A DNA stretch of 28,901 nucleotides from Candidatus Electronema aureum. GTDB lineage: Bacteria > Desulfobacterota > Desulfobulbia > Desulfobulbales > Desulfobulbaceae. A program made the position numbers and the translations under genes. Positions 1 to 28,901 of this stretch are shown here, one piece after another. How positions within the stretch are numbered: the first letter of the stretch is position 1; each line of letters opens with the position of its first letter. Location: positions 1-28,901 of the forward strand of contig NQJD01000031.1 of the NCBI GenBank assembly GCA_004284765.1, written 5' to 3'. The notes beneath the pieces are model-generated. The model was not told the DNA's origin and made no database searches. It saw nothing but the letters and a program-made list of their open reading frames with translations.

Positions 1-154
1 ATTACATCGAACTGGCAATACGGGCTTTTCTCCGCATTGAATATCATTGTTTTGTCAAAGGAATTTCTTAGTTCGAGGCAAAGACTGCCATCATCCGTGA
101 CGCTGTTCGGGCGTATTTGACGAAACCAATTTATACGCTTGAGCCTATCAATCT

Positions 155-370
155 TTATGCAACTGCGTAAGTCCTATTCCAGTCAGGATATTCTTTTGCA
201 GCCAGCCCCACGGGGCGTTCTTTGCGCAAGCGCGTCCTTTTCTCTGGCGCAATTGCTTTGATCTCTGCGACCGGCTTGTTACGGCGGCAGATGATCACGG
301 TTTCTCCGGCTTCGGCCTTAGCAAGGGCAGCGGAGAGGTGGCTTTTCATTTCGCTGATGTTGAGCTGCAT
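155..370 (-). CDS. Solo Phd/YefM-family (prevent-host-death-like) type II antitoxin / small DNA-binding protein, 71 aa
   Basis: This lies within track ORF 155..463 (-). I place the start at ATG 370..368 (M32 of the track ORF). It is preceded by AGGAGG (381..376) with a 5-nt spacer, and everything further upstream is CRISPR-repeat and promoter sequence. The product MQLNISEMKSHLSAALAKAEAGETVIICRRNKPVAEIKAI... has the N-terminal pattern typical of Phd/YefM antitoxins (I-x-E-x-K-x-x-L-S ... G-E-x-V-x-I ... K-P-V-A). The stop is TAA at 157..155. Family assignment is from memory of the motif, not from a search. Confidence 0.65.
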   Translation of the reverse strand: MQLNISEMKSHLSAALAKAEAGETVIICRRNKPVAEIKAIAPEKRTRLRKERPVGLAAKEYPDWNRTYAVA

Positions 371-388
371 ACGTTCCTCCTGTAAAAT
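360..388 (+). promoter_or_regulatory. Putative sigma70-type promoter for cas4-cas1-cas2 (TTGAGC-N17-TAAAAT)
   Basis: The -35 is TTGAGC at 360..365, followed by a 17-nt spacer and the -10 TAAAAT at 383..388. The predicted start is near 395-396, 2-3 nt before the solitary repeat. cas4 has no other obvious promoter and no Shine-Dalgarno sequence in 430..480. This is a consensus match only. Confidence 0.3.
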
Positions 389-397
389 GGATTTAAT

Positions 398-429
398 GTC
401 GCCTCCTTCACGGGGGCGTGGATTGAAAC
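398..429 (+). repeat. Solitary (orphan) CRISPR repeat, 32/32 identical to the array repeat and in the same orientation
   Basis: GTCGCCTCCTTCACGGGGGCGTGGATTGAAAC is read directly at 398..429. No second repeat or repeat-like sequence lies within about 35 nt on either side. It sits 51 nt upstream of the cas4 ATG. Confidence 0.95.
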
Positions 430-434
430 CATAC

Positions 435-463
435 ATCATAGATTGCGAGTCCATCCCTGTCAA
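435..463 (-). promoter_or_regulatory. Near-consensus sigma70 promoter driving the antitoxin gene (TTGACA-N17-TATGAT on the minus strand)
   Basis: On the minus strand, TTGACA is at 463..458, followed by a 17-nt spacer (457..441) and TATGAT at 440..435. The predicted start is around 428-432, at the edge of the solitary repeat (429). The 5' UTR would therefore be the antisense of the repeat. Confidence 0.5.
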
Positions 464-480
464 TCAACCTAGAAAATGCC

Positions 481-1110
481 ATGTACAGCGAAGACGACCT
501 CCTGATGATTTCCGCGCTGCAACATCTGTTATTCTGTCCCCGGCAATGTGCCCTTATTCACCTTGAGCAAATCTGGACGGAAAACCGTTTGACTGCTGAA
601 GGGCGACTGATGCACGAGCATGTGCATGAGGCGGGCAGTGATTCCAGAGGCGCGGTGCGGATTGAATACGACATGCCGCTACGTTCCCTGCGGCTGGGGC
701 TTTTAGGCCGGGCAGACGTGGTGGAAATGCAGCGGCAGCCAGATAAGACATGGCAGCCCTTTCCGGTGGAATACAAGCATGGCAAGCCGAAGAAAGACGA
801 CAGCGATTTGGTGCAGCTCTGCGCCCAAGCTCTCTGCTTGGAGGAAATGCTTGGCTGCGCGGTTCCAGCGGGTGCGTTTTATTATGGGGTGAAGAAGCGG
901 CGCACCGAGGTTGCCTTTGATCAGCGGCTGCGGCGAGTCACGGAAGAAGCAGCAGTCCAGCTCCATACGCTGCTTGCTGGCACCATCACACCTGCGCCGG
1001 AATACAACAAACGCTGCGAAAGCTGCTCCCTGATTGACACCTGTCTTCCCCAAACTGCTGGGCGAAGAGGCCGAGTTAGCAATTATATGACAAGGATGAC
1101 GACACTATGA
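481..1110 (+). CDS. cas4: CRISPR-associated exonuclease Cas4 (RecB-like, Fe-S cluster), type I-C style stand-alone Cas4
   Basis: 209 aa. The N-terminus ISALQHLLFCPRQCALIHLEQIW is typical of Cas4. The nuclease motif is D (GRADVV) ... E-x-K (PVEYKHGK). One N-terminal Cys plus the C-terminal C-x2-C-x5-C (CESCSLIDTC) match the 4Fe-4S ligands. Its stop overlaps the cas1 start (ATGA at 1107..1110). Confidence 0.9.
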   Translation: MYSEDDLLMISALQHLLFCPRQCALIHLEQIWTENRLTAEGRLMHEHVHEAGSDSRGAVRIEYDMPLRSLRLGLLGRADVVEMQRQPDKTWQPFPVEYKHGKPKKDDSDLVQLCAQALCLEEMLGCAVPAGAFYYGVKKRRTEVAFDQRLRRVTEEAAVQLHTLLAGTITPAPEYNKRCESCSLIDTCLPQTAGRRGRVSNYMTRMTTL

Positions 1111-2135
1111 AAACGCATCTCAACACCCTGTTTGTAACGACTCAAGGAGCCTATTTAGCCAAAGACGGAGAGACGGTGGCGGTGCGGGTTGAAGGTGAAA
1201 CCAAGCTCCGCCTGCCTGTGCATACCTTGGGCGGGATTGTCTGCTTTGGCAATGTCGGATGCAGCCCCTTTCTCCTTGGCTTTTGCGGCGAGAACAACGT
1301 GGCAGTCAGCTTTCTTGATGAGCATGGCCGCTTTCTGGCGCGGGTGATCGGGCCAGTCTCTGGCAATGTCCTTCTCAGGCGAGAGCAGTACCGCCGTGCC
1401 GATGATCTGGCCTTTTCTGCCCAGATGGCGCGCGCCTTTCTCAGCGGTAAAGTGGGCGGCAGTCGTAACGTGCTTTTGCGCGTGGTGCGCGATCATGGCG
1501 ACAAGGTGGATGTGGAACAGCTCAAGCAAGCCACTGACCGCCTTAGCGCATCGTTGCGGCGGCTTCAGGAAAAGTTGGATTTGGATGCAGTGCGAGGCGT
1601 GGAAGGCGATGCTGCCCATGTCTATTTTCAGCATTTCGATCATCTCATTCTGCGCAACAAAGAGGATTTCTTCTTCCGCGAACGCAGCCGCAGGCCGCCG
1701 CTTGATCGGGTCAACTGCCTGCTCTCGTTCCTTTACACGCTGGTTATGCACGATGTGCGTTCAGCCTTAGAATGCACCGGCCTTGATCCCGCAGTTGGTT
1801 TTCTTCATCGCGACCGACCGGGCCGTCCTGGTTTGGCGTTGGATATGATGGAAGAGTTTAGGCCGTTTGCTGATCGGATCGCCCTGTCGTTGATCAACCT
1901 TGGCCAGCTACAAGGCAAGGATTTCGTCGTTAGCTCCAGCGGCGGGGTACGGATGAAGGACGAGGCAAGGAAAGAGCTATTGACCGCTTATCAGGCGCGC
2001 AAGCAAGACGTGCTGGAACATCCTTTTCTGGGCGAAAAAATGCCGCTCGGTCTCTTCTTTCATACACAAGCCCTGCTCTTGGCCCGCTTCCTACGGGGTG
2101 ATTTAGACGGCTATCCGCCGGTGATGTTTGGATGA
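1107..2135 (+). CDS. cas1: CRISPR-associated integrase/endonuclease Cas1
   Basis: 342 aa. The N-terminus NTLFVTTQGAYLAKDGETVAV and the C-terminal catalytic region GFLHRDRPGRPGLALDMMEEFRP are characteristic of Cas1. It is translationally coupled to cas4. Confidence 0.95.
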   Translation: MKTHLNTLFVTTQGAYLAKDGETVAVRVEGETKLRLPVHTLGGIVCFGNVGCSPFLLGFCGENNVAVSFLDEHGRFLARVIGPVSGNVLLRREQYRRADDLAFSAQMARAFLSGKVGGSRNVLLRVVRDHGDKVDVEQLKQATDRLSASLRRLQEKLDLDAVRGVEGDAAHVYFQHFDHLILRNKEDFFFRERSRRPPLDRVNCLLSFLYTLVMHDVRSALECTGLDPAVGFLHRDRPGRPGLALDMMEEFRPFADRIALSLINLGQLQGKDFVVSSSGGVRMKDEARKELLTAYQARKQDVLEHPFLGEKMPLGLFFHTQALLLARFLRGDLDGYPPVMFG

Positions 2136-2150
2136 AGCCGGAACCAGGCT

Positions 2151-2184
2151 GTCTGTTGACGTTGTCTTAGGCGTGGATTAGCAC
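2151..2184 (+). repeat. Weak repeat-like fragment (psiR1): only the 3' handle part resembles the CRISPR repeat
   Basis: GCGTGGATTAGCAC at 2171..2184 matches the repeat 3' end GCGTGGATTGAAAC at 11/14. GTC at 2151..2153 matches the repeat start. The middle is unrelated and forms no hairpin. TTGACG at 2156..2161 could instead be a -35 box (TTGACG-N17-TAGCAC, with a poor -10). Confidence 0.3.
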
Positions 2185-2193
2185 CGGTTGGAT

Positions 2194-2237
2194 GCAACTC
2201 CCTGAGGTGTTGCTCAGACAAGTCCCCAGGGAGTTGC
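2194..2237 (+). other. Perfect 11-bp inverted repeat (stem-loop) in the cas1-cas2 intergenic region
   Basis: GCAACTCCCTG (2194..2204) is the exact reverse complement of CAGGGAGTTGC (2227..2237), with a 22-nt loop. No T-tract follows, so it is not an obvious intrinsic terminator. Function unknown. Confidence 0.6.
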
Positions 2238-2264
2238 CAAAGCCTGCGCAGAGAAAGAACTCTC

Positions 2265-2299
2265 GTCGCCGCCCTCTTCACGAGGGCGTGGATGGAAAC
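2265..2299 (+). repeat. Degenerate CRISPR repeat (psiR2) 15 nt upstream of the cas2 start codon
   Basis: GTCGCCGCCCTCTTCACGAGGGCGTGGATGGAAAC aligns to the array repeat with a 3-nt insertion and 4 substitutions. The TTCAC loop is identical. The stem is kept as 7 Watson-Crick pairs (2270..2276 with 2282..2288) through compensatory changes. The handle GTGGATGGAAAC differs from GTGGATTGAAAC by one base. Confidence 0.75.
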
Positions 2300-2314
2300 A
2301 GGATGGAAGAATAA

Positions 2315-2605
2315 ATGCTTGTTCTTGTCAGTTACGATGTCAAAACCAGTGATCCCGATGGCCCGAAACGACTGCGGCGAGTTGCCAAAATCTGCCGGGA
2401 TTACGGGCAGAGGGTGCAGTATTCGGTCTTTGAGTGCCTTGTGCCGCCGGATAAATGGGTAGTGATGCGGGCGCGGCTGATTCAGGAGATTGACGAGGAA
2501 AAGGACAGCCTGCGGTTTTATTTTCTCGGTGCCAATTGGAAAAACCGGGTTGAGCATATCGGGGCCAAAGTCGCGATTGACCAAGAAGGGCCGTTGATAG
2601 TATAG
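2315..2605 (+). CDS. cas2: CRISPR-associated endoribonuclease Cas2
   Basis: 96 aa. The N-terminus MLVLVSYDV carries the conserved Asp, and RLRRVAKICRDYGQRVQYSVFEC is the typical Cas2 ferredoxin-fold core. It lies just upstream of the leader and array. Confidence 0.95.
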   Translation: MLVLVSYDVKTSDPDGPKRLRRVAKICRDYGQRVQYSVFECLVPPDKWVVMRARLIQEIDEEKDSLRFYFLGANWKNRVEHIGAKVAIDQEGPLIV

Positions 2606-2809
2606 TTGCGAAATTGTGTTGTCGAGAAGAGAACTACGGGCGGCGCGAACCGCAAGCGAACAGGAAAAGCCGGGAGGTTCGCGGGCCGCGATATAAGGAG
2701 GTGAAAGCTGGAAAAAGCGTGTCACATGTTGGGCGAACGAAACGGAAGAACTATTGTTCGCAAAAATGCAGTAAAATGCCGAATCGCAGCCGTCAGTTGC
2801 GATTCGACA
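2606..2809 (+). promoter_or_regulatory. CRISPR leader (cas2-proximal), containing the presumed array promoter
   Basis: This is 204 bp of non-coding sequence between the cas2 stop and the first repeat. Repeat polarity (3' end ATTGAAAC, as in I-C crRNA 5' handles) makes + the transcribed strand. A candidate -10 TAAAAT is at 2772..2777, but I found no convincing -35. The track ORFs here (2614..2838, 2726..3040) run into the repeats and are not credible. Confidence 0.7.
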
Positions 2810-5800
2810 GTCGCCTCCTTCACGGGGGCGTGGATTGAAACGTCCGTAATTGTCGCGGCGGAAAAATCTGTAGCCGTGTCGCCTCCTTCACGGGGGCGTG
2901 GATTGAAACATCGGCCAAGGACATCGTGCAGGAACTCTGCGACCGTCGCCTCCTTCACGGGGGCGTGGATTGAAACTGGCACGGCGGACAGCACCAGAGA
3001 GTTGACGTTGCGTCGCCTCCTTCACGGGGGCGTGGATTGAAACTTCTTCGTGGCAGGCATACGTGCAGTCATTTCGAGTCGCCTCCTTCACGGGGGCGTG
3101 GATTGAAACTTCAGCAGGTCGCTGCTGTTGAAGATGAGGTACGTCGCCTCCTTCACGGGGGCGTGGATTGAAACACGCGGATCACGCTCGTCGTCATGCC
3201 GAACTTGGTCGCCTCCTTCACGGGGGCGTGGATTGAAACATACTCCAAGAGGTGACAGAATGAGATTTCCCGAAGTCGCCTCCTTCACGGGGGCGTGGAT
3301 TGAAACATTCCACAACTGGCAAGTGAGGTGTGAGAAATCTGTCGCCTCCTTCACGGGGGCGTGGATTGAAACGGTATGCTGTTAGTTACCTGTACGCTTT
3401 TACTTGGTCGCCTCCTTCACGGGGGCGTGGATTGAAACTTGGTTGACTGCTGGGTCGGGGATCAGCACAGACGTCGCCTCCTTCACGGGGGCGTGGATTG
3501 AAACATCCACGCCCTTGTCCAGCACCATGTCCTCGATCGTCGCCTCCTTCACGGGGGCGTGGATTGAAACGTAGCTGATCAATTCTGCCAACTGCCGCGA
3601 CTTGGTCGCCTCCTTCACGGGGGCGTGGATTGAAACACTCTTGCCCGCGCTACGGGCAGGCTCGGTAGCGTCGCCTCCTTCACGGGGGCGTGGATTGAAA
3701 CCTACTTGGGGCAATTAAACAAGCATCTGCCTTTGGTCGCCTCCTTCACGGGGGCGTGGATTGAAACAGTATCGGATGTCGGATAACTCTTGGCGCAGTC
3801 GCCTCCTTCACGGGGGCGTGGATTGAAACTGGTACTAGGTATTGGTTGCGTGCGGATGTAATAGTCGCCTCCTTCACGGGGGCGTGGATTGAAACAGTCT
3901 GTGCGCAATGATCTGATCTCTGCTGACCGTCGCCTCCTTCACGGGGGCGTGGATTGAAACTGCCGGGTTATCCCCCGTGTTTCACTTCGTGCCGTCGCCT
4001 CCTTCACGGGGGCGTGGATTGAAACCTTAGCCGCCGTCCCGCGCGGCCAAGTCTTAGTAGTCGCCTCCTTCACGGGGGCGTGGATTGAAACTAATGATAT
4101 TTTTGCTGCCGGATATATAATATCAGTCGCCTCCTTCACGGGGGCGTGGATTGAAACGGAAAACCTCTAAAGAGCTGAATCTCGAATTTGGTCGCCTCCT
4201 TCACGGGGGCGTGGATTGAAACCCAGCAGTTGTATCAGGCAATGACATGTCACCAAGTCGCCTCCTTCACGGGGGCGTGGATTGAAACTCCGGAATCCGC
4301 TGCCCCTACTGACCCGAAAAACGTCGCCTCCTTCACGGGGGCGTGGATTGAAACACACTGAAACGCACGAGGGCGACGAAATGCTGTACGTCGCCTCCTT
4401 CACGGGGGCGTGGATTGAAACCGAAGACAGACGATCAAGTCAGGATAGAGATCAAGTCGCCTCCTTCACGGGGGCGTGGATTGAAACCTCGTTGCCCTGC
4501 GCTTCCTGACCGGAGGGGATGTCGCCTCCTTCACGGGGGCGTGGATTGAAACACCGCCTCGTTAGCCTGCTCAATGACGGCGTGCTTGTCGCCTCCTTCA
4601 CGGGGGCGTGGATTGAAACTGGAAGAAGCTGGGAACAGGTATATTAGGGACAAGGGTCGCCTCCTTCACGGGGGCGTGGATTGAAACTGGTCAGCATTAG
4701 GATTGCCGTTATAAGTACCAGTCGCCTCCTTCACGGGGGCGTGGATTGAAACTTACCGCCAATGCCGAGGAACTTAACAGCGAGGAGTCGCCTCCTTCAC
4801 GGGGGCGTGGATTGAAACTTCCTGTAGCTGTAGTTCCCAAGCCGCCTCGCCGGTCGCCTCCTTCACGGGGGCGTGGATTGAAACAGCTCGGGACCAAGCT
4901 GTTTCTGTTGCGTTTAAGTCGCCTCCTTCACGGGGGCGTGGATTGAAACGTTAGAGGATGCCAATGCTCGTGCGCTGCCAATTGTCGCCTCCTTCACGGG
5001 GGCGTGGATTGAAACCCCGGCTGCCGGTTGCTTACTTTGACCACCAATTGTCGCCTCCTTCACGGGGGCGTGGATTGAAACAATTGAGCGATACTCATTA
5101 TTGCATTCTATGCCGGTCGCCTCCTTCACGGGGGCGTGGATTGAAACGTACTTAAAATTCTCCCACTCTAATATATGTAGGTCGCCTCCTTCACGGGGGC
5201 GTGGATTGAAACAGCAGGTCTTGTAAAAACGAGCTGGCGCGGTGCGGTCGCCTCCTTCACGGGGGCGTGGATTGAAACACCAGCCTGCTTGATGCCCTCT
5301 GCTCGCACCTTGTCGCCTCCTTCACGGGGGCGTGGATTGAAACCTTTTGCGCGGCCTCGGCGCGGGCCTTGGCGGCGGCAAGTCGCCTCCTTCACGGGGG
5401 CGTGGATTGAAACATCGCCTCGTTAGCCTGCTCAATGACGGTGTACGGTCGCCTCCTTCACGGGGGCGTGGATTGAAACACGGTTTCATTGCCCGTGCGA
5501 CTGGCGACCTCAAGCGTCGCCTCCTTCACGGGGGCGTGGATTGAAACCGCTGTGTGATGTTTTGCTTGCCATACACCATTGGTCGCCTCCTTCACGGGGG
5601 CGTGGATTGAAACAGTTCGCCACAGTTCAAAATTCCGGCAGGCACAAGTCGCCTCCTTCACGGGGGCGTGGATTGAAACTTGTCCCGCACACCCCAGACC
5701 TTGGCCCGACATAGACGGTCGCCTCCTTCACGGGGGCGTGGATTGAAACGGAATCTCCTATTGCCCATCCGAGCACACAGCGGTCGCCTCCTTCACGGGG

Positions 5801-8800
5801 GCGTGGATTGAAACGTACAGGCCGTTCATCGCCAGCGCAGCGGTGTATGGTCGCCTCCTTCACGGGGGCGTGGATTGAAACTGATAGAACAAAATGAAAT
5901 CCTTGCCCCAGACCGTCGCCTCCTTCACGGGGGCGTGGATTGAAACGGCCTTGAATTTAGCCTCAGCCTCCTTCGCCGCTGTCGCCTCCTTCACGGGGGC
6001 GTGGATTGAAACCAAATCGTCCCAGTCCATCTGGTTTGTTGCCCAGTCCGGTCGCCTCCTTCACGGGGGCGTGGATTGAAACTGTGTCAATAATAATCCG
6101 ATCACTCCCGGTTATGTCCGTCGCCTCCTTCACGGGGGCGTGGATTGAAACGTGCATCCGGGGAGCCAAGTACGGATGGCATCGTCGCCTCCTTCACGGG
6201 GGCGTGGATTGAAACATCGGCTCGTCAGCCTGCTCGATGGCGTGCGCCCTCGTCGCCTCCTTCACGGGGGCGTGGATTGAAACAGGTCAATATGGATCAG
6301 CTTAGGATCGGGTGAACCGTCGCCTCCTTCACGGGGGCGTGGATTGAAACCCACTGCTAAACTCCATGATTTATATATGAAGTCGTCGCCTCCTTCACGG
6401 GGGCGTGGATTGAAACAGGAGTGCTGTACTTAGGATTTGCCGGTTTAATGTCGCCTCCTTCACGGGGGCGTGGATTGAAACTTCTGATCCCGCCGCAGCT
6501 TCCGGCCCGGTCGCGTCGCCTCCTTCACGGGGGCGTGGATTGAAACCTGTTCCAGATGCTGTCCAATTTAATACCGGCTTGTCGCCTCCTTCACGGGGGC
6601 GTGGATTGAAACCTACAGCATGGGTTGACCCAGATACTGGCTGCGAGTCGCCTCCTTCACGGGGGCGTGGATTGAAACATGGTCGTCGTGGGCAGGCACC
6701 CGGTGAGGTATGTCGCCTCCTTCACGGGGGCGTGGATTGAAACAAGCTGCATTGTTGCTGATCAGCCTGCTGATTGCGTCGCCTCCTTCACGGGGGCGTG
6801 GATTGAAACTGCTGCGTTTAATGCTGGCGAGTGGAGTTATCATTGTCGCCTCCTTCACGGGGGCGTGGATTGAAACAAGCTCCTATGATGCAACACCATG
6901 CAGCATGTACCAAGTCGCCTCCTTCACGGGGGCGTGGATTGAAACTGATCCAGCTGATAACTCTGACGTTGGCTGGCTCGTCGCCTCCTTCACGGGGGCG
7001 TGGATTGAAACTTTCCAAACACAAAAAAAAACAGAAGCAAGAGAGGTCGCCTCCTTCACGGGGGCGTGGATTGAAACAGCTTGCGTGACTGGGTAAACAT
7101 CTGTAGCCACGGTCGCCTCCTTCACGGGGGCGTGGATTGAAACAAAGCTGGTGCAGCTGTAGCAGCAGAGGCTTGTGTCGCCTCCTTCACGGGGGCGTGG
7201 ATTGAAACGCGTCTGGTACGGTGGTTCAGATGTGCAGACGCGTCGCCTCCTTCACGGGGGCGTGGATTGAAACCTCAAGGAAAGCCCCATGTGGAGTCCT
7301 TTAACCGGTCGCCTCCTTCACGGGGGCGTGGATTGAAACACCGCCACGGGCATTTGATCGGATTGCATGATATCGTCGCCTCCTTCACGGGGGCGTGGAT
7401 TGAAACTTAGAATGCCAGAACGAGCGGTCAAACGCGGCTGGTCGCCTCCTTCACGGGGGCGTGGATTGAAACCGGGTTGATCAGACCACCTACGAAGGTG
7501 CGATCTAGTCGCCTCCTTCACGGGGGCGTGGATTGAAACACTTGAAAGAGCTTGACCGGTACGCATCTGGAAGTCGCCTCCTTCACGGGGGCGTGGATTG
7601 AAACTCTGTAATCTGGGGAAGGATTAAACAAAAAAGTCGCCTCCTTCACGGGGGCGTGGATTGAAACCTGCCGCGCCTTTGACATGGCGATAGATGGTGG
7701 GGTCGCCTCCTTCACGGGGGCGTGGATTGAAACCTCAGTCTCAAAGCCAGCCACAAGTCGATTACTGTCGCCTCCTTCACGGGGGCGTGGATTGAAACCT
7801 TCGTCTCCTTGTCCTGTGCCCGCAGTGCAGCTTCGTCGCCTCCTTCACGGGGGCGTGGATTGAAACCTCGCGAAAACAGTGCGGCGGACGTGCGGATATA
7901 TGTCGCCTCCTTCACGGGGGCGTGGATTGAAACTGTGGTCGACCCGAAACTGCGAAGTTGCGCTTGGTCGCCTCCTTCACGGGGGCGTGGATTGAAACCC
8001 GTCCGGGACAGATTGCAAACTGGGCAACAAATGTCGCCTCCTTCACGGGGGCGTGGATTGAAACATTCAGCAGGGCCGCTGCCTCATCTAACCGCCCGGT
8101 CGCCTCCTTCACGGGGGCGTGGATTGAAACCGCGACGCGAACCTCACGCCGTCGAGCGATGATAGGTCGCCTCCTTCACGGGGGCGTGGATTGAAACTCG
8201 CAATCTCTTGACATAGTTGGCGACGGTGTGTTTGTCGCCTCCTTCACGGGGGCGTGGATTGAAACAGGTGCTTCTGCGCAGCCTCGATATGCGGATTGTC
8301 GTCGCCTCCTTCACGGGGGCGTGGATTGAAACACTGCCCGCCGCCATAGGCAGGGCAAGCGGCGGAGTCGCCTCCTTCACGGGGGCGTGGATTGAAACCA
8401 GTCGCCTGCCTTGGACAGCCGCGCGGCTTCCGTCGCCTCCTTCACGGGGGCGTGGATTGAAACGCTAATAAAGATGAAGAAATACGGCATGTCGCTGGGT
8501 CGCCTCCTTCACGGGGGCGTGGATTGAAACGTTCGCTTAATGCCATTATAGCCCCCATTATGCTGTCGCCTCCTTCACGGGGGCGTGGATTGAAACACTG
8601 GATGCTGCAATACTGGCCGTCGCTTTGGCGAGTCGCCTCCTTCACGGGGGCGTGGATTGAAACACGTGCTCGGCAGTCACCTCTTTGACGCGGCTGTACG
8701 TCGCCTCCTTCACGGGGGCGTGGATTGAAACGCGCTGGCTGTTCTGCTGCCTCATTCCGTTTTTGTCGCCTCCTTCACGGGGGCGTGGATTGAAACCTAC

Positions 8801-11800
8801 GCTGCTGCCGCCAAAGCAGCAGCAGCGGCGTCGCCTCCTTCACGGGGGCGTGGATTGAAACCAGTCGAATCAGATAGCCAGCCTTCACTTTGCGCGTCGC
8901 CTCCTTCACGGGGGCGTGGATTGAAACACGGACGGGCGCCGCAGGCAACGCGGGCTGCTTCGTCGCCTCCTTCACGGGGGCGTGGATTGAAACATTGGCT
9001 TTGATCGCAAGATACCTTTCCCGCAGGTCGCCTCCTTCACGGGGGCGTGGATTGAAACCTCCGCCTTGCGCAGGGATAACATCCAGCTCTTGTCGCCTCC
9101 TTCACGGGGGCGTGGATTGAAACGGAAAATCGTCTCAATCCTGTGCGGCTGCGTCTTGGTCGCCTCCTTCACGGGGGCGTGGATTGAAACGTCCATACTT
9201 ACCTCTCTCTGCTGATTGACCTCTGTCGCCTCCTTCACGGGGGCGTGGATTGAAACATCGCCGGTGCCAAGAATGGAGTTTTTGACGTCGCCTCCTTCAC
9301 GGGGGCGTGGATTGAAACAGTATCCCCAGCGGGATTGCAGGCGGCTGCTGCCAGTCGCCTCCTTCACGGGGGCGTGGATTGAAACCCCCGTTTGGCTGCG
9401 AACGAGGGAACAGGCTAAAACGTCGCCTCCTTCACGGGGGCGTGGATTGAAACTGGGGCCACACGATGCGCTGTGGCGTAGTAGTAGGTCGCCTCCTTCA
9501 CGGGGGCGTGGATTGAAACTGAGTCCAAATGGACTGTCAGCGGTGCGCTGCTCCGTCGCCTCCTTCACGGGGGCGTGGATTGAAACGTACGGCAAGATTG
9601 TCGCGGTCAAAGAGACTGTGCGTCGCCTCCTTCACGGGGGCGTGGATTGAAACCGCTCAACTTCAGCGCGGTTGTTATTGACTGACCGTCGCCTCCTTCA
9701 CGGGGGCGTGGATTGAAACTGGGCTATCCGCGCTGAACCGGCCTTAATCTCTGTCGCCTCCTTCACGGGGGCGTGGATTGAAACAGACCAGCAGCGAGGG
9801 ATTGCTTTGAAGAAACGGTCGCCTCCTTCACGGGGGCGTGGATTGAAACCTCCGGCAAGGAGGGAGGATATGCGGGATGCCACGTCGCCTCCTTCACGGG
9901 GGCGTGGATTGAAACACCATTGAGCACTGTCTTGGTGATCAGCACGGCGAGTCGCCTCCTTCACGGGGGCGTGGATTGAAACACCATCAGCGACATATCA
10001 CAGGTTTGTGCGGTGTGTCGCCTCCTTCACGGGGGCGTGGATTGAAACGAAGAGTCTGCCGCTAAGTCTGGGGTGATATTAGTCGCCTCCTTCACGGGGG
10101 CGTGGATTGAAACAGTTCGCCGTCCGCTCATCTTCAACCTCCTTGAGCGTCGCCTCCTTCACGGGGGCGTGGATTGAAACTGTTCTAATCGGAAGAGCGC
10201 GCGCATTGCCTTCCAGTCGCCTCCTTCACGGGGGCGTGGATTGAAACCTGCGCAACAGATGAGTGTGCGGGTGTCTCGGAGGTCGCCTCCTTCACGGGGG
10301 CGTGGATTGAAACCATCTATTCGCCCTCCTTCGGCAGCCGGGTGCGCGTCGCCTCCTTCACGGGGGCGTGGATTGAAACGATGATTAATAATCTTGATTG
10401 GCTGCCTTCCTACGTCGCCTCCTTCACGGGGGCGTGGATTGAAACACCTTTTCTATCGATACCAGCTAACCAATTGGCTGTCGCCTCCTTCACGGGGGCG
10501 TGGATTGAAACCAAATGTGGACGATACCAAGCGAGAGCGGCAACGGTCGCCTCCTTCACGGGGGCGTGGATTGAAACTGATCCAGCTGATAATTCCGATG
10601 TTGGTTGGCTGTCGCCTCCTTCACGGGGGCGTGGATTGAAACATCCATATCACCTCCGCGCATAAGCAGCTTTGCCGTCGCCTCCTTCACGGGGGCGTGG
10701 ATTGAAACACTGGACGGTCACGCTAAAGAGGAGGACGGCAAAGTCGCCTCCTTCACGGGGGCGTGGATTGAAACTTGGTCGGAGCACTGATCAGGGGGAG
10801 GATTGCAGGTCGCCTCCTTCACGGGGGCGTGGATTGAAACCCGCCGCTGCCGTCCTCCTCAACCCGGAACAGCAGTCGCCTCCTTCACGGGGGCGTGGAT
10901 TGAAACAACGTTAATCCTACTTGAGGGCATTATGTTTAGGCGTCGCCTCCTTCACGGGGGCGTGGATTGAAACACTCGACTGGTTGATCAACGGGAAAGA
11001 ATAAAAAGTCGCCTCCTTCACGGGGGCGTGGATTGAAACAAATCCCCGCTGCGGTCGATTTTGACTGAGGGCGGTGGTCGCCTCCTTCACGGGGGCGTGG
11101 ATTGAAACGTTCTGCCGCCGACAATCTGGTCGCATTATCGCGTCGCCTCCTTCACGGGGGCGTGGATTGAAACTGTCTCCTCGTTGGTATTGCTGTTTTT
11201 AATCTTGTCGCCTCCTTCACGGGGGCGTGGATTGAAACAAAGTGCCCCTGACTTCCTCCGATCCCGGCAAGGGTCGCCTCCTTCACGGGGGCGTGGATTG
11301 AAACTTTCCAGACGTGGCAGGATTTTGGGGTTCGTTTCGTGTCGCCTCCTTCACGGGGGCGTGGATTGAAACAGAGCGGAAGTTTATCAGGATACTCAAG
11401 CGTAGGTCGCCTCCTTCACGGGGGCGTGGATTGAAACAGAACAAATATTCTTCATATTTTCATTGTACATGTCGCCTCCTTCACGGGGGCGTGGATTGAA
11501 ACATTAGCAGGAATTATTAAGGAACCCTGTTTAAAGGTCGCCTCCTTCACGGGGGCGTGGATTGAAACTTTATGGCAGCATCATTGTGTCGTTCTAATGC
11601 GGTCGCCTCCTTCACGGGGGCGTGGATTGAAACTACAATTTCGACGAGTTGGTGATTGGCAATGCAGGTCGCCTCCTTCACGGGGGCGTGGATTGAAACT
11701 GCCATTTTCGTCACTCCGGGAACTCTGTTGCTGGTCGCCTCCTTCACGGGGGCGTGGATTGAAACATCAACCGGGCTGTATCAACCAGCGGCTTTGCGCT

Positions 11801-14800
11801 CGTCGCCTCCTTCACGGGGGCGTGGATTGAAACGTAGCTGCCTGCCGCGCCGTTGACGTGGCGGTAGGTCGCCTCCTTCACGGGGGCGTGGATTGAAACA
11901 CGTTCCAGCCCCCTGTCGCGGGGGCTGGATGCGGTCGCCTCCTTCACGGGGGCGTGGATTGAAACTCATAGCTGTCCGCGTCCTGCACAATCCGCGTAAA
12001 GTCGCCTCCTTCACGGGGGCGTGGATTGAAACTGTATCTGCTGCTGCCAGCTCGCCGCCACAGCAGTCGCCTCCTTCACGGGGGCGTGGATTGAAACTGC
12101 TGATTGATCTCTGCGCCTCTGTCAACTAACCATGTCGCCTCCTTCACGGGGGCGTGGATTGAAACGGCAGCCGGGTGCGCACCCGGCCCGCCGGGTGAAG
12201 TCGCCTCCTTCACGGGGGCGTGGATTGAAACCCCAGCGATTCGGGCGCGGAACAACACCACTTTGGCGTCGCCTCCTTCACGGGGGCGTGGATTGAAACT
12301 TTGCCATCTTGGTCAACGGATCAGGTAGGTCAAGTCGCCTCCTTCACGGGGGCGTGGATTGAAACCCGGCAATTGGCGCGGCCTGCTCCAGCAGCACATG
12401 TCGCCTCCTTCACGGGGGCGTGGATTGAAACCTATCTCAATTCCCGTTTACTGCGCCGCGATAGAGTCGCCTCCTTCACGGGGGCGTGGATTGAAACTGA
12501 TAGACCAAAAATACCGGCAGCTATTGGCCCGTCGCCTCCTTCACGGGGGCGTGGATTGAAACCAAAATGCTGATAATTTTGACCCAGCACAAGTTGCGGT
12601 CGCCTCCTTCACGGGGGCGTGGATTGAAACGGGCCGCCCGCAGAAGTGGGCCAAATTGAAGAAGGTCGCCTCCTTCACGGGGGCGTGGATTGAAACATCA
12701 CCACGCCAACAAGCTGGCTCGCATCAGCGGGGTCGCCTCCTTCACGGGGGCGTGGATTGAAACACCAGCGGCAGCGGAGATGCAGCGTGGGAGCTGGTCG
12801 CCTCCTTCACGGGGGCGTGGATTGAAACCGGTTGCGGAAGAAATCCAGAGAGCAACCGCGCTGGTCGCCTCCTTCACGGGGGCGTGGATTGAAACGTATG
12901 CCCGCCCATAGCAAGCCAGCCGGGTGCCCAGTCGCCTCCTTCACGGGGGCGTGGATTGAAACAGGGGCGGCGGTATCGGTTTCACGTCCTCCTGTGTCGC
13001 CTCCTTCACGGGGGCGTGGATTGAAACATCAGCGCACCGGCCCCGGCAGACTAATTGGAGGTCGCCTCCTTCACGGGGGCGTGGATTGAAACACCGGCGA
13101 GCAGGTCAAGGACTGGGTGGAGCAGGTCGCCTCCTTCACGGGGGCGTGGATTGAAACATGCCACCATGCCCCGCACCCTACTAAAACTCACGTCGCCTCC
13201 TTCACGGGGGCGTGGATTGAAACAACCATCCTTGGAATCATCTGGCGGAGCTGACCAGTCGCCTCCTTCACGGGGGCGTGGATTGAAACAGGGGATGAGG
13301 TGGTGAAGTACCTCGCCGCAGAGGTCGCCTCCTTCACGGGGGCGTGGATTGAAACCGCTCGGCCGCGCGGGGCTGTGGACTGTCAAAGGTCGCCTCCTTC
13401 ACGGGGGCGTGGATTGAAACCCGCCAGCCACGTTGTGAGCTATACGCTGACCAGTCGCCTCCTTCACGGGGGCGTGGATTGAAACCCGCCAGCCACGTTG
13501 TGAGCTATACGCTGACCAGTCGCCTCCTTCACGGGGGCGTGGATTGAAACTGCGGGTGTTGATGTGCAATCTATTATCCCAAAAAGTCGCCTCCTTCACG
13601 GGGGCGTGGATTGAAACTCGTGATAATCGCTTCAAGCCGCTGGGCCGTGGTCGTCGCCTCCTTCACGGGGGCGTGGATTGAAACAGCCAGCTCTTCGATA
13701 TGCCGAGATTTTTCGCTGGTCGCCTCCTTCACGGGGGCGTGGATTGAAACTCAAAAACGCAGTACTGCCGAACACTACAGAGAGTCGCCTCCTTCACGGG
13801 GGCGTGGATTGAAACAGCTTGCCGCCCGCGTTGTCACCGGCAATGAGATGGTCGCCTCCTTCACGGGGGCGTGGATTGAAACGTGGATGAGGCCGCCTGC
13901 ACCAGCGGCGGCCTCTGGTCGCCTCCTTCACGGGGGCGTGGATTGAAACATCGGATGGCGGGCTATGTGGTTTTTCGCCAGCAGTCGCCTCCTTCACGGG
14001 GGCGTGGATTGAAACCGCGCTGGAACAGGCCATGAACGCGCTGTCCGGTGGTCGCCTCCTTCACGGGGGCGTGGATTGAAACGCCCCCGCTTTGGCCTTC
14101 GCCCGCTGCACCGCCGTCGCCTCCTTCACGGGGGCGTGGATTGAAACTTCGTCCCGCTGCTCGGCCACAACAGCAGCGGAAAGTCGCCTCCTTCACGGGG
14201 GCGTGGATTGAAACAAAATTTGGCGCAGAAGTTCGGCGCAAATTGTGCGTCGCCTCCTTCACGGGGGCGTGGATTGAAACCCGTGCGCATTGAAATCGTG
14301 GTGGCTGAATCATGTCGCCTCCTTCACGGGGGCGTGGATTGAAACTTTATCAGGGCGCATTTTATGGCGACGTGTACGGGTCGCCTCCTTCACGGGGGCG
14401 TGGATTGAAACATGCGCTGGGCACCGCCTCCGCCCAGCGCATGAAGTCGCCTCCTTCACGGGGGCGTGGATTGAAACACAATCCACATCCGCCACGCTGG
14501 GATATTGGCCGCAGTCGCCTCCTTCACGGGGGCGTGGATTGAAACGGCTCCTGCCTTTGGATTTGGAAATTCTATGCCGTCGCCTCCTTCACGGGGGCGT
14601 GGATTGAAACACGGCGGCGGATTTGGCATCTGGGCTGCCCCTGGTCGCCTCCTTCACGGGGGCGTGGATTGAAACCAGTTGTTTTTTTTCATTGCCCGCC
14701 GCAGCCGGTGTCGCCTCCTTCACGGGGGCGTGGATTGAAACACGGGCCGCGTCAGCACGCACTTGCGCGGCTGCGTCGCCTCCTTCACGGGGGCGTGGAT

Positions 14801-17800
14801 TGAAACGCCAAGAGCCGCGATGTCGCGGTTGGCAGTTAGGTCGCCTCCTTCACGGGGGCGTGGATTGAAACAGTGAGCTGGCAGATGTATGCGTATCCAC
14901 CTGCGTCGCCTCCTTCACGGGGGCGTGGATTGAAACTGCTGCCGTCGCACTGACCGGCAGCAGAAGAAGAACGTCGCCTCCTTCACGGGGGCGTGGATTG
15001 AAACTTCCGCTCTGCACCGCAGCAGCAGCACCTCAACGTCGCCTCCTTCACGGGGGCGTGGATTGAAACTCGTTTTTCGGAACGATGACTCCTTGCGGCC
15101 AGCGTCGCCTCCTTCACGGGGGCGTGGATTGAAACCCTGCGCTGCATGTCACCATGCCGCCGCCGAACAGTCGCCTCCTTCACGGGGGCGTGGATTGAAA
15201 CATCAACGAATATCCAATCGTATTCGCTATCTTCGTCGCCTCCTTCACGGGGGCGTGGATTGAAACTGTCCGTGAGCATCGCTGGGTACGCAAATCTGCT
15301 GTCGCCTCCTTCACGGGGGCGTGGATTGAAACTAATGGGAAAAGCGCGCGCGTTGTCCTCTAATGAAGGTCGCCTCCTTCACGGGGGCGTGGATTGAAAC
15401 GCCAGTGAAATGCTTGGAGCACATCACCCGTTTGTCGCCTCCTTCACGGGGGCGTGGATTGAAACCCGCGCTGCTGCCGTACCAGCGCGGGTGGATTGGT
15501 CGCCTCCTTCACGGGGGCGTGGATTGAAACGGACGGCTCGGCTGGGACAAGACGCAGCCGCACCGGTCGCCTCCTTCACGGGGGCGTGGATTGAAACGTG
15601 TTGGACTGTATGTTGTCTGCTCTGGCTGTCGTCGCCTCCTTCACGGGGGCGTGGATTGAAACTGGTCGAGGAAAAACGGCCTTCCGCCAGCCCGATGTCG
15701 CCTCCTTCACGGGGGCGTGGATTGAAACTTGATAATAAGAAATAAAGTGTGGTCACTTGTTGTCGCCTCCTTCACGGGGGCGTGGATTGAAACGTGGGGA
15801 CGTACACCGTCATTGAGCAGGCTGACGAGTCGCCTCCTTCACGGGGGCGTGGATTGAAACAGGCAATTTGCAGCCTCCTGCCGTACAGGAAACGTCGCCT
15901 CCTTCACGGGGGCGTGGATTGAAACACCTGCCGCCAGCACCTGCTCTGCGTCTGCTGCGCGTCGCCTCCTTCACGGGGGCGTGGATTGAAACGTGCATGT
16001 GCGGATGCCACAAACCGCTGTTTTGAGTCGCCTCCTTCACGGGGGCGTGGATTGAAACCTGCTGAAGGGAGCGACGGCGGTACTGGACAGAGGTCGCCTC
16101 CTTCACGGGGGCGTGGATTGAAACGTACCATCTATCGCCACGTCAAAGGCGCGGCAGGGTCGCCTCCTTCACGGGGGCGTGGATTGAAACTTTTTCCTGC
16201 TGAAAAGGATTAGGCCCCAGACAGGTCGCCTCCTTCACGGGGGCGTGGATTGAAACGGGATCAGCCCCTGCCCGGATCAGGTGATGGATGCGGTCGCCTC
16301 CTTCACGGGGGCGTGGATTGAAACCTCTCATAGGCACCGTTTAGCTGCGTGACGCAGGTCGCCTCCTTCACGGGGGCGTGGATTGAAACGATTCCGGTAC
16401 AGACGCTGGCTACCGAGGTCAGTCGCCTCCTTCACGGGGGCGTGGATTGAAACTCCTCTTCCTGCTCCTACTGCTGTCCCTTTTGCGTCGCCTCCTTCAC
16501 GGGGGCGTGGATTGAAACGTCTTCGCGCACTTTTGCTCCCGCTTTAGTGAAAGTCGCCTCCTTCACGGGGGCGTGGATTGAAACTTTATACTAATCAAGC
16601 ATTTGCCTTTGGCGTTAGTCGCCTCCTTCACGGGGGCGTGGATTGAAACTGCCAAGTCCGGTAAGGAACCTGAGCAAGGTCGCCTCCTTCACGGGGGCGT
16701 GGATTGAAACATCGGAATCCAAGCAATCCCAAGCAGGAAGCGTACAGTCGCCTCCTTCACGGGGGCGTGGATTGAAACCTGTAGAAGTATCAGTACATTG
16801 TTTAGCACCGAGTCGCCTCCTTCACGGGGGCGTGGATTGAAACCTTTCACGCCGGGCAGCAGCATGAGCAAACGGCGGTCGCCTCCTTCACGGGGGCGTG
16901 GATTGAAACCTTGGCGTGGCCGTCCAAGGAGAAGGCATCCAAGTCGCCTCCTTCACGGGGGCGTGGATTGAAACCCTGCGATGGTTTTGAGATAATCATT
17001 AGATATAGGTCGCCTCCTTCACGGGGGCGTGGATTGAAACATGAAACTCGTCGCCTGATCTTCGACAAGGATGGTCGCCTCCTTCACGGGGGCGTGGATT
17101 GAAACAGATGAAGAGGAGGAAAAAAGCGATTTGAACGCAGGTCGCCTCCTTCACGGGGGCGTGGATTGAAACCGGTCAGGTGTCTGCGAAGGTCGCCGCC
17201 GCTGTTGGTCGCCTCCTTCACGGGGGCGTGGATTGAAACAGCACCCAGCGAACGCACTCGTCATAGGCCCTTAGTCGCCTCCTTCACGGGGGCGTGGATT
17301 GAAACTTGGTGGAAATCATGACCGCGCCAGTGCAACAGAGTCGCCTCCTTCACGGGGGCGTGGATTGAAACTGGAAAACACCGAGGAAAGTTTCGTTCTG
17401 GAAGAGTCGCCTCCTTCACGGGGGCGTGGATTGAAACAACAGGTAGCGGCGGCTGAAGATGAGGTACGTCTCGTCGCCTCCTTCACGGGGGCGTGGATTG
17501 AAACGCACATATAATCTGAGGGTGTCATATTCAACGCCGTCGCCTCCTTCACGGGGGCGTGGATTGAAACGTAATCCTCGCGTCCGTCGGTTGCTGTATG
17601 CCCGTCGCCTCCTTCACGGGGGCGTGGATTGAAACGTCCCCGTCAAAATCGAAATCACAGTCTTTAATATGTCGCCTCCTTCACGGGGGCGTGGATTGAA
17701 ACTCGTCTCTCAGCGTGGATCCAAAACTGGTGGCAGTCGCCTCCTTCACGGGGGCGTGGATTGAAACCTCCTCACGCAATCCTGATGTTGACCTTCAGCA

Positions 17801-20800
17801 GGTCGCCTCCTTCACGGGGGCGTGGATTGAAACGTGATCCTGACCGGCACCGTGAACCTTGGCGGGGTCGCCTCCTTCACGGGGGCGTGGATTGAAACTA
17901 ATCAATCCTGTACTTGTCGTCATTGTGGCGACGTCGCCTCCTTCACGGGGGCGTGGATTGAAACTCTGGAATCTGCGTTTAATGACAAGCGAGGCTTAGT
18001 CGCCTCCTTCACGGGGGCGTGGATTGAAACGCCTTAGCCATGAACGCGAACGATGTTACCATCGTCGCCTCCTTCACGGGGGCGTGGATTGAAACCATGT
18101 AGAACGGTAGCGCGGGTATTAGGGAACGAGTCGCCTCCTTCACGGGGGCGTGGATTGAAACACCCATGTTGTCGTTTTTTCTCCATTCGAATACCGTCGC
18201 CTCCTTCACGGGGGCGTGGATTGAAACACCACCGCATCGTTTTCTTGTATCAATGGTAAAGGTCGCCTCCTTCACGGGGGCGTGGATTGAAACGGTTGCG
18301 GCAGGTATCCAGGCTCTTCAGAAGGTAGTCGCCTCCTTCACGGGGGCGTGGATTGAAACAGGAGGAGCCGAACGCATAGCCTCAATGCACACAGTCGCCT
18401 CCTTCACGGGGGCGTGGATTGAAACCGATGACCTCGACAGCAAAACCCTTATGCTGCAGTCGCCTCCTTCACGGGGGCGTGGATTGAAACCTTGGCAGAA
18501 TCGGGTTTGGACAATGCTCCGGTGTCGCCTCCTTCACGGGGGCGTGGATTGAAACTCCTGCCGCTCCTGCTTTGGCCGCTATGCAGCAGGTCGCCTCCTT
18601 CACGGGGGCGTGGATTGAAACGATACGGTTGAGGATATGCTGCTTGACCGGCCTTATGTCGCCTCCTTCACGGGGGCGTGGATTGAAACAACTGTGTTGA
18701 GCAATGCTCGCAGATAGATGGTGTCGCCTCCTTCACGGGGGCGTGGATTGAAACGTCTTCGGAAGGCAGCCAGACAGCCGGTTTAATATTGTCGCCTCCT
18801 TCACGGGGGCGTGGATTGAAACGAGTTCAGCCCTGTTGCAGTGACCAGAACCCGTAGTCGCCTCCTTCACGGGGGCGTGGATTGAAACTGCCTCGCATAA
18901 GCAGCTTTGCCAGTGGCGGCGTGTCGCCTCCTTCACGGGGGCGTGGATTGAAACAATGACCTGCTTGCCGCGCAAGATTGTCCTACCTGGTCGCCTCCTT
19001 CACGGGGGCGTGGATTGAAACTGTAGCAGACACGGTGTTGATGTTGATCGTACAGGTCGCCTCCTTCACGGGGGCGTGGATTGAAACAAGGATACAGGCA
19101 CGGATTGCCTGGACAACATTGATGTCGCCTCCTTCACGGGGGCGTGGATTGAAACGCTATGCTTCGCATACGCCCATCGCGCAGAAAACGTCGCCTCCTT
19201 CACGGGGGCGTGGATTGAAACTTGGTTGGTAATGGTGCTGAGTTTGGTTTGTCGCTGTCGCCTCCTTCACGGGGGCGTGGATTGAAACTCCGGGATTTGG
19301 AACAAGTTTGCTCATCCTGAAGGTCGCCTCCTTCACGGGGGCGTGGATTGAAACATGCCCGGTTGATTATGGTCAGGAAGCGCAGGAGTCGCCTCCTTCA
19401 CGGGGGCGTGGATTGAAACTTCAAAACAGTACCGCTGATGACAACGCCGCCAGTCGCCTCCTTCACGGGGGCGTGGATTGAAACCTGTTGTCGATATCAA
19501 GGTGCTTGATTCGGAATGTCGCCTCCTTCACGGGGGCGTGGATTGAAACGCCCCTCCCAAAAAGGCCGCTTTTTGGCCCCTAGTCGCCTCCTTCACGGGG
19601 GCGTGGATTGAAACGGCATGTCCTATGAGGATGCTTGTAAGTCTGTGTCGCCTCCTTCACGGGGGCGTGGATTGAAACTGATTACTTTGTTAATGGTGAA
19701 TATAATGTTGGGTCGCCTCCTTCACGGGGGCGTGGATTGAAACTATTTAGATAATACCAGCTACGCTGTTTACCACGTCGCCTCCTTCACGGGGGCGTGG
19801 ATTGAAACAGGCCCTTGGTAGCGACGGTCTCGCTGTGGCCGGTCGCCTCCTTCACGGGGGCGTGGATTGAAACATCTCTCCCGCGCTGATGTTGATCTTT
19901 TCGTCGCCTCCTTCACGGGGGCGTGGATTGAAACGCACAGTTTGCAACTAAAAAGCCCAATAACGAACGTCGCCTCCTTCACGGGGGCGTGGATTGAAAC
20001 CTTAACACCAGCACACTCATCTGTTGAGCAAGAGTCGCCTCCTTCACGGGGGCGTGGATTGAAACTTGTTGCGGTTTGCGAGGCGTTTAAATATGCCTGT
20101 CGCCTCCTTCACGGGGGCGTGGATTGAAACCTGACCGGGGATCAACCGGGCATGAACGGCAGACGTCGCCTCCTTCACGGGGGCGTGGATTGAAACGGAC
20201 TATATTTGCGAATGCAAGGGCAATGACTGCGTCGCCTCCTTCACGGGGGCGTGGATTGAAACGGGCAACAGGTCTTATACCAACAGCATTTTGGAGTCGC
20301 CTCCTTCACGGGGGCGTGGATTGAAACAGCCAAGTTGAAGAGCAGTACACCCGCCGCGTTGGTCGCCTCCTTCACGGGGGCGTGGATTGAAACTCGTCGC
20401 GGTCTGCGAGGCGTTCAAGTACGCCCTGTCGCCTCCTTCACGGGGGCGTGGATTGAAACGTAACGAGTCCTTTGCCTGCGCCGCTACAGCTAAGTCGCCT
20501 CCTTCACGGGGGCGTGGATTGAAACTAGTGAGGTGCGGGGCATGATGGCGGCTCCGGTGGGTCGCCTCCTTCACGGGGGCGTGGATTGAAACATATCAAT
20601 ACTCCTTAGTGTTGGATGGTATAGGAGTCGCCTCCTTCACGGGGGCGTGGATTGAAACAAAGGTAGTCTGATCAACCCGGAAGACCTGAAATGTCGCCTC
20701 CTTCACGGGGGCGTGGATTGAAACGCTTTGGACGGTCACGCCAAGGAAGAGGATGGCAGTCGCCTCCTTCACGGGGGCGTGGATTGAAACTGGGATGTGG

Positions 20801-23800
20801 CCTCAGTCTTTCGTTTGATAGAAGGTCGCCTCCTTCACGGGGGCGTGGATTGAAACCTGATAGCGAAGACCGCCGAGGAAAATCAGGTCACGTCGCCTCC
20901 TTCACGGGGGCGTGGATTGAAACATACTTTGATGATGATCATAAAAATAATCGTCCCGTCGCCTCCTTCACGGGGGCGTGGATTGAAACTATGTTGGTAA
21001 CGTGCAGACGATCACCGATCTTGCGTCGCCTCCTTCACGGGGGCGTGGATTGAAACAGGCTGTTACTGATGCTCATAATCCTTTTCCGTGTCGCCTCCTT
21101 CACGGGGGCGTGGATTGAAACTGAGAGCCGTAGCAAAAACGCGTTGCAGGCGGCAGTCGCCTCCTTCACGGGGGCGTGGATTGAAACTTGGACAAGTGCG
21201 CTACGCGATACCATGACGCTGGTCGCCTCCTTCACGGGGGCGTGGATTGAAACTCCTTAGGATTGTTGAGTTGTGGTTGTTTGGTTGGTCGCCTCCTTCA
21301 CGGGGGCGTGGATTGAAACTTGGACAAGTGCGCTACGCGATACCATGACGCTGGTCGCCTCCTTCACGGGGGCGTGGATTGAAACCAATCTATCCTTGGC
21401 TCTGGTGAGAGCGACATACAGTCGCCTCCTTCACGGGGGCGTGGATTGAAACTTCTGAGTCACGCCCATAAAAAAGGCTTTGAAGGTCGCCTCCTTCACG
21501 GGGGCGTGGATTGAAACTTTTGCTCACTTTGGACTGAAGAGGAGTCATTGGTCGCCTCCTTCACGGGGGCGTGGATTGAAACAAACTCTGTTTCAACGTC
21601 TACGCTTATGCACTCGTCGCCTCCTTCACGGGGGCGTGGATTGAAACTCGGCTTTTTGCGCTGTGGTCGCTGTCTGTTTGGCGTCGCCTCCTTCACGGGG
21701 GCGTGGATTGAAACACAGATCCCCGTACCGCATCTTGCGCAGTACATGTCGCCTCCTTCACGGGGGCGTGGATTGAAACGCCGGTGCGTTGCCGCTGTCT
21801 GCTGCGCCCTCTGGTCGCCTCCTTCACGGGGGCGTGGATTGAAACCTGATCCAACTGATAATTCTGACGTTGGCTGGCTGTCGCCTCCTTCACGGGGGCG
21901 TGGATTGAAACTCTCCCAGTTCCCGCCGCTGCCGTCCTCCTCAATGTCGCCTCCTTCACGGGGGCGTGGATTGAAACATAGACAGCGTGCAAATCAGCGA
22001 CGCGAGGGGATGTCGCCTCCTTCACGGGGGCGTGGATTGAAACTTCTTTGGTCGGCGTTCAGATACCTGCAATCACGTCGCCTCCTTCACGGGGGCGTGG
22101 ATTGAAACTATGAGAGAACGCACTGGAGAAGAACTGCGTCAGGTCGCCTCCTTCACGGGGGCGTGGATTGAAACGTCCTCACGAAATCCTGATGCTGACC
22201 TTCAGCAAGTCGCCTCCTTCACGGGGGCGTGGATTGAAACACCACGATCAATCATATCTGGTATCTCTTTGCCGTCGCCTCCTTCACGGGGGCGTGGATT
22301 GAAACACAGTTTGTACGGATTTAAACACGAAACAGTGTCGGTCGCCTCCTTCACGGGGGCGTGGATTGAAACTCCTGCCGGATGTAGTTGCCAGCCGGTG
22401 AGAGCGTCGCCTCCTTCACGGGGGCGTGGATTGAAACTGTGTCTGCGGCGGCTTGTCGGCTTGGTGCTTCGTCGCCTCCTTCACGGGGGCGTGGATTGAA
22501 ACTGGGCGGTTGTAGCGCGATTCTCCCACGGTTGGAGTCGCCTCCTTCACGGGGGCGTGGATTGAAACATATAGGGCAGGGGGTTGCCCTTGCCCCTTTG
22601 CTCGTCGCCTCCTTCACGGGGGCGTGGATTGAAACATTCCTTTGTGTCAGTGTGAAATAGACGCAAACAGGGGTCGCCTCCTTCACGGGGGCGTGGATTG
22701 AAACGTCCGCTTCTGCTTCTGGGTTTGCTCGGCTGTGGGTCGCCTCCTTCACGGGGGCGTGGATTGAAACAGCAGGAGAATCAGCAAAGATATCGGTCAT
22801 CACCGTCGCCTCCTTCACGGGGGCGTGGATTGAAACCTTGATCATCACTCGCTGCCCTGTCTAAGACCAGTCGCCTCCTTCACGGGGGCGTGGATTGAAA
22901 CATCAGCCGGGATATCGTCATCGGTGTCATAGGCTTGTCGCCTCCTTCACGGGGGCGTGGATTGAAACCTCGATCGTTGGTACATGCTGCACGGTGTTGC
23001 TGTCGCCTCCTTCACGGGGGCGTGGATTGAAACATCACGATGCAGCCAGTATTTGCACTCCATGTCTGTCGCCTCCTTCACGGGGGCGTGGATTGAAACC
23101 AGATACTGGCATCCGGTATCCTTGTCGACGAGGTCGCCTCCTTCACGGGGGCGTGGATTGAAACTGACGATGACCGCCCTCATTGGGATGAGGATTGAGT
23201 CGCCTCCTTCACGGGGGCGTGGATTGAAACGTTGCTTGCAATAAGCAACAAGCTCTTGGCTATGGTCGCCTCCTTCACGGGGGCGTGGATTGAAACGCCG
23301 TAGGTTACAATGGTATGACAGCTTCCATCGTCGCCTCCTTCACGGGGGCGTGGATTGAAACATCATGGCCTTGCGGTACATCGCCAGAGGCTACGTCGCC
23401 TCCTTCACGGGGGCGTGGATTGAAACAAGCAGTTAGCTGTATCACAGGTACCCTGCCCTGTCGCCTCCTTCACGGGGGCGTGGATTGAAACAGCGAAGCG
23501 GTGAAGAGTGGGGAGGATGGCGGTGTCGCCTCCTTCACGGGGGCGTGGATTGAAACTTAATTCCGATGATGAGGATGATGACGGCGTCGCCTCCTTCACG
23601 GGGGCGTGGATTGAAACGTAAAAAAAGATGGCAGGGTTTGGGGCGGCAGCCCCGTCGCCTCCTTCACGGGGGCGTGGATTGAAACAAAGCACCCATTACA
23701 GCGTTGTTAGACCAGATGCGTCGCCTCCTTCACGGGGGCGTGGATTGAAACGTACCCCTTTGTACATAGTGCTAATACTCGCCGGTCGCCTCCTTCACGG

Positions 23801-26800
23801 GGGCGTGGATTGAAACCGGCTTGCGGTGGCTGGGTTTCTGCTCCCGGCCCTGTCGCCTCCTTCACGGGGGCGTGGATTGAAACCTGGCTTACAAAGATAC
23901 TGAATATGTAGTTGACAGTCGCCTCCTTCACGGGGGCGTGGATTGAAACTTGGGCTGGGCCAGGGCGCATGGCGTACACAACTTGTCGCCTCCTTCACGG
24001 GGGCGTGGATTGAAACTCACTGTCACACAGGTGGTTGACATGGTGCTGAATGTCGCCTCCTTCACGGGGGCGTGGATTGAAACTGTCCTGGCCTTACCAC
24101 CATGCAAATGGATCGGTGTCGCCTCCTTCACGGGGGCGTGGATTGAAACTTTTTCGCTTTGATAACGACCATGAGCGTAATAGTCGCCTCCTTCACGGGG
24201 GCGTGGATTGAAACCAGTCAGGCATGATTCGGGGTGATCTGTTTGGGGTGTCGCCTCCTTCACGGGGGCGTGGATTGAAACCAGTCAAGTCCTTCTGCGT
24301 CTCCTCCGTTTTGTGTGTCGCCTCCTTCACGGGGGCGTGGATTGAAACTCATGAGTCAGCTTGCAGTACTTGGCGCGGAACGTCGCCTCCTTCACGGGGG
24401 CGTGGATTGAAACAGGGTGGAGTCCGTCCTTCCCTGCGTATCCTACCGTCGCCTCCTTCACGGGGGCGTGGATTGAAACCTTGGACATCTTGCTAACAAT
24501 AGCGTCCTGCATAGGTCGCCTCCTTCACGGGGGCGTGGATTGAAACGTTAGAACCAACAGCACGACTTCTTTCTAACGAGGTCGCCTCCTTCACGGGGGC
24601 GTGGATTGAAACACCGCCTCGTCAGCTTGCTCAATGACGGCGTTCGTCGCCTCCTTCACGGGGGCGTGGATTGAAACGAACTCAGCACCATAAGGACAAT
24701 CTGCGTTGGCTGTCGCCTCCTTCACGGGGGCGTGGATTGAAACGTTAGAACCAACAGCACGACTTCTTTCTAACGAGGTCGCCTCCTTCACGGGGGCGTG
24801 GATTGAAACCTGCGCCGCCGCTCTCTTGTGGTATCAGCCGCAGTCGCCTCCTTCACGGGGGCGTGGATTGAAACTCAACCCGGAGCAACAGGCCGCTGTT
24901 GATCACCGTCGCCTCCTTCACGGGGGCGTGGATTGAAACGTCGCTATGGTCGCCTTGCTGATCTGCCTGCTTTGTCGCCTCCTTCACGGGGGCGTGGATT
25001 GAAACCCCGTCACCGCCCTGTCCAGAGCCGCCAGTCCCGTCGCCTCCTTCACGGGGGCGTGGATTGAAACAACGCAATCCTGTAATGGGGTAACAGTAGT
25101 ATTGGGTCGCCTCCTTCACGGGGGCGTGGATTGAAACAACGCAATCCTGTAATGGGGTAACAGTAGTATTGGGTCGCCTCCTTCACGGGGGCGTGGATTG
25201 AAACTCTTTAACGCCGGGCAGCAGCATGAGCAGACGGCGGTCGCCTCCTTCACGGGGGCGTGGATTGAAACCACACAGAGACGCATGAGGGAGATGAAAT
25301 GCTGTTGTCGCCTCCTTCACGGGGGCGTGGATTGAAACTTAAGACTTACAGAAAAACGGTTCATGATAGTACGTCGCCTCCTTCACGGGGGCGTGGATTG
25401 AAACCCACAGAGCGCAAGGAGGGCGAATATGTGGCTTCGTCGCCTCCTTCACGGGGGCGTGGATTGAAACTAATCGGCAGCGCGCGGGCGTTGCCTTCCA
25501 ACGGTCGCCTCCTTCACGGGGGCGTGGATTGAAACAAGATGCCCGGAAAATTGACATTGAAGTCCGTGTCGCCTCCTTCACGGGGGCGTGGATTGAAACG
25601 CCACGCTCTCTGTTGAGGCCCGCGAACGCATGGTGTCGCCTCCTTCACGGGGGCGTGGATTGAAACGCTGGAATAAATTACGCCAGCCGCATAAGCAAAG
25701 GTCGCCTCCTTCACGGGGGCGTGGATTGAAACCAGCTCCAGGCGCACCGGCAGCGCAAAGCCGGTTGTCGCCTCCTTCACGGGGGCGTGGATTGAAACCG
25801 GTGCGGCGGCGGCAGCCGGAACAGTCCGCACGTTGGTCGCCTCCTTCACGGGGGCGTGGATTGAAACGCAGCCTGCGATTAGCGTGAAACGCTCCATTTT
25901 AGGGTCGCCTCCTTCACGGGGGCGTGGATTGAAACGTTGGTGAGATGGACGGAAACGATGGGCAGGAGCGTCGCCTCCTTCACGGGGGCGTGGATTGAAA
26001 CGTTCCTCGGTTTTGATAAAAAAAAACCACGTCGCCTCCTTCACGGGGGCGTGGATTGAAACTTAAGCCTGGGGGGGCTGTTGCAGCCTCTGTCGCGTCG
26101 CCTCCTTCACGGGGGCGTGGATTGAAACTGTTGACATTGAAACGCGCAATCTCACGCCTGAGCGTCGCCTCCTTCACGGGGGCGTGGATTGAAACAACAT
26201 TCATCGCACGCATAATATCTTGGTTGATTGTCGCCTCCTTCACGGGGGCGTGGATTGAAACAGCAACCTCATCGGGATAGATTGCTAATTGTGGTTCGTC
26301 GCCTCCTTCACGGGGGCGTGGATTGAAACTTTTTTATTCCAAACAAGCCAAAGTTCTTTTCCGTCGCCTCCTTCACGGGGGCGTGGATTGAAACTCATAG
26401 GACACCTCCTTGTTGTGTCTCACTTAAGTCGCCTCCTTCACGGGGGCGTGGATTGAAACATTTAGCATCTGCCATTTGCTTGAAGCGAGGCAGTCGCCTC
26501 CTTCACGGGGGCGTGGATTGAAACTTCCAAGGGAGTCCTTTGCCTGCGTCACGCAGCTAGTCGCCTCCTTCACGGGGGCGTGGATTGAAACCCCAAGGCC
26601 CGCAAGGTGTCCAGCCTCTTCTCAGGTCGCCTCCTTCACGGGGGCGTGGATTGAAACCCCTTACGCAATAAAGCTGCGCAAGGCCGTGTCTGTCGCCTCC
26701 TTCACGGGGGCGTGGATTGAAACAACGTAATAAGGGCTATTACAGAGCCAATTGACCAGTCGCCTCCTTCACGGGGGCGTGGATTGAAACAGTACATCTT

Positions 26801-28767
26801 GCCACGTTGAAACGGTCTATGCAAGTCGCCTCCTTCACGGGGGCGTGGATTGAAACACATGCCCTCCTTGCTGTGCAGATCAAACAGCACGTCGCCTCCT
26901 TCACGGGGGCGTGGATTGAAACAGCATCTTTGGCGACCTCAACCTGCCGGACATCAGTCGCCTCCTTCACGGGGGCGTGGATTGAAACACCCTGACCTCT
27001 TTTTTCGGGCAAGTTGCTCTTGTCGCCTCCTTCACGGGGGCGTGGATTGAAACTCTCCCTGAAGCTCGTCGTGCAATTTGCGCCCCGTCGCCTCCTTCAC
27101 GGGGGCGTGGATTGAAACACCCCAAGCAGGTCAGGTTCAATTCCTGATCGTGTCGCCTCCTTCACGGGGGCGTGGATTGAAACAGGCTATGGAAACCCCG
27201 GTGCATCAGTACGGCGATGTCGCCTCCTTCACGGGGGCGTGGATTGAAACACCTTGTTTGCGAAACGCAGGAGCGCAACCTGAGTCGCCTCCTTCACGGG
27301 GGCGTGGATTGAAACTCGCTGGGCATCAAGCTATGGTTGACAATACGATGTCGCCTCCTTCACGGGGGCGTGGATTGAAACATGGAGTTGGCTCCGGTAA
27401 AATAATCTATATTATGTCGCCTCCTTCACGGGGGCGTGGATTGAAACATAGTTGCAAGTAGATGAATTTGACGTGTCAAACGTCGCCTCCTTCACGGGGG
27501 CGTGGATTGAAACTGTTGGTTCTTGCAGGCGATGGTTGATCTGGCTGGTCGCCTCCTTCACGGGGGCGTGGATTGAAACACCAAGAAACAGGATGCCGAA
27601 GCAGTATCATGAGGTCGCCTCCTTCACGGGGGCGTGGATTGAAACGTTGTCAGTCATTTACTATCTCCAGATAAAGGTTGTCGCCTCCTTCACGGGGGCG
27701 TGGATTGAAACGATTAAGCCGTCGAACATCACCGATCACCGCACTGTCGCCTCCTTCACGGGGGCGTGGATTGAAACTTCCTTCTGTTGGTTCTGTGTCT
27801 GCTGCGGCTTGGTCGCCTCCTTCACGGGGGCGTGGATTGAAACTCGGTGCATCTGATTTTGTTAGCAAGCATTCTTACGTCGCCTCCTTCACGGGGGCGT
27901 GGATTGAAACTCTTAGATTGACGTGGGTCTTATTGTCAATCTAGTCGCCTCCTTCACGGGGGCGTGGATTGAAACTCTCCCGGCCTTGCCCACCTTTTTG
28001 TTTTCTTAAGTCGCCTCCTTCACGGGGGCGTGGATTGAAACCAGTCTGCGGCGGTGATCAGGCAAATTTGATGATCGTCGCCTCCTTCACGGGGGCGTGG
28101 ATTGAAACACATTGTAGCCGGATACCGTGGGTAGAGGAACTGTCGCCTCCTTCACGGGGGCGTGGATTGAAACTACGGGATGCGTTGCCGGTGTTATTGT
28201 TCTTTAAGTCGCCTCCTTCACGGGGGCGTGGATTGAAACACCTTCATAGGTTATCAAGTCACGGATAAAGGCAAGTCGCCTCCTTCACGGGGGCGTGGAT
28301 TGAAACAGTGGAAAAGCTGAAGGTGAAGTAACCCAAAGTTGTCGCCTCCTTCACGGGGGCGTGGATTGAAACTTCTCGCATTATATTTCATTTTAACGGC
28401 TGCTCGTCGCCTCCTTCACGGGGGCGTGGATTGAAACATGGTCTGCCATTGGTGTATCCGGGCCGCAGTTCGTCGCCTCCTTCACGGGGGCGTGGATTGA
28501 AACAGGCACTGATACAGTCCAGCAGGCCGCTTATAATGTCGCCTCCTTCACGGGGGCGTGGATTGAAACCAGCCGCAAATCCCTGAAGAACATAAGATTG
28601 CCAGTCGCCTCCTTCACGGGGGCGTGGATTGAAACTTGATTGATAATTTGGCATCAGCACAAGGACTTGTCGCCTCCTTCACGGGGGCGTAGATTGAAAC
28701 AGATTCAGCACGATCAGAGGAACAAACAACATGACGTCGCCTCCTTCACGGGGGCGTGGATTGAAAC
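2810..28767 (+). CRISPR. CRISPR array, type I-C-like 32-nt repeat GTCGCCTCCTTCACGGGGGCGTGGATTGAAAC; 394 repeats / 393 spacers by manual parse
   Basis: I tracked every repeat start from 2810 (R1) to 28736 (R394). The mean unit is 65.97 bp. Spacers are 29-38 nt, mostly 33-34. The repeat has a 7-bp stem (CGCCTCC/GGGGGCG) with a TTCAC loop and the GTGGATTGAAAC tail shared by known I-C repeats. The array follows cas4-cas1-cas2. Overlapping spacers imply a TTC PAM. Confidence 0.99.
28669..28700 (+). repeat. Only variant repeat noticed in the array (penultimate repeat R393, G23A: ...GCGTAGATTGAAAC)
   Basis: Position 28691 is A where all other repeats have G. The change lies in the 11-nt 5'-handle portion, outside the hairpin. 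The terminal repeat (28736..28767) is perfect. Confidence 0.9.
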
Positions 28768-28901
28768 AAGGTTAACCTAATGTGCAACTCTTTTAAACTT
28801 GATTAGGCAGCAATCAAGCCATCCAAGTCAAGTGGAGGGCGGTTATAGACCAAATTAAGGAAGACACAAACAGTGTGCGCCAAAATTTTACGAATCAGAC
28901 G

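Follow-up and report, generated by a model that had tools for sequence, protein, structure and literature searches.

The stretch of DNA analyzed here (the window, 28,901 nucleotides in length) comes from Candidatus Electronema aureum, a freshwater cable bacterium. It opens inside the right end of an insertion sequence (IS), which is followed by a truncated phd/yefM antitoxin gene on the minus strand and by cas4, cas1, cas2 and a long type I-C CRISPR array on the plus strand (Table 1). Of the 394 repeats in the array, 393 are exact copies of the 32-nt sequence GTCGCCTCCTTCACGGGGGCGTGGATTGAAAC, which is typical of type I-C, and the remaining one (28669-28700) differs from it at a single position. 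An exact extra copy of the same repeat lies between phd and cas4, 2.4 kb from the array, as the earlier note had reported; no repeat match is expected in shuffled sequence. This solitary copy is identical to the array repeat at 32/32 positions and, by the definition of a standalone repeat (a match of at least 16 bp to the locus's own repeat, intergenic, within a cas locus and outside the array), it qualifies as one.

Table 1. Features of the window, with positions counted from its first letter.
Feature	Position	Strand	Basis and remarks
Right end of 1,058-bp IS	1-176	+	DDE transposase ORF stops at 71; TIR CAACTGCGTAAGTCCTA at 160-176
Truncated phd/yefM antitoxin gene, 71 aa	155-370	-	ATG at 370; PF02604, alignment to relatives
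Native phd 5' UTR	371-397	-	Shine-Dalgarno AGGAGG at 381-376, 5 nt spacing to ATG; resembles 5' UTR of L098
Solitary exact type I-C CRISPR repeat	398-429	+	Same orientation as cas4-cas1-cas2 and array
phd promoter	435-463	-	-35 TTGACA at 463-458, 17-nt spacer, -10 TATGAT at 440-435; predicted start at about G430/G429
Candidate plus-strand promoter TTGAGC-17-TAAAAT	360-388	+	-35 at 360-365, -10 at 383-388; weak, unconserved
cas4	481-1110	+	Pfam PF01930
cas1	1107-2135	+	Pfam PF01867
Degenerate repeat-like element GTCGCCGCCCTCTTCACGAGGGCGTGGATGGAAAC	2265-2299	+	15 nt upstream of cas2, in the 179-nt cas1-cas2 gap
cas2	2315-2605	+	Pfam PF09827; gene call in L001 (the record of this locus)
Array leader, 204 nt	2606-2809	+	
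CRISPR array, 394 repeats	2810-28767	+	G-to-A change in next-to-last repeat

In the DNA upstream of phd, two IS elements are accompanied by a BrnTA pair, an integrase gene and lon. None of cas3, cas5, cas8c and cas7 was found within 10 kb upstream, and the window together with this 10-kb flank holds only cas4, cas1 and cas2 of type I-C, where the related loci carry cas3-5-8c-7 systems. Effectors of type II or type V are likewise missing from this interval.

CRISPR repeats are a known cause of misassembly and the left end of the window is broken inside the IS, so the solitary repeat might have been produced by a false join at a repeat. However, the window is identical over all 11,110 comparable nucleotides to the closed 2.94-Mb chromosome OW818638.1 (GCA_942492785.1), on which its Cas4 protein was also located, and the sequences flanking the repeat are the two halves of a single conserved promoter and 5' UTR unit. 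Because of the match to the closed chromosome, an assembly artefact as the source of the solitary repeat is effectively excluded.

In order to place the repeat within its surroundings, the phd-cas4 junction was compared with those of related type I-C loci. In the relatives, the order is cas5-cas8c-cas7-fic, then vapC (encoding a PIN toxin) and phd on the opposite strand with phd nearest to cas4, then cas4-cas1-cas2. Close Phd homologues are encoded in L083-L088 (83% identical), L149 (84%), and L143/L144 and L098 (59%), and an intact PIN toxin gene stands between fic and cas4 in L087 and L143. The phd-cas4 intergenic region holds no repeat in any of these loci, which are the readable related junctions. 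Likewise, among approximately 50 related type I-C loci with arrays, no solo repeat was found upstream of cas4 except that of the window, and in the more distant I-C loci of this survey nearly all solo repeat matches were decayed terminal repeats. The earlier note had proposed conservation of the repeat-promoter-antitoxin junction as a check on its hypotheses, and the absence of the repeat from every readable related junction weakens them.

The spacing at these junctions indicates how the repeat came to lie where it does. The distance from the -10 box to the phd ATG is 64 nt in the window and 39, 35, 35 and 27 nt in L083, L087, L098 and L143, respectively, and it falls to 32 nt in the window once the 32-nt repeat is subtracted. 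Native intergenic sequence is found on both sides of the repeat, its two flanks aligning with the promoter and 5' UTR of relatives, and the junction alignment presents the repeat as an insertion relative to five other loci. Because both the spacing and the two flanks fit the relatives, the repeat is most simply described as a clean, one-unit, lineage-specific insertion at the start site. The closest genomes, E. nielsenii F5 (L002) and Electronema sp. PJ (L003), whose Cas1 proteins are 96% and 95% identical to that of the window, are cargo-deletion derivatives. In both, fic is directly upstream of cas4 and the phd-vapC cargo is deleted up to the -35 box, leaving the stub CTGT[C/T]AATCA. As the cargo region has been deleted from both, neither gives an age for the insertion.

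The surroundings of the repeat were also searched for marks of its origin. No target-site or integrase-style duplication was visible by eye when the 32-nt flanks were compared (366-397 and 430-461), and no array spacer matched the flanks of the repeat. The 8-nt GTAAAATG was the sole sequence common to the array leader and the surroundings of the repeat; it occurs at differing distances from the repeat and was treated as a chance match. Three further candidates were rejected. The flank at 430-456 is not a spacer fragment, as it aligns with the promoter spacer and -10 box of relatives and matches no array spacer. A rearrangement junction near 456, suggested by a comparison with L002 in which the -35 box appeared to be the old 3' end of fic, was dismissed on the basis of the intact phd-cas4 loci, which show the -35 box within a conserved promoter. 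Finally, 'GTCGCCTC' upstream of the -35 box in L002 might be taken for a repeat remnant; however, its codons specify Arg-Arg-Leu, the conserved C-terminal end of Fic, and the resemblance is probably a coincidence.

The repeat edge lies 5 nt downstream of the phd -10 box. The minus-strand site TTGACA-17-TATGAT matches the consensus at 11/12 positions and is the top promoter-like site within 1-3200. It is kept as TTGAC[A/T]-17-TAnnnT in seven relatives (L083, L087, L088, L098, L143, L144 and L149), the third base of the -10 box being C or T, with scores of 9-12/12, and in L143 and L149 it is the perfect consensus TTGACA-17-TATAAT. The TTGAC of the -35 box and the T, A and last T of the -10 box are invariant in a region with a mean column identity of approximately 55%. 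Because seven relatives keep the hexamers and their position in otherwise diverged sequence, there is good comparative evidence that this is a genuine sigma-70 promoter. The sequence after the -10 box reads GTATG, the 32-nt anti-repeat, 27 nt including the AGGAGG, 5 nt and the ATG. On the basis of the position of the repeat, the phd transcript in this strain should start with the anti-repeat, and the comparison supports a predicted transcript that begins at or next to it. The near-consensus minus-strand promoter described in the earlier note, placed so that the anti-repeat comes first in the antitoxin mRNA, is thus present and conserved in the seven relatives. The complementarity to all 394 array repeats that had been claimed for this leader is perfect for 393 of them, the remaining one carrying the single mismatch.

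No special RNA structure was seen at the repeat. The predicted fold of the anti-repeat leader is unremarkable (z = 0.26), as is that of the sense repeat (z = 0.45), and the Rfam search returned nothing above threshold, CRISPR-DR9 matching at a sub-threshold level only. The antisense hairpin is weaker than its sense counterpart because a U-G wobble pair turns into an A-C mismatch.

The promoter that would face phd, the plus-strand candidate TTGAGC-17-TAAAAT, scores 9/12. Its -35 box is formed by phd codons 1-4 and its -10 box falls in window-specific sequence, and no relative has a promoter site at the corresponding position. The sequence proposed earlier as a face-to-face promoter for cas4-cas1-cas2 is therefore there to be read; however, it is weak and finds no counterpart among the relatives.

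The antitoxin gene itself is a remnant. The window protein matched PF02604 at 31.9 bits (cut-off 29.8) in Pfam, is annotated at NCBI as a 71-aa antitoxin of Ca. Electronema aureum, and is 75-84% identical to homologues of 80-89 aa. Its alignment to full-length relatives of 85 aa stops at codon 66 (about position 177), at the start of the IS, and the final five codons and the stop are supplied by the IS TIR. The 17-bp TIRs of the 1,058-bp IS were located at 8639-8655 and 9680-9696 of L001, the second corresponding to window positions 160-176. The last approximately 20 residues, including the PLPDDILAYFTGE tail conserved in Phd homologues, are missing, and no PIN or other toxin ORF was found beside the truncated gene. 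A 94-aa gene-caller version of the protein, which translates the anti-repeat, occurs in this genome only. Accordingly, what had been called an antitoxin retains its N-terminal Phd domain but is truncated by the IS and has no adjoining toxin gene.

The same decay is seen around the gene. The vapC toxin gene, fic and cas7 are missing from the DNA adjoining phd in Ca. Electronema aureum GS. In order to look for the effector genes elsewhere in the genome, a Cas7 search was performed using the protein from sp. PJ as query, with 120 matches listed (at least 78% identity), and the listed members of the eight closest clusters were inspected. No Cas7 of Ca. Electronema aureum GS was found among the 120 matches listed or among the members of those clusters, in a database that does contain the Cas4 and Phd of this genome. 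As judged from gene calls in that protein database, the effector module, Cas5c included, appears to have been lost from the genome along with vapC and fic. With phd cut and vapC, fic and cas7 gone from the adjoining DNA, the locus is undergoing IS-driven decay. Because no close Cas7 is on record, mature crRNAs processed by Cas5c are doubtful in this strain.

The sequence after the repeat was scanned for guide-like properties. Positions 430-464 are the local promoter itself and are flanked by AAC instead of the TTC PAM. No target with a TTC PAM plus seed was found for this sequence in 12 kb of L001, and in 85 kb of relatives there were four PAM-plus-seed matches against 4.4 expected, located in coding sequence. 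On these scans of 12 kb and 85 kb, a crRNA-like guide made from 430-464 as a pseudo-spacer was rejected. No second repeat is present within 464-500, and the minimum-energy fold, unlike the centroid, contains a 5-bp hairpin at 441-465. PAM-plus-seed scans of the mini-array spacers of L143 and L145 likewise gave nothing beyond chance.

Stray repeats and mini-arrays are common at the gene boundaries of the I-C loci of this clade. The repeat-like element upstream of cas2 in the window shows five mismatches to the repeat when 32 nt are compared without gaps, and it exceeds the repeat by 3 nt in length; it is conserved in L002 and L003, with an independent example in L016, and repeat-like hairpins lie 15-28 nt upstream of cas2 in loci of the clade. 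A repeat-like hairpin immediately 3' of cas7 is found in L003, L083, L087 and L145, that of L145 lying 5 nt before the cas4 ATG, and L143 has a full mini-array after cas7. In L145/146 the cas1-cas2 interval holds a relBE cargo with a mini-array ahead of it, in L143 and L149 cas2 is followed by an exact solo repeat and the leader contains a degenerate one, and in L084-86 a repeat-spacer-repeat unit stands in place of parts of cas1 and cas2. Finally, fic is bounded by repeat-like sequences in L143, L148 and L149. Ectopic CRISPR repeats are known to undergo frequent birth and loss, some being co-opted as mini-array regulators of the promoters of cas genes and toxin-antitoxin cargo (Shmakov et al. 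2023, PMC10120712), and in type I-C systems defence cargo embedded in cas operons is repressed by solitary repeat units (SRUs) within them (bioRxiv 10.1101/2024.12.27.630466). Type I-C SRUs, those with a single repeat-like unit among them, are reported to produce crRNA-like RNAs by which the promoters of such cargo genes are repressed (bioRxiv 10.1101/2024.12.27.630466; PMC10120712). A search of the literature on CRISPR in cable bacteria returned nothing relevant.

On the basis of these observations, we consider it probable, with moderate confidence, that the solitary repeat is a recent ectopic copy and that the anti-repeat leader is an incidental by-product in a decaying locus. A recent stray repeat is the most likely explanation because the repeat is present in this strain only, in a locus that is falling apart. 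One 32-nt unit would have been inserted cleanly into the divergent phd-cas4 intergenic region, at the start site of a phd promoter that in the relatives drives a phd-vapC cargo operon embedded in the cas operon. The copying may have taken place at repeats, either by recombination or as a side reaction of an integrase. The phd transcript of this strain would then begin with the anti-repeat and rightward cas4 transcripts would carry the sense repeat hairpin, both as by-products of the landing site rather than as an evolved regulatory device. We infer both the recency of the insertion and its lack of function. Recency is favored by the perfect identity of the solitary copy, as compared with the five mismatches of the element before cas2, although this identity could also come from selection or gene conversion. 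It further counts against a stray repeat that the landing of one exact unit exactly at a start site is odd and has no mechanism that we can name. An older origin would make the repeat the relic of a boundary, the cargo cassettes (fic, vapC-phd) having entered a mini-array between cas7 and cas4 whose right-hand copy survives here and was lost in the relatives. The repeat-like sequences that flank fic and the mini-arrays that adjoin cargo genes are in keeping with such a history; nevertheless, it is decidedly unlikely, since it needs a precise and traceless loss of 32 nt in several independent lineages and an old relic would be expected to have decayed as the other repeat-like elements have.

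Two functional explanations were weighed against the stray copy. By analogy with the published type I-C SRUs, which regulate cargo genes (bioRxiv 10.1101/2024.12.27.630466; PMC10120712), the repeat may act on the sense strand, either as a Cas5c binding or cleavage site in the cas4-cas1-cas2 transcript or as part of an SRU making a crRNA-like RNA. The repeat is oriented like the cas genes and the array, and such a role is not far-fetched because the relatives keep repeat-like hairpins at analogous spots, after cas7 (four loci, L145 with its hairpin just ahead of cas4) and before cas2, besides the mini-array of L143. We regard it as unlikely, given that the repeat is not conserved at this position and has no second repeat, that the sequence downstream is the local promoter with the wrong PAM and no target above chance, that a Cascade with Cas5c is apparently missing and that the plus-strand promoter is weak and unconserved. 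The other explanation gives the function to the anti-repeat leader, whose pairing partner would be either the repeats of the pre-crRNA or the sense leader of cas4. Although its promoter is real by comparison, with a start placed at the repeat edge, and the leader is by construction a perfect complement of 393/394 array repeats, this we hold to be very improbable: none of the seven related junctions has the repeat, mature crRNAs with which it could pair are doubtful, and the antisense hairpin is weakened within a leader of ordinary fold. The three forms in which the earlier note had put it fare no better. Against a CreTA-like coupling of the antitoxin to the array stand a phd cut at codon 66, without its toxin-binding C-terminus, and the loss of vapC; a truncated antitoxin with no toxin leaves nothing on which the cell could become dependent. 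A tracrRNA-like role in crRNA maturation would call for a type II or type V effector, of which there is none in the window or the 10 kb upstream, and interference between convergent promoters requires a plus-strand promoter that has no conservation to support it.

If the phd promoter fires, the RNA that it yields, with a perfect anti-repeat as its first 32 nt, may base-pair with the pre-crRNA (26 kb, 394 repeat hairpins) or with a sense leader of cas4, as an accidental, newborn tracrRNA-like antisense layer in a type I-C system. We give this extremely little credence; were it true, RNase III could cut or destabilize array transcripts in a strain lacking Cas5c, or a Phd-derived repressor could be tied to array transcription. 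If functional, the anti-repeat leader would give type I systems their first tracrRNA-like antisense partner; the evidence points the opposite way. With the stray repeat as the preferred reading, the locus instead offers a snapshot of stray CRISPR repeats scattering within cas loci, one of them landing on a promoter start in a decaying locus. More widely, the type I-C operons of cable bacteria have gene boundaries packed with toxin-antitoxin and Fic cargo, with conserved repeat-like hairpins and mini-arrays on its flanks, and this makes the operons good candidates for CRISPR-supervised cargo circuits of the kind described recently.

The window can be compared with four known systems. It shares with tracrRNAs (type II and some type V systems) a predicted repeat-complementary RNA encoded beside cas genes; however, it belongs to type I-C, has no Cas9 or Cas12 and is not conserved, and its anti-repeat, perfectly complementary over the full length of the repeat, lies at the 5' end of an mRNA, whereas a tracrRNA is a small RNA that carries a 3' scaffold and a terminator. 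With CreTA/CreR it has in common a CRISPR-derived repeat adjoining a toxin-antitoxin element in a cas locus. CreA and CreR are crRNA-like guides in the sense orientation that have two degenerate repeats, match a promoter through their seed and require Cascade, whereas the window has one repeat, no target found, the remnant of a protein antitoxin without a toxin and apparently no Cascade. The Phd/YefM-VapC cargo of the relatives is matched in the N-terminal Phd domain, the conserved sigma-70 promoter and the fic-cas4 position, but in the window Phd lacks its last approximately 20 residues and the toxin gene is gone. The closest likeness is to standalone repeats and SRUs, which are also repeat copies outside the array, in the intergenic sequence of a type I cas locus and beside a toxin-antitoxin cargo gene, in a clade rich in such copies and mini-arrays. 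The window differs from them in that its copy is exact and single, is not accompanied by a second repeat, gave no PAM-flanked promoter target with a partial match in the scans and is not conserved, and in the position of the repeat in the 5' UTR of a divergent gene, from which it is predicted to be transcribed in antisense as well. Although this antisense context is unusual, it is not conserved, and the element is best read as a standalone CRISPR repeat of a known kind.

The window carries a large CRISPR array of 394 repeats, 393 of them identical, with spacers of 29-38 nt (mostly 33-35), four of which occur twice. No effector genes were found in the 10 kb upstream of this locus, and the Cas7 matches listed include no close one from this genome. 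To the left of cas4, phd is interrupted at codon 66 by an insertion sequence, beyond which there is an IS30-like pseudogene. This side lacks the remainder of phd as well as vapC, fic and the effector cas genes. The minus-strand reading of the solitary repeat between phd and cas4 (the anti-repeat) includes a strong Shine-Dalgarno-like AAGGAGG, a decoy in that there is no canonical start codon downstream of it. The corresponding CCUCCUU of the sense repeat resembles the 3' end of 16S rRNA.

Coordinates of repeat-like elements and associated features in the window and in related type I-C loci
Locus	Coordinates	Feature	Detail
Window	403-409 (minus strand)	Shine-Dalgarno-like motif	in anti-repeat
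Window	2136-2314	cas1-cas2 gap	179 nt
Window	2171-2184	handle-like GCGTGGATTAGCAC	in cas1-cas2 gap
Window	2194-2204/2227-2237	11-bp hairpin	in cas1-cas2 gap
Window	2265-2299	degenerate repeat-like element	15 nt before cas2 ATG
Window	2810-28767	CRISPR array
Window	28774-28790	array-trailing sequence	AACCTAATGTGCAACTC
L001 (closed chromosome)	8639-9696	insertion sequence, 1,058 bp	right end = window 1-176; DDE_Tnp_1 transposase, 17-bp TIRs
L002 (E. nielsenii F5)	2143-2211	post-cas1 repeat-like element and junction
L003 (Electronema sp. PJ)	8491-8522	cas7/fic repeat-like site
L003	11030-11450	tandem units in cas1-cas2 gap
L017	4851-4882	repeat-like sequence	5.1 kb upstream of cas1
L084 (example of L084-L086)	300-900	rearranged cas1-cas2 region
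L143	3909-4031, ~4808-4841	cas7/fic repeat-like sites
L145	9852-9885	cas7/fic repeat-like site
L148	10712-10743	cas7/fic repeat-like site
L083, L087		cas7/fic repeat-like sites

The degenerate repeat before cas2 is kept in both closest relatives, E. nielsenii F5 and Electronema sp. PJ, and occurs independently in the related locus L016. In Electronema sp. PJ, a unit of ~84 nt repeated in tandem fills the cas1-cas2 gap and precedes the repeat-like element. In L145 and L146, a promoter, a mini-array and a relB-parE pair occupy the cas1-cas2 gap.

In E. nielsenii F5, the array-trailing sequence of the window comes immediately behind the post-cas1 repeat-like element, and the 12-nt CAATCAACCTAA is present on both sides of cas4-cas1. 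Either recombination at repeats removed cas2 and the array, or the short contig represents a collapsed assembly. In L084-L086, cas1 is shortened to 259 aa and is followed by a repeat, a 20-nt spacer and a second repeat joined to mid-cas2, beyond which the leader and array are normal; this unit is an ectopic repeat pair within the adaptation genes.

Repeat-like sequences also border effector and cargo genes. A conserved repeat-like hairpin sits immediately 3' of cas7; in L143 it takes the form of a complete mini-array, and a search with its 33-nt spacer identified no promoter target. Another repeat-like sequence lies at or beyond the 3' terminus of fic, so that fic looks as if it occupies a 'spacer' position. 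The repeat-like sequence in L017 shows compensatory changes in both stem arms (GTCATCCCC...GGGGATG versus GTCGCCCCC...GGGGGCG) and is a candidate conserved solitary repeat unit near cas3/cas5.

The gene boundaries of this clade's type I-C operons (L145, L146, L148, L143 and L087) are loaded with cargo: mqsRA precedes cas3, two toxin-antitoxin pairs separate cas3 from cas5, fic follows cas7, vapC-phd lies ahead of cas4, and relBE sits in the cas1-cas2 gap. A Rep3 replication gene is also present in L145, which may therefore be a plasmid.

Follow-up and report, generated by a model that had tools for sequence, protein, structure and literature searches.

Where have the effector genes of this type I-C CRISPR locus gone, and does the single perfect repeat that stands upstream of its cas4 gene record their departure? 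The window, by which we mean the whole 28,901-nucleotide stretch of DNA analysed here, corresponds to about 310165..339065, reversed, of OW818638.1, the closed chromosome (2,938,053 bp) of Candidatus Electronema aureum GS. A first-pass annotation made from the sequence had described an adaptation-only locus lying between two direct repeats, and had suggested recombination with a second array, or an integration that duplicated a repeat, as the origin of this arrangement.

What the locus retains and what it lacks

The right-hand part of the locus carries the following features.

481..1110, plus strand: cas4 (TIGR00372, 146 bits, cutoff 65)
1107..2135, plus strand: cas1 of type I-C, Cas1c (TIGR03640, 506 bits, cutoff 385)
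2194..2237, plus strand: hairpin in the cas1-cas2 gap, with an 11-bp perfect stem (GCAACTCCCTG / CAGGGAGTTGC)
2265..2299, plus strand: degenerate repeat (psiR), GTCGCCGCCCTCTTCACGAGGGCGTGGATGGAAAC, 15 nt upstream of cas2, with a hairpin of -16.4 kcal/mol
2315..2605, plus strand: cas2 (TIGR01573, 70 bits, cutoff 24.5)
2606..2809, plus strand: CRISPR leader, with a -10-like motif TAAAAT at 2771..2776
2810..28767, plus strand: CRISPR array of 394 repeats and 393 spacers of 29-38 nt

Membership of type I-C follows from a cas1 that passes the curated Cas1c cutoff, is flanked by cas4 and cas2 and has the array adjacent. The cas4 product is an exact match to CAK8712374.1 from Ca. Electronema aureum. 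The 32-nt array repeat (GTCGCCTCCTTCACGGGGGCGTGGATTGAAAC) has a hairpin and ends in ATTGAAAC; sequences within three mismatches of it occur 395 times in the window, compared with an expectation of 0 from 100 shuffles. The leader is found in its usual position, immediately 5′ of array repeat R1 (2810..2841), and is homologous to that of Ca. Electronema sp. PJ. From cas2 through the leader to the first repeats, window positions 2315..2910 are 81% identical to 7394..7998 of the related locus L003. The array is unusually long and its repeats are nearly perfectly homogeneous.

None of cas3, cas5c, cas8c and cas7c, all of which are present in relatives, is found at the locus. The upstream 8.9 kb is free of any cas gene and hosts Lon, an integrase, BrnT/BrnA, an IS30-like remnant and an IS transposase. 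Searches of a protein collection with a relative's proteins recorded no Electronema-type Cas8c (at least 78% identity) or Cas7c (at least 85%) for chromosome OW818638.1, while the Cas4, Cas1 and Cas2 of this chromosome, our positive control, were found in the same collection. Absence is thus judged from protein-collection searches and cluster membership, which would miss pseudogenes and are blind to a divergent I-C effector that belongs to a lower-identity cluster without being its representative. The adaptation-only description is borne out by the effector-free 8.9 kb and by the missing cognate Cas8c and Cas7c, and the effector genes are apparently gone from the genome as well as from the locus. 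An intact I-C operon just past the left edge of the window was looked for, and there is none. The left edge of the window is not a contig end, and the chromosome continues beyond it.

The solitary repeat and the IS junction

The left end of the window carries a further set of features.

1..176, plus strand: right end of an IS, with the last 71 nt of a DDE transposase at 1..71 and the right inverted repeat CAACTGCGTAAGTCCTA at 160..176
155..370, minus strand: phd, a truncated gene for a PhdYeFM-type antitoxin (TIGR01552, 17.5 bits, below the cutoff of 20.8; PF02604 recorded for the gene call)
360..388, plus strand: predicted sigma-70 promoter of cas4-cas1-cas2 (TTGAGC, 17 nt, TAAAAT; 9/12 consensus)
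398..429, plus strand: solitary repeat unit between phd and cas4, matching the array repeat at 32/32 positions (0 mismatches), in array orientation
435..463, minus strand: predicted sigma-70 promoter of phd (TTGACA, 17 nt, TATGAT; 11/12 consensus; inferred start ~428)

The solitary repeat had been read correctly, in both its identity and its orientation. It folds into a 7-bp hairpin (-12.4 kcal/mol). Its nearest downstream repeat-like match is the element at 2265..2299, about 1.8 kb off, and no second repeat-like sequence lies 20-60 bp downstream, hence this is not a mini-array. Judged by its sequence, it is a standalone repeat unit (SRU), an already described class.

Alignments with the related loci L010, L011, L013 and L014 show the repeat as a net insertion of 27-28 bp, and these relatives, which represent three independent lineages (L010, L011 and L013/L014), do not have it. 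Both of its borders are collinear with L010, with 87% identity over 1.5 kb and the repeat as the sole gap. No remnant is seen at the site in L011 and L013; L010 has TCTGTCCCACA there, which is readable as a 28-nt deletion leaving GTC...C. The direction of this indel, insertion or deletion, is not certain from the alignments. The DNA on both sides of the repeat matches relatives with complete loci, which argues for an insertion rather than a recombination scar.

The repeat lies between the face-to-face predicted core promoters of phd and cas4, and also between the two transcription starts predicted for them. The cas4 promoter sequence is also present in L010, with an inferred transcription start at ~395, and the -35 box TTGACA of phd is conserved in L010, L011 and L013. 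If these promoters, which are consensus matches, and the starts deduced from them are correct, then both mRNAs would begin with the repeat, in the sense orientation for cas4 and antisense for phd. A 10-mer shared by 380..389 and 2769..2778 had been noticed previously by eye. The match exists, yet it is no evidence of homology; at both sites it corresponds to a -10-like hexamer, TAAAAT, of which only the copy at 383..388 is called within a promoter.

The opposite-strand antitoxin gene reported upstream of cas4 is present and Phd-like. It is ancestral, since relatives with complete loci carry cas7, a mini-array, fic, pin(-), phd(-) and cas4. In the window the last seven codons of phd and its stop (155..176) are IS sequence; the protein ends in EYPDW followed by the IS-encoded NRTYAVA and stop, whereas its counterpart in L011 ends in YPDWKLGDEFLEPLPDDILAYFNGEKE and stop. 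Window position 177 is precisely where BLAST homology to L011, L013 and L014 sets in, which places the synteny break at 176/177, 220 bp left of the solitary repeat.

The IS is 1,058 bp long, with 17-nt inverted repeats at 8013-8029 and 9054-9070 of L001 (94% complementary, 1,024 nt apart; L001 position 8895 is window position 1), and its transposase gene (L001 8054..8965) has matches to PF13546 and PF01609. Its ends are set by the inverted repeat and the homology break, not by a second IS copy. No target-site duplication is seen between the left flank, ...AACTATGG, and the right flank, TTCCAGTC..., for these IS ends, which are not independently confirmed; a simple insertion would be expected to leave one, and its absence is in keeping with a rearranged junction. 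On its left side the IS abuts the IS30-like transposase remnant, which is frameshifted.

Relatives, repeat-like elements and a probable history

The gene order cas7, fic, pin(-), phd(-), cas4 is found in L010, L013 and L014, and fic, phd(-), cas4 in L011. In relatives with complete loci a mini-array, that is, two repeat-like sequences around a spacer of 20-60 bp, sits between cas7 and fic; mini-arrays occur in L006, L009, L010 and L013. Other arrangements are also seen. L021 and L022 show the canonical compact I-C order. L005 is an effector-only contig, in which a near-perfect repeat after fic is followed by unrelated genes. In L011 a repeat, 21 nt and a second repeat unit replace the 3′ end of cas1 through to the 5′ half of cas2, and L006 has its array inverted with respect to the cas genes.

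At other sites in this I-C clade, standalone repeats follow cas7, precede cas2, lie within the leader or stand upstream of cas3, in many cases next to toxin-antitoxin (TA) genes. The repeat-like elements that close the effector operon are conserved among relatives, and the older elements of the clade have diverged 10-30% from the array. The window has one of its own before cas2, the degenerate repeat at 2265..2299, which was overlooked previously. L003, L006 and L009 have repeat-like elements in the same gap, and the psiR hairpin is kept, with one compensatory change (C-G to U-A) and one change from wobble to Watson-Crick pairing. A partial repeat 3′ half, GGCGTGGATTAGCAC, lies at 2170..2184, just 5′ of the hairpin in this gap. 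The fold of 2180..2320 reaches -55.2 kcal/mol (z = -3.58), and none of 200 shuffles was as stable. In a crude scan, ungapped and over retrieved DNA only, the 36 nt after each repeat element of the window had no target above background with a TTC PAM in GS or related loci, and the mini-array spacers of relatives had no partly complementary, PAM-adjacent target within their own loci.

We consider it probable that the type I-C locus of GS decayed at the IS junction, and that the solitary repeat arrived as a separate small insertion. The ancestral order would have been cas3, (TA), cas5c, cas8c, cas7c, mini-array, fic, pin(-), phd(-), cas4, cas1, a repeat-like element with or without TA, cas2, leader and array. 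Today the 3′ end of phd is occupied by the IS, and the rest of phd, pin, fic and cas7c to cas3 are gone beyond it; an IS-mediated deletion or rearrangement would account for this loss. We favour deletion over relocation, as the searches recorded no cognate Cas8c or Cas7c for the chromosome. The solitary repeat would be a small, probably recent event, in which one array unit was copied between the phd and cas4 promoters.

In a genome with Cas5c, the I-C pre-crRNA endonuclease, such a repeat would be bound and cut by this enzyme at the very start of the adaptation mRNA. This would couple the expression of cas4-cas1-cas2 to effector abundance, or else titrate Cas5c. Since GS has no Cas5c, its solitary repeat is most likely just a 5′ stem-loop, and probably inert. 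With Cas4, Cas1 and Cas2 intact, naive spacer uptake may go on. For the 393 spacers, however, neither processing nor interference would be possible. Recombination between the two 32-bp repeats, as suggested previously, could in principle excise 430..2841.

A broader idea, which we regard as speculative and rather unlikely, is that the repeat-like elements of cable-bacterial I-C loci (after cas7, before cas4/fic and before cas2) are Cas5c/Cascade sites through which nearby toxins (Fic, PIN, ParE) and adaptation genes are expressed according to how much effector is present. This would make them a protein-toxin, possibly post-transcriptional, CreTA/CreR analogue for type I-C. The GS deletion would then have been survived because pin and fic were lost together with cas3 to cas7, the deletion stopping inside the antitoxin, and the perfect repeat at the start of cas4 would be the newest control site.

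Four other explanations compete with decay at the IS and a separate insertion. In the first, the locus is split: an IS-mediated inversion or translocation has moved the effector module elsewhere in GS, and the solitary repeat, as a functional Cas5c/Cascade site, either controls the adaptation operon or sequesters Cas proteins, as do CreR, crRNA-like RNAs and Racr. The homogeneous array and the intact cas4, cas1 and cas2 are as expected of a system in use, the perfect repeat stands at a predicted transcription start, repeat-like elements at the effector-operon end are conserved in relatives, and L005 has its effector apart from an adaptation module. However, the 2.94-Mb chromosome has no recorded Electronema-type Cas8c or Cas7c, there is no second repeat within 60 bp to form a mini-array, and the 36 nt that follow the repeat have no partly complementary target with a TTC PAM in GS or related loci. 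We find this explanation doubtful.

About equally doubtful is a repeat (or a small array since reduced to a single unit) that is older than the GS lineage and was lost in relatives, with GTC...C as its remnant in L010. Here L010 reads ...ATTTATCTGTCCCACACATC and GS reads ...ATTTAATGTC, 28 nt, CCATACATC, and removing the 28 internal nucleotides from GS nearly gives L010. Yet the repeat is missing from three independent lineages, in L011 and L013 without a remnant, and its 32/32 identity to the array contrasts with the 10-30% divergence of older elements.

The recombination scar proposed by the first-pass annotation, together with its variant of a repeat-duplicating integration, either of which would have removed or relocated the effectors, now seems very improbable. 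The layout of repeat, 2,380 bp and repeat is real, and rearrangement junctions in relatives do fall at repeats (L005, L011, L006). However, cas4 to leader is not an inserted 'spacer', because the leader beside R1 is in its normal place and homologous to the PJ leader. Synteny with L010 runs through both borders of 398..429 and breaks only at the IS end, and the flanks are collinear with complete loci that have no repeat (L010, L011 and L013/L014). A scar would require L010, L011 and L013 to be secondary restorations, which is implausible. Finally, we give almost no credence to an artefact of long-read assembly or polishing that misplaced a repeat, for which there is nothing direct beyond the existence of noisy long-read arrays in public data (L019), and against which stand a clean 32/32 copy within unique, well-conserved flanks and protein records of identical Cas4 and Cas1 from three other contigs and an older draft (TAA74302-74304).

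Comparison with known systems

SRUs and mini-arrays inside CRISPR-cas loci have been described by Shmakov et al. 2023 (bioRxiv 10.1101/2023.03.03.530964; later NAR), with cargo examples mainly from type I-D and conserved SRUs mainly from V-A, and with the suggestion that SRUs contribute to recombination; a term search of the preprint's main text gave no hit for I-C. Like these SRUs, the GS element is a single array-identical intergenic repeat outside the array, without a downstream partner, and related cable-bacterial loci have mini-arrays beside TA 'cargo' in variable hotspots. Unlike the published examples, it lies between two face-to-face predicted promoters in a locus without an effector.

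A second comparison is with CreTA and CreR, Cascade-repressed toxin-antitoxin modules and crRNA-like RNAs that regulate Cas genes (Li et al. 2021; bioRxiv 10.1101/2023.03.10.532045). In CreA and CreR a pair of degenerate repeats frames a spacer with partial complementarity to a PAM-bearing promoter. The likeness lies in degenerate repeats within cas operons near toxin genes (fic, pin and parE in relatives), which raises the idea of Cascade binding that controls a neighbouring gene. The element in the window differs in being a single perfect repeat with no PAM-adjacent partial target found. The toxins of relatives, unlike those of CreTA, are proteins rather than RNAs, and none is left in the window, only the truncated phd antitoxin. 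Racr, the RNA anti-CRISPRs (PMC10651486), are solitary repeat units on phages and plasmids. The GS repeat resembles them as a solitary, probably transcribed repeat that could bind Cas5- or Cas6-type proteins. However, its flanks are the conserved phd-cas4 region of the host and not a mobile element, and a search of a viral contig collection with the repeat gave no match.

With canonical type I-C (Dvulg) the locus shares Cas1c, Cas4, Cas2, a 32-nt hairpin repeat, and a leader and array 3′ of cas2; it differs in having no cas3, cas5c, cas8c or cas7c. IS-mediated decay yields partial or orphan CRISPR loci. As in such loci, synteny here is lost exactly at an IS end, and the IS30-like remnant, integrase and BrnTA fill the surroundings. 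In contrast to typical cases, a full adaptation module survives with a very long homogeneous array, and the edge of the deletion falls just past two toxin genes that are known from relatives. The GS locus is a case of ordinary genome decay, and its solitary repeat is a further SRU of the described kind.

The locus and the search for its effector genes

The window is part of OW818638.1, the closed 2,938,053-bp chromosome of the freshwater cable bacterium Candidatus Electronema aureum GS, and the contig continues beyond its left edge. In the window lie the adaptation module and the array of a type I-C system, and no effector genes. The first-pass annotation described a solitary repeat, then cas4, cas1, cas2 and a leader, then the array, and this layout stands on an exact 32-nt match and on profile matches:

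155..370, opposite strand, Phd/YefM-type antitoxin ORF (phd)
398..429, forward strand, solitary repeat GTCGCCTCCTTCACGGGGGCGTGGATTGAAAC, 32 nt, 0 mismatches to the array repeat
481..1110, cas4 (TIGR00372, 146 bits)
1107..2135, cas1, type I-C Cas1c (TIGR03640, 506 bits against a cutoff of 385)
2315..2605, cas2 (TIGR01573, 70 bits)
204 bp directly after cas2, leader
2810..28767, CRISPR array of 394 repeats and 393 spacers of 29-38 nt

All three adaptation genes are intact. The control for the repeat search, a shuffled sequence, gave 0 matches. Rfam returned only CRISPR-DR9 on the window, below threshold and on one array repeat.

The 8.9 kb upstream of the window contain no cas genes; they encode a Lon protease, a phage-type integrase, BrnT/BrnA, small ORFs, a frameshifted IS30-like transposase remnant and a DDE transposase. 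In L001, the DNA that includes this upstream side (window position 1 is L001 8895), the integrase, BrnT/BrnA, the IS30-like transposase and, abutting the latter, a 1,058-bp insertion sequence (IS) form a cluster of mobile-element and defence remnants at 4372..9070.

In order to look for the effector elsewhere, a protein collection, rather than the chromosome itself, was queried with two proteins from Ca. Electronema sp. PJ, Cas8c and Cas7c; the repeat of PJ is the same as that of GS. Each Cas8c cluster at 78% identity or above and each Cas7c cluster at 85% or above was either a singleton on a short contig or was checked through its member list. None among those clusters was recorded on the 2.94-Mb GS chromosome, a result that pseudogenes, or divergent copies in lower-identity clusters, would escape. 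As a positive control, the window's Cas4, Cas1 and Cas2 are recorded on this chromosome in the same collection. The GS genome probably has no functional cognate effector, and the earlier view that the array is uncoupled from its effector is upheld by both the upstream DNA and the protein collection. We found no mention of the GS locus in publications on the CRISPR systems of cable bacteria or of Electronema.

The insertion sequence junction and the origin of the solitary repeat

Complete loci from relatives came from Ca. Electronema sp. PJ (L003), the MAGs L008 and L013, and the metagenome or SRA contigs L005, L006/L007, L009, L010, L011 and L014. The gene order in L010, L013 and L014 is cas5c, cas8c, cas7c, mini-array, fic, pin (opposite strand), phd (opposite strand), cas4, cas1, and that in L011 is fic, phd (opposite strand), cas4. 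Since all four carry it before cas4, the opposite-strand antitoxin is, on this synteny, an ancestral trait. No spacers are common to GS and L003/L004, L013 or L002. Among the closest Cas4 relatives, P0241 has 94% identity, and P0313 is N-terminally cut and so has no upstream DNA. In L021 and L022 (Logan SRR26046684 and SRR26046685) a Cas4 86% identical to that of GS sits inside a compact canonical I-C operon, whose Cas8c is much shorter (567 aa) and which leaves no space for repeat-like elements; judging from these two contigs, the modules for adaptation and for the effector have evidently been shuffled between lineages.

Homology of the window to L011, L013 and L014 starts exactly at window 177. 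Positions 160..176 form one arm, the right, of a terminal inverted repeat of 17 nt; its partner lies 1,024 nt leftward, and the DDE transposase gene is enclosed between the two. In phd, IS sequence has taken the place of the final ~22 codons: the window reads ...EYPDW up to the junction and NRTYAVA and a stop after it, against ...YPDWKLGDEFLEPLPDDILAYFNGEKE and a stop in L011. The flanks of the IS carry no target-site duplication and its left flank is another IS remnant, not the remainder of phd; this junction is therefore the product of a rearrangement and not of a simple insertion.

The effector genes appear to have been lost at the IS and not at the solitary repeat, because the flanks of the repeat stay collinear with the relatives and homology breaks at 176/177. 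An IS-mediated deletion would have removed pin, fic and the genes from cas7 to cas3. The deletion boundary falls just beyond two toxin genes that relatives carry; this position is what a Cascade-dependent addiction model predicts for a survivable loss of the effector, and is suggestive only.

Recombination between repeats had been put forward as the origin of this layout. The idea is reasonable for the clade, because repeat-bordered rearrangements are known in L005, L011 and L006. Such an event is not the cause of the GS junction: the solitary repeat is no recombination scar, as synteny with relatives crosses both of its borders and breaks instead at the IS end. Both flanks align collinearly with L010 (87% identity over 1.5 kb), and the repeat is the sole gap (GS, ...AAAATGGATTTAAT, then the repeat GTCGCC...GAAAC, then CATACATCATAG...; L010, ...AAAATGGATTTATCTGTCCCACACATCATAG...). 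L011, L013 and L014 likewise have no repeat at the phd-cas4 site. On these alignments, the solitary repeat is a net insertion of 27-28 bp in an intergenic region of 83 bp that is conserved in other respects. It matches the array at 32/32 positions and is absent in three independent lineages, which speaks for a recent gain by the GS lineage. The alternative polarity would be the loss of 28 nt from L010, with GTC...C left behind. Under a recent gain, one array repeat would have been copied into the promoter region, possibly through a template switch that used GTC and C as microhomologies already in place.

A 24-mer of the conserved right flank had 0 matches in metagenome contigs, a collection that evidently does not include the sample of L010. 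The repeat core was found there at five loci, none informative on the phd-cas4 site: four unrelated arrays and L016 (Ga0190284_1001502), a housekeeping contig without array or cas genes. L016 carries two solitary I-C repeats 1.87 kb apart (1964..1993 and 3832..3862), one degenerate and one matching at 31/32 nt, and one copy lies 5' of a DUF1571 gene. These could be an off-locus regulatory use or a chance retention.

Promoters, the cas1-cas2 gap and array details

Two predicted promoters face each other across the phd-cas4 gap:

360..388, forward strand, predicted cas4 promoter from a consensus scan (TTGAGC, 17 nt, TAAAAT)
463..435, reverse strand, predicted phd promoter (TTGACA, 17 nt, TATGAT; 11/12 consensus matches)

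The -35 element of the latter is kept in relatives. Inferred transcription starts at ~395 and ~428 bracket the solitary repeat, and the cas4-cas1-cas2 mRNA would thus open with the repeat hairpin (predicted fold, -12.4 kcal/mol) and the phd mRNA with the repeat antisense. A 10-mer shared by 380..389 and 2769..2778, which the first-pass annotation had pointed out, is present at both sites. At each it contains the -10-like hexamer TAAAAT, which is called in a promoter at the first site only. It is no sign of homology.

Cas5c is the I-C pre-crRNA endonuclease and recognises the repeat hairpin. For this reason the solitary repeat would, in an effector-proficient cell, give the adaptation mRNA a 5'-terminal site for Cas5c; in GS the 5' stem-loop that it would form is most likely inert. 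It seems improbable that we are looking at an I-C, protein-toxin analogue in cable bacteria of CreTA, the Cascade-repressed toxin-antitoxin (TA) system, and of CreR.

The cas1-cas2 gap (window 2136..2314, 179 bp) contains three elements:

2170..2184, partial repeat, 3' half GGCGTGGATTAGCAC
2194..2237, strong hairpin with an 11-bp stem (z = -3.6)
2265..2299, degenerate repeat, 15 nt upstream of cas2

The last, overlooked earlier, keeps its 7-bp hairpin via one compensatory change, from C-G to U-A. The GS gap may be a cargo-less remnant, because relatives fill the same gap with tandem repeats, mini-arrays or a RelB/ParE cassette.

Within the array, four spacers occur twice (161/162, 279/281, 330/333 and 338/339, at 13421/13486, 21188/21320, 24547/24744 and 25071/25138), with the copies adjacent or nearly so. 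This suggests local duplication by repeat slippage, or repeated acquisition. The penultimate repeat (28669..28700) has a single G-to-A change (GCGTAGATT), the sole variant in the array stretches read; the last repeat is perfect, therefore there is no degenerate terminal repeat. The first two spacers had 0 exact matches in viral contigs.

Repeat-like elements across the clade and known repeat classes

Repeat-like elements recur across the related loci as follows:

just after the cas7 stop codon, repeat-like element: L003, L005, L006, L009
after cas7, two-unit mini-array: L010, L013
after fic, repeat-like element: L005
cas1-cas2 gap, repeat-like element: L003, L006, L009, GS
cas1-cas2 gap, promoter and mini-array ahead of a RelB/ParE-type cassette: L006, L009
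inside the leader, perfect repeat copy: L013
upstream of cas3, repeat-like element: L008

By this comparison of loci they belong to the regular make-up of the I-C clade. Their stems differ in loop length and fall out of register in a MAFFT alignment. TA modules (VapBC-like, Phd/ParE, Fic, PIN/Phd and RelB/ParE) occupy the cas3/cas5, cas7/cas4 and cas1/cas2 junctions.

Individual loci vary widely. L005 (Logan SRR23086395_50357) is effector-only, the mirror image of the GS locus: cas3, VapBC-like, Phd/ParE, cas5c, cas8c, cas7c, a degenerate repeat, fic, a near-perfect repeat at 13729..13761 (region 12879..13761), then unrelated opposite-strand CCP_MauG and Band_7, so that its fic is bracketed by two repeat-like elements. 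At 1934..2017 of L011 (JGI 3300040794) a unit of repeat, 21 nt and repeat stands where the counterpart of window 1848..2464 would be, from the 3' end of cas1 across the gap to the 5' half of cas2; its two junctions coincide exactly with repeat borders within coding sequence, and it reflects either a genuine deletion bordered by repeats or an error of metagenome assembly. L013 (GCA_052784985.1) shares the 32-nt repeat of GS, and its effector module is intact; its leader, between cas2 and the array, holds a perfect solitary repeat (7646..7677) and a near-perfect one (7800..7827). L006 (JGI 3300037310; 12930..13060 and 13920..18000) is an I-C locus in a plasmid-like context (ParA, Rep3), with its main array inverted relative to the cas genes and, between cas1 and cas2, a good promoter (TTGCCT, 17 nt, TACAAT), a two-repeat mini-array and RelB/ParE. 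The mini-array spacers of L006 and L009 have the conserved 3' end CCGGCAACAT in common. Long tandem ~60-nt units (GAGGCATTCGCTGTTTCAAACGAGGCGTTTGA...) fill the cas1-cas2 gap of L003 (6940..7300) and L009 (13860..14040).

Other classes of repeat element fit less well. An origin in Racr, an RNA anti-CRISPR, or in phage can be set aside, as the repeat core had 0 matches in viral contigs. For CreR/CreA-like targeting by Cas-regulating crRNA-like RNAs, the 36 nt after each repeat element were scanned, ungapped, against GS and all related loci. Only background matches (~20-22/36) were returned, none with a TTC PAM, and the same holds for the relatives' mini-array spacers against their own loci. The solitary repeat is not part of a mini-array.

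These results show that a 393-spacer CRISPR memory can be severed from its effector by ordinary IS activity, and that a layout of repeat, genes and repeat, however striking, need not mark the site of rearrangement. Ca. Electronema aureum GS is available as a single-strain enrichment with published transcriptomes (PRJNA575166 and PRJNA575156, cited in PMC13047784). It is therefore usable for asking whether an effector-less adaptation module still acquires spacers, and whether unprocessed pre-crRNAs and repeat-led mRNAs are made.

Shmakov et al. (bioRxiv 10.1101/2023.03.03.530964) describe standalone repeat units and mini-arrays that are enriched in intergenic regions of cas loci, often with TA cargo as a neighbour at variable hotspots, and that may contribute to recombination. 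The repeat-like elements of this I-C clade match that class, and the clade thereby joins the loci with standalone repeats and mini-arrays beside TA cargo; the solitary repeat itself is a standalone repeat unit. The GS locus is an IS-decayed partial CRISPR locus with a standalone repeat, and both kinds are already known.

Follow-up and report, generated by a model that had tools for sequence, protein, structure and literature searches.

Degenerate mini-CRISPRs of the CreA/CreR type are found in haloarchaeal type I-B systems and also in types I-E and V-A. In type I-C, solitary repeat units (CRISIS) make crRNA-like RNAs that control cargo defence genes, repressing the cargo promoters via TTC-flanked partial matches (bioRxiv 10.1101/2024.12.27.630466). 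A survey of repeat-like sequences reported, as totals for type I-C, a repeat-like sequence in 34% of loci and a mini-array in 7%, and it also saw cargo-less loci that keep a repeat-like element beside relatives with a toxin-antitoxin cargo (PMC10120712). The location of a repeat-like element before cas2 has not been described previously. Such an element is present in a type I-C locus of Candidatus Electronema aureum, within the window analysed here, which is the whole 28,901-nucleotide stretch of contig NQJD01000031.1. The cas1-cas2 gap in which it lies is probably a scar of CRISPR-array material, left by recombination and now in decay, in which the ribosome-binding site of cas2 is located; a dedicated regulatory device appears unlikely.

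Organization of the locus

The window contains a type I-C adaptation module (cas4-cas1-gap-cas2-leader) and a 394-repeat array. At its 5' end, a Phd-type antitoxin gene on the minus strand (155..370) is followed by a series of plus-strand features, namely, a solitary perfect repeat (398..429) located 51 nt 5' of cas4; cas4 itself (481..1110); the type I-C cas1 gene (1107..2135; TIGR03640 Cas1c, E=4.6e-152); the 179-bp gap (2136..2314); cas2 (2315..2605; TIGR01573); the leader, which lies between cas2 and the array; the CRISPR array (2810..28767), whose repeat family is the source of the pseudo-repeat described below; and the array trailer AACCTAATGTGCAACTCTTT (28774..28793). The solitary repeat at 398..429 is a related phenomenon, separate from the cas1-cas2 gap. 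The consensus of the array repeats is GTCGCCTCCTTCACGGGGGCGTGGATTGAAAC. The terminal repeat is perfect, and the penultimate one (28671..28702) has a G-to-A change in the handle (GTAGATTGAAAC), at a position that is also A in the pseudo-repeats of two relatives, L002 and L081. The Cas1 protein of the window shares 96% identity with its counterpart in Candidatus Electronema nielsenii and 95% with that in Electronema sp. PJ.

The 10 kb upstream of the window carries Lon, integrase, BrnTA, IS transposase, and Phd genes, and no effector genes, including that for Cas5c, were found in this interval. In addition, the Cas5c clusters with at least 89% identity to the Cas5c of L002 had no member from the 2,938,053-bp chromosome OW818638.1. 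The gap is probably transcribed jointly with cas4-cas1-cas2, because neither terminator-like nor promoter-like sites were called inside 2136..2314, and the region is the 5' untranslated region of cas2. An Rfam scan of positions 1..3000, with E values of up to 1, gave weak CRISPR-DR9 matches on true repeats only and left the gap blank.

Length of the cas1-cas2 gap

The initial annotation placed the gap at the correct coordinates, and its premise that cas1 and cas2 normally abut or overlap was borne out by 152 related I-C loci, taken from both genomes and metagenomes. The gap was 20 bp or shorter in 129 of these loci, with a mode of 9 to 12 bp, a length that holds the ribosome-binding site alone, and it exceeded 20 bp in the other 23; the 179-bp gap is therefore unusual. 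An assembly artefact was excluded by the closed 2.94-Mb chromosome (GCA_942492785.1, OW818638.1) and by an independent MAG contig, L001, which has the same gap, mostly 100% identical. The window and L001 match at every position in 2077..2202 and 2229..2268, and their cas1 4-fold sites differ by 24%.

The cas1-cas2 junction in relatives

The cas1-cas2 junction is an insertion hot spot, and within the cable-bacteria clade its contents are changeable. L012 and L167 to L169 have an intact RelB-YafQ toxin-antitoxin pair at the junction, L174 has RelB only, and L162 to L165 have a 188-bp remnant of the pair; REP-like GC hairpins were found at the same site in L009 to L011 and L170. In L002 and L081, a 21-nt tandem repeat with about 13 copies precedes a pseudo-repeat, and L081 also contains a two-repeat mini-array in the leader of a toxin-antitoxin pair at the same junction. 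MITE-like inserts and one GIY-YIG gene occupy the junction in other I-C loci, and in L011 a mini-array lies elsewhere, between cas7 and cas4. Viral contigs scanned with Cas1 yielded only two distant loci, which were left out of the comparison.

Pseudo-repeats located directly 5' of the cas2 ribosome-binding site were found in three I-C lineages: Electronema (the window, L001, L002, and L081), L015, and the group L132/L134/L138/L139. Across these lineages, the distance to the cas2 ATG is 15 to 24 nt. The position is conserved in the window and L002, where the pseudo-repeat ends 15 nt before the ATG, and L001 and L081 have the same pseudo-repeat and following 15-mer, with cas2 outside what is seen. 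The L001 copy bridges the two types, since its 5' half is window-like and its 3' half, together with the 15-mer, is L002-like. The nearest relatives of L015 and the L132 group, L087/L088 (97% Cas1 identity) and L145 (92 to 94%), are without a pseudo-repeat. In the distant relatives L166 and L175, only ATTGAA...ATGAGG is left beside the ribosome-binding site.

A degenerate repeat with an intact hairpin

The plus-strand segment 2265..2299 (GTCGCCGCCCTCTTCACGAGGGCGTGGATGGAAAC), termed psiR2, differs from the array repeat by one 3-nt insertion and, depending on gap placement, three or four substitutions. Its local alignment score against the repeat is 46, with other non-array positions on either strand scoring 21 or less, and the part from 2270 to 2299 is an 87% match over 30 nt. 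The features first described for this segment were confirmed: the stem CGCCCTC/GAGGGCG forms 7 Watson-Crick pairs around a TTCAC loop, and the 11-nt handle TGGATGGAAAC ends 15 nt 5' of the cas2 ATG. RNAfold assigned -16.4 kcal/mol to the psiR2 hairpin, compared with -12.4 kcal/mol for the array repeat. The 15 nt after the handle (2300..2314, plus strand), which include the cas2 ribosome-binding site, contain AGGATGGAAGAATAA in the window and read GGATGAGGTGCAATC or GGATAAGGTGCAATC in relatives. In this genome, psiR2 is proposed to be a fairly young pseudo-repeat.

The differences between this stem and the array consensus had been interpreted as compensatory and, hence, as a sign of selection on RNA structure. 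The closest outgroup contradicts that interpretation, because the stem of its array repeat (L003; GTCGCCCCCTTCACGGGGGCG...) is already CGCCCCC/GGGGGCG; the U.G pair therefore arose in the Electronema array and was not repaired in the pseudo-repeat. Only one true double change is left in the psiR2 stem, from C:G to U:A, and it may have originated while the repeat was still in an array. When the suggested check for covariation was applied to the four orthologues (the window, L001, L002, and L081), none of the 7 pairs had changed on both sides, and the repeat hairpin imposed on the four-sequence alignment paired 64% of the cells, the same as in shuffled and slid controls. Furthermore, three of the four orthologous pseudo-repeats are without the hairpin and the bases recognised by Cas5c (U22-G23-G24). 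L001 has a C:A stem mismatch and C for U22, and L002 and L081 have CAG for UGG and different folds; U22 is gone in all three, and G23 is also gone in L002 and L081. In the pseudo-repeat of L132, the stem is wholly gone.

The divergence of the pseudo-repeats ranged from 0.5 to 1.5 times that of the cas1 4-fold sites and was inconsistent among pairs. Within types, the values were 0.11 versus 0.24 for the window and L001, 0.21 versus 0.42 for L002 and L081, and 0.21 versus 0.47 for L132 and L138; in the remaining pairs, they were 0.40 versus 0.26 and 0.42 versus 0.45. A within-type rate of about half of the 4-fold rate is compatible with some constraint.

Other elements inside the gap

A possible older pseudo-repeat, psiR1, lies on the plus strand at 2151..2184, with only its 3' part recognisable (GGCGTGGATT, 10/10) and no hairpin. 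The handle-like GCGTGGATTAGCAC noted at 2171..2184 is indeed present and includes this exact 10-mer, but its score is within the background of the 2.8-kb non-array region. The psiR1 handle plus 9 nt resembles the psiR2 handle plus 8 nt at 17 of 23 positions. The evidence that 2151..2184 may be a second repeat remnant is weak. The second handle-like match, GTTGGATGCAAC at 2187..2198, exists at 8 of 12 positions, but this is chance level, and the similarity of the segment to the 3' end of cas1 (GTTTGGATGAAG) is no lower.

The inverted repeat formed by 2194..2204 and 2227..2237 is a perfect 11-bp match, as reported, but its standing as a stem-loop element was lost on comparison with L001. The two arms are the outer halves of two diverged 23-nt tandem-repeat units (2194..2237, plus strand), and the number of units varies, from these two in the window to 2.8 to 3.2 copies in L001; the inverted repeat therefore belongs to a repeat whose copy number varies.

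An arrangement of the gap as repeat-spacer-repeat, with a 36-nt spacer obtained by excising a 44-nt palindrome, was considered and is a post hoc fit, with the upstream remnant at background score. Part of this 36-nt "spacer" instead resembles cas2 nt 53..113 (p about 0.03).

Proposed origin by recombination of array material

The initial annotation offered three explanations, of which an old array-end relic has the best support, from the decay across orthologues and from the junction copies in relatives. TTC is the type I-C PAM. In L015 and L132, the sequence after the pseudo-repeat aligns gaplessly to the native sequence that runs from the end of cas1 across the junction into cas2 in their nearest relatives, and the corresponding alignment of L138 has a single 1-nt gap. 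The L015 and L132/L138 alignments begin at the base directly after the C-terminal Phe codon of Cas1, with 33 of 36 and 29 of 33 positions identical, respectively, and the Phe codon before the copied segment is TTC in L132 and TTT in the others. The joining of a repeat end to the first post-PAM base is the geometry of spacer acquisition, from which we infer that a self-derived spacer recombined with the sequence it had been taken from. L138 retains the pseudo-repeat alone, and L015 retains an apparent decayed cas2 start fused to the pseudo-repeat.

The last codons of the window cas1 gene are ...ATG TTT GGA TGA, and relatives carry the closing 6 nt, GGATGA, again directly 3' of the pseudo-repeat. 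The Electronema 15-mer GGATGAGGTGCAATC is made up of this cas1 terminal GGATGA, which follows TTT, and a 9-nt junction, 9 nt being among the commonest I-C gap lengths. The Electronema data are consistent with a self-spacer origin, to a lesser degree than those from L015 and L132 and short of proof; the reconstruction of the native Electronema junction is uncertain, since L166 may be a deletion derivative.

In L001, the pseudo-repeat and 15-mer abut a 20-nt stretch that is the array trailer in the window (28774..28793), which links the cas2-proximal pseudo-repeat to the array end. Such a join would be expected if a second copy of the repeat and 15-mer sat at the array end, and it could reflect either a recombination of the cas2-proximal and array-end copies or a collapse of the two by the assembler. 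The pseudo-repeat in the L132 gap was also considered as a paralogue of the array end and was rejected, as the terminal repeat and trailer there are unrelated.

In the proposed mechanism, the array would gain a spacer from the cas1-cas2 junction of its own or a related locus, with the protospacer starting after the TT(C/T) Phe codon. Unequal homologous recombination between this spacer and its source would duplicate the cas2-leader-array segment and thereby place an array repeat, another copy of the cas1 end, and the former junction ahead of the new cas2 copy. The redundant upstream copy would then be whittled down, to the stop codon of cas1 itself. The remnants in the window would be the possible older remnant at 2151..2184, the short tandem repeat, psiR2 at 2265..2299, and the 15 nt with the cas2 ribosome-binding site. 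Among the 2,964 spacers in the arrays analysed, none matched a cas1-cas2 junction.

Some observations point the other way. The absence of a junction-matching spacer from these arrays counts against the self-spacer step, and the window hairpin, which is perfect and stronger than that of the array repeat, counts against a scar. The stretches of 100% identity between the window and L001, despite the 24% difference at cas1 4-fold sites, count against a purely neutral scar.

Alternative explanations

The Cas5c of B. halodurans needs U22-G23-G24 and the stem base, and the loop and 5' overhang are dispensable (PMC8524198). By sequence only, psiR2, with CGCCCTC-TTCAC-GAGGGCG directly followed by TGGATGGAAAC, has the substrate features for Cas5c (Cas5d) set out in that study. 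A cut after 2288 is biochemically plausible for this genome's copy, and under the scar explanation too, if Cas5c is made in the cell, the cas4-cas1-cas2 transcript may be cut there as a by-product. A selected processing or binding site is a further step, which we regard as rather unlikely. Under this explanation, Cas5c would remain bound to the 11-nt handle once it had cut after 2288, the ~30 nt that follow would be coated by Cas7, which would hide the cas2 ribosome-binding site and AUG, and Cas2 output would follow effector abundance. The window copy has what such a site would need (a 7-bp stem, a pentaloop, G followed by UGG at the cut, and an 11-nt tail), no terminator was called in the gap, and solitary I-C repeats are cut likewise by Cas5c (bioRxiv 10.1101/2024.12.27.630466). 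The recurrence of pseudo-repeats 15 to 24 nt before the cas2 ATG in three lineages and the slower divergence of some pairs relative to 4-fold sites would also favour it. However, comparison of the orthologues gave no support to the suggestion that a Cas5c recognition site tunes cas2: the determinants are missing through the C:A mismatch and U22C change in L001 and the CAG for UGG and other hairpins in L002 and L081, covariation is absent among the four orthologues, and the L132 stem is wholly gone. The Cas5c gene itself is absent from the 10 kb upstream, and the close Cas5c clusters include none from the chromosome.

A more general version of this idea, in which pre-cas2 pseudo-repeats arose at least three times in type I-C and were kept because they are functional, is improbable. 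Cas5c or Cascade would load on the cas2 leader, made up of the handle and a copy of the cas1 end, and would then either cover the cas2 ribosome-binding site or act as a roadblock by binding the 3' end of cas1 next to its TT(C/T); in both cases, Cas2 output and spacer uptake would depend on the amount of free effector. For the L132 guide, positions 1-5 and 7-8 would match the cas1 end flanked by TTC.

It is similarly doubtful that psiR2, alone or with 2151..2184, is a gene for a crRNA-like RNA of the CreR/CreA/CRISIS type, with which Cascade would repress a partially matched promoter without cleavage. Elements of this type are known in I-C between cas3 and cas5c (bioRxiv 10.1101/2024.12.27.630466), and the 34% of I-C loci with repeat-like sequences (PMC10120712) provide a broad precedent. 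The degeneration pattern also fits on paper, with only the 3' part of the upstream remnant present and the downstream hairpin kept, but the stem is lacking at 2151..2184, and a cut is therefore not expected there. In addition, the would-be spacer is 80 nt in the window and ~102 nt in L001, with a variable tandem repeat, and the post-repeat seed differs between the window (AGGATGGAAG) and its relatives (GGATGAGGTG). The suggested search for TTC-flanked targets was carried out with guides starting after 2299, after 2184, and after 429 and with the 36-nt spliced "spacer," requiring a TTC PAM; none of these guides had a target in the locus or the 10 kb upstream. The best TTC-flanked runs were 4 to 6 nt, which in the locus was no better than shuffled guides; the 10 kb upstream was scanned without a shuffled control. 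The CreA/CreR-like mini-CRISPR of the initial annotation thus has no local target, and its seed is not conserved.

The clear two-repeat mini-array of L081, in a toxin-antitoxin leader at the same junction, and the mini-array of L011 between cas7 and cas4 are further points in favour of a regulatory RNA. By eye, the L081 spacer was a promising match to the toxin-antitoxin promoter, but the match was nonsignificant, being equalled by 1871 of 5000 shuffles (37%), and the search of the L011 and L002 loci with their own mini-array spacers found no target.

These rivals stay alive because the hairpin is intact in the window, the gap flanks of the window and L001 are identical, and some pseudo-repeat pairs have diverged more slowly than synonymous sites. 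A 40-residue protein translationally coupled to cas2 is very improbable: the 40-codon open reading frame at 2192..2314 exists and ends against the cas2 ATG, as described, but it traverses the tandem repeat and the pseudo-repeat, a protein-family search gave no match, and the closest relative, L001, has a 22-nt indel that disrupts the frame, so that this absence of conservation in practice refutes it.

Implications

[quoted passage not shown] The more useful by-product is the junction signature seen in two lineages outside the window's clade, in which the pseudo-repeat is followed by a copy of the cas1 end that begins at the base next to TTC/TTT. If a wide survey confirms this signature, it would show that a cas operon can be rearranged when a self-derived spacer recombines with the sequence from which it came, and it would also explain the origin of some standalone repeats, raw material for regulatory crRNA-like RNAs.

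Comparison with known systems

Like degenerate terminal array repeats, psiR2 is a repeat that has diverged and borders array material, and the L001 pseudo-repeat is joined to the trailer; in contrast to them, psiR2 lies upstream of cas2 and not at an array end, and the window's own terminal repeat is perfect. The likeness to CreA/CreR is in the two degenerate repeats, the first with the 3' part and the second with the 5' part. The differences are that the spacer is 80 to 102 nt and variable, that there is neither a complementary promoter nor a toxin RNA, and that the upstream remnant is doubtful. CRISIS units are located between cargo genes and cas5c and have a 3' hairpin and, at the cargo promoter, a conserved partial target flanked by TTC, whereas the window unit sits before cas2, has the cas2 start as its downstream "spacer," and has no local target.

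The closest counterpart is the standalone repeat-like class (PMC10120712, 2023), for which a match of at least 16 bp to the locus's own repeat, outside the array and intergenic in the cas locus, is the criterion, and psiR2 shows all of these features. Judged from its sequence, the window element is a member of this class, lacking the conserved seed of the regulatory subclass and, in the locus and the 10 kb upstream, its target. Type I-C is given there as totals only and the cas1-cas2 location is undescribed, and the window element differs in being without a local target and scar-like in appearance; it is alike in that it is a degenerate copy of its own repeat, intergenic in the cas operon, in the same orientation, and kept in position in close relatives.

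Insertions at the cas1-cas2 junction

Across type I-C loci in general, the cas1-cas2 junction appears to be a hot spot for insertions. Several loci of the Electronema clade carried a RelB-YafQ toxin-antitoxin pair between the two genes, including L012 (1068..1699), L167 (2463..3013), L168, and L169; L174 had only RelB. The cas1-cas2 gaps of L162 to L165 contained a decayed 188-bp remnant of this pair. In L081, a mini-array consisting of two pseudo-repeats (degenerate copies of the array repeat) separated by 25 nt (about 1601..1694) lay after the toxin-antitoxin promoter and before the antitoxin start codon. The gaps of L081 and L002 (7086..7371) also held, upstream of the pseudo-repeat, a degenerate 21-nt tandem repeat of about 13 copies, organized in an 84-nt super-unit with 95% identity. 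In other I-C loci (L027, L045, L055, and L076), the junction was occupied by a 423-bp gene for a GIY-YIG nuclease or by MITE-like elements bearing long inverted repeats at their ends (172 to 286 bp).

Comparison with Ca. Electronema nielsenii F5

Window positions 2077..2202 and 2229..2268 were 100% identical to the Ca. Electronema nielsenii F5 locus (L001), although the 4-fold sites of cas1 differed by 24% between the same two genomes; the pseudo-repeat, placed between and beyond these stretches, showed 4 differences in 35 nt. This perfect identity could reflect either recent recombination or constraint. At L001 2177..2211, the pseudo-repeat and the following 15 nt were joined directly to the trailer of the window array (window 28774..28793), and cas2, the leader, and the array were lacking. 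The join is due either to a genuine loss of these elements or to collapse of the assembly.

The window array and its genomic surroundings

The window array (2810..28767, about 26 kb) comprised 394 repeats, all identical except the penultimate one (28671..28702, GTAGATTGAAAC), separated by spacers of mostly 33 to 36 nt. Two spacers starting near 4553 and 5414, about 860 bp apart, had near-identical beginnings, a[c/t]cgcctcgttagcctgctcaatga. The array and adaptation module were set apart from any effector genes, as judged from window 1..480 and the 10 kb upstream (L171 1..10000); the genes upstream of the module encoded Lon, a phage-type integrase, BrnTA, an IS DDE transposase, and Phd. No Cas5c of this chromosome was found in these 10 kb or among Cas5c clusters with at least 89% identity to the L002 protein. 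In the relatives L162 to L164, cas8c, cas7, and cas4 were contiguous.

Solitary repeats and cas1-matching spacers

A solitary repeat with the same sequence as the array repeat (window 398..429) was located between the divergent Phd antitoxin gene and cas4, 51 nt upstream of the latter. Transcription from a plus-strand promoter-like site, TTGAGC-17-TAAAAT (360..388), would be predicted to begin at about this repeat, and the 36 nt following the repeat covered a minus-strand promoter-like site (463..435). Repeat-like elements occupied the equivalent cas7/cas4 position in L002 (4490..4524, directly ahead of an inserted Fic gene) and in L011 (5052..5150, a mini-array of a repeat, 30 nt, and a pseudo-repeat). 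No target with a TTC PAM was found in the locus or the 10 kb upstream for a guide starting after window 429, and the L002 and L011 mini-array spacers had no target in their own loci. Array spacers at L066 7682 and 7748 and at L051 10561 showed 17- to 20-nt exact or near-exact matches within cas1 of other I-C loci and may have been taken from competing I-C systems.

L015, one of the loci with a cas1-cas2 pseudo-repeat, had an array of just a single repeat (7659..7690) downstream of cas2. Solitary pseudo-repeats were also present about 5 kb upstream of cas1 in L015 (1078..1110), L030 (785..817), and L028 (848..880), with those of L015 and L030 sharing GTCACCCTATTAAWTRGGGTTGTGGATTGAAAC followed by AATGTGATGAT. 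All three are candidates for the type of solitary repeat unit already described near cas5c in I-C systems.

Follow-up and report, generated by a model that had tools for sequence, protein, structure and literature searches.

Is the very long CRISPR array of Candidatus Electronema aureum the product of a recent burst of growth in a working immune system, or is it a record of past infections that has been cut off from the genes needed to act on it? We examined this array in a contig of 28,901 nucleotides (NQJD01000031.1, hereafter "the window", meaning the whole stretch of DNA that was analysed). The window is identical to sequence in the closed genome OW818638.1 (GCA_942492785.1) of Ca. Electronema aureum GS, a freshwater cable bacterium. 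The evidence described below leads us to conclude, with a probability of roughly 0.78, that this is a genuine type I-C array of GS and most likely a recently orphaned infection record lying beside intact adaptation genes.

Repeats were counted by parsing the window with a regular expression for the repeat GTCGCCTCCTTCACGGGGGCGTGGATTGAAAC. The parse identified 394 copies of this 32-nt sequence, 393 of them exact, and 393 spacers that range in length from 29 to 38 nt, with a mode of 34. There are 389 unique spacers, and the exact duplicates form four pairs (161/162, 279/281, 330/333 and 338/339). Every figure in a first-pass annotation of the same DNA (394 repeats, 393 spacers, 25,958 bp, four duplicated units and one repeat SNP) was reproduced. 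That annotation had also described the array as uninterrupted, and we agree: since all of the spacers are 29-38 nt long, there is no gap able to hide an internal leader, an IS element or a second repeat type. The array consists of direct repeats of constant length separated by mostly unique spacers of similar length, a pattern that cannot be produced by chance. Tandem Repeats Finder was also tried as a counter; it split the array into 99 overlapping rows that gave no usable count, and the regular expression was used instead.

Table 1. Coordinates of the features of the locus, in window numbering.
Feature	Position	Strand	Remarks
IS701-family insertion sequence, right end	1..176	+	transposase C-terminus ends at 71; 17-nt terminal inverted repeat at 160-176
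truncated phd (PhdYefM-family antitoxin)	155..370	-	PF02604, E 1.2e-7; homology to the phd of relatives ends near codon 64, at the edge of the IS
solo repeat	398..429	+	exact, 32/32; in the phd/cas4 divergent intergenic region, sense with cas4
cas4	481..1110	+	TIGR00372, E 8e-43; PF01930; dN/dS 0.073 vs Electronema sp. PJ
cas1, type I-C	1107..2135	+	TIGR03640 cas1_DVULG, 506 bits (cut-off 385); dN/dS 0.079
degenerate standalone repeat	2268..2299	+	5 mismatches; in the 179-bp cas1-cas2 intergenic region, ends 15 nt before the cas2 start codon
cas2	2315..2605	+	TIGR01573, E 1.6e-19; PF09827; dN/dS 0.088
leader	2606..2809	+	repeat-proximal blocks conserved
type I-C CRISPR array	2810..28767	+	394 repeats, 393 spacers, 25,958 bp; predicted transcription left to right
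variant repeat (penultimate, sole variant)	28669..28700	+	G>A at repeat position 23 (window 28691), within the future 5' handle
trailer	28768..28901	+	stretch AACCTAATGTGCAACTCTTT common to the end of Ca. Electronema nielsenii F5 contig L001

By descent the array is of type I-C, and the I-C system at its locus is now incomplete. The 32-nt repeat forms a G+C-rich hairpin with a 7-bp stem and a 5-nt loop (-12.4 kcal/mol), followed by an 11-nt 3' tail ending in ATTGAAAC, and the same architecture is found across 48 related I-C loci. The adaptation genes are likewise those of type I-C, with cas4, cas1 (cas1_DVULG) and cas2 adjacent to one another. The Rfam family CRISPR-DR9 was considered for the repeat and rejected, since its matches score 19-24 bits, below the gathering score of 45.

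All three adaptation genes are intact and under purifying selection, with dN/dS ratios of 0.07-0.09. The leader is 87% identical to that of Electronema sp. PJ, and both the promoter block at the cas2 end and the last ~55 nt are nearly invariant; a sigma-70-like site (TTGACC-18-TATAGT, 2577-2606) is the predicted promoter. Promoter-like sites inside the array outnumber those in shuffled sequences, because every repeat supplies TTGAAA as a -35 hexamer. When the repeats were held fixed and the spacers shuffled, the 14 units seen were no more than chance (15.5 ± 3.9 expected), and internal promoters were dismissed.

The interference half of the system is what distinguishes GS from its relatives. 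Electronema sp. PJ (locus L002) and a further related locus, L086, are examples of canonical type I-C (Dvulg) loci in relatives from the Desulfobulbaceae. Their 32-nt repeat is identical to that of GS, their Cas1 is 95% identical, and leader, cas4, cas1 and cas2 follow one another as they do in GS. In the relatives, the order is cas5-cas8c-cas7-(mini-array)-Fic-(PIN-Phd)-cas4-cas1-cas2, with cas3 also upstream of cas4. These relatives keep cas3-cas5-cas8c-cas7 and Fic or PIN-Phd cargo upstream of cas4, whereas in GS that position is taken by an IS701 element and a truncated phd. The type I-C set of cas3, cas5c, cas8c and cas7 is present in L002, L086 and L088 and is missing from the GS locus: the 9.3 kb upstream of the GS cas4 carry the IS701 transposase, BrnT/A, an integrase and Lon, and tblastn found no trace of Cas3, Cas5, Cas8c, Cas7 or Fic in that interval.

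The IS701 element lies precisely at the edge of the region shared with the relatives. Window position 1 corresponds to position 8895 of the upstream stretch of the GS chromosome (L085), on which the transposase (8054-8965) matches NF049921 with an E-value of 1e-103 and the terminal inverted repeats of the element occupy 8013-8029 and 9054-9070. Nucleotide homology to L086 begins at L085 position 9071 (window 177), exactly where the terminal repeat ends, and the protein alignment of the truncated Phd with the Phd of L086 diverges after ...KEYPDW. No target-site duplication was found for the element. The new result here is that the interference genes are missing from the GS locus, from which they appear to have been deleted. 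None of the best 120 Cas7 homologues listed, down to 78% identity, and none of the best 120 Cas8c homologues listed, down to 62% identity, lies on a contig of the length of the GS chromosome (2,938,053 bp), in a protein index in which the Cas1 of that chromosome is present. Judged by the best 120 homologues listed for each of these two proteins, the effector is probably absent from the whole GS genome. The first-pass annotation had asked whether the distal spacers are expressed at all, a question that is overtaken by the finding that the locus lacks the genes for interference and processing.

The near-perfect repeats had been interpreted as a sign of recent rapid growth or homogenisation. This inference does not survive comparison with the relatives, in which the same repeat is 100% identical (L002 and L086) despite diverged cas genes: the dS values of the cas genes relative to GS are 0.36-0.63 for Electronema sp. 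PJ and above 1.3, reaching more than 2, for L086. Because the repeat is identical in loci whose cas synonymous sites are diverged or saturated, its identity is not a clock. Each new repeat is a copy of the leader-proximal repeat, and the uniformity of the array very probably stems from this copying mechanism and from strong functional constraint on the 7-bp hairpin and the 11-nt handle, rather than from recent growth or homogenisation. Of the earlier interpretation, then, the single uninterrupted array and its extreme size stand, and the account of its growth falls.

Overlaps among the spacers themselves point to a PAM. Of 28 overlaps of 13 nt or more between spacers, 11 have TTC directly 5' of the spacer when the array is read left to right, where about 0.4 would be expected by chance, which argues from within the array for a 5'-TTC PAM, in agreement with type I-C. 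Spacers belonging to the same family differ at third-codon positions (3 nt apart), and the families are spread over the array between spacers 5 and 379, a distribution that points to long accumulation. It is the PAM and this allelic variation that suggest a foreign origin for the spacers. The comparison with phage and plasmid databases that the first-pass annotation had proposed for the spacers was run with megablast: 25 kb of array sequence, compared with 50,697 phage records and 72,556 plasmid records, gave no match. Five degenerate patterns derived from recurrent spacer families had no exact match in IMG/VR. The exact repeat was detected in only four contigs of the JGI metagenomes, all from arrays with another consensus repeat, and no sister-strain array was recovered by this search. 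The array has no spacer in common with those nearest the leader in L002 and L086, nor with any other locus compared.

Two further copies of the repeat, absent from the first-pass annotation, lie outside the array (Table 1). The solo copy is missing from the equivalent phd/cas4 intergenic region of L086, and in GS it is flanked by promoter-like sites on the minus strand (463 to 435, 11 of 12 matches) and on the plus strand (360-388). The degenerate copy keeps the same 7-bp stem-loop by a compensatory change from C-G to U-A, and counterparts that resemble the repeat are present in L001, L002 and L015; in L086, a two-repeat mini-array lies directly upstream of the Fic gene. In their position outside the array, between genes of the cas locus, and in having equivalents in L001, L002, L015 and L086, both window copies resemble regulatory standalone repeats of the CreA/CreR-like kind (Shmakov et al. 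2023). For the flanks of the solo repeats and for the spacer of the L086 mini-array, however, a search of L085 and L086 (~12 kb) turned up no seed match accompanied by a TTC PAM, nor did the ~12 kb searched contain a Cre-like arrangement of a spacer-like sequence complementary to a cas or cargo promoter with a PAM.

A plausible history of the locus can be assembled from the mechanism of the family. Cas1-Cas2, with Cas4 picking the PAM, would have added single fragments of 33-36 nt beside the leader, each insertion duplicating the leader-proximal repeat. The fragments would have been drawn from DNA with a 5'-TTC PAM, and many may derive from protein-coding regions that were sampled again and again in related, diverged invaders. 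The interference half would then have been lost in GS, namely cas3-cas5-cas8c-cas7, the mini-array, the Fic toxin-like gene and the PIN toxin, leaving IS701 against a truncated phd. Without Cas5c, the transcript would not be cut into crRNAs carrying the 11-nt 5' handle, and without Cascade-Cas3 there would be no targeting; for these two reasons the array is most likely an orphaned record, presumably without function since an effector loss that was probably recent. A bolder form of this history, which we regard as a doubtful extension, holds that Cascade and Cas3, the Fic toxin-like gene controlled by the mini-array and the PIN toxin were all lost in a single IS701-associated deletion, and that the joint loss of the effector and of a putative addiction module explains why the deletion was tolerated. 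Cas4-Cas1-Cas2 may then keep adding spacers without an autoimmune penalty, and the array would be an unchecked recorder rather than an immune organ.

The orphan reading must be weighed against the possibility that only the local interference copy was lost and that the array is still a working immune memory, its crRNAs being used by an effector encoded elsewhere, in a second I-C system or a compatible one. The intact, selected cas4, cas1 and cas2 and the pristine repeats (393 of 394 perfect) also fit a system in use, as do the promoter-like site and the conserved leader blocks. Electronema sp. PJ, a sister species, has a second I-C cas1, located on a different contig (L012), and GS might harbor a second I-C system that is more divergent, or a CRISPR system of another type, given that the absence of Cas7 and Cas8c rests on the best 120 homologues listed for each. 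We nonetheless think a working memory unlikely: no relative of Cas7 (at least 78% identity) or of Cas8c (at least 62%) on the GS chromosome appears among those best 120, and the deletion at the locus is clean and IS-associated.

It is quite improbable that the array grew to its present length after the loss, through continued additions by Cas4-Cas1-Cas2 at a time when self or redundant spacers, in the absence of Cascade-Cas3, were free of cost and met no counter-selection. Such growth would suit an intact adaptation module beside a locus without interference genes, and an array whose length exceeds that of every complete array in 48 related loci by a factor of more than four. However, the same protospacers were re-acquired from mismatched variants, on both strands and with a sharp TTC PAM, which has the look of primed adaptation, and primed adaptation requires Cascade and Cas3. 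No spacer matches the window flanks or 11.7 kb of the upstream GS chromosome, a test of low power, and the pristine repeats argue that, compared with the time taken to build the array, the loss happened very recently. We give almost no credence to an assembly artefact, in which one array was expanded, or several shorter ones were fused, during assembly. It is true that 394 near-identical repeats are hard for assemblers, and that the four duplicated units and a few short homopolymer spacers (e.g. spacer 352, A9) could be polishing or collapse errors. However, with 389 of 393 spacers unique, every unit has sequence of its own to anchor it, no gap resembling a leader interrupts the array, and the sequence equals that of a circular genome assembled from size-selected Nanopore reads with Illumina polishing (Sereika et al. 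2023, PMC10030654). The count was also quoted independently: PMC11920609, citing Kjeldsen et al. 2019, reports 393 spacers for Ca. Electronema aureum GS, and this exact agreement, together with the identity of the window with OW818638.1, identifies the two arrays as the same object.

The count is all that the searchable papers on the GS array provide; none of them addresses the subtype, the TTC PAM, the solo repeats or the missing interference genes, and the two closed-genome papers make no mention of CRISPR. While the size of the array alone is not new, its context could matter, as a record-class array stands here beside an intact adaptation module with the interference genes missing. With its 393 entries, the array presumably documents attacks by mobile elements on a multicellular bacterium that is centimetre-long and uncultured, and it could be used for fishing cable-bacterium viruses from sediment metagenomes. 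The locus also offers a natural test of how fast an orphaned array decays, of whether adaptation continues without interference, and of whether toxin cargo at the cas7-cas4 junction acts as a guard against the loss of effector genes.

Comparison with known systems places the locus in two respects. Standalone repeat-like elements and mini-arrays in CRISPR-cas loci, together with the CreTA and CrePA modules, were described by Shmakov et al. (2023, PMC10120712). Like those elements, the repeat-like sequences reported here occupy cas intergenic regions beyond the array and adjoin toxin/antitoxin cargo; unlike the mini-arrays of that study, the GS copy upstream of cas4 is a perfect solo repeat and not a degenerate mini-array. 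With regard to size, the GS array is genuine and extreme, but its size was already known and is not the largest. The first-pass annotation had placed it in the extreme upper tail, which is borne out by the usual bacterial complement of fewer than 50 spacers (PMC7145573, PMC8047081) and by 48 related type I-C loci, whose complete arrays contain no more than about 91 repeats. It is not a record, because Haliangium ochraceum DSM 14365 has 587 spacers, the longest array in the complete genomes of CRISPRCasdb and about 50% longer than that of Electronema. The two are alike in that each is a single very long array, far above the usual number of spacers, in a bacterium with a complex multicellular lifestyle.

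The giant array of Ca. Electronema aureum GS adjoins an adaptation-only remnant of a type I-C locus, left by an IS701-associated deletion. This arrangement and the classification of the array as type I-C, with its TTC PAM and orientation, are new here; the array and its size are already in the literature (PMC11920609). The window is identical, across their overlap, to OW818638.1 (GCA_942492785.1; 2,938,053 bp), and that sequence carries an exact match to the window's Cas1. OW818638.1 is the circular GS genome, built from size-selected Nanopore reads with Illumina polishing (PMC10030654). The nearest Cas1 relatives are from two freshwater cable bacteria, Ca. Electronema nielsenii F5 (96%) and Ca. 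Electronema sp. PJ (95%).

Features of the CRISPR locus, in window coordinates
Feature	Position	Strand or orientation	Remarks
Solo repeat	398-429	sense with cas4	perfect copy
cas4	481-1110		upstream of array
cas1	1107-2135		TIGR03640 cas1_DVULG, 506 bits against a cut-off of 385
Degenerate repeat	2268-2299		in cas1-cas2 intergenic region (2136-2314), ending 15 nt 5' of the cas2 start codon
cas2	2315-2605		upstream of array
Array	2810-28767	+	394 repeats, 25,958 bp

A regular-expression parse found 396 copies of GTCGCCTCCTTCACGGGGGCGTGGATTGAAAC in the window at up to 6 substitutions, every copy on the + strand, and reproduced exactly the repeat count, spacer count (393) and length that the first-pass annotation had reported. 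All but one of the 394 array repeats are exact (393/394); the sole variant, a single G>A in the penultimate repeat (28669-28700), is at the leader-distal end. Spacer lengths range from 29 to 38 nt (33 nt: 117; 34 nt: 164; 35 nt: 69), and no gap of that size could accommodate an IS element, another type of repeat or an internal leader, so the array is indeed uninterrupted. The spacers include 389 unique sequences and four exact duplicate pairs (161/162, 279/281, 330/333 and 338/339), the same figures for duplicated units and repeat SNPs as were counted earlier. Two of the pairs are non-adjacent, in the order A-B-A and A-B-C-A; recapture of one protospacer fits them no worse than does unequal crossing-over, for which A-B-A-B is expected. 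Seven spacers are merely 29-31 nt long. Spacer 352 (26002-26030) contains an A9 run and spacer 73 (7605-7635) an A6 run, and these two might be leftover homopolymer errors of Nanopore polishing instead of genuine short spacers.

Bacterial arrays typically hold fewer than 50 spacers, and the longest among the complete genomes of CRISPRCasdb, in Haliangium ochraceum, has 587 (PMC7145573, PMC8047081). Of 48 related I-C loci, L062 has the biggest array that ends within the stretch retrieved, at about 91 repeats. The placement of the GS array in the extreme upper tail therefore stands, yet its size is neither unique nor the record.

Downstream of cas2 lies a 204-nt leader with 87% identity to that of Electronema sp. 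PJ; a sigma-70-like site (TTGACC-18-TATAGT) at 2577-2606 is surrounded by a block that is invariant between GS and PJ. The hairpin formed by the repeat has a 7-bp stem and a 5-nt loop, and an 11-nt tail comes after it; repeats of this form are recognised by Cas5c in type I-C systems. The PAM was read from spacer pairs overlapping by at least 13 nt, with the 3 nt 5' of one spacer taken from its partner. TTC stands directly 5' of the spacer in 11 of 28 overlap cases, against a chance expectation of about 0.4. The type I-C PAM is TTC on the 5' side of the spacer, and its position here confirms the orientation of the array. In the related locus L086 (7646-7829), the leader carries one additional exact repeat and one degenerate repeat, which flank both sides of a block conserved at about 2645-2690 of the window.

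The order in PJ is cas3, cas5, cas8c, cas7, a degenerate repeat, a Fic-domain gene, cas4, cas1, cas2. In L086 it is cas5, cas8c, cas7, a two-repeat mini-array with a 33-nt spacer, Fic, PIN-Phd (on the opposite strand), cas4, cas1, cas2, and two short contigs agree with it: L087 (cas7, Fic, PIN-Phd, cas4 start) and L088 (cas5, cas8c, cas7, Fic). The 9.3 kb that precede cas4 in GS contain an IS701-family transposase (NF049921, E 1e-103), small ORFs, BrnT/BrnA, a phage-type integrase and Lon, and tblastn with the PJ Cas3, Cas5, Cas8c, Cas7 and Fic proteins gave no match there. On L085, the GS chromosome stretch that reaches upstream of the window and has window base 1 at its position 8895, 17-nt terminal inverted repeats lie either side of the transposase (8013-8029 and 9054-9070). 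Nucleotide homology to L086 starts at L085 9071 (window 177), the base directly after the IS terminal repeat, and GS Phd aligns with L086 Phd as far as ...KEYPDW before entering the IS end. No target-site duplication of the element was found. The junction is the footprint of an IS-associated deletion that took out the PIN toxin and Fic along with the mini-array and the interference genes. Immediately left of the IS701 element, a second inverted-repeat pair (24 nt) surrounds about 1.07 kb (L085 6923-7991) in the region also carrying BrnT/BrnA and the integrase, and could be what is left of another mobile element.

Three other explanations were weighed. An effector encoded elsewhere in the genome might act on the array in trans, which we consider unlikely: OW818638.1 is not represented among the best 120 relatives of Cas7 (down to 78% identity) or of Cas8c (down to 62% identity), and its Cas1 is present in the same protein collection. 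For the absence of effector genes elsewhere in GS this evidence is good, though incomplete. The most interesting alternative, that the array grew after effector loss without an autoimmune check, is decidedly improbable, given that the spacer pattern resembles priming and the PAM is sharp. That the length of the array is an assembly artefact is barely credible, with 389 unique spacer anchors and a genome closed with long reads.

As is established for the family, type I-C systems work without Cas6; their pre-crRNA is cleaved by Cas5c. With cas5c, cas7, cas8c and cas3 missing, the array would be neither processed nor used, and the question raised earlier, whether distal spacers are expressed, is thereby overtaken. 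Every repeat contains TTGAAA, a 5/6 match to the -35 hexamer. Internal promoters were considered and rejected: sigma-70-like promoters occur in 14 repeat-spacer units, which is chance level (15.5 ± 3.9 expected with spacers shuffled and repeats fixed).

The first-pass annotation took repeat uniformity to mean that the array had grown rapidly and recently or been strongly homogenised. That inference is not supported, and the argument is corrected here. The 32-nt repeat is 100% identical in PJ (28 copies as far as the contig end) and in L086, despite dS values against GS for cas4, cas1 and cas2 of 0.36-0.63 and 1.4-2.4, respectively. Repeat identity is therefore no clock but follows from the leader-proximal repeat being copied with every insertion, together with functional constraint. 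The dN/dS of the same genes is 0.04-0.09. That the repeats are nearly perfect and the adaptation genes intact and constrained suggests a recent effector loss, which might even have arisen in the enrichment culture.

An all-against-all comparison revealed 44 related spacer pairs. Several families (e.g. 27/40/197/331, 63/118/289 and 74/137/202) draw on a single protospacer, or on overlapping ones on both strands, in diverged alleles, with members separated by as many as 300 units. Differences within families are spaced 3 nt apart (positions 16, 19, 22 and 28 for spacer 63 vs 118), as synonymous changes in a coding target would be. The families point to a recurring group of mobile elements met repeatedly over a long time, and theirs is the pattern expected of re-acquisition after escape, not of a recent burst. 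Spacer G+C is 0.59 in spacers 148-196 (13421-16124), 0.49-0.50 in spacers 246-294 and 344-392 (the latter 25471-28668) and 0.53 between; this drift suggests that the target populations being sampled changed over time. Phage and plasmid collections yielded no spacer targets, nor did IMG/VR with five family-based patterns, and the repeat matched only unrelated arrays in metagenomes. GS has no spacers in common with PJ or L086, and no self matches were found within the 11.7 kb of GS chromosome searched.

Repeats also occur outside the array. The solo repeat lies between the start codons of phd (370, - strand) and cas4 (481), within the phd 5' UTR as predicted from a strong promoter-like site, TTGACA-17-TATGAT (463 to 435); L086 lacks a repeat in its equivalent intergenic region. 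The degenerate repeat keeps its 7-bp hairpin by a compensatory C-G to U-A change, and may serve as a site on the cas mRNA that Cas5c cuts or binds. Repeat-like elements upstream of cas2 or downstream of cas1 are also present in F5 (L001), PJ (L002) and L015, whereas cas1 and cas2 are adjacent in most relatives. In PJ the cas1-cas2 intergenic region is 468 bp, packed with tandem units of about 60 nt (…GAGGCATTCGCTGTTTCAAACGAGGCGTTTGA…; L002 11090-11400). In F5 (L001 2145-2211), cas1 and a degenerate repeat are followed by sequence matching the window's array trailer (AACCTAATGTGCAACTCTTT), so cas2, the leader and the entire array are absent from that contig, by either a deletion in F5 or an assembly/amplification chimera.

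The cas7-cas4 junction of I-C loci in Desulfobulbaceae and relatives recurrently carries toxin or toxin-antitoxin cargo: Fic (L002, L010, L004, L001, L009), PIN-Phd (L013, L006, L086, L087) or divergent Fic (L063, L034, L030, L057). The L086 mini-array, a 33-nt spacer between two degenerate repeats, occupies 3908-4005, between the cas7 stop codon and the Fic-domain gene; a further mini-array position occurs at the cas7-Fic junction of L087 (around 1882), and the PJ counterpart is reduced to one degenerate repeat (L002 8488-8520). A search for promoter targets of the mini-array turned up none with a TTC PAM. Together with Fic, the L086 mini-array is reminiscent of CreTA and CrePA, toxin modules that Cascade represses.
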